The position numbers were made by a program, and so were the translations under genes. From positions 48,715 to 112,714 of IMG/VR virus record IMGVR_UViG_3300037483_001012: a DNA stretch of 64,000 nucleotides; one strand, given 5' to 3'. Shown here one piece after another: positions 1 through 64,000 of the stretch; the first letter of the stretch is position 1, and each line of letters begins with the position of its first letter. This stretch comes from a virus. Below the pieces are notes generated by a model. The model was given only the letters and a program-made list of their open reading frames with translations, ran no database searches and was not told the origin of the DNA.

Positions 1-1211
1 AAATCTTCAATCTGGATTGGCCGTTTGCACGCCATCCAGGATGCAAGGTCGATAAGCGCCTTGCCCTGCCCGGTCCAAACGTTGAATCTGGTGCGTACGA
101 ACTCTGATCGAAGATCTGGCCGGCGCCGTGCCGTTTCCTTGTCGGCGTTCATCTTGATCGGATCGAGGCTTACCCGATACATCGGGTTGCATTTGGCCAT
201 CAACCGATCGAAGTGCGACCCGAATATCTTGTCGTACTCGATCGCCTTCGTTTCCTTGTGGCGATAGTCGTCGTCGTCGAGTTCATAGATCGCCGCGAAG
301 AATGTGAAGTCCTCCGACTTTCCTTCGAGCACCATGATGGCCTCGAGCCGCAGTTCGTATCCTGGACCTTCCGGCCGGTAGCCGGCCGTGGTGATCATTC
401 TCAGCAGCGCATTTGGCCTCGCGCCGAAGGCTGAATTGACCACCCGATATACCGTCGCGGCGCCGGCGTGCCCTTCTTCGAAAATAGCAAGCGATGGATT
501 GAGACCGTCTTGTCTCTCGCCTTGCGATGAAAGTTTGAAGATTCGGCCTTCCCCGCAACGTATTTCATCCGTTGTTACTTTGAGCCGATACCTCTCCACG
601 AGTTCTGGCTCGTTGTTCACCATCTTGACGAGATCGCCGTAGAGCGTGTCGTCCGCCTGTCTACTGGTCGATGCCGCGATTGGAATTTCTGGCGCAAGCT
701 GTCCGGAACAGCAGAGGTCGAACAGCGCGGCCGGCACAGCTCTTAAACTTTTTGCATTTTTTCTGGGTAAGATTTCCAGCGCCTTTGTCACGAGGCGCTC
801 GCCTGTCAGGCGCCGGCGAAACCCTTGGATCGCAGACTCAATCCAGATTTGGAACGGCTCGAGGATGATGAACTGGTTGACCGTGCCATCATCGCTTCTC
901 TGGGTGTATTCCCAACTGCCGCTCTCGAAGTGTCGAAGTTTTTCGATGAATGCGCAGTAGTCGACGACATGCGCTGGCGAAAAATAGAAAAGACACGACT
1001 CGGTCTCCGCCATCTTGAGCATGCGGAGATATCGCTCGGCGGCCAGCACGACGTAACGGCACACCGGGTTGGTTCCGGCCACGCACGCCTCGGCATATCG
1101 CTTTGCGATTGCCGGATAGTCCGTGAATTCCTGCTTCTGTGTCTCCACGCCATCATGAACATCCAAGACGAGCGGAGGCAGGTCAGCGAAGTGGGCGCGC
1201 CGCAGATACAC
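1..1211 (-). CDS. terL: Terminase large subunit (Terminase_1 type), 3' part runs off the window
   Basis: Not in the ORF track; translated by hand from GTG at 1211: ILEPFQIW, Walker A LPRKNAKS, DGLNPSLAIFEEGH (Walker B), coupling motif ITTAG; directly downstream of terS. Confidence 0.92.
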   Translation of the reverse strand, partial: MYLRRAHFADLPPLVLDVHDGVETQKQEFTDYPAIAKRYAEACVAGTNPVCRYVVLAAERYLRMLKMAETESCLFYFSPAHVVDYCAFIEKLRHFESGSWEYTQRSDDGTVNQFIILEPFQIWIESAIQGFRRRLTGERLVTKALEILPRKNAKSLRAVPAALFDLCCSGQLAPEIPIAASTSRQADDTLYGDLVKMVNNEPELVERYRLKVTTDEIRCGEGRIFKLSSQGERQDGLNPSLAIFEEGHAGAATVYRVVNSAFGARPNALLRMITTAGYRPEGPGYELRLEAIMVLEGKSEDFTFFAAIYELDDDDYRHKETKAIEYDKIFGSHFDRLMAKCNPMYRVSLDPIKMNADKETARRRPDLRSEFVRTRFNVWTGQGKALIDLASWMACKRPIQIED

Positions 1212-1650
1212 GACTTGAGAATCCGCAGGAGGCGAATTTATTTGTCTTCCCCCCGGGGTTCGCGATCGCTGGTGCGTCATCGGCAATCTTCAATTGACCA
1301 AGTGCTCTTTGCATCTGCGTCGATAGCGATGCCGGCACTGATTTTCCAGCGGCCATCCGCCGTTGCATCTCCTGGTGCAGGAACGCGACCTGCTCGACCA
1401 GCATCCGGGTGACTGACGTGAGCTTGTTTGAATCGAACAGGATGCGCGCCAGTTCGTGATATTTATCCAGGCCGGCTTTATCGAACGGAAGCTCAGGTTC
1501 TGGAATCGTCTTGAGCCATGGCCCGGTGACAACGGTGGCCGCCGCGGCTGCGTCACGCAATGCGTCGGAGCGATCGGCGCGGAACGTCCCGCGCTTCTTG
1601 CGCTCCTCGTCGCTCAGGCGACTGCTGCCGCCGGATCCTTTGCCGCCCAT
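1183..1650 (-). CDS. terS: Terminase small subunit (P27-like)
   Basis: MGGKGSGG...KKRGTFRADR N-terminus, NKFA near C-terminus, immediately upstream of terL. Confidence 0.8.
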   Translation of the reverse strand: MGGKGSGGSSRLSDEERKKRGTFRADRSDALRDAAAAATVVTGPWLKTIPEPELPFDKAGLDKYHELARILFDSNKLTSVTRMLVEQVAFLHQEMQRRMAAGKSVPASLSTQMQRALGQLKIADDAPAIANPGGKTNKFASCGFSSRVSAARPLR

Positions 1651-1681
1651 ACTGCGCCTCGATCGGATCGGCCGACAGCGA

Positions 1682-2365
1682 TCATGTCGGCGGTCCCGCT
1701 TCCACGTACATCATGCGAGAGAATTCACGACCCCAATCCGCCGCATATGCGCAGTCTTTGTACCTTTCGAAGTACGGACCGCCTTCTGTGAAGTGCAGAT
1801 TTGCGATTTCTTCTGGCGGAACATTTGGATCATAGCCTACGAGATGGTTCCAGCGATGCGGGATTTCGCCGATCAGATCCTCGTTCTCCAGCCATTTGAA
1901 GCGATGAAGCTCGAGCCCGGTCGCGGTGTTGACGTATTCCGGCGTGAGCGCGCGGCACATCGCGCAATTCATCAGCATCACGCTTGACCAGTTTTTCATC
2001 GGGTAGGTGGTCTGAACGTTGCCAAGGAACTTCTTCGTTCCGGTCGGAACATGATTGTGCTTGACCACCTGCACAGAAAAGTTTTGGTCTCGAAGGGCCC
2101 ACAGTTCGGCGACATCGCTCAACACAAGCATGTCGCAATCCATAACAATTGCCCATCCCTCATAATTGCAAAGGGACGGAACTAGAAAACGCGAAAACGA
2201 AAAGTCCGTCGACTGAAGAGGGTCGCGCGGCCGCGTCATTCTCAATTGCGAAAGCATCAACGGGGTAATTTGTACGGGGCAACTCGCGCGCGCGTGAATG
2301 GAGTGAGACAGGACATGGAACGCAACCGCTTCTCTTGGATCATAGCCGATGAAAACGCGTATCAT
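1682..2365 (-). CDS. GT-A fold glycosyltransferase (GT8-like)
   Basis: IFIGYDPRE, STDFSFSRFLVP, DCD (DxD), KNWSS, WNHLVG, HFTEGGP motifs. Confidence 0.85.
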   Translation of the reverse strand: MIRVFIGYDPREAVAFHVLSHSIHARASCPVQITPLMLSQLRMTRPRDPLQSTDFSFSRFLVPSLCNYEGWAIVMDCDMLVLSDVAELWALRDQNFSVQVVKHNHVPTGTKKFLGNVQTTYPMKNWSSVMLMNCAMCRALTPEYVNTATGLELHRFKWLENEDLIGEIPHRWNHLVGYDPNVPPEEIANLHFTEGGPYFERYKDCAYAADWGREFSRMMYVEAGPPT

Positions 2366-2399
2366 GTAAGGCCTCGCGCGTATTCATCGAGCAACCACA

Positions 2400-3182
2400 T
2401 CATCGAACGAATTGATTGCGCGGCGTGTAATGGAAGACGTCTATGGGATGAAGCTGTGACCAAATATCCCTACAATGTTGACACGGCATCCACTTCCCGC
2501 AAGCCGGCGGCATCGCAATGTTCCTATGCCCTGGATAACCAAGGATGTTTGGATCTCCGACACCACCGAACAGCACCGTGGCGTTATTGATCCGAAGCGC
2601 CGCATTCGCATGATGCAGGCCGCCATCCGGCAGCACACACCACCGAACAAGCCTCATGACGGCTGCGGCCTGCCGAAAAGTCGGCGTCTCGATGAAGCGC
2701 GCGCCCTCCAACGGTACCGTGTCAGACGGGCCGATCTGAAGCGGAACGAGGCCGTAGTGCTTTACGATTGCAACAAGCTCTTGCCACTTGTCGACGCCCC
2801 ATTGCTTGTTCGGATTGGCGACCGACTTCAGCGTCGGCTCGATAAGGAAAAGCCTCTGCTCACTACCGACTGCTCTTTCGGCGAACTCCAATTCAGTAAC
2901 GTCAAGTTCGATAGCGCCGAGATGGTCGCGCGCGCGCCAATTGCTGAACTTTTGTCCACCCTCGCGGGAAAACGGATACGCGATGTACGGCCGGCAGCCC
3001 GAGCCGTTTTTCAGGTCGATGAATGAACCGCTTTGGCCTGGCTGCAATATCCACGAAAGGCCGCGCCACATCTCAGACCAGCGCGGGGCACCGTGCTTAT
3101 CGACGATGCGAATTATGTTTTCTGTGCGCCGGTGCTCGGAAAGAGCATGGCCGGAGGCCATAATTTCATCTCCGATTCCCAA
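2400..3182 (-). CDS. GT9 (heptosyltransferase-like) glycosyltransferase
   Basis: MGIGDEIM start, NKQW, DGGLHHANAAL, VLFG, C-terminal Cys cluster. Confidence 0.75.
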   Translation of the reverse strand: MGIGDEIMASGHALSEHRRTENIIRIVDKHGAPRWSEMWRGLSWILQPGQSGSFIDLKNGSGCRPYIAYPFSREGGQKFSNWRARDHLGAIELDVTELEFAERAVGSEQRLFLIEPTLKSVANPNKQWGVDKWQELVAIVKHYGLVPLQIGPSDTVPLEGARFIETPTFRQAAAVMRLVRWCVLPDGGLHHANAALRINNATVLFGGVGDPNILGYPGHRNIAMPPACGKWMPCQHCRDIWSQLHPIDVFHYTPRNQFVR

Positions 3183-3185
3183 ATC

Positions 3186-3875
3186 TCAATCCCACGACAT
3201 GATGTAATCGCCGGATATTGTATTGCGCACCACGGCGCCCATGCTCTTCAAGAACTCGACGCCGTCGGTGACGCCGATGCCGTAGCGATCGGCCATGCCG
3301 GTTTCCGGCTTCTGCTCAACGATCACGCACGGCTTGTCACGCTTCAGCGTTTCAATCGCGCCGCGCAGCACGAACAATTCATAACCTTCGCAGTCGACCT
3401 TTATGAAATCGATGTGTTGAATATTGAACGAGTCGAGCATCCGAAGATCGGCGGATATGCCTTGAGCATCGGCCGCGGTGTTGACCCCGGTGTCGCCAGA
3501 CGACCCAGGCGTCCGCGTTTGCACGACGACCGACCCAGTCGTCTCACCAAGCGCGCACTCGTGCAGTTCTGCATTGCCGCGCTGATCCATATTCGCGCGC
3601 CAGCATTGGCGATGTTCAGGCATCGGCTCGAACGCATGCACGCGTTCGAAATCAAACGACATCGGCCATGACCAGAGGCCAACATGAGCGCCGATATCGA
3701 TCGCGACGCGGCGTTCCGGTCGAACATATTCCAGCGCGGCGTTGTATTTGTGAGCTTGGTATCCGAGCCGCTGCTGGTCGAGCGGACCAACGCGCTGCTT
3801 CATGGACACCATCCACTTTAGAAGGTGCTCTTCTCCGTCAGGGAGATACCAGCCGCCGGCTTCGAATAGCTTCAT
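3186..3875 (-). CDS. FkbM-family SAM methyltransferase
   Basis: AIDIGAHVGLW, AFEP, IKVDCEGYE motifs; start taken at MKLFEAG. Confidence 0.9.
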   Translation of the reverse strand: MKLFEAGGWYLPDGEEHLLKWMVSMKQRVGPLDQQRLGYQAHKYNAALEYVRPERRVAIDIGAHVGLWSWPMSFDFERVHAFEPMPEHRQCWRANMDQRGNAELHECALGETTGSVVVQTRTPGSSGDTGVNTAADAQGISADLRMLDSFNIQHIDFIKVDCEGYELFVLRGAIETLKRDKPCVIVEQKPETGMADRYGIGVTDGVEFLKSMGAVVRNTISGDYIMSWD

Positions 3876-4620
3876 TTGCCCTGAGGTCCTTCCAGCACTT
3901 GCCGCTCGCCATTTCGTCAATCGTCCATTGGTTCGCCGCTAAAACAGCAGCAAACTCAAGCCGACCTTTTGGAAAAGCAGGGCTTTCTATTTTTGAGAGA
4001 TCGGAAAGAGTCATGCGCGACGCGGCGCATCTCCCAGTTGTGAACGCCGGAATTCCTGCGAGCACGGCATCCACGGCAGAATTGGAGGTGAACGTAACGA
4101 CGGCCCAGCAATCGTTGAGCGCCCGCGCGATCGGCGCGATTTTGGCGTCCGCCTTCAGCCTTACTTTGATTTGGCGGTCGGTGTGCTTGCGCAGTTCGCG
4201 CGTTGTCTTTTCGACCCACTCACCTGGCTTGAAGCCGTGAAGTTCGAAGAAAGCCTCGGATTGCGGACAAAGCAGAATGTGAGACCCGCGCTTCCGCCAA
4301 TCCTTTATCGGGATGTTGAACGATAGAAACCGCGCCGGGTCGGCCTGCCCTTCACCTGTGTGCTGAATAGCGCCACGCGTAACCCGATAGTATTTGCCGC
4401 GACCGAAATAGGCGTTGTCGCCGTAATACCAATCACGGTCCTCCGCGATCGCCCGGTTTATGATCGGCCACAGTTTCGGGCTGCCGTATATAGCAATGGC
4501 TCCTGGCCGAAGACGACAATCCCGTACAATCTCACCACCGCAGCCGCGCGCAAAAGCCGCGCACCATTTCGGCGATGTCTGCTCGCCCGGCGCCTCGTAG
4601 ACATGGACGGAGTCCGCCAC
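3838..4620 (-). CDS. Putative GT-B glycosyltransferase (capsule synthesis KpsS/KpsC-like)
   Basis: VVTFTSNSAVDAVLAGIP motif, QWTIDEMASG C-terminus; heads the GT cluster. Confidence 0.55.
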   Translation of the reverse strand: MADSVHVYEAPGEQTSPKWCAAFARGCGGEIVRDCRLRPGAIAIYGSPKLWPIINRAIAEDRDWYYGDNAYFGRGKYYRVTRGAIQHTGEGQADPARFLSFNIPIKDWRKRGSHILLCPQSEAFFELHGFKPGEWVEKTTRELRKHTDRQIKVRLKADAKIAPIARALNDCWAVVTFTSNSAVDAVLAGIPAFTTGRCAASRMTLSDLSKIESPAFPKGRLEFAAVLAANQWTIDEMASGKCWKDLRANEAIRSRRLVSP

Positions 4621-4629
4621 GAGAATTTT

Positions 4630-4851
4630 CTACCTGATGACTTTCACGGCCTGGTGCTCACGAACGCCTTCCATTTGGCGCTCGAACCGCCGCTCCCATG
4701 CCCTGGCGCAGGAGATGCACTGCTTCGTATGAGGTACCAGTTGGAGACGCGCGGTCTCGATCGGATCGCCGCAATCCTTGCACTCGACTGGCTTCGGCAG
4801 GCTCTTGCCATGTGCTCGGCGGCCGGCGATCAGATTGACGACGTCGCCCAT
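4630..4851 (-). CDS. TraR/DksA C4-type zinc finger protein
   Basis: CKDCGDPIETARL...P...CISC. Confidence 0.85.
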   Translation of the reverse strand: MGDVVNLIAGRRAHGKSLPKPVECKDCGDPIETARLQLVPHTKQCISCARAWERRFERQMEGVREHQAVKVIR

Positions 4852-4887
4852 ATCGAGACCCCATGGATTTGATCGGCAGGCTTCCCA

Positions 4888-5100
4888 TTATCCCAGCGAG
4901 ATCGAATCCGGCAGCGAATTTGTTTCGGCAATCGCCGCATCGCATAGCTCGATCGCCGCGCGCTTCTGATCGCCGTAGTGCTCGATGAGCAGGGCCTTCG
5001 CCTCCCTCGGCGTCACCTTGCCCTCGCCGATGGCGATGGCTGCGGCCAATGGGAAGCCCTTGTACGGGCCCTCAGATACGGTGGCATCCATGATCGACAT
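4888..5100 (-). CDS. Hypothetical protein
   Basis: ORF with GGAG RBS, co-oriented with neighbours. Confidence 0.6.
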   Translation of the reverse strand: MSIMDATVSEGPYKGFPLAAAIAIGEGKVTPREAKALLIEHYGDQKRAAIELCDAAIAETNSLPDSISLG

Positions 5101-5135
5101 CGGCGATCTCCAAGAGAGCCGTTAGCTTCCCGGCG

Positions 5136-5486
5136 TCAGCGTCTCTTTTCTTGCTTCCCGGCCGGAGGCGATCCAGCGGCAATACCTGCTTCGCCGGCCA
5201 TCGCCTCGATATTCTTTTCGAGCAAACTGATGTGCTGCTCTACCGTCTCGAGGGCCGCGTTGACCGCATCATGATATTTCAGGTGATCCTTCCATGGCTC
5301 CAGCGCTTGCCGCGCCAGCGCGGCCGCGTTCTGACCGAACACCGCCAGCATCTCTGTCTTTTTTTCAATCGTCGTCCCGGGCTTGTCGACAACCGCTTCA
5401 AGAACGGTGAGCAGCAGGCCTTCCATCGCAAAAATGCGCCCAACAAAAAAGGCTGGGTCCATCGGATTGGTCGGCTTTTTTGCCAT
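5136..5486 (-). CDS. Hypothetical protein
   Basis: 116 aa helical ORF, phage-like codon usage. Confidence 0.7.
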   Translation of the reverse strand: MAKKPTNPMDPAFFVGRIFAMEGLLLTVLEAVVDKPGTTIEKKTEMLAVFGQNAAALARQALEPWKDHLKYHDAVNAALETVEQHISLLEKNIEAMAGEAGIAAGSPPAGKQEKRR

Positions 5487-5496
5487 CTCGGCCCCT

Positions 5497-5526
5497 AAGA
5501 AAAGCGGGCCGGCTCGCGCCGGCCCG
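5497..5526 (-). terminator. Intrinsic terminator
   Basis: 9-bp perfect stem CGGGCCGGC/GCCGGCCCG followed on the minus strand by CTTTTCTT. Confidence 0.65.
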
Positions 5527-5585
5527 AGTTATTACGTAACGCGGGAGGAACCTTGTTCTGCGCCGTAGGAAAAATACGGATCGAC

Positions 5586-5768
5586 CTATAGCGTTTGCCA
5601 GCGCGGATCGTTGGCCCGGTCCGATGGCCCATCAGCACCGGTCGCGGCCGCGATGTCCTCAATCGATTTCAAGGTGCGCCGCGTATTGACCATCGCGATG
5701 ACGGAAAGCACGACCGCCGACAGCGCTACGACGAGGGCGACGATCGAGATGACCATAGCGTCAGGCAT
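5586..5768 (-). CDS. Small membrane protein
   Basis: N-terminal hydrophobic helix; overlaps the stop of the upstream gene. Confidence 0.6.
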   Translation of the reverse strand: MPDAMVISIVALVVALSAVVLSVIAMVNTRRTLKSIEDIAAATGADGPSDRANDPRWQTL

Positions 5769-5991
5769 GGCGGCCAGGCCCTGCGTCCCCGTAGATCGAA
5801 TCGGCGATTGCCTTGAGCGCCAGCTTGTCGGCCCAACTCAACCGCGGATCGTCCAGCGAAATAGCGAGGAAGTTCTGATCGAGATAGGCCCGGCGCTTGA
5901 TCGCTTCCTTGTCGATGCTGGTCGGCGCCCTGAAATTCGTTCGGAGAAAACCTTCTCCTCGGTCCGCTATGGCGCAATCTTGCGGCTGCAC
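5761..5991 (-). CDS. Hypothetical protein
   Basis: Fills the gap between csp and the membrane protein gene. Confidence 0.55.
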   Translation of the reverse strand: MQPQDCAIADRGEGFLRTNFRAPTSIDKEAIKRRAYLDQNFLAISLDDPRLSWADKLALKAIADSIYGDAGPGRHA

Positions 5992-5992
5992 G

Positions 5993-6196
5993 TTACACTA
6001 ACTCGACGTTGATTGCCGACAGCCCCTTCGGCTTATCCTCGACGTCGAACTTCACCTTGTCGCCTTCGCGCACGGTGATCCCGGCCTTCTCGACCTCGCT
6101 GGTGTGAAGGAACACGTCCTTCTGGGCGTCGTCGCGCGTGATGAAGCCGTAGCCCTTGGTCGGGTTAAACCACTTTATGGTGCCTTGCATCTGCAT
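5993..6196 (-). CDS. cspA: Cold-shock protein
   Basis: GTIKWFNPTKGYGFI (RNP1), DVFLH (RNP2). Confidence 0.95.
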   Translation of the reverse strand: MQMQGTIKWFNPTKGYGFITRDDAQKDVFLHTSEVEKAGITVREGDKVKFDVEDKPKGLSAINVELV

Positions 6197-6464
6197 GGTG
6201 TCAGGTTTCCGGTTGGTGTGGACGTGACCGGGTATCGCGCGCCACGGTGCGCCCCGCTTAGGCGGGAGAATTATTTCGGCGATGTTGGGATTTTTCCCGA
6301 AAGTATCCGGGTATTATGGGCGGGTAATATTCGAGGCCGAGATCATCGGGCCCTTCGATCCGCAACCTTTAGAGCGAATCACCAGCCATAGGCCAGATAT
6401 TGCGGCAATCGAGTTTAGTGTCAATCGATTGTGGTGCTGTTGCAATTATTTACCACATCTTGGA

Positions 6465-6744
6465 TCATATTATCTCTGATATAATTTCGCGCGATGTAGA
6501 TAATATCGCCGGATCGGTGAGGCATACGCGTAACACTAATATTTTTTGGCCATATTTTACTGGCTCGATCGCTGCAATCTTCGCTATCGCCGGAGCCGAC
6601 GCGGCCTCAGCTATTTCCAAATCGAATTTGGTTTGCAAATTGAACCAGAGCTGCGCCGATGTGCCGATCGCCTTGGCGAGGCGCGGTGTCGGCGGTGACG
6701 CCGCTGGTCTCGGCCGCGATGCGCTCGACCCGCGCGCCGGCCAC
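6465..6744 (-). pseudogene. higA: HigA-family antitoxin remnant, frameshifted and 5'-truncated
   Basis: One frame gives RVERIAAETSGVTADTA, then a frameshift to LAKAIGTSAQLWFNLQTKFDL; the canonical ITADTALRLAKA is broken. Confidence 0.7.
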
Positions 6745-6778
6745 ACTCTATATTAGCCACCTATTATAATGACTGAAA

Positions 6779-7228
6779 TTATTGGTCGCTATTATTCCTG
6801 CCGCCCCAAAGTTCCGGCGGGATTGCTGATATCTCGCGCGGCCGGTTCTCGATCGCCTCGCACCAGAACGGTAACATCTCGAGTTGACCGGTCTCGCGGG
6901 CGAGTTGCTCCATCCTCGCTTTAAGGCCTCCATGGTGCCTGGTGCACAGCGACTGTAAATTCCCCCAGGCATAGGTCAATTCCGGGAATTCCCGACGCGG
7001 CTTAATATGGTCGACGACGTCGGTGAGGACCGCGTCGTCGCCTTCCTGTGTGCAAAATTCACAAAATGGACGGGCCCTCCTGAACCTTCGGCTGAGCCGC
7101 GTCCAGTGATCGTCCAGCCCCCGCTCCGCCGGCGCCGGCCGCGGCTCACGCCCGGCGAATTGAGGCCGCACCGCCGACGGTGCCTTCCATTGCTTAAACC
7201 GCGGGGGCCGATCGGATCTGACGGGCAT
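6779..7228 (-). CDS. HNH endonuclease, packaging-associated (HK97 gp74-like)
   Basis: PFCEFC...VVDHIKP...NLQSLCTRHH; same strand as and upstream of the terminase genes. Confidence 0.88.
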   Translation of the reverse strand: MPVRSDRPPRFKQWKAPSAVRPQFAGREPRPAPAERGLDDHWTRLSRRFRRARPFCEFCTQEGDDAVLTDVVDHIKPRREFPELTYAWGNLQSLCTRHHGGLKARMEQLARETGQLEMLPFWCEAIENRPREISAIPPELWGGRNNSDQ

Positions 7229-7329
7229 TGGCCTCAACTATTCCGCCGGGATTTTCGCGATGACGCGCCGGCCCGATAAACAACGCCAGCCGAGCCTCTT
7301 CCGTCAAGGAGTTTCGCCGCCGCGCCGTT

Positions 7330-7500
7330 ATTGCATTTTAGCTCCCAACAATTTTTTTACAGCCCATGCCGGAATATGCCTGCCTCGCGCGGTCAGTATC
7401 CAACAAGTAAAATTGTTAACGACACCCCCCATACCCCAAGCATCGTCAAGCATTCGCGTGAAATTATTCACACGTTGCGGCTTATGCTGCGTTGTCGATT
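7330..7500 (-). other. Probable cos/packaging-initiation region
   Basis: Non-coding; minus strand reads GGGGTATGGGGGGTGTC...GACCG...AAAAAAATT, resembling left ends of HNH/P27-terminase cos phages; lies at a divergent junction. Confidence 0.4.
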
Positions 7501-7614
7501 GATAGGATTGATCTACTATACCTTGACCATAGTCCTATTGCGCGGCTGCTATGGAATGGTTACTTGTGTCAAGCTATGTGGAAAAATAATTATTGAAAAA
7601 TGCGTGGCGAATAG

Positions 7615-7643
7615 TTGACAGGCGTTGCGTCTTATGAGAGGGT
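7615..7643 (+). promoter_or_regulatory. Candidate sigma70 early promoter
   Basis: Perfect TTGACA at 7615-7620 after an AT-rich UP-like tract; weak -10 (GAGGGT) at 17 bp spacing. Confidence 0.45.
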
Positions 7644-7705
7644 ATGAATGCCACGCGATTGTGGCGTGTTCGGAATAGTCCGGACGAGATATGAGGAAGC
7701 ACCCA

Positions 7706-7876
7706 ATGCGCGCCATCACCACAACGGCCCTGGTCCTGCTGACACTGGCGGCCCCCGTCGTTGGCCTGCTGTATGTCGTCCCCGCTGTGAATGCGTGGGA
7801 GCTGGCGAACAACTATCCTTATGGCAAGATGTGCAATTCGATCTTTACCGCCAACGTTGACACCTGCCCCCGTTGA
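7706..7876 (+). CDS. Small membrane/secreted protein
   Basis: Hairpin + GAGGA RBS; hydrophobic N-terminus. Confidence 0.7.
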   Translation: MRAITTTALVLLTLAAPVVGLLYVVPAVNAWELANNYPYGKMCNSIFTANVDTCPR

Positions 7877-7971
7877 TGGCGCGCCACGTCCTGCGCCTCT
7901 ACATGGGGCGCAGTGCGGGGCACGTACCCCGTGATCGGAATGGACCGGTCATCATATGAGGAACCTAAGCC

Positions 7972-8184
7972 ATGGCTACCCTTGACCTGCACCCCGGCGC
8001 GTACACGTCGCGCAAAGGATTCCGCCCTGTCATCCGCACCTATCGCGATGGCGTCCCGCATGGCTCTAAGGCGTCCGGCTTCCTGTTCGCCACCAGGGCC
8101 GAAGCGGAATCACATGCGCGCATTGCTGCGCTCAATGTGGCTCTGAACTACAACGGCGCGTCCCTTCACGTCGCTGTGCACTAG
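7972..8184 (+). CDS. Hypothetical protein
   Basis: Hairpin + GAGGA RBS. Confidence 0.75.
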   Translation: MATLDLHPGAYTSRKGFRPVIRTYRDGVPHGSKASGFLFATRAEAESHARIAALNVALNYNGASLHVAVH

Positions 8185-8194
8185 GGCGCGCGCC

Positions 8195-8308
8195 ATGGTC
8201 CGCACCATCATCCGTGAGGCCGCCTTTGTCGGGACCTGCCTTGTCGTCGGCACGGTCCTAAGCGGGGTGGGCTTATTGGCTTACCTGCTGGTGGATTGGC
8301 GATTCTAG
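8195..8308 (+). CDS. 37-aa membrane peptide
   Basis: MVRTIIREAAFVGTCLVVGTVLSGVGLLAYLLVDWRF, read by hand. Confidence 0.5.
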   Translation: MVRTIIREAAFVGTCLVVGTVLSGVGLLAYLLVDWRF

Positions 8309-8407
8309 GCGTGCATCGCGTCCTGCCGTCTCGTCACGGGGCGGCAGTGCAGGGTGCAGCTACCCTCCCCGCTGGAATCGACCGCCGGGGCAAATCGAGG
8401 AAAAGAC

Positions 8408-9010
8408 ATGCCACAAGGCCGCGTTGAGAAAGTTGATTTTACCTCTGGCGGTGCCGGGAACCAATGGACCACGATTGACGGCGTGAGGTACGCCACATGG
8501 TGGGGTATCAAGACGAAGAATTGGCGCACGGGCGATCTGGTGACATTCGAAGTTTACAGCGCCCCGCTTTGGAGTGGCATGACGCCAATCGCTTGCGCCA
8601 AAAATATCAGCAAGGCCGAAAGCCAAAATATCATCCGCGCCAAGTTGATCGAGGCCCGCGCTCTTATTGCAGACCGTTCTAACTGGTGCATGGGAATGCA
8701 CGCCAGCGACCGCGACGGAAATGCCGTCTATCACAATGAACCGAACGCCAAATGCTTTTGCGCCGATGGCGCGCTAGGCAAGGTCTGTGGCGTCGAAATA
8801 AGCCCCGCCGGGGATTGGCAAAACAACCCTCTCTATAATTCGGTACGAAGCGTCGTCTGGGATGCAGCAACCCGCGAATTCGGCAAAAGCCATGTTTGCG
8901 TCAATGATGGTGAGCACCTGCCGGACGACTTCGATGACGATTCCGTTGTCGCCCGCTCACACCGCGATATTCTAACCGTTTTTGACAAGGCGATTGAGGC
9001 AATCGCCTAG
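8408..9010 (+). CDS. Hypothetical phage protein (C-terminal DUF6197-like domain)
   Basis: Hairpin + GAGG RBS before MPQGR; ARALI...WC.G...CFCADGAL...ND...H.DIL..FDKAI pattern. Confidence 0.75.
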   Translation: MPQGRVEKVDFTSGGAGNQWTTIDGVRYATWWGIKTKNWRTGDLVTFEVYSAPLWSGMTPIACAKNISKAESQNIIRAKLIEARALIADRSNWCMGMHASDRDGNAVYHNEPNAKCFCADGALGKVCGVEISPAGDWQNNPLYNSVRSVVWDAATREFGKSHVCVNDGEHLPDDFDDDSVVARSHRDILTVFDKAIEAIA

Positions 9011-9241
9011 CGCGCGCCGCGACGTGCGCCGGGTCCGCCCGGCGCATATCAGGGCGCGGCTACGTCTGGCCTAAGCCTCAGTGCGGCGCTACCAGTGGGT
9101 AGCGTGCGGCACGGGCGACGATGCAGGGGCAAACCGGACCGGGCGGGATTCCCGGAATGGACTCCCTGATGACGGGCAGGCAATCCCGCCGCGACAACCC
9201 TACCGCCCGGAATGGTCCGGGCGGGACATGAGGAACGAACT

Positions 9242-9370
9242 ATGAAACCCGCGATATTGCCCAATCCTTTCGACGATCTCGCCGCGCCGGCCAAGCGCAA
9301 GGCCAAGCGAAGGAAGCCCGCCCGCAAGCCGGCGACGCGCCGCAAGGTGGCCACACGCCGCAAGCGATAG
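9242..9370 (+). CDS. 42-aa Arg/Lys-rich protein
   Basis: Hairpin + GAGGA RBS; MKPAILPNPFDDLAAPAKRKAKRRKPARKPATRRKVATRRKR. Confidence 0.7.
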   Translation: MKPAILPNPFDDLAAPAKRKAKRRKPARKPATRRKVATRRKR

Positions 9371-9478
9371 GCGCGCGCCGCGTTGTGCAGCTCGTCGACA
9401 GACGGGCTGCATAGCAGGGCGCGGCCTAGGCCAGCTCTACCGTTCGGAATAGTCCGGACGGGTATCGAGGATCGTAAC

Positions 9479-9661
9479 ATGCTCTATGCAAACGTCCGCG
9501 TTGCGCGCGCCGCAACCGGCCTCTGGTCCGCCTTCGGGTCATGGGTCGGCGGCTCCTTTCATGTGCTTGGCTGCCTGTCGGATACCGAGGCCCGCGCCTT
9601 CGCGCGTGGCCGGTGCCTGGCCATCGGACGCGCGCCCCGCTACATCGGGGGTTCGCGATGA
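9479..9661 (+). CDS. Hypothetical protein
   Basis: Hairpin + GAGG RBS before MLYANV; followed by two tiny ATGA-coupled ORFs (9658-9747, 9744-9821). Confidence 0.7.
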   Translation: MLYANVRVARAATGLWSAFGSWVGGSFHVLGCLSDTEARAFARGRCLAIGRAPRYIGGSR

Positions 9662-9910
9662 AACGCAAACCCATCGCCTATGTCCGGCGCCGCACCCGAA
9701 AATTCGTGCGGACCGACAAGCGCGCGTTTCTGGAGTCGTGCCAATGATTAGCACCCCCGAGGCCATCGCCCTTGTCGTCCTGGCGCTTGTCTTGCTATGG
9801 CAGGCGTTCAGGCCAGCGTGACGTTGCGAAGCGGGGCGGCAGGTTCGCCCCGTCACGGAACGCCAAGCCGTCCCTTGCTGGAATTGTCCGGCACGAATTG
9901 AGGAATCGAT

Positions 9911-10819
9911 ATGAACATGATGGTAGGCCCGGAAGCCATGACGGCGGCCGCTCTTTCGTCCCGCGCAATGCTGGCGCGCCTGAAAATCTGCACTTGGTCG
10001 GCGACCAAACTTGACCGCAAGGTAACCGACAAGGTGAATACGGAACACCATGCCGCGCATGACGCCGGGCGCTATAACAAGCGCCTGCTTTCCAAAAGCG
10101 CAACGGCGGTCTTGACGCGGGTTTGCAGCGAGGCGCGCGCCGCGCACTACGCCCGCACCCTGCCCTGGCAGGATGACGGCGTGCGCATTCTTTCGGCCGC
10201 CGCGTATATGGAATACGCGGAAAAAATGGCCGGGCTGCGCTCTCAATTCGATGCGGCGGCCGACTCCTTCGCGATAGGCTATGCCGAATTCGTGATTGAT
10301 GAACGCGCGCGGCTTAACGGCATGTTCAATGCCGACGACTACCCGCCGGCGGAGATCATCCGCAACCGCTTTACCTTTGACGTGAAAATCGATGTGATGC
10401 CGGACGCGTCCGACTTCCGGGTCGACTTGGGCGAGGCGCAAGCGGCGGAGATCCGCGCCGATATCGAGGCGCGGACCAAACAAGCCTTGGCCGACGCGAT
10501 GCGCGACGTATGGGAACGCGTTGCGGAAAGCGTTGGCCACATGGCGGACCGGCTGAAAAACTACCGCCCGGCGGAAACCAAAGGCGACAAGTCGCAAGGC
10601 ATTTTCCGCGATTCGCTGGTGGAGAATATCCGCGATCTCGTCGCCGTGCTGCCCGGCCTCAACGTCACGGGCGACCCGCGGCTTGCCGCCGTCGCGGACC
10701 GCCTGCCCGCGTTGTGCCGCGACGACGCGGCGACGTTGCGCGACGACGCCACGGCGCGCGCCAGCGTGGCGGCGGAAGCCGACGCGATCTTAAAAGACGT
10801 ATCGGAATATCTGGCCTAA
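9911..10819 (+). CDS. DUF3150-like phage protein
   Basis: WSATKLDRK...YNKRLL...TLPWQDDGVRIL...IFRDSLVEN; typical partner of AAA/vWA pairs. Confidence 0.75.
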   Translation: MNMMVGPEAMTAAALSSRAMLARLKICTWSATKLDRKVTDKVNTEHHAAHDAGRYNKRLLSKSATAVLTRVCSEARAAHYARTLPWQDDGVRILSAAAYMEYAEKMAGLRSQFDAAADSFAIGYAEFVIDERARLNGMFNADDYPPAEIIRNRFTFDVKIDVMPDASDFRVDLGEAQAAEIRADIEARTKQALADAMRDVWERVAESVGHMADRLKNYRPAETKGDKSQGIFRDSLVENIRDLVAVLPGLNVTGDPRLAAVADRLPALCRDDAATLRDDATARASVAAEADAILKDVSEYLA

Positions 10820-10915
10820 GTGCATTCCGGCTAGGCGCGGCGGTAACGCCGCGCCCTTCCCGAGCGCATAACGCCCGCCGCGCGGAATGGCCCGCACGGA
10901 TTTGAGGAAACCGCT

Positions 10916-11929
10916 ATGAACCTGATTCAAGCATCCGCCGCACTCAATGCCTACATGGCGGCAAACGTGCCAACGTTCCTTTGGGGCGCGCCCGGCATCG
11001 GCAAGTCCGATCTGACGCGCGACGTGGCTAAGGCGAACGATATGCCGCTAATCGACGTGCGCGCAATCTTGCTCGATCCCGTCGACCTTCGCGGGCTGCC
11101 CACCGTGACCGATGGCCGCGCGACCTGGGCGCAACCGGATTTCTTGCCGCGCGCGGACCGGGACGGCCCTAAGGGCATTCTGTTGCTTGATGAATTGAAC
11201 GCCGCGCCCGCGTCGGTGCAAGCCGCACTTTTCCAACTGATTCTTGACCGCAAGCTAGGCGAATACACCTTGCCGCCGGACTGGCGCATTGTCGCGGCCG
11301 GTAACCGCCAAAGCGATCGCGCGGCGGCGCAGCGAATGCCGTCCGCCCTGGCCAATCGCTTCGCGCATATCGACGTTGACGCCGACGTGACCGCCTGGGG
11401 CAAATGGGCGGCGGCGAACAATATCGCGCCGATGGTGCTGGCGTTCATCCGTTTTCGTCCCGCCCTGCTGCACGCCATGGAAGGAAGCGATTTGCGCGCG
11501 TTCCCGACACCGCGCGCATGGGCAACCGTTGCCCGACTCCCGCAAGTCCAGACAGTCGGCACGGCGGACCGGGACGCGGACGCGTTCCGGCTGGCCCTGG
11601 TCGGCGGCGTCGTCGGCGAAGCGGCGGCGGCGGAACTGGAAGGCTTTATACGGGTCTGGCGATCCCTGCCGACAATCGCGGATATCATCGCGGACCCGGA
11701 CGGCGTGACCGTGCCGAACGATCCGGCCACGCTCTACGCGGTTTCAACCGCGCTGGCGCGCAAGGCGGACCGCAAGACCTTTGAACCGATCTTGCGCTTT
11801 GCCCGGCGCGCCATGGGGCAGGAATTCGGAATCCTGCTTTGCGTCGACGCGATCACGCGCGACCCGGACCTTAAAACGACGCGCGCATTCGTTGAATGGG
11901 CGTCCGACAATCAGGACGTAACGCTATGA
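10916..11929 (+). CDS. MoxR-like AAA+ ATPase
   Basis: GAPGIGKS Walker A, LLLDELN Walker B, AAGNR, LANRF. Confidence 0.92.
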   Translation: MNLIQASAALNAYMAANVPTFLWGAPGIGKSDLTRDVAKANDMPLIDVRAILLDPVDLRGLPTVTDGRATWAQPDFLPRADRDGPKGILLLDELNAAPASVQAALFQLILDRKLGEYTLPPDWRIVAAGNRQSDRAAAQRMPSALANRFAHIDVDADVTAWGKWAAANNIAPMVLAFIRFRPALLHAMEGSDLRAFPTPRAWATVARLPQVQTVGTADRDADAFRLALVGGVVGEAAAAELEGFIRVWRSLPTIADIIADPDGVTVPNDPATLYAVSTALARKADRKTFEPILRFARRAMGQEFGILLCVDAITRDPDLKTTRAFVEWASDNQDVTL

Positions 11930-13089
11930 GCCTGCCCCACAAGTTCACGCGCGCCCGCGCCGCGCTGGTCATGCGTCAGCCGTTTTTCGGAACGCTAGCG
12001 CTGCACCTCCGGGCCGAAATGACACCCGAATTTGACACGATGGCAACCGATGGCGTCCGGCTGCTGGTCAATCCGGATTTCTTGGAAACGCTTTCCGCCT
12101 CTGAGGCGGAAGGCGTGATAGCGCACGAAGTTCTACATTGTGCGTCAAAACACCATACGCGGCGCAAAGGCCGTGACGCCAAGCGCTGGAACATCGCTAC
12201 GGACCTGGCGATAAACCGCGATCTGATCGCGGCCGGCTTCAAACTACCGGCCGGGGCTCTGATCGATCCCAAGTATGGCGACCTTGGCGCGGAAGCGATC
12301 TACCGCCTGTTAGAGCAAGAAGAGCAAGCCGGCGGCGGTCAATCGCAACCCGCGCCGGGACAATCCGGCGGGACCGATCCGGGCGGGTGCGGCGAAATTC
12401 TCGACGCCGCGCCAGAACACGATACGGCGGCCGTCTCGGCGGCGGAGGCAGAATGGGATACGATCACGCGGCAAGCCGTCAACGTGGCCAAGGCCCGCAA
12501 CGCCGGGCAGGTCCCCGGCAATCTGGCGCGCCTTGTGGAAACCATGAACGCGCCGCGCGTCGACTGGCGCGGCGTGCTGCGCCGCTTTGTCGACGAGTCT
12601 ACGTCCCGCGACTTTTCATGGATGCGACCTAACCGCCGCCACCTGTACGCGGGCCGGATCATGCCGGGCTACGTCCCGGACCGGCCGTCCCATGTCGTGG
12701 CAATGATTGACACGTCCGGGTCAATTCAGCCGGCGGACCTGGCCGCGTTCCGAACTGAGATACAGGCCGCGCTTGACGACGGCGCGGCGGACCGGGTGAC
12801 CGTGGCCTATGCCGATACGGTGGTGCATGCGCATGACGAATTCGCCGCCGGGGATCTCGTTCGCATGGAAGCCAAGGGCGGCGGCGGCACGTCGTTTGCG
12901 CAGCCGTTGGCATGGGTTGCCGAGAACGTGCCGGACGTTTCGGCGGTCCTCTATATGACCGATTGCCAAGTGACCGAATGGGGCGACCCGCCCGCGCCCG
13001 TGCTTTGGGTTGTGACCGGCGACCCGCGCACGGCGGCGCGGTGCGCAGCGCGCGCGCCGTTCGGGGAGGTAATCATTTTGGCGGACTAG
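11926..13089 (+). CDS. Metallopeptidase-vWA protein (DUF2201-like)
   Basis: TMATDG, HEVLH (HExxH), IDTSGS MIDAS, GGGGT; ATGA overlap with the ATPase. Confidence 0.9.
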   Translation: MSLPHKFTRARAALVMRQPFFGTLALHLRAEMTPEFDTMATDGVRLLVNPDFLETLSASEAEGVIAHEVLHCASKHHTRRKGRDAKRWNIATDLAINRDLIAAGFKLPAGALIDPKYGDLGAEAIYRLLEQEEQAGGGQSQPAPGQSGGTDPGGCGEILDAAPEHDTAAVSAAEAEWDTITRQAVNVAKARNAGQVPGNLARLVETMNAPRVDWRGVLRRFVDESTSRDFSWMRPNRRHLYAGRIMPGYVPDRPSHVVAMIDTSGSIQPADLAAFRTEIQAALDDGAADRVTVAYADTVVHAHDEFAAGDLVRMEAKGGGGTSFAQPLAWVAENVPDVSAVLYMTDCQVTEWGDPPAPVLWVVTGDPRTAARCAARAPFGEVIILAD

Positions 13090-13162
13090 CGAACATCGAG
13101 GACGCGCCGCGCGCGCCCTCTCTCTCGTGCGGAATAGTCCGCACGTCATTGGAGGATATGGA

Positions 13163-13678
13163 ATGCTTACAAAGCATGAACTGCGCCGCGCCATGGGCGA
13201 AGCATATGGCGCTTGGTACTGGCGCACGCCGGGCCGCTTCGCACACAAGGCCGGACCGGACGGGAAAGCCGAGCGGGTCGCCTATATCCTAAAATATCGG
13301 GCGCGTCGCGCGGAACTAAGCGCCGGGACGTTCCGGCCGGAAGTAAACGCGCGCGGCAACGTCGTTTTGCGCGATCATGATGCAGACCGCGCGTTGCGCT
13401 TGCGCAATGCCGGCGACCGCTACGCATACGATTTTGGTCCGTGCCGGGCCTGGATTCAATTCGATACCCGACAAGATGCCATCTACTTTGGCGTATGGGT
13501 GAACCCAGACAATCGCCAAATATTCACCTACTGCGAAGGCGACCGGATTCTAGTTACATGCCCGACGCCCGAGTCATTCCGCACCGAGTTGATCGACGCA
13601 AAAGAATTCTACGGCGCGCCGATTCCGCCACCGCTGCAAGATTTACTCGCCGATCTGGAGTCGGCCACCTGTAACTAA
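13163..13678 (+). CDS. Hypothetical protein
   Basis: Hairpin + GGAGG RBS before MLTKH. Confidence 0.75.
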   Translation: MLTKHELRRAMGEAYGAWYWRTPGRFAHKAGPDGKAERVAYILKYRARRAELSAGTFRPEVNARGNVVLRDHDADRALRLRNAGDRYAYDFGPCRAWIQFDTRQDAIYFGVWVNPDNRQIFTYCEGDRILVTCPTPESFRTELIDAKEFYGAPIPPPLQDLLADLESATCN

Positions 13679-13772
13679 TCGCGCGCGTCGCGGTTTGCCG
13701 CGCCATGCGCGCGGCATTCCAGGGCGCGGCCCTATGCCGGGAATGGTCCCGGCGTTCAAATGAGGAAAGCAC

Positions 13773-14165
13773 ATGCCCGATATCTCAAAGCTTGTATCAG
13801 AACTGCGCCTTGGCGACCAAGTTGATTTGGAAGGCGACAAATTTGCGGACCCGCGCCTCGACAAGCCCGCGCTCCAAAGTGAATACCAACGCGTCGTCAG
13901 CGTTGAACGGGAAAGTACCAATTGCATCGCTGTCGCCTTCGAGGGATTCGACTTAATCGGATTCCCGCCGGACCACCGCGTTAAGGTAGCGCCATGCCAG
14001 ACAACAAAAATCAGCGTTCCGAGAGCCATGAGCGCGACGCAAGCCGATCTCGCCGCGTCATTGGCCTGCTACACGTCCGACGATGATTGGGGCGATGACC
14101 GGCGTGCGTTCCTGCAATCTGTCAGTGATCGAATCCTCTTGGATTTGATGACTGGCGAATACTAG
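13773..14165 (+). CDS. Hypothetical protein
   Basis: Hairpin + GAGGA RBS. Confidence 0.75.
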   Translation: MPDISKLVSELRLGDQVDLEGDKFADPRLDKPALQSEYQRVVSVERESTNCIAVAFEGFDLIGFPPDHRVKVAPCQTTKISVPRAMSATQADLAASLACYTSDDDWGDDRRAFLQSVSDRILLDLMTGEY

Positions 14166-14290
14166 GCGGCTCGCGCCTACTCCATAAATCGTCACTCTCC
14201 TAATCGTCCGCCATAATATTTACGCAATTATAGCGGATGGTGCCAAGATCAATTCGGTTTGGAATAGTCCGGACCACATATGAGGAACAC

Positions 14291-14527
14291 ATGTCACACA
14301 AACCCGACTTTGACATCATCGATACCGGATCGCTGGCGCTATTCACGCCAATGACGGAACGGGCAATCGATCATGCCGAGCAACATCTTGCCGACGCCAT
14401 GACGCACGGCCTCAGCTACGTTGTGGAGCGCCGCTACGCCCTCGATATCGTCAACGACCTGATGAACGAGCATGGCTTTACCGTCATGATCGACGGTCGC
14501 GAACTGGCGTCCATCTCGCCCGTCTAG
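14291..14527 (+). CDS. Hypothetical small acidic protein
   Basis: Hairpin + GAGGA RBS before MSHKPD. Confidence 0.75.
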   Translation: MSHKPDFDIIDTGSLALFTPMTERAIDHAEQHLADAMTHGLSYVVERRYALDIVNDLMNEHGFTVMIDGRELASISPV

Positions 14528-14569
14528 CTTTCACGTTCGGAATGGTCCGAACAGCGCATGAGGAAACCA

Positions 14570-15163
14570 ATGGCAACCACATTTGTTCTCGATCTTTCCC
14601 ATCCCGAGCATGGCACCCAAGAAACTCAGGTGACCATCGCTGCCGATGGCGGCTTCCATATGCATTATGAGGACGATATCGCGCCGCAGGCGCGTAAGAA
14701 TGTCGCCTCTCGCTTTGTCGATTACGAAAGCTTCGGTTCAGGTTCCGCCTATGCGGATCGTCTCGAAGAGGTCGGCGACGTATTCAAGATCACCGGCATA
14801 GCATTCGTGGACGTGCCGGCACGGCCCGACATTCGCTTCGCGGTGCGCGGCAACTACTCCACCGATGAACAGGGCGATTGGTCCGACTGGATCATGGCGA
14901 GCGATAAAGAGCGCGCCGAATTTCTGGCGCGGTGGACGATGGCGGAGAACGAACGCGCCGACCCGTCCAGCGAACATGACTTCCAAATCACCATGGAAGA
15001 GATCGAGATCAAGGAATGCTACCCGGAGCCGTTCACCAAAGACGAACTGGCAAAATTCGTGGGAACGATTGCGCGGATGATCCCGACCGAGGACGGGGAC
15101 GATTCAATCGCAACCGTCAATCGTTTGATCGAGGACGCCCGCAAGCTTCTCGGGGTCGTGTAA
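14570..15163 (+). CDS. Hypothetical acidic protein
   Basis: Hairpin + GAGGA RBS before MATTF. Confidence 0.8.
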   Translation: MATTFVLDLSHPEHGTQETQVTIAADGGFHMHYEDDIAPQARKNVASRFVDYESFGSGSAYADRLEEVGDVFKITGIAFVDVPARPDIRFAVRGNYSTDEQGDWSDWIMASDKERAEFLARWTMAENERADPSSEHDFQITMEEIEIKECYPEPFTKDELAKFVGTIARMIPTEDGDDSIATVNRLIEDARKLLGVV

Positions 15164-15198
15164 CCCGCGCGGAATAGCCCGCGCACGTATAGGAGATC

Positions 15199-15366
15199 AT
15201 GAAAATGCGCAAGCTGCCGAAGGACGTTATCGCTGCGCTCAAATGGTCGGCGCGTAGCGTACACCATCCGGCCTGTCCAATCGCGCGCGGGAAAGATATT
15301 GAGACAATCACTCACAACCCGTGCACCTGTCATGTGAAGGCGGCCAAGGACGCCCTGGCAAAGTAG
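15199..15366 (+). CDS. 55-aa His/Cys-containing protein
   Basis: Hairpin + AGGAG RBS; HHPACP...CTCH, read by hand. Confidence 0.65.
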   Translation: MKMRKLPKDVIAALKWSARSVHHPACPIARGKDIETITHNPCTCHVKAAKDALAK

Positions 15367-15415
15367 AGACTGAGACCGCAAGTGGAATGGTCCGCGCGCA
15401 ATGGAGGAAATATTG

Positions 15416-15598
15416 ATGGCAAAAGCCAAGCTGGAAATCCGCATTTGGACCGATGATGACAAAGAGCTTCCTGACGATTTGCCGGAAGCCTTTGCTCCGC
15501 ACATGGAGCATGTCGGGAAAATGGCCGAAGAAGGTTGTTTTGCCGGCGAAATCTGCGACGAGAATTTTAGGGGTTGGTGGGAAATCGTCACGGGCTAG
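15416..15598 (+). CDS. Small acidic protein
   Basis: Hairpin + GGAGG RBS before MAKAK. Confidence 0.75.
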   Translation: MAKAKLEIRIWTDDDKELPDDLPEAFAPHMEHVGKMAEEGCFAGEICDENFRGWWEIVTG

Positions 15599-15643
15599 TC
15601 AAATCACTAGCGCGGAATAGTCCGCACGCAAAAGGAGGACGGC

Positions 15644-15823
15644 ATGACAATGAAATCAAGCCCTCTCTTTGACCGATGCGTCGCGATCATCGTCTGGTCG
15701 ACGATCATCCTCTGGCTTATTTTCGCGCGCTACCACTCCTTCCGGAGCGCCCGGAAGGCCCGACGCCTGCTCTTGAATCGTCAGGCGCGCAAGCGCCACA
15801 ACATGGAGACAGTATCACAATGA
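15644..15823 (+). CDS. Small membrane protein
   Basis: Hairpin + AGGAGG RBS; TM segment followed by a basic tail. Confidence 0.65.
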   Translation: MTMKSSPLFDRCVAIIVWSTIILWLIFARYHSFRSARKARRLLLNRQARKRHNMETVSQ

Positions 15824-16878
15824 GCCAAGTCATGGTCCTGGCCGGCGACACCGCCGCGCCGTGCTCTTGCGAGAATTGCGGCTGGAAAGGCACGGCCGCC
15901 GCCCTCGAAATGATTTCTGATTTCGAGGATCGCGTATCAGCCGGCGAAACCGTTCCGGCCGGGCAATGCCCGGAATGTGGCGCGCTTGCGCACCTTGATA
16001 CGGCCCCCGCTTGGAGCGCCGACGCGCTTTTGTCGCGCGCCAATGATCTGTTCCGTGAAGCGGTTGACGCATGGCCGCAATTCGACGGCGACGATGCGGT
16101 GAGCGGAGCGGACCTGGTCGAATGGTTCGCGGAGTGGCGCGGGCGCGTGAAGGCGCAACTCGGCGGTGCCATAGCTTCGCCTCTCGTAACGCAACCGACC
16201 TTCGGAGCGGTCACCGTGGCGACCTTCACGCACAAGCACGGCGTCGACACGCGCGTTTTTGCCACCGCCGATGCTGCCGAACTTTGGCGGCAAGAGATCG
16301 CTAAGGAATATTGGCGCGACTTCATGAATGAAGACGCCCCGACCGATCCCGTTGCCATGGCTGATCGCTATTTCGAGCGCGGCAACGAGTTGGGGGATGA
16401 GTTTTTCGCGGCGGAACAATGCCCCGTTGAAGGACCATCGCCTTCTCTCGACAGCCAATTGGCAATCGATGCGCGCGCCCTGCTGATCGAGATCGACGCC
16501 GCGCGCGGCAAACCGATTGACGGCGGCACCGTGCTGGACCCGCTGCACCCGATCTGCGCTTTCGCGGAGCATCTATCCGAAACGCTTAAGGGCGTGCCGG
16601 CCAACGAGCAATCGCGCCCGATCCTTGCCGTTATCTGCGACGGCGGCCTGGTGCAAGGCCTCGTATCAACGCGGCCGGCCGTCTTCGGCGATGTTCTGGT
16701 CATCGATTACGACACCGAAGGTGCGGGCGGCAAAGACGTGATGGACGTCAACCAGGGCGATGGCACCTATGCCGAGGCGTGCGTATCGCTGCGATCTGTC
16801 GAGGCCGCCGCGATTGATCTGCCGCAGGTCATCTTGGATTTGGTCCGACAATCGTCCGAAGATTCCGTCGCGCCTTAA
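15820..16878 (+). CDS. Multidomain hypothetical protein with N-terminal zinc ribbon
   Basis: CENCGW...PAGQCPECGAL; ATGA overlap with the upstream ORF. Confidence 0.75.
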   Translation: MSQVMVLAGDTAAPCSCENCGWKGTAAALEMISDFEDRVSAGETVPAGQCPECGALAHLDTAPAWSADALLSRANDLFREAVDAWPQFDGDDAVSGADLVEWFAEWRGRVKAQLGGAIASPLVTQPTFGAVTVATFTHKHGVDTRVFATADAAELWRQEIAKEYWRDFMNEDAPTDPVAMADRYFERGNELGDEFFAAEQCPVEGPSPSLDSQLAIDARALLIEIDAARGKPIDGGTVLDPLHPICAFAEHLSETLKGVPANEQSRPILAVICDGGLVQGLVSTRPAVFGDVLVIDYDTEGAGGKDVMDVNQGDGTYAEACVSLRSVEAAAIDLPQVILDLVRQSSEDSVAP

Positions 16879-16949
16879 ATTCCGCCGCAATCGTCAACTA
16901 CCGTTTTCAAATTCTGGAATAGTCCGGAACAAACATGAGGAAAAAACCA

Positions 16950-18275
16950 ATGAACGCAATGACACCCGCTTTCTCCCCCGCGCGCCCGGCCAGCGATGCC
17001 GAGTCCGCGGCAATCGCCGCCTCGATGGTCCCGGCAAAGCCGGACCCGATTCCAGCCTCCCACACTCTCACCGCTCACGCGCGGCTGGACGGCCCGTCAC
17101 TGACTGCCGCGATCAACGCGTGCATCCGCATTGTCGAGAAACGCAACGCCGCTCCGATGTTCGCCAACGTCATGCTTACCGCCAGCGCCGGCGGCGTGAC
17201 CATGGAAGGGACCGACGGCGACATTGTCATTACGGTGCCGATCAACGGCACGGCTGACGCCAATTTTGCCACGACGATCCCCGCCCATATGTTGCGCGAC
17301 GTTCTGCGCAAGGCCAAGGGCTGCGAAATGGTCACTGTTGACCTGACCGAAAAGACCACGTACCGCGCGCCGTACGGCTATGAGAAGACCCTCGACCCGG
17401 TCCCGACGGTCGATAACCGCAATTCGCTGCGCATGGGTCGCTTCAAGGTTACGTTGAATGGCCTGCCGGCGGCCGACTTCCCCAAGCTCAAACCGGAATC
17501 TCGGCAATTCAGCCACAAGTTCACCATGCCGGCGGCCGATCTGGCGCGCGCACTTTCCAAGGTCGAATTCTGCATCTCGACTGAGGAAACGCGCTACTAC
17601 TTGAACGGCATCTACATGCACGTCCCTCACCATTCGAAAGCAAGGCCGGCGACGCTGTGCTTTGCCGCGACGGATGGCCATCGCATGGGCGTCGCCGACA
17701 TCCCGGCGCCGGATGGCGTCTTTGGTATGCCCGGCGTCATCGTGCCGGCCAAGGCCGTGGCTGAATTCATCCGACTGTGTTCTGCCAAACCGGTTGCCGA
17801 GCATTATGTCACCATCTCTGTTTCGCCAGCGCGGGTACAACTCCAGGCCGGCGACGTGACGGTGAACTCCTACGTTATCGATGGCACCTACCCGGACTAC
17901 GGCCGCGTCGTCCCGTCCGGCAATGACAAGCTGGCGCGCGTCGATATCGCCGACCTGATCGACGCGGTCGACAAGGTTTGCGTCATCTCGTCGGAGCGCG
18001 GCCGTACGGTCAAGCTCGCCTTCACGGCTGGCAACTGCTTGCTGACCGTGGTCAACCCGGATACCGGCGCTGCGACCCTGCCGATCGATCTGGAATATTC
18101 CAGCAACCCCATGGATATCGGCTTCAACTCCAGATATCTGACTTCCATCCTGGAGATGTTCGACGGCGACGTGGTCGAAATGCTGATGGCCGATCCCGGC
18201 TCGCCGACACTCTTCACCGGTCGCGACACCAAGGACTCCGGGGTACGGTACGTGCTCATGCCAATGCGGGTGTAG
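16950..18275 (+). CDS. dnaN: DNA polymerase III beta sliding clamp
   Basis: ISTEETRYYLNGIY, ATDGHR, IDGTYPDY, IGFNSRYL, YVLMPMRV C-terminus. Confidence 0.95.
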   Translation: MNAMTPAFSPARPASDAESAAIAASMVPAKPDPIPASHTLTAHARLDGPSLTAAINACIRIVEKRNAAPMFANVMLTASAGGVTMEGTDGDIVITVPINGTADANFATTIPAHMLRDVLRKAKGCEMVTVDLTEKTTYRAPYGYEKTLDPVPTVDNRNSLRMGRFKVTLNGLPAADFPKLKPESRQFSHKFTMPAADLARALSKVEFCISTEETRYYLNGIYMHVPHHSKARPATLCFAATDGHRMGVADIPAPDGVFGMPGVIVPAKAVAEFIRLCSAKPVAEHYVTISVSPARVQLQAGDVTVNSYVIDGTYPDYGRVVPSGNDKLARVDIADLIDAVDKVCVISSERGRTVKLAFTAGNCLLTVVNPDTGAATLPIDLEYSSNPMDIGFNSRYLTSILEMFDGDVVEMLMADPGSPTLFTGRDTKDSGVRYVLMPMRV

Positions 18276-18364
18276 CACGCGCATGCCTACGCGGCGGGGC
18301 GCGTTGTCCCGCCGCAGCTACCAGCGCCAGGAATGGTCCTGACGCCAGATATGGGAGCCGCGAT

Positions 18365-18784
18365 GTGACCACAGCCCTTTCATTTTTGTTCGAAAAATAC
18401 GCGAACCTACAGCCGGAAGACCCACACTGGATTTGCGACGGGGCCGATGACGAGTCGGCGGACTACTGCCGGAAATGCGCCTTGGCCAAAATCAAGAAGG
18501 ACGGCAAAGGCGAACTGAACATGTCGGTCGCGCCCGAAAGCGATAGCTGTAGCCACTGCGAGCAATGCGGCAAGTTGCTCGACTATTGCCTCACGAACTC
18601 AGGCGCCGACGCGGAGCTAGATCACTTCCGTAAGGTCAAATTCCGGCGCGGCAAACCGCTCGACCGGCAAACCGCATACCATTTGGCCAGGATGCTTGCG
18701 GCCAAGGGGGGCGACTTTGAGGCGACCGAGATTGCTGCGCGCGCTATCCGCTGCATGAAGTCGATCCCAAATATCTCGCATTAA
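18365..18784 (+). CDS. Cys-rich hypothetical protein
   Basis: Hairpin + GGAG RBS, GTG start; CRKC and CEQCG pairs. Confidence 0.7.
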   Translation: MTTALSFLFEKYANLQPEDPHWICDGADDESADYCRKCALAKIKKDGKGELNMSVAPESDSCSHCEQCGKLLDYCLTNSGADAELDHFRKVKFRRGKPLDRQTAYHLARMLAAKGGDFEATEIAARAIRCMKSIPNISH

Positions 18785-18839
18785 ACACGCAACGGCTCAC
18801 CGCCAGGAATTGTCCCGGCGAAATAGGAGGAACTACCGA

Positions 18840-19199
18840 ATGACCGCAGGTCCCGCAATCTCATTCCGCTCCCTCAACGGTAAATACGTCGGCGTCTATG
18901 CTTTGCCCGGCGATCAACGCTGGCGGACCGTAGGCGCCAACGGCAAGGACAGCCTGTTCGACACCGCGCGCGAGGCCGAGGCTATCGCCGGCCACGTCCT
19001 ATGTGCCAAGATTCATCAATCGCCAGCCGTTCTCCAAGAGCCGCACCGGCAGGAACTGCATGCCCTGCTCAATGACCTGGTCGACTGGCATGCCATGATG
19101 GGCGGATTCGAGGCCCCGGTGTGGGGGCGCGTCGAGAAAATGCGGGAGCGCGTGGCGGCGCCGCCGGCCAGGCCCCGCCTTGTCGCGGGAGGGCGGTGA
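18840..19199 (+). CDS. Hypothetical protein
   Basis: Hairpin + GGAGG RBS before MTAGP. Confidence 0.75.
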   Translation: MTAGPAISFRSLNGKYVGVYALPGDQRWRTVGANGKDSLFDTAREAEAIAGHVLCAKIHQSPAVLQEPHRQELHALLNDLVDWHAMMGGFEAPVWGRVEKMRERVAAPPARPRLVAGGR

Positions 19200-19200
19200 T

Positions 19201-19452
19201 ATGGCATCCATCGCAATCATCGCACCAGACGGCAACAGCGTTGTCGGCCTATCGCACGAACGCTTGTCGGCTCGCGCCTTAAATCGCATGGCCGCACGAG
19301 TCGGTAATCTCATGGCTGTGCCTGGCATCCGCTATGACAATTCAGTGTGCAGGGGCCTGAACTGGCCACTGCGCTTCCAACTGGTGACCGTAATTATCAA
19401 TGGCCGCTGGCGTACATTCGATCCAGACTATCTGCCGGCCGAGTTTTGGTAA
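19201..19452 (+). CDS. Hypothetical protein
   Basis: Starts 1 nt after the upstream stop. Confidence 0.6.
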   Translation: MASIAIIAPDGNSVVGLSHERLSARALNRMAARVGNLMAVPGIRYDNSVCRGLNWPLRFQLVTVIINGRWRTFDPDYLPAEFW

Positions 19453-19475
19453 AAAATAATCAGGAGGGCAATGCG

Positions 19476-19793
19476 ATGAACGACCACAATGCTAGCGCCG
19501 CATCCAATGAATGGCCGGTCCGCCGCTTCCTCGATCTCTCCACCGCGCACCTGCGCCCCGAAACGCGCTCGCTCTGGATGGAATGCTTCTGCGCAAAAAG
19601 CTTCCCTGGCACGGTTCTGATCGGCGAGCACGGCTGGATGCTGCACGTCCCGGAACGCAACACGGATTGGGACTACCGGTGCGGCGCGGAACTGTTCGCC
19701 ATCTTCGACAAGGCCCGCTCGCTCAGTTGTGACTACGTGCTGTTCGACGCTGACGGCAGCATGATCGATGGTCTTCCAGTCTTCAACGATTGA
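19476..19793 (+). CDS. DUF5983-like protein
   Basis: FLDLSTAHL...GW..VP...CDYVLFDADG pattern; GGAGG RBS. Confidence 0.7.
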   Translation: MNDHNASAASNEWPVRRFLDLSTAHLRPETRSLWMECFCAKSFPGTVLIGEHGWMLHVPERNTDWDYRCGAELFAIFDKARSLSCDYVLFDADGSMIDGLPVFND

Positions 19794-19839
19794 TTGACCT
19801 CAACGAAAACCGCCGACATCAACCAAGAAGGAGATTCCC

Positions 19840-20175
19840 ATGATTGCCTACTGCTACGCGTCCGGTCTGATCCAATTCGGCCGCAAGACACCCGACGGCG
19901 CCATAGCGATCGCGGCCGGCCCGGCGAAGCCGTTGCGCGATCTGATCGACGCCCGCGCTCGCCACGGCTACGAGACCAGGAAGGTCAAGGGGCGGCCGAC
20001 GAAGATCCCCGGTACCGAATGCCTGCTGGTGCCCGGCGTTCCCGAGGCGCCAGACCAGGAAGCCGGCGGCGACGCGCTGGGCGCGTTCTGCAAGTGGATC
20101 GGCGAGAAGCCGCCGAAAGGCATAACGGTATTCGGCATGCGTCCGAGCCGCCGGCCTGGCCGCAAGGCCGCCTGA
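19840..20175 (+). CDS. Conserved phage protein (often annotated 'host nuclease inhibitor')
   Basis: AYCYASGLIQFG...ARHGY...LLVPGVPEA; AAGGAG RBS. Confidence 0.6.
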   Translation: MIAYCYASGLIQFGRKTPDGAIAIAAGPAKPLRDLIDARARHGYETRKVKGRPTKIPGTECLLVPGVPEAPDQEAGGDALGAFCKWIGEKPPKGITVFGMRPSRRPGRKAA

Positions 20176-20212
20176 GTAACACCAGATGACCGAACATAGT
20201 CAGGAACCGAAC

Positions 20213-20587
20213 ATGGGCAAAAAAACAATCCAAACCTTGCTTGACCTGCTTAATCCGCTACACGGCGCGCTCGATAAGCGGACGATGGATTTGCGGGAAG
20301 AAAACTACCCCGCCGATTTCTGCCGCGACGACGAGATTGATGTGATCGTTACGCGGGGGATGGAGCGCGATCTGACGCAAGCAGTCTCTATCCTCGAAAA
20401 CCGTCTCACCACGGCGGACGACCTGATTGATACGGTCGAGGCAATGCAGTCCTTCATTGGCATCATGTTCGGGCAAGGCCCAGACGCCATCATTCCCGAA
20501 ACGGTCAATGCACCCATCGGCATCCCGATCAAGGTCGGTGACCTCATGCGCTCAGTTTCCGCCATTGTCGCGCGGGCCAAAGCGTAA
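20213..20587 (+). CDS. Hypothetical protein
   Basis: AGGA RBS, MGKKTIQ. Confidence 0.7.
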   Translation: MGKKTIQTLLDLLNPLHGALDKRTMDLREENYPADFCRDDEIDVIVTRGMERDLTQAVSILENRLTTADDLIDTVEAMQSFIGIMFGQGPDAIIPETVNAPIGIPIKVGDLMRSVSAIVARAKA

Positions 20588-20627
20588 TTCGCACATAACC
20601 CGCAACCGATTGGCACAGGAGAGACCG

Positions 20628-20774
20628 ATGGCCAAGAACACCTACCCGAAGACCGACCGCATCCGCGAACTCCGTGAACAGAAATGGGAGCGCGACCAAG
20701 CCGCGTTGCGGGCGACCGCGTCCAGCCCCAGGCCGGCCGTGAAGCCGGCGCGCCGCAAGCGGGCGAAGAAGTAA
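20628..20774 (+). CDS. Small basic protein
   Basis: AGGAG RBS; MAKNTYPKTDRIRELRE...RRKRAKK. Confidence 0.6.
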   Translation: MAKNTYPKTDRIRELREQKWERDQAALRATASSPRPAVKPARRKRAKK

Positions 20775-20782
20775 CCACGATC

Positions 20783-21208
20783 ATGGCCGCTTCCGTCTCC
20801 GAGATCTCCGACATGTTCGCCCGCGCCAGCTTGTCTATGGCTGCTGCCGAGATCAAGGCCCTGACGAAAGAGGAGATGATCGACTCTTATATTCTCGCAA
20901 TCGGCATACATCTTAAGCGCGCCGAACGACTGATAACGCTCGCCTCGCGCCTCAACGCGTCGTCGCGCCTCCCCCGTCGGGCAATCGCCATCACCGCGAT
21001 TAACCAAGCGAGCAAACGGGTGATAGCGGCTGAAACTTGCGACGTCCTATTGAGGGCCGTTGACGCGACAAAAGGCGCCCTGCCCTGGTCGGACGATCCG
21101 TACTCGCCGAACATCAAAGACAAGATCGCTATTATTCAGGGTTTCTTGAATGCGCCACCAGCAAGAAAGCCGCGGGCGCGTGACATGGACGACGAGATTC
21201 CATTCTGA
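20783..21208 (+). CDS. Hypothetical protein with SSB-like DDEIPF tail
   Basis: Ends in DMDDEIPF. Confidence 0.65.
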   Translation: MAASVSEISDMFARASLSMAAAEIKALTKEEMIDSYILAIGIHLKRAERLITLASRLNASSRLPRRAIAITAINQASKRVIAAETCDVLLRAVDATKGALPWSDDPYSPNIKDKIAIIQGFLNAPPARKPRARDMDDEIPF

Positions 21209-21254
21209 TATCCACGACCCGTCCGGAATCGACCGAACGACATAGGAGGAAGCA

Positions 21255-22586
21255 CTGAACACACATTTCCAACCCGGCGCCTTGGCGCTCCAGCGCCGTC
21301 TCTCCGACGTGGTCGCAGAGTACGATCAAAAACGGGTTGCGCTCGACCAGGCCTTGGTCGATTTCAACACCGCCGGCGAGGCGCTCAAGATGGCCGCCAC
21401 CATCGGCGGCACCTATGGCGACACGAACATAGAAACCGGCCACGTGTATGAGCGCGAGCTATCCACCAGCCTCTTGCGATCGGCATGGAAACATGTCTAC
21501 GCCGGACTCAACATCGCTGTTCTCGCCAGCCCGAAGGATAAGCGGCGGTTTGAACAATCGCTGACAGACCCTGCACCCTTCACAATCGACAACATCCGGG
21601 CGAGCTTTGGCACTTACATCCTCGACCCGCGCGCGGCTATCTTGCGCTCCATGGCCGAAGTGTTCTGCGATCTGGACCCATTCTACCGCAGTCACGAGAA
21701 GATGAAGGTCGGCGTTAAGGGCCTGCCGAAGCGCGTAATTCTCAATTACATGGGCGACTACAGCAGCCACGGCAGGGAGAAGGTCGAGGCGATCATCAAT
21801 GCGATGGCGGCGTTCGAGGGAAAGCCGCTGGTGACGTGGCGCGAAATTAGCGCGCTGCTCAAAGACGAACGCGCCCTGGTCGAAGACGGAGACCTCCCCG
21901 CTGATCGCACTTGGGACGAGCCTGTCAAGGTCATCGGTCGAGGCATCCGCCTGCGCCGGTTTGGCAACGGCAATGGCCACTTGTTCTTTGAGCCGGCGGC
22001 GCTGCGCACGATCAACCTCGCATTGTCAGAATACTATGGTGAGATCCTGCCTGACTGCGCCGATGACGCGCCCGACGCGCCGCGAGCGTCAACCGCCGTC
22101 GCCAAGGACCTTCAATATTACCCAACACCGGCGAAGGTTGCCGCCGACGTGGTGACCGAGGCCTACGTCAAGAAAGGCGACCTGGCGCTTGACCCTTCCT
22201 GCGGTTGCGGTCGCCTGCTCGACGCGGCGCGTGCTGCCGGCGCCAAGGTGGTTGGCATTGAGGTTGATCCGCTCCGCGCCGCCGAGGCCATGCGTAAAGG
22301 CCACCGCGTCATGGTGGCCAACTTCCTCGATACCGTTCCGACGCCGACCTATGACGTCGTGCTGATGAACCCGCCGTTCTACGGCAAACACTACGTCAAG
22401 CACGTAGAGCACGCCCTCAAATTCCTAAAGTCTGGCGGCAGGCTGATCGCAATCCTGCCGTCGACCGCACGCTATGACCATGGGTTGGTGGATGGCAGTT
22501 GGCGCGACTTGCCGGTCGGCTCATTCAGCGAGAGCGGCACGAATGTGAACACCAGCGTTCTGACGATCCACAACAGGGAACGGTGA
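21255..22586 (+). CDS. DUF4942-like domain + N6-adenine DNA methyltransferase
   Basis: YYPTP, DPSCGCG, MNPPF; AGGAGG RBS is spaced for an in-frame CTG start at 21255. Confidence 0.85.
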   Translation: MNTHFQPGALALQRRLSDVVAEYDQKRVALDQALVDFNTAGEALKMAATIGGTYGDTNIETGHVYERELSTSLLRSAWKHVYAGLNIAVLASPKDKRRFEQSLTDPAPFTIDNIRASFGTYILDPRAAILRSMAEVFCDLDPFYRSHEKMKVGVKGLPKRVILNYMGDYSSHGREKVEAIINAMAAFEGKPLVTWREISALLKDERALVEDGDLPADRTWDEPVKVIGRGIRLRRFGNGNGHLFFEPAALRTINLALSEYYGEILPDCADDAPDAPRASTAVAKDLQYYPTPAKVAADVVTEAYVKKGDLALDPSCGCGRLLDAARAAGAKVVGIEVDPLRAAEAMRKGHRVMVANFLDTVPTPTYDVVLMNPPFYGKHYVKHVEHALKFLKSGGRLIAILPSTARYDHGLVDGSWRDLPVGSFSESGTNVNTSVLTIHNRER

Positions 22587-22589
22587 GTA

Positions 22590-22916
22590 ATGGACCTTCC
22601 CAAAAACGTCGGCATCGTCATGCCCTTCATCGACTCGGCGATGGAGGAGTTACGCTGTGTCGACAAAGGCAATCACTCAATCGCCGTGGTAGTCTCTACA
22701 GTCAGAGAAGCCATCAAGCAACTGGTGGCGGCGCAGACGCTGATTAAATTCTTCAACAGCGAACTAACCGACGCCACCATCGATGATGTCTGCAACGATC
22801 TCCACACCGGCTATGCCGTGGTTAACGGCCGGATGTTTCGAGTGGCCAGCCCATCGTTTTCGCATGGCCACAACTCCATCGAGATCAAGCTTACGCTGCT
22901 GTCAAAGGGGACATAA
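22590..22916 (+). CDS. Hypothetical protein
   Basis: ORF in operon, lower GC. Confidence 0.65.
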   Translation: MDLPKNVGIVMPFIDSAMEELRCVDKGNHSIAVVVSTVREAIKQLVAAQTLIKFFNSELTDATIDDVCNDLHTGYAVVNGRMFRVASPSFSHGHNSIEIKLTLLSKGT

Positions 22917-22919
22917 AGC

Positions 22920-23522
22920 ATGCTAGACAATTTCCTGTCCCTATCTCGCCCGGAGGATTTCGTGGCCACGACGACTGCCGATCTGCGCGCCGCGCGCATG
23001 CTGCTGGGCCTGTCCCGCGTTGAAATGGGTCAACTCCTTGGCGTTGACGCCAAGGAAGTCCAACTTCTCGAGCGCGGGCGAACCCACTTCGTTTTTCGCG
23101 GCCATGCCGCCATGCTTGAGGCCATGCTCGAACAGGTCAACACCCTGCTGCTGGAGCACACCGGCGACGCCGTGCCGGCGCCAGAATTCCTGTTCTGCTA
23201 CCCGAACAACGAGGTGTTCGAGGAAATGGAGCCGGCTCTCTCCAAGTGGATGCGCTTCAATTCGGTGCATCAGATGTTTATGACGCGCGTCATGGACGAC
23301 TGGATGCAGCGCGACCACCGCCCTGTCATCGTCGAGATCGTTCCGAAGCAATACCAGGAATTCATCGCCGTTCGTGGCGGCAAGGACACGATAGGCCAGC
23401 GCACCGCCTGGGCGATGGAGCACCTGAAGGTCATCAAGTATCGGCCTGGCCTGCCGCGTCAGGACTACGAGGGCAAGATCAAATTCGAAGCCACAGACGA
23501 CCAAGGAGGAGAACGAGAATGA
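22920..23522 (+). CDS. Aca2/YdiL (DUF1870)-like helix-turn-helix protein
   Basis: HTH TADLRAARMLLGLSRVEMGQLLGVDAKEVQLLERG, then LFCYPNNEVF, H..F..RV and IV.I....Y..F.....DT...R.AWA, as I recall for DUF1870-type proteins. Confidence 0.65.
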   Translation: MLDNFLSLSRPEDFVATTTADLRAARMLLGLSRVEMGQLLGVDAKEVQLLERGRTHFVFRGHAAMLEAMLEQVNTLLLEHTGDAVPAPEFLFCYPNNEVFEEMEPALSKWMRFNSVHQMFMTRVMDDWMQRDHRPVIVEIVPKQYQEFIAVRGGKDTIGQRTAWAMEHLKVIKYRPGLPRQDYEGKIKFEATDDQGGERE

Positions 23523-23974
23523 CACCCTGGATACTGATCGGATTTTTTGCCTTGGTCGGGGCCATCATGCTCTACCATCACTGGCCGCGCTCCGGGGCGG
23601 CGCTATTTCACCATCGCTATCGCGATTTTGACGCGCGGTGCCGCGCCCGCGGACTCAGTCATGCACAACAGACTGAGGAATTCTTATTCCGCAACGCTTG
23701 GGCGAAGCTACGCCGGCGCAGCTCGGCCATCGTTCTCGCGTCGCCGTCCGATCCGAACAAGGCGATCGCCAAGATCGCGGCCGAAGAGGCTGAATTGCTG
23801 GCGGTGGTCAACAAGCAGGTCGCCAAGAAATTCATCGGCGTCGTAAACGAGGCCGGCCTGTACGAGATCCTTTATCCAGACGCCTATGAAGCCGTCGAGG
23901 CCTGGGGAAAAACCAACATCCCGGTCGCGGAGATCACCGACGACAATATCGCGGCGTTGAAGACTGAGGCCTAG
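23519..23974 (+). CDS. Membrane-anchored hypothetical protein
   Basis: ATGA overlap, N-terminal TM; last gene before the convergent junction. Confidence 0.7.
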   Translation: MTPWILIGFFALVGAIMLYHHWPRSGAALFHHRYRDFDARCRARGLSHAQQTEEFLFRNAWAKLRRRSSAIVLASPSDPNKAIAKIAAEEAELLAVVNKQVAKKFIGVVNEAGLYEILYPDAYEAVEAWGKTNIPVAEITDDNIAALKTEA

Positions 23975-24002
23975 ATCGAATCTCTGCCGTGGTTTTTCGT
24001 TT

Positions 24003-24314
24003 TTATCGATCTGACGGTGGTTTAGGTTGTCTGGCATCCCAAGAAGCGAGACGGCGTACCAGCCAATTAGCCATACGGTCAAGCGTCCAATCAACTAAGC
24101 GATCGAACAACCGATACAGCGCGGTACCCATGAACGCGCGTTTAAATTGGCGCATGGCGAGTTCACGTTCGGCATTATAAGCTATTGATGTCCCACGAAA
24201 CAGACGAACCCTGTCGCGCAAATCGTCATCCGATGCCGGGAGTAGTAGGTCGGCAGGCACCCAACGCCCATCGATTAGGAAAAGGTGGCCTTCGGCGCGG
24301 TATGGATATTTCAT
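24003..24314 (-). CDS. Hypothetical protein
   Basis: GAGGG RBS, MKYPYRAE. Confidence 0.55.
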   Translation of the reverse strand: MKYPYRAEGHLFLIDGRWVPADLLLPASDDDLRDRVRLFRGTSIAYNAERELAMRQFKRAFMGTALYRLFDRLVDWTLDRMANWLVRRLASWDARQPKPPSDR

Positions 24315-24321
24315 CTTTCCC

Positions 24322-24876
24322 TCACGACGTAAACTCGCCGGCCGCACCAGCCATATCCTGCAACAGCTTCTGGAGCGCCTTGACTGTCCTCGAGTTTGGC
24401 GCATCCTTCAGAAAAAGATAGAACACCGCCGCTCGGTTGCACGCTTCCCTGAGCTTGGTGCTGATGACCTTGTTTTCTTCGCCACCAGCCCTGTGGATTT
24501 CCTCAAAGGTCAATCCATAGCCGATCACGGCCTCCATGAGAAGATAGTGTTCCTCACCAAGGTGCTTCCGTAACCGCGTGAGTCTTGCCTGGGTATCGAC
24601 AGCGGTCAGGTTTGCGCCGGCGATCTTCCCACCATCGACGCCTGGCTCGAAGCCGCGGCATCTCATCGTGGAATAGCCGGCCGTTTCAAAATCGCGCTGA
24701 AACTCAGCCGCAGCCGCGAATTGCGGATACGTTATTCCGCCGCTGCGGTAGATCCCGGCCAACGGATTGGACTGGAGGTCGATAGTCACCTTGCCCCCGC
24801 CGGATGGCGGGAAAAATGAGACAAACCTCTGCGCTTTCTTCCGGGCGCGCGCCTTGAGTTCTTTTTTTGTGGCCAT
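24322..24876 (-). CDS. Putative late regulator/antiterminator (DUF6456-like)
   Basis: ITYPQFAAAAEFQRDF...EP.VDGG...; sits at the end of the replication operon. Confidence 0.55.
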   Translation of the reverse strand: MATKKELKARARKKAQRFVSFFPPSGGGKVTIDLQSNPLAGIYRSGGITYPQFAAAAEFQRDFETAGYSTMRCRGFEPGVDGGKIAGANLTAVDTQARLTRLRKHLGEEHYLLMEAVIGYGLTFEEIHRAGGEENKVISTKLREACNRAAVFYLFLKDAPNSRTVKALQKLLQDMAGAAGEFTS

Positions 24877-27302
24877 CACAGGTCCTCGAATGTGGTTAGC
24901 CGCCCGTTCCACCGAAGCGGCCGCTGCTCATACGCCCTGCCACGCCTACGCTTGAGGCCGATTACGTCGGCCCGGTCTGCAACCTTGTCGAGTTTTACTT
25001 GCCACTCCGCGATCTCATGAGGGTCTTTGGAAGACGGACGGTTTTTTCGAAGCCAATTCGCCTCGCGCCAAAGTCCTAAAACCCAATCCGCGTCGCGCTC
25101 GATCGACGGGAAATCGGTATCCAATATGTCCGGTGTCGGGTCGTCGCGACGCTGCGCAGTCCTTGTGCGTTGGGCGAGGACAATTCCTGGAACCTTGATG
25201 CGCTTGAAAAGATTCTTCAGGTCGCGCGTGATTTCCGCGCCTCGCTCAAATCGGTCCCTGTGTCTTGTATCTGATTTGAGCTTGTCTAGTTGGTCGACCA
25301 CAACGGCGGCAAGGCCAACCGTTCGTTTCATCGCCAGACAATGCGCTCCGAGTTGCCTGACCGTGATGGAGTCGACATCCAGAATATATAGTGCGGGCTT
25401 TTGCAGAGCCTCCTCGGCATCCTTAATGGCCTCGGCCTGTGCAAAGTCGAAAGCGCCTTCATTAATCTCCTGCACGGACATCCCACACTCTCGCGCCATC
25501 TCACGGGCGACGATCTGCTCGTCCGACATCTCCATTTGAATACAAAGAACAGGAAGGCCCTGTGCTGCGATATGGCGCGCAATGCACATGGATAGGGCGG
25601 TATTGTGTGTGACTATAAAGTCATTGGTCACATACAGAGAACTAGGATGGCTCACTTTGATGCACTGCGCCTCCGCAATGCGCGTCGGAACTATCGAGGT
25701 CACGGTCCGGTATAGGCTCTGCGGTTTGTTGCAAAGACGTTTTTTCCTGCTCAGGGAAAACGCGTCCGCACCGTTCGCTAGCTTGATTCTCAACTCAAAA
25801 GCATCGCGACACTGGTGCCGTATGCCGCCCTTCTTGTAGTGAGAAGGTTTGGTTCGCATCGTAACGACTGCGCCGAGCGACCGGGCAAGCCAAGCAACGT
25901 CGTCGGCAAGCTGCCGACTGGCTGTGCAGAACCTGGGATCTCCGTTCACGTTCACCCACCCGTCGGTATCCATGAGGCCCTGCAACAGGCGCCAACGGTG
26001 CTTCATGTGGAGTTTGAAATATTCAGCAGGAATGAACTTATCTTGCGATAGCTTGCCGTAAAGTCCGAGGCGCTCTAGCCCTGCCCGAACTTTCGTGTCC
26101 TTCAGGAAACTGTAGGTTTTTGCCGCATTGCCGCGTTTATCGATCTTGGCAATCAGTTTCGTCTTGAGAATCTTTGATACAGCAGAAACTATCTCAGGGT
26201 CAGCGCTTGTCAGTTGAATGGTGCCCCTAGCCAAGGACCCATCTCCGATCAGCACGCCCAGTAAATATGGATCAATAGGCGGACGTTGCCACCGATTGCC
26301 AATAAACTCTATTGGTGCCACGACCGGAATGTTGAAGCGCGGTTTTCTTGCCCCACCCAAACATTCCATCATTTGCTTGGTGGTGAAGAGTTTTGATCCC
26401 CTCCGACCAGTTACGCGAGATCCTCTGATGTATTTGGCGTGCCCCCTCTTCCACGCCAGCCAGATATGATCTTCAGTAACTTCCGTTGAAGTGCCATCGT
26501 GGAAAGTAACACGATAGAGTTGTCGCTCGCCCAACGGATAGACGCCTATTACAGTAGAAGCAGAACCATCAGGAGACAGCACTAGCGTCCCGACCTTCAG
26601 GCTACCCATTGGTCTGTAGCCAAAAGGTGTCAGCACCGGTGCATCGAGCGGCTGACCTTTCCCATCGCCCTGACTAGCGCAAATAAATCCTAGGTCTTCC
26701 GGCATGATGAGCCCAAGCACTTCGTCAACCGCGGCGAGCCCGGTATTGTAACCTGGAAGAAACTCGCCACCCTTGGCGCGGAACGCCGACGCCACTACCG
26801 CCTTGGCGATTTCGCCTTCCTTGATCGGGCGCCTCGGTGCCGACACGTGCATCACGTCAAGGATCGCCAGTTCCGCCTCCCCGGCCACGTCGATCGCCGG
26901 TTGATCGGCCTTCTTTATAGACTTGAGCATGGCGTGCGCGATCGCTTCGATCCGTCGCATATTCGCGGATTCCGCGATGCTCTCGGCAAAGTCGATCGGA
27001 GTGGTTACGTCTTCCGCGTTCCTAATGTAATTGTGGATCAGGAGATCCATCATCACGCCGTTGTGGTCGGGCGGAAGCCGGCTCAACAGCAGCACCAGGC
27101 TCAGTCGCTTTCCTTCCTCACAGATATCGCGCACCACCCCGAAAATTTGCTGGTGTAGCGGGTCGGTAAAGTGCTCCTGCTTGATCTTGTCAGCGACGGT
27201 CCAGTAGGCCTGCTCGCTTTTCAACAGCGCGCCGATCACCGCCTTTTCGGCCGCGAGATTTGACGTCACCATCGAAGTAAAGGCTGCGCGCGCTACTGCC
27301 AT
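24876..27302 (-). CDS. dnaB: Replicative helicase DnaB with intein
   Basis: NLAAEKAVIGALL, Walker A GDGK/T split by the intein, QMEMS, VVDQL, LAQ, IERDAD. Confidence 0.93.
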   Translation of the reverse strand: MAVARAAFTSMVTSNLAAEKAVIGALLKSEQAYWTVADKIKQEHFTDPLHQQIFGVVRDICEEGKRLSLVLLLSRLPPDHNGVMMDLLIHNYIRNAEDVTTPIDFAESIAESANMRRIEAIAHAMLKSIKKADQPAIDVAGEAELAILDVMHVSAPRRPIKEGEIAKAVVASAFRAKGGEFLPGYNTGLAAVDEVLGLIMPEDLGFICASQGDGKGQPLDAPVLTPFGYRPMGSLKVGTLVLSPDGSASTVIGVYPLGERQLYRVTFHDGTSTEVTEDHIWLAWKRGHAKYIRGSRVTGRRGSKLFTTKQMMECLGGARKPRFNIPVVAPIEFIGNRWQRPPIDPYLLGVLIGDGSLARGTIQLTSADPEIVSAVSKILKTKLIAKIDKRGNAAKTYSFLKDTKVRAGLERLGLYGKLSQDKFIPAEYFKLHMKHRWRLLQGLMDTDGWVNVNGDPRFCTASRQLADDVAWLARSLGAVVTMRTKPSHYKKGGIRHQCRDAFELRIKLANGADAFSLSRKKRLCNKPQSLYRTVTSIVPTRIAEAQCIKVSHPSSLYVTNDFIVTHNTALSMCIARHIAAQGLPVLCIQMEMSDEQIVAREMARECGMSVQEINEGAFDFAQAEAIKDAEEALQKPALYILDVDSITVRQLGAHCLAMKRTVGLAAVVVDQLDKLKSDTRHRDRFERGAEITRDLKNLFKRIKVPGIVLAQRTRTAQRRDDPTPDILDTDFPSIERDADWVLGLWREANWLRKNRPSSKDPHEIAEWQVKLDKVADRADVIGLKRRRGRAYEQRPLRWNGRLTTFEDL
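25602..26657 (-). mobile_element. Intein (352 aa) with LAGLIDADG endonuclease in the DnaB P-loop, class 3-type
   Basis: GQPLDAPVLTP...VTEDHIW...LLGVLIGDG...LQGLMDTDG...AQCIKV...VTHN/T. Confidence 0.92.
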
Positions 27303-28381
27303 TGGGTCTTTGCCTTATTCCAAATATCGAGATAGTCCTCGCCTGGGGGAGGTTCTGGATTGATCACGCCTTTGACGTTGGCGGCGTCGAGCCGCGCCCG
27401 TAGCGCGCGCGCCGCTTTTCGGCCGGCCGGGGTTGGGTCGGGAGCTAGATCGCCGCCATCGATGCGCTTCGGATAATCACCATCGGGGAACTGGTCGCAG
27501 CGCTCGATCTCCGGCGGGGGCTCGAAGTTCATCATTCCGGAGGTGGAGAGCGTGGCCCATACCGGCCGGCGCCGGCCGATCAGATACCAAGCGCCCAGCG
27601 TGCTCTCGAGCCCCTCCCCCACGTCGGTGTGCGGCTGGAGCCCGCCGATGCGGACCGCGCCGCCACTTGCCGAGCCGAGCCCGAGCTTCTCCTCGCCCGG
27701 CACCGGCGCCTTGGCTGGCTTCTTGGGGTCCAGAAAGATGCGCCAGATCGCGGTGAACTCGCCCATGGCGTCGTCGACCCGCGCCACCAGTGCCGGATAT
27801 CGCTGGCCATTTGGGTGCTTCAGGCCGCCTGCAAACCCCAGAACGTCGGGCCAGCCCTCCTCCGGGGTCGGCAAGCCGCGGGCATTGAGGTAGGCCTCAG
27901 CGTGCGTGCCGGCGATTGGCACCACGTGCCGCCAGATACCGGCCGCGGCTTCGATCATCTCGGCTTCGTTGAGCACGTTCTCAGAATCGCGTTCCGCCCG
28001 CCATCGGGCCATCTCGGCCTCGCGCCTGGACTCCTGCTCCTCCCACGACCGCTGCTCGTCGGGCGACCGGTTACGCACGCGCGCGTCCTTCGGCATCGGA
28101 ATGCCGGCCATCGCTGCGCACTGCTCCACCGCCTGCGGAAATGTAAGGCCGTCTATCTGCATGAGAAAATCAAAGATGCTCCCGTTCCTAGCGGACGAAA
28201 AATCAAACCACGCCATCTTTTGGTCGTTGACGAAAAACGACGGCGTATTTTCCTTGTTGAACGGGGAGAGCCCGCGGAATTCGCGACCGGACCGCTTGAG
28301 CACCACGCGGCGGCCGACGACTTCCGACACCGGAAGCCGGGCGCGGATCTCGTCGAGAAACTGTGAGGTGAATTTGGCCAT
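27293..28381 (-). CDS. DNA primase (DnaG-type zinc-binding domain + Toprim)
   Basis: GLSPFNKENTPSFFV, GEGLES Toprim, GEDYLD. Confidence 0.88.
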   Translation of the reverse strand: MAKFTSQFLDEIRARLPVSEVVGRRVVLKRSGREFRGLSPFNKENTPSFFVNDQKMAWFDFSSARNGSIFDFLMQIDGLTFPQAVEQCAAMAGIPMPKDARVRNRSPDEQRSWEEQESRREAEMARWRAERDSENVLNEAEMIEAAAGIWRHVVPIAGTHAEAYLNARGLPTPEEGWPDVLGFAGGLKHPNGQRYPALVARVDDAMGEFTAIWRIFLDPKKPAKAPVPGEEKLGLGSASGGAVRIGGLQPHTDVGEGLESTLGAWYLIGRRRPVWATLSTSGMMNFEPPPEIERCDQFPDGDYPKRIDGGDLAPDPTPAGRKAARALRARLDAANVKGVINPEPPPGEDYLDIWNKAKTQWQ

Positions 28382-28382
28382 C

Positions 28383-30077
28383 TCACGCGCTGATCCCCTG
28401 CTTCGCCAAGTAATTCTGTGCCAGCAGTTTCACGCGCGCTTCGTCGCGATAAATCGGGAGGACCCCGGCCATCGGATCGCTGATGCCGCGCGCCTGCGTC
28501 CCCTTGATCCCGTGGATGCTCATGATCGTGGGATCAGAGCCCTCGTCTACGACACACCAGAAAGCATCGATGACGGATGCGCCTTGACCTGGACGGTCGA
28601 CGCGCCCAAGATTCTGCTGGTGAACAGCGCCCGACCAATCAAGTTCCCCGAAAATCTCGGTATGGCAGCGCTGCTGAAGACCATCAATACCGTCGCCAGA
28701 GCGCAGCGACATGATCATCAGGTCGGTCTCACCGTTGATGAAGGCGCGCTTGCTACGTTCCTTTTTTGCGGAACTTTCGCTGCCGGTGTAGAGGACCGGC
28801 CGGAAGTCAGCGAGTTCTTTCAACCAGATTTCGTAACAGTCGCGATGCCAGCCAAAGAGCAGCGTGGGGATGCCTTGACTAACGATCATCCTGGTGAAGG
28901 CCGCCACACCGCGGGCCTTCGCGACGCCAGTATCGTGACGCATAAGTGCGTCCAATTCGCGCGCTGCTTGACCACGCTCGACGAAACTGCCCGAGACGGT
29001 ACGTTGCGCAAGGAGACGCGTCAGATCACGGGATTCTTTCTCGGCGTCGTGGTCATAGTCTACGGTGATGATGTGAGTATTTACCGGCCGCCCTTCTCTT
29101 ACGCGGCGCAAAAACACCTGGATTTCGCGGAGATACGTCCCTAGCGCGTCCGGGTCTTTGACCGCCCACTTCCCGTTGCCAATGCTGGTGCACCATTCCC
29201 GATAGAATTCGTCGCGGGTGCCCAGCGCGCCCGGAACGAAAATCTCAAGAATATTGAATATCTCGTCGCCGTAATTGAACACCGGCGTGCCCGACATCGG
29301 CAGGCAGATCTGGGCGTTGTCGGCAAACACCTTGGCCGCCGCACCCTTCTGTGTTGCTATTCCCTTGCGTAATTCATGGCACTCGTCGGCGATAAAGGCT
29401 TTGAAGACCCCTGTCGCCGCTACATCCGCCCATCCGGCAATGTTCGAATACCGAAAGACATAAAGATTTGCGGGCGGCAGAGAGTATGGCGTTCGCCCTT
29501 CGATGATGTGGGCCGTTAGATAGGTGTGCGGCTTCACATACTCCTCGACCAATTGCTTGGGGAGGTGAGCCTTGGTGACGTAAGCCGCCGGCAGGAATGG
29601 CGAACCGACGATCGAAAGAAGCGCGGTATGCGTCTTGCCGTGACCCATGCTATCAGCAAGCAGGAGCCTCTTTTTACGGTGCAGCATCTCGGCCGCTTGC
29701 TGCTGGAGCAACCACGGTGTGAACGACGGTTTGAAACCGTGCCTAACCGGCGGCACGAAGTCCGGCATTAAGATGCGCTCGATATCATCCCGCTGTGTCT
29801 CGTAAAGTTGGCACCGTTCACTCAGGTGCGCGCGATCGTCGGCACTAATTTCGAGCGGGTATCTTTGGCAAAACCAGTCAAGGTCAGCGCAGATGTTCTC
29901 GACGTCGGCAAATTCGAATCTCCCGGTTTGCGCTTTGGCGATCGACGGGAATACCGATTTCAATCGGATCGCCACGTGGGGCTCAATCCCTTCCATAATC
30001 CAGCGACCGTTGCCGTATCGCAGGGCACCGTAAGGCTTGCCGGCCCGCGCAATCATGTTACTGGCGGTGACCGTCAT
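28383..30077 (-). CDS. SNF2-family helicase
   Basis: LADSMGHGKT, DECH, SGTP, GIDGLQ, GRVDRPGQ. Confidence 0.9.
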   Translation of the reverse strand: MTVTASNMIARAGKPYGALRYGNGRWIMEGIEPHVAIRLKSVFPSIAKAQTGRFEFADVENICADLDWFCQRYPLEISADDRAHLSERCQLYETQRDDIERILMPDFVPPVRHGFKPSFTPWLLQQQAAEMLHRKKRLLLADSMGHGKTHTALLSIVGSPFLPAAYVTKAHLPKQLVEEYVKPHTYLTAHIIEGRTPYSLPPANLYVFRYSNIAGWADVAATGVFKAFIADECHELRKGIATQKGAAAKVFADNAQICLPMSGTPVFNYGDEIFNILEIFVPGALGTRDEFYREWCTSIGNGKWAVKDPDALGTYLREIQVFLRRVREGRPVNTHIITVDYDHDAEKESRDLTRLLAQRTVSGSFVERGQAARELDALMRHDTGVAKARGVAAFTRMIVSQGIPTLLFGWHRDCYEIWLKELADFRPVLYTGSESSAKKERSKRAFINGETDLMIMSLRSGDGIDGLQQRCHTEIFGELDWSGAVHQQNLGRVDRPGQGASVIDAFWCVVDEGSDPTIMSIHGIKGTQARGISDPMAGVLPIYRDEARVKLLAQNYLAKQGISA

Positions 30078-30421
30078 AGCCAGGCCCTGCCCAGGTGGAC
30101 GAAATATGTTGCCTTGCCGGCGAGTTCAGGTGGGAAGCCCATCGCAACGTTGGTTGCGAGAATGAGCGCCTTCACCTTCTCGTGCCGACAATACCGTTCG
30201 CACTGCCGGTAAATCTCGCGACGCTGACCTTTGATCTTAACTTCGATCCCGATATCTCCGACCATGAAGTCGATTATGTCGGCGCCAGACAGGCGGACCT
30301 CTCGCTCGTGTTCGATGCCTGCGGTTACAAACTCAGCCGCGATCAACGACTGGAGCCTCTTCTCGTCGGAGAGATGGAAGCGTCGATTTCCGAGGAATAG
30401 GACCATCTCCGGTGCCAACAT
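30074..30421 (-). CDS. Small PD-(D/E)XK-like protein
   Basis: IDFMVGDIGIEVK...Q..RY. Confidence 0.6.
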   Translation of the reverse strand: MLAPEMVLFLGNRRFHLSDEKRLQSLIAAEFVTAGIEHEREVRLSGADIIDFMVGDIGIEVKIKGQRREIYRQCERYCRHEKVKALILATNVAMGFPPELAGKATYFVHLGRAWL

Positions 30422-30422
30422 G

Positions 30423-31436
30423 CTAAGCCACCCCTGCTGCGACCGGCGATTGGCTTAAATATTCCTTGGCGAGGGCTACTATCCGCTGTTCAACTGGCGA
30501 TCGCCCCGCTTGCGCCAACAGAAAAATCATCGACTGTCTTTGTCGATCGGCGGCCGCCGCGTTCCCGCTCGCGTCGTGTTGCTTTGCCCAATGAAGATGG
30601 ATGCCCATCCTGGCGCTGCGTCCGAACGCCGGATCCTTATGCCTATCTTTAGTTTGTCCGGCGTGCCGCCTGGCATAGGCAGGATCGGAATGCTTCTTGC
30701 GCAATCCAGCAGAATATTTCTCAGCGAAAACGGGATCTTGATGCTGGTTACGCGCCAACTCCGCCTTCTTCAGCCGAACCTGCGGCGTGTTAAACCGCCG
30801 CTGACCTTCATTTTGCTTCGCTCTAACCTCCGGCCTTTTGTTCGACTTGCGGACGCCCTCTATCTTGCGGGCTACAAATTCTGGATTTTGGTGAAGCTGC
30901 TTCAGATTGGCTGAAATCTTTGCCTTATGCTCTGGCCGCGCCTGTACCTCAGCCGACGCTGCTCGCGCTTTCGCGAGGTAAACCGGGTCCAGGTTCCTCC
31001 GGCGCACCATTTCCCGATGTTCCTTCAACACTGTCGGATCTGCGAACCGTCTTTTCTGTACCTCCGACAGCTTCTTTTTGCCGGCCGCAGTCAGTCGAGC
31101 GCCCTCGCCTCCGAGCGTCATGTTCAAGCCGTGAGGCCCAAGGGCAGTGTTCTGAAATTCGATGTGCCTGATCTCCGCGGCGAGAGCGAGGCGGTCGGCC
31201 TCTTCTAGCGTTTCGGCCGAGACGGTCTCTAGGATCTCTAACGAGAAAGCTGCGGCCCCATGCTTTGCAACGGAGCGAGCGATGCGCCGGCAAGCGCTGT
31301 GCGGCTTCATATGATTTTCAAACCTACGCTCTGGGCAAACGGACTTGCCAACGTAACGGATGCGACCGGAGTGCTCATGCCCCTCCTTCGTGAAGCGGAT
31401 TCCATAAACGTAAGAGTTGTGGGTCTCCGGGCTCAT
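30423..31436 (-). CDS. GIY-YIG homing endonuclease with NUMOD3-like helical repeats
   Basis: YVYGI...YVGKS...RRF..H...GLNMTLGGEG; repeated DP-containing basic units. Confidence 0.85.
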   Translation of the reverse strand: MSPETHNSYVYGIRFTKEGHEHSGRIRYVGKSVCPERRFENHMKPHSACRRIARSVAKHGAAAFSLEILETVSAETLEEADRLALAAEIRHIEFQNTALGPHGLNMTLGGEGARLTAAGKKKLSEVQKRRFADPTVLKEHREMVRRRNLDPVYLAKARAASAEVQARPEHKAKISANLKQLHQNPEFVARKIEGVRKSNKRPEVRAKQNEGQRRFNTPQVRLKKAELARNQHQDPVFAEKYSAGLRKKHSDPAYARRHAGQTKDRHKDPAFGRSARMGIHLHWAKQHDASGNAAAADRQRQSMIFLLAQAGRSPVEQRIVALAKEYLSQSPVAAGVA

Positions 31437-33814
31437 CAGGCCACACCCCTGCGATCAGCAGGCACCGCTTTGGCTTTTGGCGCCGCGTCTGCCATGATCG
31501 CGCCGACGCAGGCCTTCATCTTGGACACTGAAACCGCGTTGCCGATCTGTTTGATCTTTTCGGTCTTCGTGCCGGCGAATTCGTAGGTGGCTTCTTCGCT
31601 GTCGAAGCCCATCGCGGCGGCGAGTTCGTGGGGCTCAAGCATGCGGAACAGGATGTCGTATTCGGGCGTGGCCTGGATCAGGTCGACATGACCGGTAGCT
31701 GCAATAGTCGGTGCCGGTTGGTCGATGTCGTGAACGCGCGGTGATTGTCCCTGTCGCTCGCCGTGTTGCGCCGTGATGAAGGCGAGTTCACCACGGTTCG
31801 CGCCGGTCACGGTCGGCAGAGGATCGGTGCCGGCATCGCGGATGCGGTCGCTGATGTCGTGATGCGTCACCGGCATGACGATAGCGAATTCGCCGCCCTT
31901 CGCGGTCGTCATCGTCGGCACCGGGCCATCGACACTTTGCCCGGCCATGTGATTCCGCAGGATGACCAGGAAGGGCTCGGGCCATCCGAACTTGACCGCG
32001 CCGGCCATGATGCGCGCCAGCGTCTTGGGGGCCAGCGGCTTCTTGCGATTGAAAATCGAGTTGCCTTTGATATTCCAGTCGATGATGTCGCGCGCCGGTC
32101 GCCACGGTTTGATGCCGGGGAACAGCAACAGTTCGTCGGCAATCTTTTTCCGGTGCGTCGGGATCGGCCACGACACGCTGCGCTTGTCGCTGCGCGCCAT
32201 CAGGATAAACCGCTGGCGCGTCGTGGCGTCGCCAAAGTCGGCCGCGTTCAACTTGCGCCATTCCGGGTCATAGCCAAGCCGGCGAATCGTATCGATCCAT
32301 GCCCGGAAATATTCGCCCTTACGCGACGGGATCGGTTTGCCGGTGCGGGCGTCGACCGGACCCCAGCCACAGAATTCCCAGACGTTTTCAATGATCATGC
32401 GCTTGACGCGCAATTCTGTCAGCCAGGTTACGATGTGCCAAGGGTCGCTGCGTTGCTGGTCGCTGGTCGGTTTGCCGCCGCGCGCGACGCTGTGATGCGT
32501 GCAGTTATGAACGACGATGCCTTCAGCTACATATGATTCGTCTTCCTCGACCGAAATATTGAAAACCGGAACGGTCCGATTTGTTGGTGTTACTGACCTG
32601 ACCCGCAACCATGAAAGCCCGTCACTCTCGCCGCCATAGTTATGCTGACGGCTCCGGACCCAAACGAGATGATACTGGTCTCGCTGCGATACCTTCCGTC
32701 CTTCGATCGGGTTTTGTCGCGCGCGTGTGAGATGCATCGCAACGCGGTGGCCTAGAGATTCGGCCAGGAGCCTCATGCCCAACGCGAGCGATTTCGACAC
32801 AGTATTTGTTTCACACTTACGATGGTCGCCCCATCCATCGGCCGACAGATACCCTTCCAGCATTGCTCGGCGATCCCGCTCTGGCATTGTTAGCGCCCAT
32901 GCCGGCAGCCGTTTGCCGTGCGCCAACTTGCCAAAATGAGCCTTGAGCCAAAGCATCAAGCCCTCATGTTCGGTGTCAAACCGATAGCCTGTGGGCTGCT
33001 TTCGGCCGCTCCATCGCAACTCGTTCTCTGCGGCCCTGGGGCCAACCGCAGGCGCGAAATTTAGATGCGCAGCTAGCTCGTTGTGTTCGGAGTGTCCGCA
33101 ACAGATGATGATTGCGGCATTACGCGGTGCCTTGCGTTCGCCAAAGTAGCCATCGCCAAGCCAGCGTCCTACAAACCACCAGAACTCCGGCGAAAACTTA
33201 AGACCGCGACCTCCGATCTCCGGAACTGGCAGGTACTCGGCGCGTGTGGGCGTCGCCCAGAAGTGTTTCTTCGCCTTCAGCGACGCGGCAGGAACCCATG
33301 CCGGGTCCGTATACCGATGTCTCCCGCTGCCAGGCGCGTAGCGATGCTTTAGTCTTCTCTCGCAAGCAAGAAATGGATGATCGGCGGTTGTCTCGATACC
33401 GAAATGGCCATGGCCTCGCACTAGAACGGTCGGTGCCTCGGTCCTCATGGTAGATGACACTCGTCGCCACCGACCTTTGTGCGTCAAAACCCTAACGCCC
33501 GGCTCAACCGTTTCTATCGGCTCGAACCCACGCTCGGTCATGACCAACGTTCCGGCCGGAAAACAGGTCGGCGACGCCATCAACAGATCGAGATAGCCCT
33601 CCGGCACGATCAGGTGCGGCCGCACGGTCGCAATGTCCTGGCAGTAGTGGCGGGCCTCGGGGTGGTTCTTGGAATGCGTATCGAGCGCAACGGGCCAATG
33701 GTTGACGCAAACCAGTTCCATCTTAAGACCGAGTTCGGCGAGCGCGCGGGCACATCCGGTCGACGATCCGCCAGCACCGCAAAGTAAGTCCGCAACGAGT
33801 ATCTTCTTGGTCAT
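31436..33814 (-). CDS. C5 DNA cytosine methyltransferase with intein
   Basis: DLLCGAGG, ASPT/C, ENV, R.RF, QIGNAV. Confidence 0.92.
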   Translation of the reverse strand: MTKKILVADLLCGAGGSSTGCARALAELGLKMELVCVNHWPVALDTHSKNHPEARHYCQDIATVRPHLIVPEGYLDLLMASPTCFPAGTLVMTERGFEPIETVEPGVRVLTHKGRWRRVSSTMRTEAPTVLVRGHGHFGIETTADHPFLACERRLKHRYAPGSGRHRYTDPAWVPAASLKAKKHFWATPTRAEYLPVPEIGGRGLKFSPEFWWFVGRWLGDGYFGERKAPRNAAIIICCGHSEHNELAAHLNFAPAVGPRAAENELRWSGRKQPTGYRFDTEHEGLMLWLKAHFGKLAHGKRLPAWALTMPERDRRAMLEGYLSADGWGDHRKCETNTVSKSLALGMRLLAESLGHRVAMHLTRARQNPIEGRKVSQRDQYHLVWVRSRQHNYGGESDGLSWLRVRSVTPTNRTVPVFNISVEEDESYVAEGIVVHNCTHHSVARGGKPTSDQQRSDPWHIVTWLTELRVKRMIIENVWEFCGWGPVDARTGKPIPSRKGEYFRAWIDTIRRLGYDPEWRKLNAADFGDATTRQRFILMARSDKRSVSWPIPTHRKKIADELLLFPGIKPWRPARDIIDWNIKGNSIFNRKKPLAPKTLARIMAGAVKFGWPEPFLVILRNHMAGQSVDGPVPTMTTAKGGEFAIVMPVTHHDISDRIRDAGTDPLPTVTGANRGELAFITAQHGERQGQSPRVHDIDQPAPTIAATGHVDLIQATPEYDILFRMLEPHELAAAMGFDSEEATYEFAGTKTEKIKQIGNAVSVSKMKACVGAIMADAAPKAKAVPADRRGVA
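32504..33565 (-). mobile_element. Intein (354 aa) with LAGLIDADG endonuclease, inserted at the MTase catalytic Cys
   Basis: CFPAGTLV...TTADHPF...VGRWLGDG...LEGYLSADG...VFNISV...VVHN/C. Confidence 0.93.
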
Positions 33815-34671
33815 TTCACCACCGACAGCGAAATCTGGATATTTTTGATGCGGTTTAGCTTCAGCCCGACTGAGGCGAGCGGCGCCGTTAGATCATCGAC
33901 CAAGTCATCGATAATCTTGACGGCCGGTGTCGGCGCGCGGCCGGTCCACAACTTACCGATCATGAAGTTGTACCCAATCCCGCTTGGCATGACCTTGGCG
34001 AGCATCGATATCATGTGCGCGCCGCGCTCTGAGGTTTCGACGATCTTCCCGTCGAACACGATGGCCGATCCGTCGCCGCTGAATTCGCAGGTCACGCCGT
34101 TGAACGATGTCGGTTCACGGCTTGGTGTGGCTTGGCGCTTAGGTTGCGGCGTAGAAGCCGGCGCGGCCGCAAGACGCTCTTTGATCTGGCGAACGGCCGG
34201 CGTCATCGCCGCCTTCGGTACTGGCTTTTGCGGTTTTAATTCGATTGGCTCTATCTTTTTAGCCGGCGGCTTTGGTGATGATGTAGGGCCCTCCTCGCAC
34301 CACGGCAGCGGACCGACCTCGATCGCGCCGTCGATCTCCCTCACCTCGCACGGCGCCATGCCGTGCTGTTCGTTCGGGTAGGCCGATATCCGCCCGAGAA
34401 AGAAGTCATAGAATGTGCTCGCGCCATTGAGTTTGACGTGTGCAATGCCGTCCGGCGCCGGTATCAGCCGCAGACGGCCGGCGCTTTCATCGGCACCGAT
34501 CAGCACATCGAATGTTTGAAGCCCGGCCGGATTGGCGCGCCGAAGCAGATTCGCCTCGATAGAAATCTTGAGTGTCGCGAATTTTGCGTTGCGGACCTTG
34601 CGTAGACCGGCGCGCGCCAGCGTCGGCCCGCGATATCCGTCCTCGATCCTTTCCAGCCTGATGAAACTCAT
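33811..34671 (-). CDS. Hypothetical protein (C-terminal wHTH-like)
   Basis: Coupled by ATGA overlaps on both sides. Confidence 0.7.
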   Translation of the reverse strand: MSFIRLERIEDGYRGPTLARAGLRKVRNAKFATLKISIEANLLRRANPAGLQTFDVLIGADESAGRLRLIPAPDGIAHVKLNGASTFYDFFLGRISAYPNEQHGMAPCEVREIDGAIEVGPLPWCEEGPTSSPKPPAKKIEPIELKPQKPVPKAAMTPAVRQIKERLAAAPASTPQPKRQATPSREPTSFNGVTCEFSGDGSAIVFDGKIVETSERGAHMISMLAKVMPSGIGYNFMIGKLWTGRAPTPAVKIIDDLVDDLTAPLASVGLKLNRIKNIQISLSVVK

Positions 34672-35321
34672 GTTGCCACCTTCGGCCGGAACAGGTCTTC
34701 GGCGGCGCCGGCGATGCGCGGATTAAGGTGGCCGCGCAAATGCCACGCCAGACCGATTGCGTCGGCCTGATCTCCATTACGCACGTCGATGCCAAGTCGA
34801 TGGCACTGCAGCATCGATTGCTGCTTCCACCACTTGCTGGCGTTGTCGCAGCCTTTCGGCGGGCTCTTCGCGCCAAAGAACGATGATCGCCACGTCTTGT
34901 TGTTGACGACATACAGCGGAATATTCAGCCGCTCGCACGTCTCGCACGCTGCACCGGCAAGCGCGTACAGGCGGAAAATCACATTGAAGGTGGTGCCGCC
35001 CTTCTGCTCGTACTTGATCGCCTGGCCGGCGAAGTTCGCAGCCATGTCGACGACCGGCTTTTTGAAGCTGACGTTCGACTGAAGCGGCCGCTCCATAGCG
35101 ACCGCCTCGATCTCGTTCGCGACCAACCACGCCCTGAGATGGTCGCGGAACTCCCGAACCATCTTTCCTTCGTGCTGGAAATCAACCTCGCCACGATCGA
35201 GATCGAATGGGCGCTTCGCGCTCGGCCGAAACGATTCCGCGCGAAAGACATCGCCATCGCAGATAGCCAAGCCAGAATTGGTCGCAACATCGATCCCGGC
35301 GATTTTCAATGGTGACCTCAA
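34668..35321 (-). CDS. RuvC-like Holliday junction resolvase
   Basis: IAGIDVAT, VAME, DQADAIGL. Confidence 0.75.
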   Translation of the reverse strand: MRSPLKIAGIDVATNSGLAICDGDVFRAESFRPSAKRPFDLDRGEVDFQHEGKMVREFRDHLRAWLVANEIEAVAMERPLQSNVSFKKPVVDMAANFAGQAIKYEQKGGTTFNVIFRLYALAGAACETCERLNIPLYVVNNKTWRSSFFGAKSPPKGCDNASKWWKQQSMLQCHRLGIDVRNGDQADAIGLAWHLRGHLNPRIAGAAEDLFRPKVAT

Positions 35322-36034
35322 TGAGTCGTGCCGGACGACGCTTCACCGGCGCCGGCATCGGCGTCGAACGGCTGCTCTTTATCGGTATCCTCGAGGATGT
35401 CGTCGTCGAGCGCATCACTCTTCTGGGCCGGTTGGGTAGCCGGCACCAACGCCGTATCCGTCGGCCCCCGGAAGGCGACCTTCATCAGCGCGGCCTGCCC
35501 TTCGTGCCAACCCTCAATCCAGCGCTGCTGGGTTTGCGGCGCGTAGGTGCTCGGCGGCACGCAGGACTTACCTTCCATGCCCGAGATCTTGCCTTCCTCG
35601 AAGGCCCGGTCATCGATTGGGGTCGGATCGGACTTGCCGTCGACAAAGAGGTCGAGTTGCGCCACCGGATGGTTCAGCCATCGAGCAATCTGCTGCTCGC
35701 GCTGGCGCTTCTTGACGATTGCCTTCTCGTCGCCCTTGCGCAGCGCTAGGCCGAAGTCGACGTCGTCCTTGCTGAAGCTCCGCGCCTCCAACTGCTGCCG
35801 CTTGTTTCTTATCTTGGCGACGACGGAATCTTTTTCCTGGATCAGCGTTTCGAGTTCGCTGAGGCCGTTCACGAACAGCGCGCGCTGCTCGTCGTCGGTC
35901 AGCGTTGAAGCGCCGGTCGTTTCCGGCGCTCCTTCGGAGTTGTGGCCAGGCGTGGCGTTTGCAGGGCCACGGTCCTTTTTGTCGCTCCGCGGCTTGCGGG
36001 GGGCTTTGTCGACGCTTCCCTTGGTTCTGGCCAT
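35318..36034 (-). CDS. GapR/DUF2312-like DNA-binding protein
   Basis: Coiled segment followed by FSKDDVDFGLALRK and QLDLF; GGAG RBS. Confidence 0.5.
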   Translation of the reverse strand: MARTKGSVDKAPRKPRSDKKDRGPANATPGHNSEGAPETTGASTLTDDEQRALFVNGLSELETLIQEKDSVVAKIRNKRQQLEARSFSKDDVDFGLALRKGDEKAIVKKRQREQQIARWLNHPVAQLDLFVDGKSDPTPIDDRAFEEGKISGMEGKSCVPPSTYAPQTQQRWIEGWHEGQAALMKVAFRGPTDTALVPATQPAQKSDALDDDILEDTDKEQPFDADAGAGEASSGTTH

Positions 36035-36035
36035 T

Positions 36036-37139
36036 TTATGTCTCCATCGGTGTTGGTTGATCTTGCATCTGCGTTGAGGCGGCGGCGACACCCGGCCACT
36101 TGTTGCCTTTCCGGATGTTGTCGATCGCCCAAAGCGGCTGGTAATTTGTGTAATGAAAGCAAGTGAATTGCTGCGCTGGGTCCGTGAAGTCGAACGACGA
36201 GACCGGTCGAATGTGATCGAGTTGCCAGCAGCCGCGTTTGCGACCCCAATTTTCCCAAGTCATGCCCGGTAACCACCGAGTTTCGATGTGCGCCCTGAAA
36301 TCAGCTATCGTGCAGCCGAGAAGTTCGGTGAGGCGATAGGCTTTCCGCCCATTACGGCGTTTTACGGCGGCCCGGACCATACAGCTAAGCGTAAACGCCA
36401 TCCGCTTATGTGGGTCCGCAAAAGCTTTTTTCCGCTTATTGACTTCGTGGCGGGCTACGGCCTCCGGATGCTGTCGGCGCCAGTTGGCGTTTCGTGCCGT
36501 CTGCCTAGCAACGTTCTTGGTGTGCCATATCCTGAACTTCGCAAGACTGCACTGTCGGCAGTTTCCGCTGGAAACAAGTCTTTCGCTGACATGCCCATGT
36601 TTGCATGGAATGCCGGTGAAATACCATTTCAGGCCCGACGCTCTCGCCTCGCCACATGATACGTACCTCGTGTCCGCTGCCTTACGCGCGGCATTCTCAG
36701 CCGCGCGCCGATTGGCAGTGTCAGCCCTTCTGCGTGCGCCGGCGAGCGTGCGGTAGCGCTTCGCGCGAATGGGGTCAGCCTTCGGAGAGCACCCCTTGCA
36801 CCGTGAGACTAGCTTGCCAGACGCGCGCTTGTAAAAACTGCTGGCCGAAAGTGTCTTTCCGCACCCAGGACACCGCTTCTCAACTTTTGGCCGCGAACGG
36901 CAGGTGCTGCACGCTTTCGACCTTGTGTCTTTCTTGCCTCCGCAAGCGCAGACGTTGGTAGTGCCCGGCTTGCGCTTAGCGGACAAGAAACAGTTTCGGC
37001 ATACAATAGCTCGATAGTCCATCAGCGCGCCGCAATGACACGACCTCAGGTTCCATGCACTCGCGCCGTCTAACGCGCGGCTTATCGGCACAAAGCCGTT
37101 GGGATGAACGAGTGTTGGAGGAGTGTGTGCTTGATCCAT
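36036..37139 (-). CDS. HNH endonuclease with multiple zinc fingers
   Basis: GMTWENWG...WQLDHIRP...CFHYTNYQPLWA.DN.RK; repeated CxC/CxxC. Confidence 0.85.
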   Translation of the reverse strand: MDQAHTPPTLVHPNGFVPISRALDGASAWNLRSCHCGALMDYRAIVCRNCFLSAKRKPGTTNVCACGGKKDTRSKACSTCRSRPKVEKRCPGCGKTLSASSFYKRASGKLVSRCKGCSPKADPIRAKRYRTLAGARRRADTANRRAAENAARKAADTRYVSCGEARASGLKWYFTGIPCKHGHVSERLVSSGNCRQCSLAKFRIWHTKNVARQTARNANWRRQHPEAVARHEVNKRKKAFADPHKRMAFTLSCMVRAAVKRRNGRKAYRLTELLGCTIADFRAHIETRWLPGMTWENWGRKRGCWQLDHIRPVSSFDFTDPAQQFTCFHYTNYQPLWAIDNIRKGNKWPGVAAASTQMQDQPTPMET

Positions 37140-37140
37140 T

Positions 37141-38142
37141 TTAATGCGTCACAAACGCGATGCGCCGACGGCTGCTCCAGCAAAGCGTGCAAGACGAGCA
37201 ACTCTCGGTCTTTGGTATTTCAGGATGTGTTGCCGACGGAAGTTGGCTTGGACAGATGATCGCGTCGGCTGGATTCTGATACGGATGTTCGATCGATATC
37301 GTCGCCGGCACCCCGGCCGAGGCATCTGGCGCGTCCGAAAATCGGATAGCGAAGCGCGCCCACTGTTCTTTGACCAGCACTCGTAACGCGATGCCGATGT
37401 CGTCGGTGTGCCGCGCACTGTAACCAAATACGTTCAGCGCCGGCGCTTGCTCGAGAAGAACGCGCCAGAGGTTTACATACCGGACAGAGAAGAAATCCCC
37501 GAGCACGTGCAGCCTGACGACAAAGCCGCTCGGATAGCCACGCTGTAATCCAATAACTTCCTCGACGAGCCGCCGTTCAAAATCCGGGCTCTCGTGAGAG
37601 ATGCGGTGCCCGAGATATGTCCCATTACCAAAACACGATCTCCAGTGATGGCAGGTCTTCGGACACGTCTTCCGCTCCTCAAGCGTGAGCGTGAAGACCG
37701 GCATTCCCTTCCACTTTCCCTTTAGGATCGTGCCGCCGATCTTCGATTGATTGGTGCCGGGCTTAAGCAGGCGCTTCCCGCTCAGGTCATGGATCACGGT
37801 GTCGGGATAAAGTGTGGTGCCGTTCATGATCGCCGGGTGATCGATCGGCGGCATTCCCATCGCGCGCTTGCCGTGCAGCGATCCATGGACGAAACGGCTT
37901 TTTGATTTAAGCCCTTCCGCCTCTCTCTCCGCCTTCAGCTTTACCGCGCCGGTGCGTACCAGTCGGACATACGTCGCGCTGCATTTAAGACGTGCGGCGA
38001 TCTCCCGGTCCGACAAATCATGAGGCGCCGCGGCTAGTATGCGAACAAGATCGTGGTCGACGCGCCTGCGCCGCTTCTTCGCCGGAGCGGCGACCGGGCG
38101 CACATTCACATCCAGGGCGGTGAGGCGATCGACGAGGTTCAT
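37141..38142 (-). CDS. Gp88-like Fe-S/radical-SAM-related phage protein with N-terminal HTH
   Basis: TCPKTCHHWRSCFG, VRLHVLGDF, ICP.Q...CSSCTLC...FVTH. Confidence 0.65.
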   Translation of the reverse strand: MNLVDRLTALDVNVRPVAAPAKKRRRRVDHDLVRILAAAPHDLSDREIAARLKCSATYVRLVRTGAVKLKAEREAEGLKSKSRFVHGSLHGKRAMGMPPIDHPAIMNGTTLYPDTVIHDLSGKRLLKPGTNQSKIGGTILKGKWKGMPVFTLTLEERKTCPKTCHHWRSCFGNGTYLGHRISHESPDFERRLVEEVIGLQRGYPSGFVVRLHVLGDFFSVRYVNLWRVLLEQAPALNVFGYSARHTDDIGIALRVLVKEQWARFAIRFSDAPDASAGVPATISIEHPYQNPADAIICPSQLPSATHPEIPKTESCSSCTLCWSSRRRIAFVTH

Positions 38143-38807
38143 GGCACCACCGTCGGCGCGTACCAGATGCGTGGCGACACTCTGTCGCCAAGCCACGTCT
38201 GCTGCCACAAAAACCATGTGTGGCTCTCCGTCGGCCCTGTTTTTTTCTCTCCCTTGCCATTGCATTTTGCGCACTTGTCATCGCCGATTTTTCCGGACCC
38301 ACCACATGGCTTGCACGGCACCGGCTTATCGAACCATTTGATGCGCTTGGTCAGGACAATGCGGCCGGCGAACTGCGGACAGTCACGGAAAAGATGCGCG
38401 CGACCGCCGGCGGAATCAAAATCCACCGGCAGCAGCATCGCCATGAAGCCGTAATCGGCGATGCACGTCAGTCCCTTTTCGATGAACTTCTCGGCGAGTT
38501 TGCACCGCTCGCCATAGGGCGGGTTGGTGATGATGCCGTCGTAGTGCACGAGGCCGGGACAGTTGCCCGGCGCCATAAAATCATGGACAATTTCTTGATG
38601 CTCATAGCCGTAGTCGTGGACGTCGGTGCTGTAGACCGATGCGCCGTGCGCGCGGATCGCCTCGACCATTTCGCCGGTGCCGCATGCCGGCTCCCATATC
38701 GTTTTTGATTTTAGGTTAACGACTTCGGCAAGCGCGTCGATCACCCACGCCGGCGTTGGGTAAAAGCTACGTTCCTTTTTCTCGTATCCGGAATCGCGGC
38801 GCGACAT
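38139..38807 (-). CDS. Amino (N6/N4) DNA methyltransferase with zinc-finger insert
   Basis: FYPTP, WEPACGTG, ITNPPY; CKPCGGSG..CAKCNGKG insert. Confidence 0.85.
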   Translation of the reverse strand: MSRRDSGYEKKERSFYPTPAWVIDALAEVVNLKSKTIWEPACGTGEMVEAIRAHGASVYSTDVHDYGYEHQEIVHDFMAPGNCPGLVHYDGIITNPPYGERCKLAEKFIEKGLTCIADYGFMAMLLPVDFDSAGGRAHLFRDCPQFAGRIVLTKRIKWFDKPVPCKPCGGSGKIGDDKCAKCNGKGEKKTGPTESHTWFLWQQTWLGDRVSPRIWYAPTVVP

Positions 38808-38891
38808 CGTGTTGCCCTGCGATCGCTCGATCGCGGTTTGGTTTTCAAAAACACGCGAAGTCCGCGCCGATACGCAGCCGCGGTGAGGGGC

Positions 38892-39101
38892 TCAGCCGCC
38901 CCCGAGTTCGTTTTCTTCCCGGTATTCAGCGGCATCGCGCGCGCAGGCGCGGCTGATGCGGTCGTTCTCGACCCCCGCCCAGTAGTCGTAAAGATCGTCG
39001 TACCACTGGGCCTGATCGGCCGGTGACATCGCCGCGAATTCAATCCCGCCCAGTTCGGGGTTGAACTTCTTCTTCGCCGGCGCCTGAGCTTGTTCCGCCA
39101 T
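38892..39101 (-). CDS. Hypothetical protein
   Basis: GAGG RBS, MAEQAQ. Confidence 0.6.
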   Translation of the reverse strand: MAEQAQAPAKKKFNPELGGIEFAAMSPADQAQWYDDLYDYWAGVENDRISRACARDAAEYREENELGGG

Positions 39102-39109
39102 CGCCCGCC

Positions 39110-39682
39110 TCAATCTTTTTCGGCCGAAGCCAAGGCGCTATCCGATATGCTGGCCATAGCGTGCACTGCATCAGGACGCGGGCTATAAGGTTCCTGGTCA
39201 TGAACAATCTGGGCGGCCTGGCGCGCTCGGCTGATTGCATCGGTCGTTTCACGGGCGGTACCTACCGTACTTTTGAGGCGCGCTTCAGCAGCGTCGCGCT
39301 GGCATATTGCGTCGGTGACGACAAAGATGCGAGCGAGCCAGGTCCACCACTTCGGGCGCGCGTCACCCATGGCGTCGATCAAGAAATCCATCCCGTGCTC
39401 GGAATGGAGCAGCGCCCAAACCGCTTCCGACGGCAGCCGATCCTTGCTCAGCCAGTATTCGCAGGTGCGTACCGGCTCGCCAGTGATTTGATGCAGGTAA
39501 ATCGCGGTCTTTACGGGGTACAGCGCGCGCACGCGGCGGAGCACCCTACCATTCGACCGCAAGAACTTGCGGTCTCCGCGCAAATTTTCGGCGCTTTGTT
39601 CTTTCGGTAAATTTGCCTTCACCGACGTGACGGCCGATGGTCCGCTCGTAACGAGTGAATGAGGTGACCGTGCGTAAGACAT
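39110..39682 (-). CDS. Hypothetical protein in the CII position
   Basis: Directly downstream of cro; HTH-like TGEPVRTCEYWL. Confidence 0.6.
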   Translation of the reverse strand: MSYARSPHSLVTSGPSAVTSVKANLPKEQSAENLRGDRKFLRSNGRVLRRVRALYPVKTAIYLHQITGEPVRTCEYWLSKDRLPSEAVWALLHSEHGMDFLIDAMGDARPKWWTWLARIFVVTDAICQRDAAEARLKSTVGTARETTDAISRARQAAQIVHDQEPYSPRPDAVHAMASISDSALASAEKD

Positions 39683-39684
39683 TG

Positions 39685-39945
39685 CTAAGCGAGCTCCGCG
39701 ACGACCGGCGCCGGATAGAGGTCGCGGCGGAGGTGATGGCGAGGAACGCCAAACAGCTCCTCGATCTGCAGCACCTTCTCGGCCGCAATCCCCTTCTTCG
39801 AGGTGGTCAGCCAGTATTGGATCAAGCTCTGGGAGACGCCGATGGCGTCGGCCAGCTTTTCCTGGGTGCCGGCCAATTCAATCGCGTTCTCCAGGCCGGC
39901 CCGGGAAATCGCAAGGTTTTCACTCGGTTCATTCATACGCACCAC
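39685..39945 (-). CDS. cro: Cro/YdaS-like regulator
   Basis: AGTQEKLADAIGVSQSLIQYW...LRRDLY; divergent from cI. Confidence 0.85.
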   Translation of the reverse strand: MVRMNEPSENLAISRAGLENAIELAGTQEKLADAIGVSQSLIQYWLTTSKKGIAAEKVLQIEELFGVPRHHLRRDLYPAPVVAELA

Positions 39946-39948
39946 AAC

Positions 39949-39967
39949 ATATCAGTTTTCTGTTGCG
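39949..39967. promoter_or_regulatory. Candidate repressor operator
   Basis: ATATCA-N6-TGTTGCG, repeated at 41666-41684. Confidence 0.5.
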
Positions 39968-40057
39968 GTCAAGCAATCAATACCAATTATCTGGCAATGA
40001 CCAGCAGAAATCTGTGGGGCAAATCATCCTCTGGGATTTTTGGATAATTGTAACGTT

Positions 40058-40810
40058 ATGAAAAAGCGAAAAAAAACATCTAAAGTCGTAAATTTGGAAC
40101 TGGGTAAGCGGGTGGCAGTGGCGCGGCGCGCCGTAAGCCCTCCCATGACCCAGGTTGAATTGGCGAAAGCCGCCGGACTGACCCAAACCGCGATCGCGGA
40201 GATCGAGGCCGGCCGGATCAGGCGACCGAAGAAACTGCGAGAACTCGCGCGGGCGTTGAAAGTGTCAGAAGCTTCACTTCTTGGTGAACAAGAAGAAAAT
40301 GCCTCCGGAAATTCATTTATTTATGGTCAACTTGGGACCGTCGAAATACCGGTGGTGGGTCGCGTCGAGCCGGGGGTATTCCGTGTGCATGAACAGTTCG
40401 ATGATGTCGCGCCGGCGACGATCGTCGGCGCCCAGGACGCAAGGTTTCCTGGCGCTAAAATCGTAGCTTTTGTAGTTGGCGGCGATAGTATGGTGGGTCG
40501 TAACATCCACGATGGCGATATCGCCATTACCGTCGATTTTGCCGACAGCCACCTTCCCCTTCGCGATCGGATGGTCGTGGTCGTCCAAAGAACCCGCGAC
40601 GGCGGGCAGACCTTGGAATGGACGATCAAGGAGGTCGAGACCCACCGCGACCATATCGACCTGATCCCGCGCTCTCCGAATAAGCGATACAAGCCGATCA
40701 TCGTAAAATCTGATTACAATCCCATAACCGGTGGGTTGGCGGACGATGGCGCCGAAATCAAGATCCTTGCGGTGGTGCTGAGGGTTACCAAGGAAATTGA
40801 GGTTCGGTAA
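40058..40810 (+). CDS. cI: CI-like repressor (HTH + S24 peptidase)
   Basis: MTQVELAKAAGLTQTAIAEIEAG; VGGDSM and TIK catalytic dyad. Confidence 0.9.
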   Translation: MKKRKKTSKVVNLELGKRVAVARRAVSPPMTQVELAKAAGLTQTAIAEIEAGRIRRPKKLRELARALKVSEASLLGEQEENASGNSFIYGQLGTVEIPVVGRVEPGVFRVHEQFDDVAPATIVGAQDARFPGAKIVAFVVGGDSMVGRNIHDGDIAITVDFADSHLPLRDRMVVVVQRTRDGGQTLEWTIKEVETHRDHIDLIPRSPNKRYKPIIVKSDYNPITGGLADDGAEIKILAVVLRVTKEIEVR

Positions 40811-41190
40811 TGCAGAAATTACTGATTCTATTGTGGTTTTTTATGCTGGCGGGCTGCGCCGGCGGCTATACGCCAACACCGCCACCACCGGCCTCGAGCC
40901 TGGTCGCCCCCGTCACCTATCGGGGCCCGATCGCCGCGCAGTTCAAGGCGACCCTCCGGGATCCGACAAGCGTTCGTGACGCTCGTATCTCACAGCCGTT
41001 TGTCAGGCATATGGGCGCCGGCGAGCGTTACGTGGTTTGCGTCCGGTTGAACGCGAAAAACGGGTTTGGAGGCTATTCTGGACCGGTCGATCGGCTTGCC
41101 GTTTTTGTCGGCGGTGAATTGCTGAGCATTGTCCCGACGGTGGCCGGCGAGTGCCGAGAGGTGGCGATGACGCCGTTTTCTGAGATTTGA
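40810..41190 (+). CDS. Lipoprotein, co-transcribed with cI
   Basis: LAGC lipobox; VCVRLNAKNGFGGYSG. Confidence 0.8.
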   Translation: MQKLLILLWFFMLAGCAGGYTPTPPPPASSLVAPVTYRGPIAAQFKATLRDPTSVRDARISQPFVRHMGAGERYVVCVRLNAKNGFGGYSGPVDRLAVFVGGELLSIVPTVAGECREVAMTPFSEI

Positions 41191-41665
41191 TGTCTATAGA
41201 AGTTATTGTAATATAAGGTTTATATAGAAAGGAAGAGAGAGACAGCCGCTCTTCTGTTTTGCTGGGTAGTCGGTTCGGTTGCGGTCCAGGAAGACGAGAC
41301 CCAGCCTCCGCACAAGGCAGAGGTGGACCGTCATCCCGGGGGCCTCGTACTGCCAGGGCAGTTCGGACGGCGCATGCCAGGAGCACTTCCCCGGGGGCGG
41401 AGAAGACGCTGGGCGACTTTTTCCGCGGTCCCCCGCGGGTTGGGTGGGCTCTACCCTGGTTAGACGATGCCCACGGCCGGCGCTGGCCAACATTCCGTCC
41501 ATCGCGCCTTGCAGCACCACGCGAGCGGACCGGTCCCCGTATGACCCGCGCGGTTCGACGCCCGCGATTCGGGCGCCGCACACACCAATTTTCACGATTA
41601 TTTCCGGGCAGTTACGCCGCGCCGGTACCCCACTTACCCACAAAGCCTGACATCGCCGCAAAAAA

Positions 41666-41707
41666 ATATCAAATAATTGTTGCGCTCCATAATTTTACTG
41701 ATAGCTT
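41666..41707 (+). promoter_or_regulatory. Candidate PL-like promoter with overlapping operator
   Basis: TTGCGC-16-TAGCTT in an AT-rich tract; the operator-like copy at 41666-41684 overlaps the -35. Confidence 0.45.
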
Positions 41708-41736
41708 GGGTTGAGATTTTGAGGGTCACCAATCCG

Positions 41737-42045
41737 ATGCGAAATTCCGAGATAGTGCGGCCGAGCGCCGCGCGCCCATCGATCGAAAACCATTCGACTA
41801 TTCATGGATTTCGGGGAAATCCGCTAGCGGTGACAAACGCTTGGCCGGCCCCACAACCGGTGGTCCAAAACTCGATTGGTGCCACGGCACGCAACCGCCG
41901 CATCAGTGGTACCGTCGCCGTCTCCCTGTGGATAGCGGGCAAAGTTCTCCGCGCGCCGCCGGCGCTCGTCGGTTTGGCGCTGGCCGCCGCCTGTCTCGCC
42001 GCCATCGCCGGTCTAGTGGCGGCCCACCATTCAGGAGTTTTCTGA
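41737..42045 (+). CDS. Hypothetical membrane protein
   Basis: C-terminal TM; TGATG overlap with the next gene. Confidence 0.5.
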   Translation: MRNSEIVRPSAARPSIENHSTIHGFRGNPLAVTNAWPAPQPVVQNSIGATARNRRISGTVAVSLWIAGKVLRAPPALVGLALAAACLAAIAGLVAAHHSGVF

Positions 42046-43370
42046 TGTCGGAAAAACCGGTCGCCGCCTATCGGCTGCACGCCCTCCAGGTCGAGAACTT
42101 CAAACGATTGGTCGCCGTCGACATCAGGCCGGACGGCCGGATCGTCCAGATCACCGGGAAAAATTCAAGCGGCAAGAGTTCGTGTCTCGACGCAATTTGG
42201 AGTGCGATCGGCGGCCGGGCCGCCATCCAGTCGCAGCCCATTCGGAAGGGCCAAGACGAGGCGCTAATCAAACTCGACCTCGGCCACCTCAAAGTGAAGC
42301 GCACGTTTAAGGCCGTGAAGGAAGGCGACTACACCACCACCCTGACCGTGACCAGCGCCGAAGGCGCCAAGTTTTCCAACCCACAGGCGATCCTGGATAG
42401 CTTGCTATCCTCGCTGGCGGTGGATCCCCTCGCCTTCACCCGCATGAGGCCGAAAGACCAATTCGAACAGCTCCGCGCCATGGTGCCGGGGTTCGACTTC
42501 GAGCGTTCCGACGGTCTGAGCGCCGCGGACTACGACTCCCGCAAAGAGATCAACACCAAGGTCAAGTCGCTACGCGCCCAGGCAGCGGCAATCGTCGTCC
42601 CGGAAGCGCTGCCGGCCGCGGTCGATGAGGCCGCCCTCGTCTCCGATCTCGAGAGGGCCGGCAGCCACAACGCGGCGATCGAGCGCGACCGGTCCGCGCG
42701 CGAAAAACTGTTTCAACTTGTCGAATTATGCCGCCGTGACGCGGCCGCCGCGCGCGCCAACGCCGAGCAGTTGCGAAAAGAAGCCGACGCGGCGGATGCA
42801 ACAGCGGCTGAAAACGACCGTATCGGCAACGAGCACGCCGCACAGATTGCCGAACTCCCATCGCTGCCAGACCCAATTGACGCTTCCGCGGTCAGCGCCG
42901 CGCTCAACGCCGCCCGCATGACCAACGCGACACTGGCCGCGGCAACGCGGCGCGACGACCTTATCGCCGACGCCGAGATCGCCGAGGCGCAGGCCAATGC
43001 GCTCACCGACGCGATCGAGGCGCGCGAGAAAGCCAAGCAGGACGCCATCGCCAAGGCAAATCTGCCGGTGCCAGGCCTCGCTTTGGGCAATGGCGAGGTG
43101 CTGCTCAACGGCGTGCCGTTCGAACAAGCAAGTTCCGCCGAGCAACTCAGGGCGTCGATCGGCATTGCGATGCGTGGCGATGCCAAGCTTCGGCTTTGTT
43201 TGATAAAGGACGGCTCGCTGCTCGACGAGGATTCCATGAAATTGCTCGCCGACATGGCTGAGGAGCAGAACTTCGACGTCATCATGGAGGTGGTCGACTC
43301 GAGCGGTGAGATCGGCGTGGTGATTGAAGATGGCAGAGTTAAAAACCAAAAGCTTGAGGCGGCGGAATAA
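42045..43370 (+). CDS. SMC/Rad50-like ABC ATPase
   Basis: VENFKRL, GKNSSGKSS, coiled coil, ASSAEQ signature, IKDGSLLD. Confidence 0.88.
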   Translation: MSEKPVAAYRLHALQVENFKRLVAVDIRPDGRIVQITGKNSSGKSSCLDAIWSAIGGRAAIQSQPIRKGQDEALIKLDLGHLKVKRTFKAVKEGDYTTTLTVTSAEGAKFSNPQAILDSLLSSLAVDPLAFTRMRPKDQFEQLRAMVPGFDFERSDGLSAADYDSRKEINTKVKSLRAQAAAIVVPEALPAAVDEAALVSDLERAGSHNAAIERDRSAREKLFQLVELCRRDAAAARANAEQLRKEADAADATAAENDRIGNEHAAQIAELPSLPDPIDASAVSAALNAARMTNATLAAATRRDDLIADAEIAEAQANALTDAIEAREKAKQDAIAKANLPVPGLALGNGEVLLNGVPFEQASSAEQLRASIGIAMRGDAKLRLCLIKDGSLLDEDSMKLLADMAEEQNFDVIMEVVDSSGEIGVVIEDGRVKNQKLEAAE

Positions 43371-43372
43371 CC

Positions 43373-43627
43373 ATGACGCATTCTGGCGGCAAACCACACA
43401 CGAATATTGGTGATCGCGGCCAGCGATACGAAATCCGATCGACTGGATATCCCAAAACCGTTGCCGATAGTGAGGGAACCGCCGTCATCGGATGGTCGGA
43501 CACACTCGAAGGCGCTGACAAAATGGCTGCGGCGATACGGACGCACCCCAACTGTATCAGCACCACGATATTCGACCGGCAAGAGAGCAAGCCGGTCATC
43601 ACGCGGTTCGCGGGGATTTTGCGATGA
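43373..43627 (+). CDS. Hypothetical protein
   Basis: ORF in operon. Confidence 0.65.
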   Translation: MTHSGGKPHTNIGDRGQRYEIRSTGYPKTVADSEGTAVIGWSDTLEGADKMAAAIRTHPNCISTTIFDRQESKPVITRFAGILR

Positions 43628-44271
43628 CAAATAATACCACCACACAACCTGACGCTGAAATCTTCAAACACCTGTTCGGCGGCTACCGCGAAGCCGAGGC
43701 GCGCCGCTGGAAAAATCCGGATGGCAGCGAAGGCGGCATCGTCGCAGTTTCGGCGAACGTCCACGCCGACATCAAACTGCCGGCCGATGTTGTCGTCTGG
43801 CCGAACGCCAGGATATCGAAAGACGTTTCCATCGGCGCCCGCACGTCCATCGGCGCCCGCACGTCCATCGGCTACGGCACGTCCATCGGCGCCCGCACGT
43901 CCATCGGCGCCCGCACGTCCATCGGCGACGGCACGTCCATCGGCGACGGCACGTCCATCGGCGCCCGCACGTCCATCGGCGACGGCACGTCCATCGGCGC
44001 CGGCGTTAGCCTTGAGGCCGATGACTGGTGGGGCTGCGTCGGTCCGCAGGGCTCGCGCAATGCCTTTATGACCTATTCGTGGTCCACAAAGTATGGCTTG
44101 CGTTTTTGGGTTGGCTGCCAACACGGCATCACCGCTACCGATCTGCGCGAGCGGGTGCGGCTCGAACACGGCGACACCCCGCATGGGGATGACTATCGCT
44201 ATGCGATTACGTTCGTCGAAAATCATCCCGGTTTGAAACGCGCCATAGCGATGGCAAAGCCGAAGGAGTGA
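43624..44271 (+). CDS. Hexapeptide-repeat (left-handed beta-helix) protein
   Basis: SIG(AR/DG/YG)T repeats; C-terminal VG..GSRN...GC..G domain. Confidence 0.8.
   Translation: MTNNTTTQPDAEIFKHLFGGYREAEARRWKNPDGSEGGIVAVSANVHADIKLPADVVVWPNARISKDVSIGARTSIGARTSIGYGTSIGARTSIGARTSIGDGTSIGDGTSIGARTSIGDGTSIGAGVSLEADDWWGCVGPQGSRNAFMTYSWSTKYGLRFWVGCQHGITATDLRERVRLEHGDTPHGDDYRYAITFVENHPGLKRAIAMAKPKE
43828..44007 (+). repeat. 18-bp tandem repeat, 9 full units + 1 degenerate
   Basis: TCCATCGGC(GCCC/GACG/TACG)GCACG. Confidence 0.95.
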
Positions 44272-44272
44272 C

Positions 44273-44632
44273 TTGGTGGCCGACGACCTCTTCACATATA
44301 GCCCACCAGCGGCGCGCTCCTATCAGGAGACGTCTCGCGAGGCACTTCAGAAGAGCAAGCGCCACAAGGGTGATCTCGACTTGGCAATCATGCGCGCCAT
44401 CGCCGCGAACGCCGCGGCCGGCGGCGACGGGATCATCTGCGAAGCGATCGAAATCTTTGTCGGAAAGAAGCACCAAGCGGTGTCCGGCAATCTCCGCCAT
44501 CTGGTCGAGGATGGGTTTGTCAAGTTCACCGGGCGACACGGGAAGACGTCTTCCAATCGGAAGGCGATGAAATGGGCGCTCACGGAAGATGGGCGCCGGG
44601 CGCTCGCTGAGAACAAGGAGTGCGTAGCGTGA
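44273..44632 (+). CDS. wHTH-like hypothetical protein
   Basis: HQAVSGNLRHLVEDGFV...R.A..W. Confidence 0.65.
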   Translation: MVADDLFTYSPPAARSYQETSREALQKSKRHKGDLDLAIMRAIAANAAAGGDGIICEAIEIFVGKKHQAVSGNLRHLVEDGFVKFTGRHGKTSSNRKAMKWALTEDGRRALAENKECVA

Positions 44633-45039
44633 TGAAAAGGCCTTCCAAATTGCCAAACCCGATCGACAAGCACGTGGGCTCGCGCGTGCGCATGCGCCGG
44701 ATGATGCTGAGCATGAGTCAGGAAAAGCTCGGCGACGCCCTCGGCCTGACCTTCCAGCAAGTCCAGAAATACGAGAAGGGCACCAACCGTATCGGCGCCA
44801 GCAGGCTCCAGAATATCGCCAATATCCTGCAGGTCCCTGTGGCGTTCTTCTTCGAGGGCGCGCCAGGTGGCAAGCAGACCGCTGGGCTGCCGGAAGTGTG
44901 CTCGCCGGCGACGGTCGATGAATTCCTCACCACCTCCGATGGCCTGACGCTCACCGGCGCCTTCATGCGCGTCAAAAGCGACAAGACGCGCCGGCGCATC
45001 GTGCAATTGGTTGAGCAAATTGCGGACGGAGACAAGTAA
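44632..45039 (+). CDS. XRE-family HTH regulator, alphaproteobacterial chromosomal type
   Basis: PNPIDKHVGSRVRMRR...SQEKLGDALGLTFQQVQKYEKGTNRIGASRL. Confidence 0.92.
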   Translation: MKRPSKLPNPIDKHVGSRVRMRRMMLSMSQEKLGDALGLTFQQVQKYEKGTNRIGASRLQNIANILQVPVAFFFEGAPGGKQTAGLPEVCSPATVDEFLTTSDGLTLTGAFMRVKSDKTRRRIVQLVEQIADGDK

Positions 45040-45281
45040 TGACCGACGTCACCACGCGGCTTCGAAAGCTCGTCGCCGAACATCTTGGTCTCGACGAGGA
45101 AAAAGTGGTCGACTCCGCTGCGCTGGTCGACGATCTCGGTGCCGACAGTCTCGACGCATTCGAGATTAAACTTTACGCAGAGGAAGAGTTTCGCGTCGAC
45201 GTCACGGACGACGCGGTGGTCAACGCCATCACGTTCGGCGACCTCGTAAAGGTTATCAAAAAAGCGGTGGGGACCAAATGA
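45039..45281 (+). CDS. acpP: Acyl carrier protein
   Basis: VAEHLG...DDLGADSLD...EEEF; phosphopantetheine Ser intact. Confidence 0.9.
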   Translation: MTDVTTRLRKLVAEHLGLDEEKVVDSAALVDDLGADSLDAFEIKLYAEEEFRVDVTDDAVVNAITFGDLVKVIKKAVGTK

Positions 45282-46240
45282 TCGAGGCGCGACCTTACAT
45301 CACTGGAACGAAAATCTCCGAGCCGGGGATGTATTCGGGTGTGCCGATTACGCTGTACCACGGCTATCGCGAAGACGGCGCCATTTATGATCTTTGCGAC
45401 GCACCGTCGATCTCGTCGACCGGCTTGCGGACCATCTTCAGCCCCGACACCAGCGCCGCGCATTACTGGGATGGCTCGGTTTACAATCCGGAAGGCCAGC
45501 CTCGCAAGGAAACCGAGGCTAAGCTTCTCGGCCGCGCAACGCATCACCTTCTGCTCGGCGAGGCGAATTTCAAAACACAATACGTCATCCGGCCCGAAAA
45601 ACTGCTTGGGAAGGACTGGCACGGCAGTAGGAACGATTGCAAGGCGTGGATCGCCGAACATGAACTACAAGGACTCACAATCCTAGGGCCGAGCCTGGGC
45701 GCTCGTATTCTTGGCATGGCGAAGGCCATCGACCGGCATCCATTCGCAAAGGAAGCGTTGCGCGGGCAAATCGAGCGCACACTAGTCTGGAAAGACCCGG
45801 ACACCGGCGTATGGCTGCGCGCCCGTCCCGACGTTATCACCGGCGCCTCGACAGACTATTGCGATCTCAAATGCACCGCGTCCGTGTCCGACGACGCGAT
45901 CGAAAAAACGATCGGCGACTACGGGTACCACCAGCAAGGCGCGCTGGTGCAAGAAGGCGCGGAGATGTTGCTCGGTCAAGCCGACACCAGTTTTCATGAC
46001 ATCTTCGTGGAGAGCGAGCGGCCGCATTGCGTCCGGCCCGTCACGCTCAAGCCCGAGGATCTGGCCGACGGTCGCAAATACAACAAAGCGGCGACAAAGA
46101 AGTTTGCGCGCTGCCTGCAATCCGGCGTGTGGGATGGCCCAAGTGGCGACCGCAAAGACGCCGAATACGTCGGCGTCAAAGGATGGACCAAAAAACAAAA
46201 CGATTTGCGGCTCGCCGAGCTGCAGCGGGAGGCAGCATGA
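45278..46240 (+). CDS. recE: RecE/ExoVIII-like PD-(D/E)XK exonuclease
   Basis: SISSTGL, LGRATH, RARPD...DLKC, YGYHQQ. Confidence 0.85.
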   Translation: MIEARPYITGTKISEPGMYSGVPITLYHGYREDGAIYDLCDAPSISSTGLRTIFSPDTSAAHYWDGSVYNPEGQPRKETEAKLLGRATHHLLLGEANFKTQYVIRPEKLLGKDWHGSRNDCKAWIAEHELQGLTILGPSLGARILGMAKAIDRHPFAKEALRGQIERTLVWKDPDTGVWLRARPDVITGASTDYCDLKCTASVSDDAIEKTIGDYGYHQQGALVQEGAEMLLGQADTSFHDIFVESERPHCVRPVTLKPEDLADGRKYNKAATKKFARCLQSGVWDGPSGDRKDAEYVGVKGWTKKQNDLRLAELQREAA

Positions 46241-47517
46241 ACGACCGTGCATTAACAATTCAGCCTGACCAAGCCCCCGAGCGCATCAAGCGGGAAAGCC
46301 AAGTCGTTCAACACCCGATTGCGGTATTTGACACAGCTCGTTTTGAACACCTCCAGCGGATCGCCGGCGGCATGGCCGAGGCCTCGCTGCTGCCGGAACA
46401 TCTGATCGTCTTCCGGAACCAAAATGGTCAGGTCGTTAAGCCGGACACTAATGGTGCGTCCCTCGACAAAAAGGCAACGCTTGGCAACTGCCTTATCGTC
46501 GTCAATCAGGCTGAGATTTGGAAGATGAATCCTTTCCAGCTCGCACAAAGCACATTCCGCACACCTGGCGGTCAGATCGGCTACGACGGGAAGGCCGTCG
46601 CCGCCGCCCTTTATGGGCTTGGAATAGAACTTGATCACGAGTTTAGCGGCGAGATCTCGACCGATAGTCGGGCGATTAAGCTATCTGGACCGCGCCCAGG
46701 CGACGGCAAAGTAGTTGAGATCATCGGCACCGTCGGGCAATGGAAGACCAAGGATCGCGATGGCAATATCAAACAAAATTGGAAGAACCAGCCCGATGAC
46801 CAATTGATTTATCGCGGAACCCGCCAATGGGCGCGGCGTCACGCGCCGGGTCTCATCATGGGCGTGATCACCGACGATGAAGTCGAAGAGATGCTGGAAA
46901 ACCAGCGCGCCTTGCGCGCCGTCACGGTCGGCGGGCCTTCCGGCCTCGCCTCTCGCCTTATCCCATCTTCGACAGGCGAAGGTTTCAACGGCGATCACGT
47001 CTCGCGCGAGATCGAAAGCGCGACTGCCGGAAAGGCGCCGGCCGCGGCACCGGCAACCGAACCGGCCGCCGCCGAACCGGCCGACAATGCGAACGAACAA
47101 CCGAAGACCGAAGACGCGAAAACCGAGGTCGACGACGCCGCTGTCCGGAATAGTCCGGACGCCGGATCAACGTCGCAGGCCGAGGAAGGCTCCGACCCCG
47201 CCGGCAAGACTGAGGCGGACCCGGGCCAATCGTCGACCGGTTCCCCAACCGGCGACGATACGGCGGCCGCCGGCGGCAATGCCGCTGGCGGCTCGCCATT
47301 CAACTTCAAGGCGTTCTCCGACGAGTTGAATAAGGCGACGCAACAAAAATCGCTCAAGGCATTCAGCGACGCGTTCCGGCTGAAGAACGCTTGGACCACG
47401 GAAACCGAGGCTGCCGAGACGCTGCGCAAGATTTACGAGGTTCACCAGCGGCGGATCAAGGACAAGACGGACTTCAAGGAAGTCCACGCCGAACTCTCGG
47501 AGTTGGGGGCAATATGA
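46237..47517 (+). CDS. recT: RecT-like single-strand annealing protein with long low-complexity C-terminal linker
   Basis: W.MNPF, IGYDGK, WK..PDDQLIYRG.R.WARR.APG..MGV..DDE; adjacent to recE. Confidence 0.8.
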   Translation: MNDRALTIQPDQAPERIKRESQVVQHPIAVFDTARFEHLQRIAGGMAEASLLPEHLIVFRNQNGQVVKPDTNGASLDKKATLGNCLIVVNQAEIWKMNPFQLAQSTFRTPGGQIGYDGKAVAAALYGLGIELDHEFSGEISTDSRAIKLSGPRPGDGKVVEIIGTVGQWKTKDRDGNIKQNWKNQPDDQLIYRGTRQWARRHAPGLIMGVITDDEVEEMLENQRALRAVTVGGPSGLASRLIPSSTGEGFNGDHVSREIESATAGKAPAAAPATEPAAAEPADNANEQPKTEDAKTEVDDAAVRNSPDAGSTSQAEEGSDPAGKTEADPGQSSTGSPTGDDTAAAGGNAAGGSPFNFKAFSDELNKATQQKSLKAFSDAFRLKNAWTTETEAAETLRKIYEVHQRRIKDKTDFKEVHAELSELGAI

Positions 47518-48110
47518 TTACCTTCCTCGACACCGAAGCGTCCGACCTGCTCAAGCGGGAACTGCCGCTGGACAATCCAGGCCAGCCCTGGGCGGTGTCG
47601 ATATCCGCCGAACTGACCGATATCAACGGCAACCAGCTCGCGTTCTTTTCCACGCCGATCCGCGCCGACGGCCGCAAGATCACGGAGAACGCGCGCAAGG
47701 TCCATGGCGTTTCGTCCGCCCAAGCCGGGCAAAGCGGGGTCGGCGAAGTGGTGGCGCTTGGCATGACTATCGGTTTCGCCAGCGAGTCGCGGTACGTCGT
47801 CGGCTTCGGTCTCGATTTCGATCGCCAGTTGATCCAAAGCCTGCTGATGCGCCGGAAAAAGGACACCAAGCTCTGGACGCGGCCAGGCCTCGAGTTCATC
47901 GACGTGATGAAGCCGGCGGCGCACATCTGCAAAATCCCATCGGACCACGAAAGCGGATCGTATCGCTGGCCGAACCTCGACATCGCCGCCGAGAAGATCC
48001 TTGGCGAGCCGCCGCGCACCGGATTCCATACGGCATGGGGCGATCTTCAGTTGGCCAAACGCATATTTTTCAAACTGCGCGAGCAGAACATCATCGAGAT
48101 CGTCACGTGA
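47514..48110 (+). CDS. DEDDh 3'-5' exonuclease
   Basis: FLDTE, VHGVS, FD, HTAWGD. Confidence 0.85.
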   Translation: MITFLDTEASDLLKRELPLDNPGQPWAVSISAELTDINGNQLAFFSTPIRADGRKITENARKVHGVSSAQAGQSGVGEVVALGMTIGFASESRYVVGFGLDFDRQLIQSLLMRRKKDTKLWTRPGLEFIDVMKPAAHICKIPSDHESGSYRWPNLDIAAEKILGEPPRTGFHTAWGDLQLAKRIFFKLREQNIIEIVT

Positions 48111-48574
48111 GCGCCGACCCAATCAAAATTGGCGACAAGGTGCTGTCAAAGCCTACGACAATCGCTTTTCATTGCGGCGATAAAAGCGGCGTGGTCGAAA
48201 AAGTCGATGGCAGTATCTTCATGGTGCGCATGGACCAAAGCGGGCTATTGGTGCCGTTCCGTCACGACAGTATATTGCGGACGGAACTAGCACCTCACTG
48301 CGACACGACAAGCGCGCTCGCCGAGTTTTTTCACCGCACCAGGTGGTCGATCGACGAACTTGCGCAGCTTGGGCCGGTCCTCCAAATGGACGCGGAGAAT
48401 CTGAAGGCCGCGCACTCGCTTGGCGACATTGAGTTGACCGCCAAGTGCACGGAGGAACTCGCGCGGCATGTCCTTCAAGCGCTCAAACTAATCGAACCGC
48501 TCATCGGGCAGCTTGAAAACCACGGGCCGCTCAGGGCGGCGTTCGACACGGTCAATAATTATTGGCGCCGATGA
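48107..48574 (+). CDS. Hypothetical protein
   Basis: GTGA overlap. Confidence 0.6.
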   Translation: MSADPIKIGDKVLSKPTTIAFHCGDKSGVVEKVDGSIFMVRMDQSGLLVPFRHDSILRTELAPHCDTTSALAEFFHRTRWSIDELAQLGPVLQMDAENLKAAHSLGDIELTAKCTEELARHVLQALKLIEPLIGQLENHGPLRAAFDTVNNYWRR

Positions 48575-48603
48575 TTGATTAATACCAACTAAAGGGAAAG
48601 ACC

Positions 48604-49173
48604 ATGGATGACAATGAAGATCAGCGGGAGCTTTCAGAAATTCCGCCAGATGAACCGATGGATAAGGTTAGGGTCAACTTCGATCTGCCAATTCCCGACG
48701 TTGAACAGGTGGTGGGGGAGATAGCCCGCCAAGTTTTGGCCGGAAACTACGCCGCCAAAAACGACCTGATGAAAAGGGCCAGAGAGGCGCTGGACGACAC
48801 GATCAATCGTGTTGTCGCTGAGAAAGTTGAGTCGGTAATCCTGACAATGCTGGAAAAACCAATCCAACCAACCGACGCATTCGGCAACCCAATAGGCGAG
48901 CCGACAACGCTGCAGGGCGCACTGGCGCGGCGTGTGACAGATTGGGCAAGCGACATTACGGATTCTGACGGCAAACCCACAAAGTCGGATGGCTATAATA
49001 ATTCGCTCGTTGCTCCGCGCATGAACTGGATGCTTGGCAAAATCGTCAACGGTGAGTTGAAGAGGCTGGTTGATGTCGAAGTCAACCGCATCATCGGTGA
49101 ATTGAAAGCCAGCGCCACCAAAAACATTGCCAATCAGATCGCTGAAAAGATTTCTAGCCTCGTCTTAAAATAA
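48604..49173 (+). CDS. Hypothetical protein
   Basis: 189 aa ORF with RBS. Confidence 0.7.
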   Translation: MDDNEDQRELSEIPPDEPMDKVRVNFDLPIPDVEQVVGEIARQVLAGNYAAKNDLMKRAREALDDTINRVVAEKVESVILTMLEKPIQPTDAFGNPIGEPTTLQGALARRVTDWASDITDSDGKPTKSDGYNNSLVAPRMNWMLGKIVNGELKRLVDVEVNRIIGELKASATKNIANQIAEKISSLVLK

Positions 49174-49208
49174 ACGCCGCTGATCGTTGACCTATACTGG
49201 AGACCGGG

Positions 49209-49433
49209 ATGAAACGCATTTACACGAACAGCGGCAAATCGGCCCCCGCTTGGTATGTGCGCTCGGTCTTGGCCCTCGCCCTTGCTCCACTGATGCTTTT
49301 GGCTTTTCTGTCCGTGCTCACGCGAGAAATCTGGCGCGCATTTAAGTATGCGTGGCTTGCGGTCTTGATTGAGTTTGACGCCTTCAGACGACAGTGGAAT
49401 CGCACGACGCCGCCAACGCAGAGGACCAAATGA
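49209..49433 (+). CDS. Small membrane protein
   Basis: GGAG RBS, TM segment. Confidence 0.55.
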   Translation: MKRIYTNSGKSAPAWYVRSVLALALAPLMLLAFLSVLTREIWRAFKYAWLAVLIEFDAFRRQWNRTTPPTQRTK

Positions 49434-49816
49434 CCCTACGCCAGCGCCGGCCCCGCCAACGCGACGAGGCTCACCTCCGCTTCATCCGCGGTCTGCCCTG
49501 CTGCGTTTGCTCGAACAACACGGCAACCGAGGCGGCGCACGTTCGTATGGCCAGCGCTCGCTACGGCAAAGTCGAGGCCGGTGTCGGTGCCAAGCCGGAC
49601 GACGCATTTTGCGTGCCGCTCTGCGGCCGCGACCATCAAACCGGACCGGAAGCACAACACAAGATTGGTGAGCGCGCATTTTGGAATAAGCACGGCATCG
49701 ACCCGTTTGCGCTGGCGCTCACCCTTTTCGTCTTCAGCGGCGATCAGTCCCGCTGCGAGAGCATTATTCAGGCGACCAAGGCAGAGCGCCACACAAGAGC
49801 GGTGATAGCGGCATGA
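49430..49816 (+). CDS. DUF968-like HNH-fold protein
   Basis: HLRFIRGLPCCVC...EAAH...KPDD...PLC...H...H. Confidence 0.8.
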   Translation: MTLRQRRPRQRDEAHLRFIRGLPCCVCSNNTATEAAHVRMASARYGKVEAGVGAKPDDAFCVPLCGRDHQTGPEAQHKIGERAFWNKHGIDPFALALTLFVFSGDQSRCESIIQATKAERHTRAVIAA

Positions 49817-51579
49817 TCCACAATCTTCCCCCAGCCATTCTCGATAGCCACGTCGCGTGGCTCGGCAAGACAGGAGTCGGCAAGTCCGGTGGTATCCGCG
49901 CCGCTGTGATTGAGCCGATGCTCGATGCCGGCAAACGTATCTGCTGCATTGACCCGACCGATACCCAGTGGGGCATCCGCCTCAAGCCGGACGGCACACC
50001 ATCCAGGTATCAGGTCATCATCTTCGGCGGACGCCATGGCGATCGCCCGATCGGCCCCAACGACGGCGAGGCGATCGCCGAAGCCGTTGCGACGTCAAAT
50101 TCGTCGGTGATCATCTGCACGAAGCTGATGAGGGCGCTTGAGCGCACGAAGTTTTTTGCCGAATTCGCTGAGACCCTACTGCGGCTCAACCAAGGCGTTC
50201 TCCACCTCATCATCGACGAATCTCACCTCTTTGCGCCGCAAGCCGGCGGGATGGGCATGGGCAAAGAGTCCACCGCCATGCTGCACGCGACCAACGACCT
50301 TGTGTCGCTGGGCCGCGGTGCCGGACTTTGCATCATTTTGGCGACGCAGCGGCCCGCCAAAATCCATAAGGATTCCGTGTCTCAGTGCGAGACCCTGATC
50401 GCCATGCGCATGTCTCATCCGCTCGACCAAGCCGCAGTGGAGGACTGGATCGGCCTGCGCCGGATCAAGAAAATGAAGAAGGCGCCGGCCGACTTCCTGG
50501 AGCGCGCCGACGAGATTATGGGTGGCATCGCCTTCCTGCCAGACCGGGAGGCTTACGTTTGGGCGCCTGACCCGAAGATTAACGTCTTCGACCAGATCGC
50601 CTTTCGAACCTACAAGACATTTGACTCTGGCGAGCGCAATGTCCGCGGCGCCACCATTACGCTGACGCCTATCGATATGACGGCGCTCGAGGGCAAGCTC
50701 AAGCAGGTAGCCGAAGAGAAGGCCGCCAATGACCCGGAGAAGCTGAAGTCGGAAATTGCCAGGTTGCAGCGCCAGATCACAACGCAACAGACTGCGGCGC
50801 CAATTGAAGTCGACCGCATTGTCCACGTCGCCGATCCAATCGCCACCGAAAATGCACGCGCTCTTGGCCAAAAGCTTGGCTCATCGATCGGTCAGGTGGA
50901 TGGCTTCTTCAACGCAATGGACATCGTACGCCGCGTGCCGGCTTCGGGCCTTTATGCGGCCCTCGAGTCGGAGCACGTGAACTTGGTTGCAATTATGAAT
51001 GCCGTCAAGGACGGTGTTTCATCTTCGATCGCCGCGCCGCCACCGCCCGCTAGGGCCCAAATCTCTCGGCCGGCCGCGGCGCCACAGCGCACAATGTTAC
51101 AGGGATCAGGCCCTGGCATCGCTATGTCAAAGGCCGAGCGCCTCATCCTCACTGCGCTCGCCCAATACCCGCAGGGTCGCACCAAGGCGCAGGTCGCAAT
51201 CCTTTGCGAATACGCGGTGAACGGCGGCGGGTTTAACAATGCGCTCGGCTCGCTCCGCAGCAAAGACCATATTGAGCGGGGTGAGCCGCTCATGATTACT
51301 CAGTCTGGCGTCACCGCCCTTGGCTCGTTCCATCCGCTCCCGCATGGGGACGCCCTCCTCCGCCATTGGCTGGAGAAATTGGGGAAGGCAGAGCGGCTCA
51401 TCCTTGAGCATCTCGCCACGATCTATCCGAAGGACTCAACAAAGGAGCAACTCGGCGCCGCGACGAATTATGAGCCGGCCGGTGGCGGTTTCAACAACGC
51501 TTTGGGTCGTTTGCGCGCACTCGAACTGATTTCGCCGGCGGGTCGCCCGCTCAAAGCTTCAGACGATTTGTTCGGTTGA
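49813..51579 (+). CDS. HerA/FtsK-like ATPase with duplicated C-terminal wHTH
   Basis: GKTGVGKS, IDP, IIDESH, GRG.G, TQRPA; two GGGFNNALG.LR units. Confidence 0.85.
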   Translation: MIHNLPPAILDSHVAWLGKTGVGKSGGIRAAVIEPMLDAGKRICCIDPTDTQWGIRLKPDGTPSRYQVIIFGGRHGDRPIGPNDGEAIAEAVATSNSSVIICTKLMRALERTKFFAEFAETLLRLNQGVLHLIIDESHLFAPQAGGMGMGKESTAMLHATNDLVSLGRGAGLCIILATQRPAKIHKDSVSQCETLIAMRMSHPLDQAAVEDWIGLRRIKKMKKAPADFLERADEIMGGIAFLPDREAYVWAPDPKINVFDQIAFRTYKTFDSGERNVRGATITLTPIDMTALEGKLKQVAEEKAANDPEKLKSEIARLQRQITTQQTAAPIEVDRIVHVADPIATENARALGQKLGSSIGQVDGFFNAMDIVRRVPASGLYAALESEHVNLVAIMNAVKDGVSSSIAAPPPPARAQISRPAAAPQRTMLQGSGPGIAMSKAERLILTALAQYPQGRTKAQVAILCEYAVNGGGFNNALGSLRSKDHIERGEPLMITQSGVTALGSFHPLPHGDALLRHWLEKLGKAERLILEHLATIYPKDSTKEQLGAATNYEPAGGGFNNALGRLRALELISPAGRPLKASDDLFG

Positions 51580-51584
51580 GCGCT

Positions 51585-52412
51585 ATGGCACACGACAAAT
51601 ATTCACCAGATCAGCCACGCGTTCCTGGCGCCGACGTGATCTATCGACCGGCCGGGAATGCCGGCGAGTACGCACCGCTCGCGACGAACCCCTATTCTGG
51701 CTGTTCTCATGGTTGTAAATATTGCTATGTTCCTCTCGCAACCAAGATAGACCGAAAGGTGTTCGACACCGCGGCCGTCCCTCGCGCTGGTTTTATAGAT
51801 CGTCTTCGCAGCGACGTCCGCCGCTATCGCAAAGCCGGCATCTGCGATGGCCACCATGCCGATCAGGTTTTCATCACCTTCAGCTCGGACCCGTACCATC
51901 CCGGTAATCTGACGCAGACGGCGCGGACAATTGTGGCGCTGATCCAAGGCGGGATGTCGTTCTGTACGCTATCCAAGGGCGGAACGCGCGCGCTGGAATT
52001 CCTCGATTTCTATCGACCGGAGCGTGACGCTTACGCCGCGACCCTGACCACTCTCGACGATCGCTTCTCTCGGAAGTGGGAGCGGAACGCACCGCTGCCG
52101 GCCGACCGGATCGAGGCGCTGCGCGAGTTTCACCACCGCGGCATCTTCACCTGGGTCTCGCTGGAGCCAACGCTCGACGTCGATGCATCGCTGGAGATCG
52201 TCAGGGCGACACACCAGTTCGTCGATCTCTACAAAATCGGGCGCGCTAACTATCTTAAGGAGATTACCAAGACGACTGACTGGCGAGCTTACTGTCTCAG
52301 AATGATCGATGTTCTCCAGAGGTACGGTAGCGCCCACTACATAAAGAGAGACCTGCAAGAGTTTTTGCCGGTCGGCTACAGCAACTCATTACGCATTTCA
52401 CAGCACCATTGA
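51585..52412 (+). CDS. Radical SAM protein (SPL-like)
   Basis: NPYSGCSHGCKYCY (CX3CX2C), SSDPY, SLEP. Confidence 0.9.
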   Translation: MAHDKYSPDQPRVPGADVIYRPAGNAGEYAPLATNPYSGCSHGCKYCYVPLATKIDRKVFDTAAVPRAGFIDRLRSDVRRYRKAGICDGHHADQVFITFSSDPYHPGNLTQTARTIVALIQGGMSFCTLSKGGTRALEFLDFYRPERDAYAATLTTLDDRFSRKWERNAPLPADRIEALREFHHRGIFTWVSLEPTLDVDASLEIVRATHQFVDLYKIGRANYLKEITKTTDWRAYCLRMIDVLQRYGSAHYIKRDLQEFLPVGYSNSLRISQHH

Positions 52413-52417
52413 GGCGA

Positions 52418-53014
52418 ATGATGCCGGCACTAGATCTTTCGGCAAAGCGGTTTGGACGCCTCGTTGTAACAAAGCGAGCGGTTGATGGAATGCTGCCAGG
52501 TGGCCGTAGGTATGTCCGTTGGCATGCTCGCTGCAACTGCGGGAGCGACACCATAGTTTCGGCGGCGCATCTTCGCGCCGGCATCACGAAAAGCTGTGGC
52601 TGCCGGAGACGCGACAATAGAATCGCTCCACATATTAAGCACGGTGAAGGCGGCCGCTCAAAGAGCGCTGAGTATCGTGCGTGGATTGCAATGAAAAACA
52701 GGTGTCTCAATCCAAATCAGGACAGGTTCGCAGACTACGGTGGGCGGGGCATTTCCGTCTGCGTCAGATGGCTCAAAAGTTTTGAGAATTTTCTATCCGA
52801 CATGGGCCGAAAACCGTCCCCGCTGCACACCCTCGATCGCAAAGACAACAATGGAGACTACAAGCCGTCCAACTGCCGCTGGGCGACACCGGAACAGCAG
52901 CGCGCCAACCAGCGACGTCGGCTCCGCTTGGACCAATTTACAGATCAGGAACTCGTCGAGGAGATAGTTCGGCGAGGTTACCCGAACCCGCTGCGCATCC
53001 CGCAACACCACTAA
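52418..53014 (+). CDS. HNH homing endonuclease
   Basis: FGRLVV, CNCG, TKSCGC, YGGRGI.VC.RW, TLDRKDNNGDY.PSNCRWAT. Confidence 0.9.
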   Translation: MMPALDLSAKRFGRLVVTKRAVDGMLPGGRRYVRWHARCNCGSDTIVSAAHLRAGITKSCGCRRRDNRIAPHIKHGEGGRSKSAEYRAWIAMKNRCLNPNQDRFADYGGRGISVCVRWLKSFENFLSDMGRKPSPLHTLDRKDNNGDYKPSNCRWATPEQQRANQRRRLRLDQFTDQELVEEIVRRGYPNPLRIPQHH

Positions 53015-53090
53015 ACACCAGACTTTCGAGAATTCCGGCTGCCGCCGGCTATCAGAAAATTGATACTCAAACCGAACATCAGGAGGACCT

Positions 53091-53957
53091 ATGAAAGCCC
53101 ATCTCATCATCATCGATCCGCAGAACGACTTTTGCGACATTCTCGCCGGCCCTGACGATCCGGTCGGGCTCGCCCTGCCCGACGGCACCAAATTCCGCTC
53201 CAGCCTGCCCGTGCCCGGCGCTCTCGCCGATATGGGGCGCGTGGCTGGCCTGATCAAGCGCGTCGGCAAGCGGCTGGACGACATCCATGTGACGCTCGAT
53301 TCGCACCGCGTAATCGACGTCGCGCACCCCGGGTTTTGGCGGAACCAGGACGGCAAGCAGCCGGACCCATTCACGATGATCGGCCACGACGATGTGAAGA
53401 ACGGCATTTGGATGCCGCGCGGCCAGCAATACCGCCAACGCATGCTCGACTACACCGCCGCGCTGCAGGCCGCCGGCAAGTTTGTGCTGATGATCTGGCC
53501 GGAGCATTGCCTGATCGGAAGCTGGGGCCACAACGTCGTCGGTGTTCTGAAAGACGAACTTGACGCATGGGAGCGGTCGCAGTTTGCGAACGTGAACTAC
53601 GTCACCAAAGGCACCAATACCTTCACCGAGCACTACGGCGCGCTGATGGCTGAGGTGCCGGACCCGGCCGATCCGTCGACCCAACTCAATGGCGAATTCA
53701 TCTCGGTGCTGCAAGACGCCGACATCATCGGCATCGCCGGCGAAGCATCCTCGCATTGCGTGAAGACGACTATCGAGCAGATCGTCGACAACATCGGCGA
53801 CGGCCATCTGTCGAAGATCAGCCTCTTGACCGATTGCATGTCGCCGGTCCCGCAGACCCCGGGCGCCCCGGACTTCCCAGCGATCGCCAAGCAATTCCTG
53901 GACGACATGAAGGCCCGCGGGCTCACCCTCACCACGGCCGACGCGTTCCTCGCGTAA
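53091..53957 (+). CDS. Nicotinamidase/isochorismatase-family hydrolase
   Basis: IIDPQNDF, DSH, WPEHC, KG, AGEASSHCV. Confidence 0.88.
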   Translation: MKAHLIIIDPQNDFCDILAGPDDPVGLALPDGTKFRSSLPVPGALADMGRVAGLIKRVGKRLDDIHVTLDSHRVIDVAHPGFWRNQDGKQPDPFTMIGHDDVKNGIWMPRGQQYRQRMLDYTAALQAAGKFVLMIWPEHCLIGSWGHNVVGVLKDELDAWERSQFANVNYVTKGTNTFTEHYGALMAEVPDPADPSTQLNGEFISVLQDADIIGIAGEASSHCVKTTIEQIVDNIGDGHLSKISLLTDCMSPVPQTPGAPDFPAIAKQFLDDMKARGLTLTTADAFLA

Positions 53958-53992
53958 GCCCTCATCCATTCTGGTTTTTGATAGGAGACAAC

Positions 53993-54739
53993 ATGCCCCG
54001 CTTAGGCACCGACATCGAGACCCACACCCTCGCCGGCAATTTTACGTTCACCGGCGCCCGCATCGCCAACCTCGGCGCCACCGAATATACGCTCGTCGAC
54101 ATCGAGGTCGATATGAGTTCTTCCGTGGCCCCGTGGATCGACGATCTGCGCAAGATGGTCGAGACCGCGATCGAGTCCTGTCGCAAGTCGCCGCGGTCCG
54201 ACAACCTTCTCGTGCGCGTTGCCGGATTCTCCAGCGCCTTCGCTCACGGCACCAGGGAGGTCCACGGCTTCATTCCGCTCAACGACATTGATCTGGCGCT
54301 CTATCAAAGGTTGGTGCCGGGCGGAATGACGCCGCTCAACGATGCCTGCTTCATGGGCGTCGGCGCCATGCACAAGTACGCGGCGATGCTGTCCGATCAG
54401 GACTTCCTGGCCAACGGGATCACCTTCGTCATCACCGACGGCGCAGAAAACGCTTCGACATCAAGCATGGATATGGTCAAGCAGGAAGTAGCCAAGGCCA
54501 TGCAGTCGGAGGTTCTGGAGAGCCACGTCAGCGTGCTGATCGGCATCAATGCCAAGGACTCGAAGCAATATCTCGAAGCGTTCCGCCACGACGCCGGCAT
54601 GACGCAGTTCATCGACGCCGGCGAAGCGACGAAGGGCAAGCTCGCGAAGCTGGCCGAGTTTGTCTCCCAGTCGGTGTCCAGCACGTCGCAGGCTTTGGGC
54701 ACTGGCGGAGCGAGCCAGAATATCGCGGCGACGATCTAA
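53993..54739 (+). CDS. vWA domain protein (TerY-like)
   Basis: DMSSS MIDAS, GMTPLND, ITDG.EN, FVSQSV. Confidence 0.85.
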   Translation: MPRLGTDIETHTLAGNFTFTGARIANLGATEYTLVDIEVDMSSSVAPWIDDLRKMVETAIESCRKSPRSDNLLVRVAGFSSAFAHGTREVHGFIPLNDIDLALYQRLVPGGMTPLNDACFMGVGAMHKYAAMLSDQDFLANGITFVITDGAENASTSSMDMVKQEVAKAMQSEVLESHVSVLIGINAKDSKQYLEAFRHDAGMTQFIDAGEATKGKLAKLAEFVSQSVSSTSQALGTGGASQNIAATI

Positions 54740-54782
54740 ACTCGCCTGCCTGGCGACCTAAAAACTAAAAACGGAGAGAACG

Positions 54783-55268
54783 ATGAATCCGAATATCTGC
54801 ATCTACCATGGAAATGGCACGATACCATTTCTGGCCTATCTCGCTGGTCTGATTGACGGGGAAGGTCACATCGCGGTCTCACGCACGCACACTAGCGCGT
54901 CCGCGAAGGGTTGCCGTAGAGGTTTTTCATACAGGTCCAGCATCACAGTTGCCTTGACACATAAGGAGACGCTGGAATGGACTCGGTCGATGACAGGGCT
55001 TGGGACCATCGCGCCTAAGAAAACAAAAGCCATTCATAAGGCGGCATGGACTTGGGGGGTGTGGAGTATTGAGGCCATGCTGCTTGCGGAATTGTTGCTC
55101 CCATACCTGCGGATTAAACAATTTCAGGCGAAAAATCTTATCGCGTTTCAGCGTCACATGAGGCGGCCTGGGTCCAAAGGACTCACCGATATAGAGTGGG
55201 GCGAGAGATTGCAACGCTACGAACAATCCAAACTATTGAATAAACGGGGCGCGGCAAATGCATCCTGA
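54783..55268 (+). CDS. Single-motif LAGLIDADG homing endonuclease
   Basis: YLAGLIDGEGHI, LLPYLRIK..QA. Confidence 0.9.
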   Translation: MNPNICIYHGNGTIPFLAYLAGLIDGEGHIAVSRTHTSASAKGCRRGFSYRSSITVALTHKETLEWTRSMTGLGTIAPKKTKAIHKAAWTWGVWSIEAMLLAELLLPYLRIKQFQAKNLIAFQRHMRRPGSKGLTDIEWGERLQRYEQSKLLNKRGAANAS

Positions 55269-56166
55269 TATTTGTATTTATCATGGGGCGTGCGCTGATG
55301 GATTCACCGCCGCATGGGCCGTCCGCAGTCGGTACGGCGACGGCGTTCAATACGTCCCCGGCTTCTATGGAAAAGAGCCACCAGATATGAACTCGAAAAA
55401 CGTCGTCATGGTCGACTTTTCCTATAAGCGTCCGGTGCTCGATGGCCTGCTTCAATCCGGCGACGTGAAGCAGGCCATGACCATTCTGATCCTCGATCAC
55501 CATAAGACTGCCGCCGCCGACCTTGCCGGTATCAAAGCTCCGGAGGGCTCATATGACGCGCGCCGGTGGCGCGCTGGGTGGGAGCAGGAAATGGATTGGC
55601 CGGTGCGGGCCGTGTTCGATATGGACCGCTCAGGAGCGCAGATCGCGTGGGACTACTTCCATCCCGACAAATCCCGCCCCAAACTGGTCGACTATGTGGC
55701 CGACCGAGACCTGTGGCTGTTCAATCTGCCGAAGTCGCGGGAGGTCGCGGCCCTCATCTTCTCCTACCCCTACGATTTTGACCGCTGGGATTGGCTGGCC
55801 GAAAAAATGGAGACGGACTTCGACACGCTCGCCGCCGAGGGCGCCGCGATCGAGCGGAAGCACTTCAAGGACATTGACGAGTTGCTGGCGCAGACGACCC
55901 GCGAAATGATCATCGGCGGCCAGCGGGTAAAGGTTGCCAATCTACCGTACACCATGTCGTCGGACGCCGCCGGCAAGCTGGCCGATGGAGCGCCGTTCGG
56001 TGCCTGCTACTTCGATCGAGCAGACGCTCGCGTGTTCTCGCTGCGGTCACGCGGCGATGCCGGTGCAGACGTCTCCGAGATCGCTGCTCGGTATGGCGGT
56101 GGAGGGAACAGGAACGCTGCCGGCTTCCAAATGCCAATCGGATGGGAAGGCGATCCAGCAATATGA
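55258..56166 (+). CDS. DHH/DHHA1 phosphoesterase
   Basis: IYHG.C.DG, VDFS, LDHH, RSGA, DRDLW, SLRS, GGGGN..AAGF. Confidence 0.9.
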   Translation: MHPDICIYHGACADGFTAAWAVRSRYGDGVQYVPGFYGKEPPDMNSKNVVMVDFSYKRPVLDGLLQSGDVKQAMTILILDHHKTAAADLAGIKAPEGSYDARRWRAGWEQEMDWPVRAVFDMDRSGAQIAWDYFHPDKSRPKLVDYVADRDLWLFNLPKSREVAALIFSYPYDFDRWDWLAEKMETDFDTLAAEGAAIERKHFKDIDELLAQTTREMIIGGQRVKVANLPYTMSSDAAGKLADGAPFGACYFDRADARVFSLRSRGDAGADVSEIAARYGGGGNRNAAGFQMPIGWEGDPAI

Positions 56167-57005
56167 AACTATCCGCCGATCACATCTTCCACATCGGGTC
56201 GCAGCACCTCCGAAGCGGCATGCCGTGCCAGGATTATGCCGTCTCCGGCCCGATCGGAGACGGTGCTTATGCTGTTGTCTCGGATGGTTGCAGCAGCGGC
56301 GGAAAGACCGAAGTCGGTTCAAAGATTGTCGCGCTGGCGGCTGGTGAAGTCCTTCGCGAAGACTTTGGTGCTAACCTCTGCACGCTATCGGCGCGGACGT
56401 GGGAAAAGATGCGGGCGGTTTCCAGACCGCTTGGCCTCACGCAAAACGACATGCTGGCGACGCTGGTAGTGGCCCAATTTCAACGGGGCGAAGCGCGCGT
56501 TCTTTTCGTGGGCGATGGTGTTGCTGCATTCGTCTACATGGATGGGAGCATGACCCTGTTCCGGCTCGAATGGGCGAACAACACCCCGCAGTATCTCGCT
56601 TACGAAAGCGACGGTTTCCGCCAATTCATCCACGCGCACGGCGGCCGCTTCGAGGCGCCTGCTACTACTATGACACGGGTCGAATGCGCGGCCGGCGGCA
56701 TTGATCGAAATGTGAGCGAGCGCGTCTATTCGCTCAATGCCTCTTTGAAAGGCCATGCCGCATGGCCGATCCATCACAAGCAGTTGGCATACGTTGCTGC
56801 CTTTTCCGACGGTGTGACCCAGATCAAGGGCGCCGATTGGGTGACCGCGGCGCGCGAACTCCTCTTCTTCAAGTCGACCGCCGGTGCATTTGCCAAACGC
56901 CGGATGAACGCCTTCCTGCGGGACGAGGCGCGAGCCGGAAACATTCCGCTGGACGATATCGCTTACGCTGTGATCCATATCGAACCAGATGAGGGTGCCC
57001 CATGA
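56163..57005 (+). CDS. PP2C-family protein phosphatase
   Basis: PCQDY, VSDGCSS, VGDG, FSDGV, DDI. Confidence 0.9.
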   Translation: MKLSADHIFHIGSQHLRSGMPCQDYAVSGPIGDGAYAVVSDGCSSGGKTEVGSKIVALAAGEVLREDFGANLCTLSARTWEKMRAVSRPLGLTQNDMLATLVVAQFQRGEARVLFVGDGVAAFVYMDGSMTLFRLEWANNTPQYLAYESDGFRQFIHAHGGRFEAPATTMTRVECAAGGIDRNVSERVYSLNASLKGHAAWPIHHKQLAYVAAFSDGVTQIKGADWVTAARELLFFKSTAGAFAKRRMNAFLRDEARAGNIPLDDIAYAVIHIEPDEGAP

Positions 57006-57250
57006 CATCGCTCGCCGAGAAGGAAGCTGAATTTTGCAACAGCGCAATGGTACAGTTCATGCTCGGCTGTGATGAAGGCTTCACATACTCAGGTCTTGCC
57101 GCAAAATTTAGCACCGATGAACCGCGGACGCGGCTGGCCGATAAGACAATCCAAAAAGCTCGGCGCCGTGGCTGGATAGAGTTTAAGCGAGAGCGTGGAT
57201 CGGTGATTTGGCGTCCGACCGAATCCGGACGCCGTAACTTAAAGGAATAG
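57002..57250 (+). CDS. Small wHTH-like protein
   Basis: ATGA overlap; RRRGWI.F.R....W..T..G. Confidence 0.6.
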   Translation: MTSLAEKEAEFCNSAMVQFMLGCDEGFTYSGLAAKFSTDEPRTRLADKTIQKARRRGWIEFKRERGSVIWRPTESGRRNLKE

Positions 57251-57255
57251 TCCCA

Positions 57256-58983
57256 GTGGCCGGCAGCCCCCGCAAAGTTGTGCTCGACGGTCGCGGCACA
57301 ATCACGCTGCGCGACAGCGACTATGTCGCCGCCGGCGGTGAAGGCACGGTGTACCGCGCCAACGCCACTATCGTGAAAATCTATGCCGATGGCGCAAAAA
57401 TGATCCGCGACGGCATGACAGACAAGATCAAACTCCTCGCCGATCGTCTAAAATATAACGACATCATCGCGCCCCAAGGGGTGGTTTTGGACGAGTCCGG
57501 CAAGCCAATCGGCTTCTACATGCCGTTTGTGGATGGCGAGCCCCTCTCTCGGGTCTTTGTTTCCGATTTTCGGGCGCGCACCAGGTTCGGCGACCGGGAC
57601 GCGGCCACCCTGGCCGACCGGATGCGCGAGGTGGTTCAAATGGCGCACGCCGCCAAGGCCGTCATGGTCGACGCCAACGAGTTAAATTGGCTCGTGCAAT
57701 ACAGAATGAAAAGCGGCGCCGTCCCCAAGGTCATCGACGTCGATTCCTGGGCAATCGGGCGCTGGCCGGCCACCGTGGTCATGCCGTCGATCAGGGACTG
57801 GAACGCGGCGAAGTTCGACGCGAATTCAGACTGGTTCGGTTGGGGCGTTCTCGCCTTCCAAGTGTTCACCGGCATTCACCCCTATAAGGGCAAGATTGAC
57901 GGCTACCGGCCTGGCGACCTGATCCAGCGCATGAAGGACAACGCGTCGGTATTCGATGCGCGTGCCCGCATGCCGCACTCGGTCAGGGACTTCTCCTGCA
58001 TTCCAGGGCCCCTGCTCGATTGGTTCCAGGCGACGTTCCAACAGGGCGAGCGCACCGTTCCGCCCTCGCCGCTCGACCGCGCCGCGCCGGCGAAGGCCGC
58101 CAGGATCATGCGCGCCGTCACCACCGCGACCGGCAGCCTGATTTTCGAGAGGATGTTCGGCCGCGCCAACGATCCAGTCATCCGGGTCTGGCCGAACGGC
58201 GCGGCGCTGCTCAGGTCTGGGATCGTCGTCGATCTCGCGACTGGAAGCGACCTGATGTCCGGGGCCTCCGCCGATTGCGAAGTTGTACGGCTTTCCGGCA
58301 CCGGCTGGGTTATTGCCGATCAAAACGGCGGGCTCCCGCGGTTTACCCACGTCGATGGCAATCACCGGACGCCGCTCGCCTTCTTAATGTCGACGCGCAG
58401 ACTGTTCCGCGCCGGCGAGAGGCTGTTCGCCACGACCGACCGGGAATTGCTCGAGCTGCAAATCCGCATGCTCGGCAAGCCGACGATCACGGTCAGCCGG
58501 CGCTGGACGATGCTGATGAATTCGACGTCATGGTTCGACGGCGTCGCCGTCCAGGATGTGATGGGCGCGACGTTCGTTTTTCTGCCAATCGACCATGCCG
58601 GATCGGCCCAGGTCAGGGTCAAGGAGTTGGATGGCCTGAAGGTCATCTCCGCTATGGCCGGCGGGCACTTCGCAGCATTCGTCGCGGTAGACCGCGCCGG
58701 CGGCTATCAGAAGATCGAACTCACCTTCGACAAGAACTTCGGCTCCTACTCGGCATGGACCGGCGGCACCGACAGCCCCGATCTCAACATGGCCATTCTG
58801 CCAACCGGCGTTGTCGGAACGATCGCAGCCGATGGCGAACTGACGCTGTTCGTGCCGGCCAATGGCAACGTCAACAAGGTGCAGGATCGCCACGTCACGA
58901 CAGCGATGGAATTAGCGGGCTGGCGCGACAGGCTGGTCTACATTTTCGAGGGGAATGTTTGGCGGGTGAGGATGAGCACATGA
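57256..58983 (+). CDS. Ser/Thr kinase-like protein with beta-rich C-terminal domain
   Basis: AGGEGTVY, VKIY, DANELN catalytic loop, IDVDS, DWF, GIHPY.G. Confidence 0.88.
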   Translation: MAGSPRKVVLDGRGTITLRDSDYVAAGGEGTVYRANATIVKIYADGAKMIRDGMTDKIKLLADRLKYNDIIAPQGVVLDESGKPIGFYMPFVDGEPLSRVFVSDFRARTRFGDRDAATLADRMREVVQMAHAAKAVMVDANELNWLVQYRMKSGAVPKVIDVDSWAIGRWPATVVMPSIRDWNAAKFDANSDWFGWGVLAFQVFTGIHPYKGKIDGYRPGDLIQRMKDNASVFDARARMPHSVRDFSCIPGPLLDWFQATFQQGERTVPPSPLDRAAPAKAARIMRAVTTATGSLIFERMFGRANDPVIRVWPNGAALLRSGIVVDLATGSDLMSGASADCEVVRLSGTGWVIADQNGGLPRFTHVDGNHRTPLAFLMSTRRLFRAGERLFATTDRELLELQIRMLGKPTITVSRRWTMLMNSTSWFDGVAVQDVMGATFVFLPIDHAGSAQVRVKELDGLKVISAMAGGHFAAFVAVDRAGGYQKIELTFDKNFGSYSAWTGGTDSPDLNMAILPTGVVGTIAADGELTLFVPANGNVNKVQDRHVTTAMELAGWRDRLVYIFEGNVWRVRMST

Positions 58984-59102
58984 CCAAGAAATTATTGATA
59001 CTCGCCATATCATCCATTGGTTCGACTGGTCTTGCTTACTGGATGATGAGGCGTGACACACCAAGGTTGTCGCGCCAAGCGGCAGCGCAGAGGGGCCCAT
59101 CC

Positions 59103-59519
59103 ATGAATAAATTTCTGACGGCCGCCATGCTGGCATTTTGCGTTTTGCTTTTAGCATCTGCGCCATCATTCGCGGCTGATAAATGGAGCGACGAATATAA
59201 ACAGGGTTGGTGTGACGGCTATGCGCGGGCGGTGCGCAGCGTTCGAGACAATCGAGATCGTTGGCGCGCGCTCTTAGGAGAGCCAAAGAAGTCTCACGAA
59301 GAAGTCCTTAAATGGATTTATGAAAGACCGTGGACTGATGGGAAAACGCGCAAGCTCGCGCCGCGGCGTCTCTCTAGGCCCGATGGCGTGGCCCAAGAGG
59401 GGCCACCAATCATCGAAAGTGTTGATCTGTTTTTGGTCCTTCCAGAACTTCATGGGCGCGTGGAAGTTCATGATGCCGACGGGGTTCATTCGTTGAACTG
59501 CAATCCACTCACCAACTAA
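59103..59519 (+). CDS. Secreted hypothetical protein
   Basis: Signal peptide MNKFLTAAMLAFCVLLLASAPSFA. Confidence 0.65.
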   Translation: MNKFLTAAMLAFCVLLLASAPSFAADKWSDEYKQGWCDGYARAVRSVRDNRDRWRALLGEPKKSHEEVLKWIYERPWTDGKTRKLAPRRLSRPDGVAQEGPPIIESVDLFLVLPELHGRVEVHDADGVHSLNCNPLTN

Positions 59520-59810
59520 CGGCAGACCAGAGGGCCTTAAGATGCCTAGGAGCAAAGAGATCGTGGCGATAGTGCGCAACGAGTTGTTTGAAGCGCAAGC
59601 GATGGGGCTTATTTAACATGAGGCGCAGTCACGTCGAAATGCGCTCCCGCGGCGCCGCAGTCCCGAGGCAATTTGTCAGCGACAGCCACGATCATAAGCC
59701 TGATGCGAAGTCGAAAGACCGACAAGCATCGGGCGGGCAGAATGCTCAGGCAAGGGAGCCAAACAAGATGACGGCAGCGCTCGCTGAGAGGTTTAGCAGG
59801 GATTTTTGAA

Positions 59811-60593
59811 ATGACAATTGGCTCTCATCAAACCTCGATCGGCAAAGACCAGGCGCGCTTCACACCGCGCTGGATCCTCGATCCTCTTGGACCGTTCGAT
59901 ACCGATGCCGCCGCCGGCGCGCCGCGGTCATTCGACATCGGGACCGAACGGAATCTGACCGCCCTAGATAACAGCCTCGCGATGGATTGGCGTCACTTCA
60001 GGCGGACCTGGCTCAACCCGCCGTTCGACCGGCGATGGGTCGGAAAGTTCGTGCGCAAGATGTGTGCGCATAATCACGGCATTCTGCTACTGCACGTCAG
60101 GCCGGAAACCGAATGGTTCCGCCCGCTGTTCTCCGAGGCGACGGGCTTATTATTCTTGTCAAAGCGCGTGGTGTTCTGCAATTGGGACGGCTCGCCGTGC
60201 ACCATCACAAACCCGACAGCCAAGCACTTCGGCAAGTCGGCCAACTCCGGCGCACCGGTGGTGCTGGCCGCATTTGGATTCCCCGACGCCGATCTCCTAT
60301 CCGGCTTTGATCTCGGCAACAATCCAACAACCGAATTGCGCGGGAGCTTCCTACCGATCCTCGTGCCGCGCGGCGTCCTGGCGCTGGCGATCGCCGACGA
60401 TCCATCCTGGCGCGAACTGGTGCTGCGCTTCCTCCGAGAACAGCGCGGGCCGGTCCCGGTCGCCAAAATCTATGACTTCGTCAGTGCGCACGCCAAGGCG
60501 CAAGGCAAGAAGCACGCCCGCGAAAAGGTGAGGCAGACACTGCAGCGCGGCGCCGGCCGGCGCGTCGGGCCAGATCAGTGGGTAGCGGCATGA
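59811..60593 (+). CDS. Phage Dam-like N6-adenine methyltransferase with C-terminal wH
   Basis: TP..ILDPLG.FD.D, WLNPPF. Confidence 0.82.
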   Translation: MTIGSHQTSIGKDQARFTPRWILDPLGPFDTDAAAGAPRSFDIGTERNLTALDNSLAMDWRHFRRTWLNPPFDRRWVGKFVRKMCAHNHGILLLHVRPETEWFRPLFSEATGLLFLSKRVVFCNWDGSPCTITNPTAKHFGKSANSGAPVVLAAFGFPDADLLSGFDLGNNPTTELRGSFLPILVPRGVLALAIADDPSWRELVLRFLREQRGPVPVAKIYDFVSAHAKAQGKKHAREKVRQTLQRGAGRRVGPDQWVAA

Positions 60594-61588
60594 CCGATGT
60601 AGTGAGGAGGGCGTTGGAGGATTTTATCAACGCCTACGATAAGGGCGCAGTGCAGATCGCCAGTCCCGACATTGATCCGGGGCCGGACAATCTCAACGAC
60701 CCACATCCGCCGTACCCTTGGCACGAAGAATGGCTTTTGAACGCCCGCGGGGCCCTCTCCATCCTCGCAGCGATGTCGGACGCAGGCAACGGACTGACGG
60801 AGGAAGAGCGGTCTTTAATTTTTGGTCTGCAAGCAGAGATCGATCAGGTTAGCGGTAAGGAATGGAAGGTTGAGGTGCTCGGCGACGACGCCCGCAAGAT
60901 CGGCACGTCTTACGTCTATAGTCCCCATCTTGGCGGCGTTGCGATGGTGCCGCCGGGAAGCCCGGCTCGCAGCGCGCACCTTTTCTATACGAAGCTGATC
61001 GCCCGGCTACGCAACGACACACCAAAACTGCTTGCCATCATCGCCCGTCTTGCGGGAACTACGGCACAGCCACAGAAGCCGATAGATGAGGTGGTGCGGG
61101 CGGCTTGGGCGGAAATCAGAAAGAATGCCGACCGGCATCTTCGGGCGCTTGATCCGTCTCACCCCGAGCGGCTGACGATGGATTGCCATATTGCGGCATT
61201 GGACAAAGCCCTCTCCACCTTTCCCAAAGCCGTGGAGGTGGTGGGGGAGGAAGAGCTTGCGACAATCATTCGAGATGCAAGCAACGAGTGGTGCACCAAC
61301 TACGGCGATAAAAAATCACCAACGCTTGCTCAACATTTGTCCCTCGCCATTCTCTCCCACCTTTCCCTCCGGCCAGGGGCGAAAGAAGATACCGCGACGC
61401 TGCGCACATTAGTGCAGGAAGTCATCGGCGCCGGGAACGGCGATATTCGACGCGATCCGAGTCCGACTGACATTCTTGCCGAGACCGGATGGTATCAGCG
61501 AGCCAAGACCGCGCTCGGCGAAGGCTTCCTCCCCTCCACCCCCTCAGATCAGCAGAATGGAACGGCGCCGGCGGGGAAGACGGCATGA
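60590..61588 (+). CDS. Mosaic hypothetical protein (Ead/Ea22-like segment)
   Basis: ATGA-coupled; LIARLRNDTPKLLAII pattern. Confidence 0.6.
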   Translation: MTDVVRRALEDFINAYDKGAVQIASPDIDPGPDNLNDPHPPYPWHEEWLLNARGALSILAAMSDAGNGLTEEERSLIFGLQAEIDQVSGKEWKVEVLGDDARKIGTSYVYSPHLGGVAMVPPGSPARSAHLFYTKLIARLRNDTPKLLAIIARLAGTTAQPQKPIDEVVRAAWAEIRKNADRHLRALDPSHPERLTMDCHIAALDKALSTFPKAVEVVGEEELATIIRDASNEWCTNYGDKKSPTLAQHLSLAILSHLSLRPGAKEDTATLRTLVQEVIGAGNGDIRRDPSPTDILAETGWYQRAKTALGEGFLPSTPSDQQNGTAPAGKTA

Positions 61589-62292
61589 GATCCGACGAAT
61601 GGCTGACGCCACCCGCAGCTATACTCGACCCTCTTGGCGGATGGGAGGCAAACGATCTCGATCCAGCCGCTATGGTCGACCAGCCATGGCCGACAGCCCG
61701 GCATCACTTCACCATCCGTGACAACGGATTATTGCGCAGGTGGGATGGAGAGGTGTTTTTGAATCCTCCTTATTCCGCGATCCGCCGGTGGCTGGCGCGC
61801 ATGGCGGAACACGGCCGCGGTATTGCGCTGGTGTTCGCGAAGACCGACACTGTGGCCTTTGCCCGATATGTTTGGCCGTGCGCGGACGCGGTGTTGTTTA
61901 TCGCCGGCCGGCTTCCATTTCACCGGCCGGACGGCCTGCCAGCGATCCGTGCCGACGGTCGGCCGGTCGAAGCGCGCCACCCCACGGTGCTTTGCGCCTA
62001 CGGCGTCGGCGCTGCCGACCGTCTCGCCGCATCGCATATCCCCGGCAGGTTCGTACCGCTGCTGATCCAGAGATACGTTCTGGTCCAGCACCTCGTCGGC
62101 ACCTGGGAGGATGAGGTTCTGGCTTATTTCCGCGGGCGCGTCGGCCCGGTACGCAACGACGAACTCTATATAGCCTTCGCGGCGCATCCGAAGGCAAAAA
62201 CCAATTCGCACCTAAAGGCAAAGCTTCGACAGGTCTTGCAGGAGTGCGAGCGCCTACGGCCGGTCGATCGCGGTGTGTGGGAGATGACATGA
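61585..62292 (+). CDS. Second Dam-like N6-adenine methyltransferase with C-terminal wH
   Basis: DEWLTP, DLDPAA, DNGL, FLNPPY. Confidence 0.85.
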   Translation: MRSDEWLTPPAAILDPLGGWEANDLDPAAMVDQPWPTARHHFTIRDNGLLRRWDGEVFLNPPYSAIRRWLARMAEHGRGIALVFAKTDTVAFARYVWPCADAVLFIAGRLPFHRPDGLPAIRADGRPVEARHPTVLCAYGVGAADRLAASHIPGRFVPLLIQRYVLVQHLVGTWEDEVLAYFRGRVGPVRNDELYIAFAAHPKAKTNSHLKAKLRQVLQECERLRPVDRGVWEMT

Positions 62293-62474
62293 CAGAACTC
62301 GACCCAAAGATCCGCAAGTCCCTAACCACGCTCCAGGTCATCGCAAATGGCAAGACAAACCGGAACGGGAGGCTATCAAACGAGCGGATGAAAACCCTGG
62401 CGCGCGAGGCCTGCGACGAGATCGGGCTTCGATACGACCGCAACACGGTCGACAGCATGAAGGTGACGGAATGA
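62289..62474 (+). CDS. Hypothetical protein
   Basis: ATGA-coupled. Confidence 0.6.
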   Translation: MTELDPKIRKSLTTLQVIANGKTNRNGRLSNERMKTLAREACDEIGLRYDRNTVDSMKVTE

Positions 62475-62782
62475 CCGAAACAAGGGCCGAGGTAGAGCAC
62501 CGCAGCGCCGAGAAAATTAAGGTTCAGATGCTGGGATCGCCGCTCAACTACATGAGCACCAAAGGTGTGCAAGAAACATTGCTGGAAATTCTCCCTAAGT
62601 GGGAGGGTTTCATCCACCAACGGCGGCTTGAAAACTACGACCCGAATAAGTTGCGCGCCGATGGCGTGATGTTGCTTTCAAATATGCTGGAGTCGCTAGT
62701 CAATAATACGACGTCGGATCGGTCCGCGCGGCAAAGTGTTCGGCACCGACTGCATCGCTTAATCTTGGAAAACCTAAAATGA
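62471..62782 (+). CDS. Hypothetical protein
   Basis: ATGA-coupled. Confidence 0.6.
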   Translation: MTETRAEVEHRSAEKIKVQMLGSPLNYMSTKGVQETLLEILPKWEGFIHQRRLENYDPNKLRADGVMLLSNMLESLVNNTTSDRSARQSVRHRLHRLILENLK

Positions 62783-63198
62783 AATGGTTGTCGATACGCC
62801 AGCCCTGGGTATTCGCCATCTTCTCAGCCGGCAAGCCCGTCGAGAACCGCGATTGGAAACCCTGGAATTCCGGCCTGAAGATACGCGGCCGCGTCGGCAT
62901 CCACGCGTCGAAGGGGCTGACGAAACGTGAGTACGAAGACTTCGCTGATTTTTACGCCGACTTGCCAGAGCCCGCCCTCCCGGTGCTGCCGCACTTCGAC
63001 GACCTGGCGCGCGGCTGCCTCTTTGGAACGGTCGAGATTGTCGACGTCGTCCAGCAATTGGATTCGCCGTGGTTCTTCGGACCTTACGGCTTGGTGTTAC
63101 GCGACCCAAAGCCCCTGGCCAAGCCAGTTCCCTACCTCGGCCAGCTTGGCTTTTTCGACGTGCCGGAGCGGTTATGGAAGGAGCTAGTGCAGTCATGA
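62779..63198 (+). CDS. ASCH domain protein
   Basis: LSIRQPW...GKPVENRDW...RG...IHA...G.LG.F. Confidence 0.9.
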   Translation: MKWLSIRQPWVFAIFSAGKPVENRDWKPWNSGLKIRGRVGIHASKGLTKREYEDFADFYADLPEPALPVLPHFDDLARGCLFGTVEIVDVVQQLDSPWFFGPYGLVLRDPKPLAKPVPYLGQLGFFDVPERLWKELVQS

Positions 63199-63455
63199 AA
63201 GCCAGCGAAACCCGCCGCGCCGCCATGCTGGTCGTCGCCCGCGATGAATGGAAATCGGTGATAACCGCATGTAAGAAAAGGGGCACTGATCGTGGCTTGG
63301 AATTCTTGGTCGGCAGCCTGCACATCGATAACGACCACACCTATGTCGATGATCATGACGCGTCCGTGCCGATCGACTGCAAGACCGGCCTGCTCGTTGC
63401 CGAAGCCGCTCTGAAGATCATCAACGCCGAACTCAAAAAGCTAGGTGTCTCATGA
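63195..63455 (+). CDS. Hypothetical protein
   Basis: ATGA-coupled. Confidence 0.6.
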   Translation: MKASETRRAAMLVVARDEWKSVITACKKRGTDRGLEFLVGSLHIDNDHTYVDDHDASVPIDCKTGLLVAEAALKIINAELKKLGVS

Positions 63456-63727
63456 GCGGCTCCTCACAATGCCCGCATTCCGATCTCCACTTCGACATCA
63501 AGCACATCCACCTTCAGGATTCGAACGTGGCCTATGTCGAGATGAAAGCGCGATGTACGATTTGTCAGAAGCCGATGGTCTTCCGTGGGCTGCCGCTCGG
63601 GCTATCGCCAAACCAACCGACTGGCGAACTCGACGGCCATGAGGTGCGGCTTCCCATTATTGGTGAAGGTGAGGAGCCGACCGGAAATCAGATCGGATTT
63701 GTCAGCGGCCCTAGAGGAGAGGATTAA
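63452..63727 (+). CDS. Hypothetical zinc-binding protein
   Basis: CPH...CTIC...FRGLPLG. Confidence 0.6.
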   Translation: MSGSSQCPHSDLHFDIKHIHLQDSNVAYVEMKARCTICQKPMVFRGLPLGLSPNQPTGELDGHEVRLPIIGEGEEPTGNQIGFVSGPRGED

Positions 63728-63731
63728 ATCC

Positions 63732-64000
63732 ATGATTCAGCCTGTCCGCATCCAACTCTCCCGCGCCGGCGGCTTCAACCTCCAGGCCTACTCGCGCAAG
63801 ATTAATGGCCTAGCGGCGGTGAAGGTCGACCGCACGACTAGCTTCGGCAACCCGTGGATAGCCGGCACCACCGTCGACATGAAGATGGTCAAGCGTTGGG
63901 GCTGGACGATCTCGCCAGAAGGGAAACGGCATGTCTGCACGTGCACGAAGGAATCTGTCGCGAAGTTTGCGCACGCCCTGCTTTGGGATGTCGCCATCCA
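63732..64000 (+). CDS. DUF4326-like protein, partial
   Basis: MIQPVRIQLSRAGGFNLQ...VDRTTSFGNPW; GGAGAGG RBS; runs off the window. Confidence 0.75.
   Translation, partial: MIQPVRIQLSRAGGFNLQAYSRKINGLAAVKVDRTTSFGNPWIAGTTVDMKMVKRWGWTISPEGKRHVCTCTKESVAKFAHALLWDVAI

What the first reader, a model, noticed from the sequence alone, without database searches (positions are those of the whole stretch)
7668..23522. Candidate giant Aca2-like RNA-operator regulon: 18 covarying RBS-proximal hairpins plus a downstream Aca2/YdiL-like HTH gene
SEEN: the decamer GGAATNGHCC occurs at 7672, 7937, 8374, 9209, 9446, 9880, 10884, 13131, 13740, 14261, 14539, 15171, 15384, 15614, 16916, 18330, 18806 and 21225. All are on the coding strand and intergenic, with the core starting about 28-35 nt before a start codon, just 5' of a GAGG/GGAG Shine-Dalgarno. 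Flanks differ in sequence but keep pairing, often with G-U pairs: gttcgg-AATAGT-ccggac, gtgatcgg-AATGGA-ccggtcat, ccgcccgg-AATGGT-ccgggcgg, cgtgcgg-AATAGT-ccgcacg, gccggg-AATGGT-cccggc, gcgcgg-AATAGC-ccgcgc, ggtttgg-AATAGT-ccggacc. This points to an RNA (or ssDNA) hairpin with a conserved loop rather than a dsDNA box. Translationally coupled genes (9658, 9744, 11926, 15820, 19201) lack it. The penultimate gene of the array (22920-23522) looks like a DUF1870/YdiL HTH. KNOWN: Aca2-family proteins lie downstream of anti-CRISPR genes and repress them both through DNA inverted repeats and by binding an mRNA stem-loop next to the RBS; described cases cover small operons. INFERENCE: one regulator shuts off translation of about 18 cistrons across 14 kb after an early burst. 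Alternatives: an RNase-processing/stabilising signal, a boxB-like antitermination site, an N4-like hairpin promoter, or a PeSL-like shuffling cassette.
Basis: partly seen in the sequence, partly recalled or inferred. Interest (0 to 1): 0.92.

Follow-up and report, generated by a model that had tools for sequence, protein, structure and literature searches.

The report
Host-type leader hairpin before phage genes
A 113-kb phage puts the same small RNA hairpin plus ribosome-binding site in front of 18 accessory genes; the module also occurs in an unrelated phage and before bacterial genes such as ribosomal protein L11, so the phage probably borrows a host signal rather than obeying its own Aca2-like regulator.

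Summary
GGAATNGHCC occurs 22 times in the window against 2.3 expected. Eighteen copies lie on the + strand between 7672 and 21225, all intergenic, 20-23 nt before a GAGGA-type Shine-Dalgarno. Their stems covary (score 0.478 against 0.156 shuffled, 0/500).

The Aca2 reading is only partly supported. The HTH at 22920-23522 does have an Aca2/YdiL-type fold, closest to DUF4447 (2OX6, target-normalised TM-score, TMt, 0.83; Aca2 0.72). It misses Pfam PF08965.

The link between protein and hairpin fails in both directions:
- A complete, unrelated 41.8-kb phage carries about 9 copies of the same hairpin and has no homologue.
- A 61.9-kb phage with a 41%-identical HTH has no such hairpin.

A covariance model built only from phage sites also hits bacterial chromosomes. 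It matches the rplK (L11-L1 operon) leader in four genomes of one sampled Hyphomicrobiales genus (seed genome titled Bradyrhizobium sp.), a higB-higA spacer and, weakly, a DUF1127-type leader; a pattern search found the same hairpin top in gcvT leaders.

Best reading: a host-type RNA leader cassette (hairpin plus AUGAGGAA) that marks independently translated early or accessory cistrons and is read by an unidentified, probably host, factor.

Earlier notes of this scan describe similar arrays in Bradyrhizobium prophages. I found no match in Rfam and no published description in the library searched.

The parts
7240..7660 (+). About 420-bp AT-richer non-coding region ahead of the array. Presumed promoter region of the + strand operon.
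   Evidence: Read. It holds TTGACC and TTGACA hexamers, but no consensus sigma-70 site was scored there and no inverted repeat of 7 nt or more. The promoter role is inferred.
7666..7699 (+). Leader cassette 1: hairpin guucGG-AAUAGU-CCggac, then AUAUGAGGAA. Start codon at 7706 (56 aa).
   Evidence: R1 36.8 bits
7931..7964 (+). Leader cassette 2. Start codon at 7972 (70 aa).
   Evidence: 36.4 bits
8367..8403 (+). Leader cassette 3, stem with one mismatch. Start codon at 8408 (DUF6197 protein, 200 aa).
   Evidence: 25.3 bits
9203..9236 (+). Leader cassette 4, the best copy (9-bp stem, -20 kcal/mol). Start codon at 9242 (42-aa Lys/Arg-rich orphan peptide).
   Evidence: (42.1 bits)
9440..9473 (+). 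Leader cassette 5. Start codon at 9479; the genes at 9658 and 9744 are translationally coupled and have no hairpin.
9874..9906 (+). Leader cassette 6. Start codon at 9911 (302 aa).
10878..10910 (+). Leader cassette 7. Start codon at 10916 (AAA_5 MoxR-like ATPase). The coupled gene at 11926 is a DUF2201 metallopeptidase/VWA protein.
13125..13157 (+). Leader cassette 8. Start codon at 13163 (171 aa).
13734..13768 (+). Leader cassette 9. Start codon at 13773 (130 aa).
14255..14288 (+). Leader cassette 10. Start codon at 14291 (78 aa).
14533..14566 (+). Leader cassette 11, in a 48-nt spacer that holds nothing else. Start codon at 14570 (197 aa).
15165..15197 (+). Leader cassette 12. Start codon at 15199 (55 aa).
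15378..15410 (+). Leader cassette 13. Start codon at 15416 (60 aa).
15608..15640 (+). Leader cassette 14. Start codon at 15644 (59 aa); the gene at 15820 (352 aa) is coupled.
16910..16943 (+). Leader cassette 15. Start codon at 16950 (DnaN-like sliding clamp, 441 aa).
18324..18358 (+). Leader cassette 16. GTG start codon at 18365 (139 aa).
18800..18832 (+). Leader cassette 17. Start codon at 18840, followed by a run of tightly packed genes (overlapping by up to 4 nt or abutting) without hairpins up to 20587.
21219..21251 (+). Leader cassette 18. It precedes the DUF4942 methyltransferase gene. No ATG, GTG or TTG lies at the usual distance: CTG at 21255 is in frame, and the first TTG is at 21282.
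22920..23522 (+). HTH protein (200 aa), a divergent DUF4447-family member with an Aca2/YdiL-type fold. It has no hairpin of its own.
47141..47162 (+). Orphan copy of the hairpin (7-bp stem) inside the RecT-like ORF 46027-47517. No RBS or start follows at the usual distance.
   Evidence: 20.8 bits

Best explanation
The repeat is a composite leader cassette of about 40 nt:
- a 6-9 bp stem of free, compensating sequence;
- two G-C closing pairs that are invariant in this phage;
- a six-base tip AAUNGN;
- a 5-8 nt A/U-rich spacer;
- an unusual (A)UGAGGAA Shine-Dalgarno;
- 5-9 nt, then the start codon.

It stands before 18 of the cistrons that have their own spacer in a roughly 16-kb + strand accessory/early operon (7.7-23.8 kb). 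The operon encodes DUF6197, MoxR/VWA-metallopeptidase, sliding clamp, DUF5983 and DUF4942-methylase proteins plus many orphans. The cassette is absent before translationally coupled genes and before a few spaced ones (20684, 22590, 22920, 23547).

I read it as an RNA element of the polycistronic mRNA whose tip is recognised sequence-specifically by a trans-acting factor that is not private to this phage. That factor is most likely a component of the host lineage (Hyphomicrobiales; the chromosomal copies lie in a genus whose seed genome is titled Bradyrhizobium sp.). Binding next to the SD would set translation initiation and/or protect the 5' side of each cistron. The phage thus dresses its accessory genes in a leader that host genes such as rplK also use.

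Shown: the anatomy, the covariation, the fixed spacing, and the occurrence in an unrelated phage and in chromosomal leaders.

Inferred: that it acts as RNA, that a factor binds the tip, and the direction of the effect.

The Aca2-fold HTH at the operon's end is more likely an ordinary DNA-binding regulator of this operon than the hairpin reader.
For: 1. The element is real and structured.
2. All 18 copies have the gene's orientation and an asymmetric invariant core (AAU on the left, G on the right). A symmetric dimer operator would not need this.
3. The distance to the SD is fixed at 20-23 nt, and TGAGGAA is used as an RBS almost only here.
4. There is one cassette per independently initiated cistron for 18 cistrons and none before coupled ones.
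5. G001 is a complete 41.8-kb phage with no detectable shared protein. It has eight copies with the identical GG-AAUNGN-CC tip in front of GGAGGA-ATG in its terminal small-gene array. A further copy has the outer closing pair changed compensatorily, GG..CC to AG..CU.
6. Model R1, built only from phage sites, also finds chromosomal sites. It hits 7 of 101 genomes of one Hyphomicrobiales genus (seed genome titled Bradyrhizobium sp.) at E <= 1e-3 per genome. Four of these are the nusG-rplK spacer: hairpin with covarying stem, 4-5 nt, AUGAGGAG, 7 nt, AUG of L11.
7. R1 also matches a higB-higA spacer in a bacterial contig (33.4 bits) and, weakly (16-22 bits), the leaders of a DUF1127-like gene. A pattern search found the same hairpin top before gcvT in two genomes.
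8. There is no enrichment of sigma-70-like promoters or intrinsic terminators inside the array, and no phage RNA polymerase among the ORFs tested.
Against:
- G-U and A-C mismatches are equally frequent in the stems (12 against 12). The usual signature that separates RNA from a DNA palindrome is therefore missing.
- No host genome searched carries more than one or two copies, so a dedicated host regulon is not evident.
- Most species of the genus have a hairpin at the same place before rplK but with other sequences. The hairpin's position, rather than this tip, may be what matters in the host.
- The factor is unidentified.
- Conservation of the tip between G000 and G001 could also reflect a small reader gene that BLAST cannot see.
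Confidence: 0.45

Rival explanations
1. The Aca2-fold HTH (22920-23522) accumulates after an early burst, binds every hairpin next to the RBS and shuts off translation of about 18 cistrons.
For: - The fold and profile are similar to Aca2 and YdiL: Foldseek TMt 0.72-0.73 and probability 1.00; profile E about 3e-8 to four Aca2 structures.
- 7 of 52 family members hit PF08965 and 16 of 52 hit DUF4447.
- Aca2 and Aca1 bind 5'-UTR hairpins, and intercistronic motifs are predicted for them (PMC13551039).
- The gene sits at the distal end of the array without a hairpin of its own.
- The 41%-identical homologue in G404 is flanked by three other hairpin-SD modules (cgcgAUCGygcg), which would fit co-evolving specificity.
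Against: - G001 has the identical hairpin tip and no homologue. Its array ends with an unrelated HTH_17 gene.
- G404 has the homologue and no GGAAUNGNCC hairpin.
- The module occurs before chromosomal rplK, gcvT and higA.
- The protein itself misses PF08965 even at E <= 1.
- There is no promoter inverted repeat.
- Aca2 binds a pair of hairpins derived from its DNA repeat; here there is a single hairpin with a variable stem.
Confidence: 0.15
2. A self-sufficient structural leader with no trans factor. A stable local hairpin just 5' of the SD insulates each RBS from upstream coding sequence, hinders 5'-dependent RNases after processing, and keeps the SD open. The tip is conserved because the cassette spreads by copying or because this tip folds especially well.
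For: - Host rplK leaders keep a hairpin at the same place whatever its sequence.
- The phage spacers also carry large GC-rich hairpins right after stop codons, which fits transcripts built for stability.
- The spacing puts the stem at the 5' edge of the ribosome footprint.
Against: - Six of eight stem pairs vary while eight tip and closing positions are invariant in 18 + 8 copies of two unrelated phages and in host sites. Neutral tips should have drifted faster than stems.
- Positions 4 and 6 of the tip are free while positions 1-3 and 5 are fixed. This looks like recognition, not folding.
Confidence: 0.12
3. A DNA-level signal. It could be a class-specific promoter (GGAAT as an ECF-type -35 element, or an N4-like extruded hairpin promoter). 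It could instead be an oriented repressor site acting on elongation, like the stoperators of mycobacteriophage L5.
For: - One copy lies before each transcription-unit-sized gene, all in one orientation.
- GGAAT is a classical ECF -35 core (own knowledge).
- Equal numbers of G-T and A-C mismatches are what a DNA palindrome under no RNA selection would give.
- Both arrays lie in early-type positions; in G001 the array begins about 0.5 kb from the contig end.
Against: - Stem covariation has no role in a duplex promoter.
- Nothing downstream of the core is conserved between G000 and G001 except the SD, and the spacing to it differs (21 against 24 nt).
- A transcript starting after the hairpin would leave only a few nt before the SD.
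- No RNA polymerase or sigma factor was found among the ORFs tested, and no ORF exceeds 1434 aa.
- The N4 type has a 3-nt loop.
- In host rplK, gcvT and higA the module lies inside known transcription units.
Confidence: 0.1
4. The reader is the 42-aa Lys/Arg-rich peptide encoded at 9242-9370, an arginine-rich-motif peptide that clamps the hairpins as lambda N clamps boxB.
For: - The ORF has the best hairpin copy and a strong RBS. Its C-terminal half is almost all K/R.
- Earlier notes of this scan report an Arg-rich microprotein beside similar arrays (e1-5766637; unverified).
Against: - The peptide is an orphan in 5.8 billion proteins.
- No comparable peptide was found in the G001 array; the ORF after its variant hairpin is a 120-aa acidic protein.
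- Host chromosomal sites exist without it.
- Such peptides can equally be DNA-condensing.
Confidence: 0.05
5. A junction for gene shuffling (PeSL-like or cassette-like). The shared 40-nt leader serves as a homology patch for swapping accessory genes between phages.
For: - The array is made of unrelated small genes.
- G001 shows tandem duplications that carry the leader with them (113-aa gene x2, pentapeptide-repeat genes x3).
- Unrelated phages share the leader.
Against: - Only about 10 + 8 nt are conserved and the stems differ, which is a poor substrate for homologous exchange.
- No shared cargo genes between G000 and G001.
- This reading does not explain the covariation or the host sites.
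- It may be a by-product rather than the function.
Confidence: 0.05

Closest known systems
Aca2 / Aca1 RNA motifs of anti-CRISPR operons (PMC13551039 and the work cited there)
   Same: - Covarying hairpins sit in the 5' UTR or between cistrons, next to the RBS of early counter-defence-type genes.
- An HTH gene lies at the end of the operon.
- The HTH here has the Aca2/YdiL fold.
   Different: - Up to three motifs per locus are reported, against 18 here.
- Aca2 binds two hairpins related to its DNA inverted repeat; here there is one hairpin with a free stem and a fixed tip.
- The protein is DUF4447-like and misses PF08965.
- Motif and protein do not co-occur across phages.
- No known acr gene is present.
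Start-associated sequences (SAS) and extended SAS of Cluster K mycobacteriophages (PMC3203893)
   Same: - 11-19 oriented copies, restricted to the non-structural half.
- They lie a few nt before start codons, embed the SD, and are associated with unrelated genes.
- Their function is unknown, with a suspected role in translation initiation.
   Different: - The sequence differs (GGGATAGGAGCCC).
- The authors state that departures in the ESAS repeats do not support RNA pairing, whereas here pairing covaries.
- SAS is absent from the host genome, whereas this module occurs in host leaders.
Ribosomal-protein L1 operator in the rplK-rplA leader (PMC3616713)
   Same: - In Proteobacteria the L1-binding RNA directly precedes rplK.
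- It is a small stem next to the RBS, and binding blocks translation.
- The chromosomal copies of this very module lie exactly there in four genomes of one sampled genus, seed titled Bradyrhizobium sp..
   Different: - The published consensus is a 6-12 bp stem with an internal bulge (G-A pair plus an unpaired A), not a plain hairpin.
- Other species of the genus have unrelated sequences in the hairpin at this place.
- No L1 binding was tested.
- The phage copies precede non-ribosomal genes.
RNase III processing sites between the early genes of phage T7 (own knowledge)
   Same: Structured elements sit in nearly every spacer of an early polycistronic transcript, just upstream of each RBS.
   Different: The stems here have 6-9 bp, too short for RNase III by the E. 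coli rules. A conserved tip rather than a long irregular duplex is the constant feature.
T4 RegA regulon (own knowledge; review PMC3014915 listed, not read)
   Same: One factor acts on the translation initiation regions of many early mRNAs.
   Different: RegA sites are unstructured AU-rich sequences over the start codon. No RegA homologue was seen.

Membership tests
Aca2 (Pfam PF08965 Aca2_YdiL / DUF1870) | Match to the PF08965 model | tested here: not met
   There is no hit for P0001, P0002 or P0003 at E <= 1. The six-frame search of G000, G001 and G404 gives none at E <= 1. Only 7 of 52 distant family members match.
Aca2 (Pfam PF08965 Aca2_YdiL / DUF1870) | Aca2/YdiL three-dimensional fold (N-terminal HTH plus helical extension) | tested here: met
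   The AF2 model has pLDDT 90.8. Foldseek gives 7EZY, 7VJP and 7B5J TMt 0.72-0.73, and 1S4K TMt 0.73. The family profile against PDB gives Aca2 E about 3e-8.
Aca2 (Pfam PF08965 Aca2_YdiL / DUF1870) | Inverted-repeat DNA operator over the operon promoter, and a pair of related hairpins in the 5' UTR | tested here: not met
   No inverted repeat of 7 nt or more lies in 7200-7705. Each site has a single hairpin with a variable stem.
Aca2 (Pfam PF08965 Aca2_YdiL / DUF1870) | Co-occurrence of the regulator with its RNA motif across genomes | tested here: not met
   G001 has the motif and no protein. G404 has the protein and no motif.
Aca2 (Pfam PF08965 Aca2_YdiL / DUF1870) | Binding of the RNA and repression of translation | not testable with these tools
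   This needs EMSA and reporter assays.
DUF4447 (PF14590; structure 2OX6, SO3848) | Sequence and fold membership | tested here: met
   - P0001 itself has no direct Pfam hit.
- Its 42-44%-identical relative P0004 passes the gathering score (29.3 against 27.2).
- 16 of 52 family members match.
- The family profile hits 2OX6 at E 6e-20 over the full length.
- Foldseek gives TMt 0.83, E 4e-7.
Cluster K SAS/ESAS | 13-bp GGGATAGGAGCCC at 3-7 bp from the start; 17-bp inverted repeats without pairing-preserving changes | tested here: not met
   The sequence is different, and pairing-preserving changes are present. It is analogous in layout only.
L1-binding leader of rplK/rplA | Position directly before rplK (Proteobacteria) | tested here: met
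   This is met for the chromosomal copies only: L245-L248 lie between nusG and rplK. The 18 phage copies precede other genes.
L1-binding leader of rplK/rplA | Stem with an internal bulge holding a G-A pair and an unpaired A; conserved wherever L1 is conserved | tested here: inconclusive
   The element is a plain hairpin. Tip positions A1 and G5 could pair non-canonically, but this is conjecture. Other species of the genus have other sequences at this place.
N4-type hairpin promoters | 5-7 bp stem with a 3-nt loop; giant virion RNA polymerase | tested here: not met
   The tip has six bases. The largest ORF is 1434 aa, and no polymerase was found among the ORFs scanned.
Rfam families | Match to any of the 4227 covariance models | tested here: not met
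   There is no relevant hit at E <= 5 over 6500-24500, nor in the host rplK leaders.

The most novel reading that the evidence does not exclude
The hairpin-SD cassette is the host's own L11-operon leader signal, and its reader is ribosomal protein L1 or another ribosome-assembly-linked factor. By placing 18 copies on abundant early mRNA the phage would do one of two things. It would either couple translation of its accessory genes to the host's pool of free ribosomal protein, or soak up that protein and so deregulate L11/L1 synthesis. That would be a viral hijack of ribosomal-protein feedback control.
Probability: 0.1. Interest if true: 0.9.

Novelty: new variant of a known kind. Interest (0 to 1): 0.62.

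Why it matters
Arrays of start-linked repeats in phage genomes, such as the SAS of Cluster K mycobacteriophages, have been known since 2011 without a mechanism.

Here the repeat is shown to be a covarying hairpin fused to a special RBS. It is shared by unrelated phages and also used by host genes, including a ribosomal-protein operon.

That moves the question from 'which phage regulator?' to 'which host-lineage factor reads this tip?'. It also gives a compact, testable cassette: a 40-nt leader with separate tip and stem mutants.

The result also warns against assigning an RNA regulon to a neighbouring Aca-like HTH on position and fold alone.

Tried and rejected
- Close relatives of the phage. 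Megablast of 7000-24000 and of G001 against GenBank phages found nothing. tblastn of the HTH against phages found nothing. Relatives of the DUF2201 protein in IMG/VR are at most 42% identical and lack the motif.
- Contexts of the two closest HTH homologues (Logan contigs).
No locus had two or more hairpin-type sites.
- 401 genomes of the Hyphomicrobiales sample had at most 2 pattern hits per genome (80 hits against 10 for the control), so there is no host array.
- The first AF2 model from 3 sequences was useless (pLDDT 46). It was replaced by a model from 52 sequences.
- Shared reader protein between G000 and G001. blastp down to E = 5 gave only short, unconvincing hits; a 126/123-aa pair at E 1e-3 has no informative family.
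- PHROGs on ten array proteins gave one family of unknown function.
- IS element of the phage against plasmids, tried to find the host: no match.
- More viral loci with HTH relatives. One was found (G404). Two single-protein scans found none, and two alignments were too diverse to use.
- Search for the L1 stalk of the host's 23S rRNA by the E. coli word CCTTGAAATACC gave only chance hits. The rRNA-mimicry question is untested.
- CsrA-type sites were rejected: the GGA is in the stem, not the loop.
- Sigma-54 and ECF promoters were rejected: the spacings do not fit.
- attC, REP, tRNA-like and IRE-like readings were considered from memory and dropped on anatomy.

Full report
**Setting.** The window is bases 48,715-112,714 of a 112,714-bp IMG/VR virus record rated 94% complete. 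G+C is 59%. The record has a structural half on the - strand. The window holds a + strand block at 7.7-23.8 kb and a - strand replication block, with intein-bearing DnaB, a primase, an SNF2 helicase and an intein-bearing C5-methylase. A further + strand block carries an SMC-like ATPase, a PDDEXK protein, RecT, a radical-SAM protein, a PP2C phosphatase and a CI/LexA-like repressor. No RNA polymerase was seen among the ORFs scanned, and the longest ORF is 1434 aa. The nearest named relatives of the sliding clamp are phages of Aurantimonas, Rhizobium and Sinorhizobium.

GGAATNGHCC occurs 22 times against 2.3 expected. Eighteen copies lie at exactly the stated positions, on the + strand and in spacers. 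The SD follows at a nearly fixed distance: core start to GAGGA is 20-23 nt. The start codon follows the core start by 27-35 nt.

On an ungapped alignment the eight pairs around the tip are 84.7% paired, against 66.5% after shuffling. Six of the eight pairs show changes on both sides. The covariation score is 0.478 against 0.156 (0/500 shuffles) and 0.06-0.14 for slid registers. Mean stability is -11.4 kcal/mol against -4.2 for random 26-mers. Genes that overlap or abut their predecessor lack the element.

I add two points.
- The SD belongs to the repeat. TGAGGAA serves as an RBS nine times here and almost nowhere else in the genome.
- G-U pairs are not favoured over A-C mismatches (12 against 12).

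A covariance model of the 39-nt unit (R1) finds all 18 copies and, elsewhere in the whole record at E < 0.1, only the orphan copy at 47147. Rfam has nothing.

**The HTH.** The protein of 22920-23522 gives only weak HTH_31/HTH_3 hits in Pfam, even at E <= 1. A profile of it and its two close relatives, searched against 1.84 billion representatives, recovers 126 proteins, about 60 of them full-length proteins of 155-190 aa.
- Of the 52 members aligned, 16 match DUF4447 and 7 match Aca2_YdiL.
- The next relative, P0004 (42-44% identical), passes the DUF4447 gathering score.
- The family profile hits 2OX6 (SO3848) at E 6e-20 and four Aca2 structures at about 3e-8.
- An AlphaFold model built on the 52 sequences (pLDDT 90.8) matches 2OX6 (TMt 0.83), then Aca2 (TMt 0.72-0.73) and YdiL (0.73).

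The protein is a divergent DUF4447-type member of the Aca2/YdiL superfamily, not a PF08965 protein.

**The link between HTH and hairpin fails.** A pattern scan of IMG/VR found one contig with several hits. This is G001, 41,844 bp, rated 100% complete, 64% G+C. It encodes an SNF2 helicase, an AEP primase, a UvrD helicase, a terminase and a Mu-type portal fused to a topoisomerase IB domain. It shares no detectable protein with the window's phage.

G001's terminal array of small genes and pentapeptide-repeat genes carries eight copies of ...GG-AAUNGN-CC... with covarying stems, each followed by GGAGGA and ATG. A ninth copy has the outer closing pair changed compensatorily to A-U. Neither tblastn, the 3-sequence HMM nor the 52-sequence HMM in six frames finds the HTH family there. 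G001's array ends with an unrelated HTH_17 gene.

Conversely G404 is a complete 61.9-kb phage with a 41%-identical HTH and a few other shared genes. It has no R1 match at E <= 1e-3. It does have three other hairpin-SD modules with a cgcgAUCGygcg core around the HTH gene. That could mean co-evolving specificity, but three sites prove little.

**The module is also chromosomal.**
- A metagenome scan returned a bacterial contig in which a perfect copy lies between higB and higA: 8-bp stem, AUGAGGAA, ATG, 33.4 bits with R1.
- In 101 genomes of the genus of a Bradyrhizobium MAG, R1 hits seven at E <= 1e-3 per genome. Four of the seven are the spacer between nusG and rplK: CCUCCGG-AAUGGU-CCGGAGG, 4 nt, AUGAGGAG, 7 nt, AUG of L11, with rplA next. 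The stems covary between species.
- The likeness to the phage cassette extends to the spacer and to the AUGAGGA box.
- Only 3 of 61 sampled genomes of the genus have this form before rplK. The others keep a hairpin at the same place with other sequences.
- The same hairpin top also precedes gcvT in two genomes, a DUF1127-like gene in three genomes, and a solute-binding protein gene in one.
- No genome of the 401-genome order-level sample has more than two pattern hits.

**Reading.** An invariant, asymmetric tip on a freely compensating stem argues for sequence-specific recognition of a folded single strand next to the ribosome-binding site. So do the fixed spacing from a special SD, the single orientation, and the restriction to independently initiated cistrons. 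The tip is identical in two phages without common proteins and in host leaders, so the simplest reader is something the host lineage supplies.

Fu et al. place the L1 operator directly before rplK in Proteobacteria and describe it as a small stem with a G-A-containing bulge (PMC3616713). The chromosomal copies sit at that place, which makes L1 a named candidate. The plain hairpin and the sequence turnover between species speak against a simple equation. I keep this as the novel case at about 10%.

Whether binding represses (operator), enhances, or protects the mRNA cannot be decided from sequence. A purely structural insulator, a DNA-level signal, the 42-aa basic peptide (an orphan) and a shuffling junction remain as rivals. 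The Aca2-type model keeps about 15%: the fold is right and binding was not tested.

**Known analogues and novelty.** The layout resembles the SAS/ESAS of Cluster K mycobacteriophages, whose function is still open and whose repeats do not covary (PMC3203893). It also resembles, on a much larger scale, the Aca1/Aca2 RNA motifs (PMC13551039). Library searches found no description of this element.

Earlier notes of this scan report similar hairpin-RBS arrays in Bradyrhizobium-type prophages, one of them 'in front of toxin-antitoxin genes' and one beside an Arg-rich microprotein. These are unverified AI notes; what I could check here agrees in part.

I class the finding as a new variant of a known kind: start-linked regulatory leaders of phage accessory genes. 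The new point is that the leader is host-type.

Noticed in passing
window 7874-14200 (spacers after stop codons): The longer spacers begin, right after a stop codon (TAG in 9 of 17 spacers), with a second repeated GC-rich element (UAG-GCGCGCGCC...). It folds into large hairpins of -20 to -40 kcal/mol without a U tract. These may be 3' stabilisers or U-less terminators.
   Followed up: partly
window 9242-9370: An unannotated 42-aa ORF with the best hairpin copy and a strong RBS. Its C-terminal half is almost entirely Lys/Arg/Pro/Ala. It has no relative in 5.8 billion proteins.
   Followed up: partly
window 47141-47162: A perfect 7-bp copy of the hairpin lies inside the RecT-like ORF (46027-47517). 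A GAGGAA lies 30 nt after the start of the core, but no start codon follows at the usual distance.
   Followed up: no
window 21235-21285: The DUF4942-methyltransferase gene behind hairpin 18 has no ATG, GTG or TTG at the usual distance from its SD. An in-frame CTG lies at 21255 and the first TTG at 21282, so a non-canonical start is possible.
   Followed up: no
window 40040-40810: A CI/LexA-like repressor (HTH_3 plus Peptidase_S24) suggests that this 113-kb phage is temperate.
   Followed up: no
window 24876-27302 and 31436-33814: The DnaB helicase carries a LAGLIDADG intein, and the C5 cytosine methylase carries Hint/intein-splicing domains.
   Followed up: no
G001 (L091, right contig end, about 41,400-41,844): The contig end is a run of degenerate GC-rich repeats (CCTGGGCGCCCCTACGGCGCC...). 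An AT-rich region follows, then a 33-aa ORF just before the first hairpin of that phage's array.
   Followed up: no
G404 (L240 about 7600-8330; G404 34,280-35,010): Two spacers share an approximately 80-nt three-hairpin module: a GC hairpin, GGAAC-N6-GUUCC, then cgcgAUCGugcg, followed by the SD. This is the same multi-hairpin spacer architecture as in G001, with other sequences.
   Followed up: partly
L258-L261, L245-L248 (rplK leaders in genomes of the genus sampled from a Bradyrhizobium sp. MAG): All eight leaders share a conserved stretch ACCACGG(A/U)(A/C)CCUG(U)(G)AA(A/G)CC just 5' of the variable hairpin. It may be the true L1-binding part of the leader.
   Followed up: no
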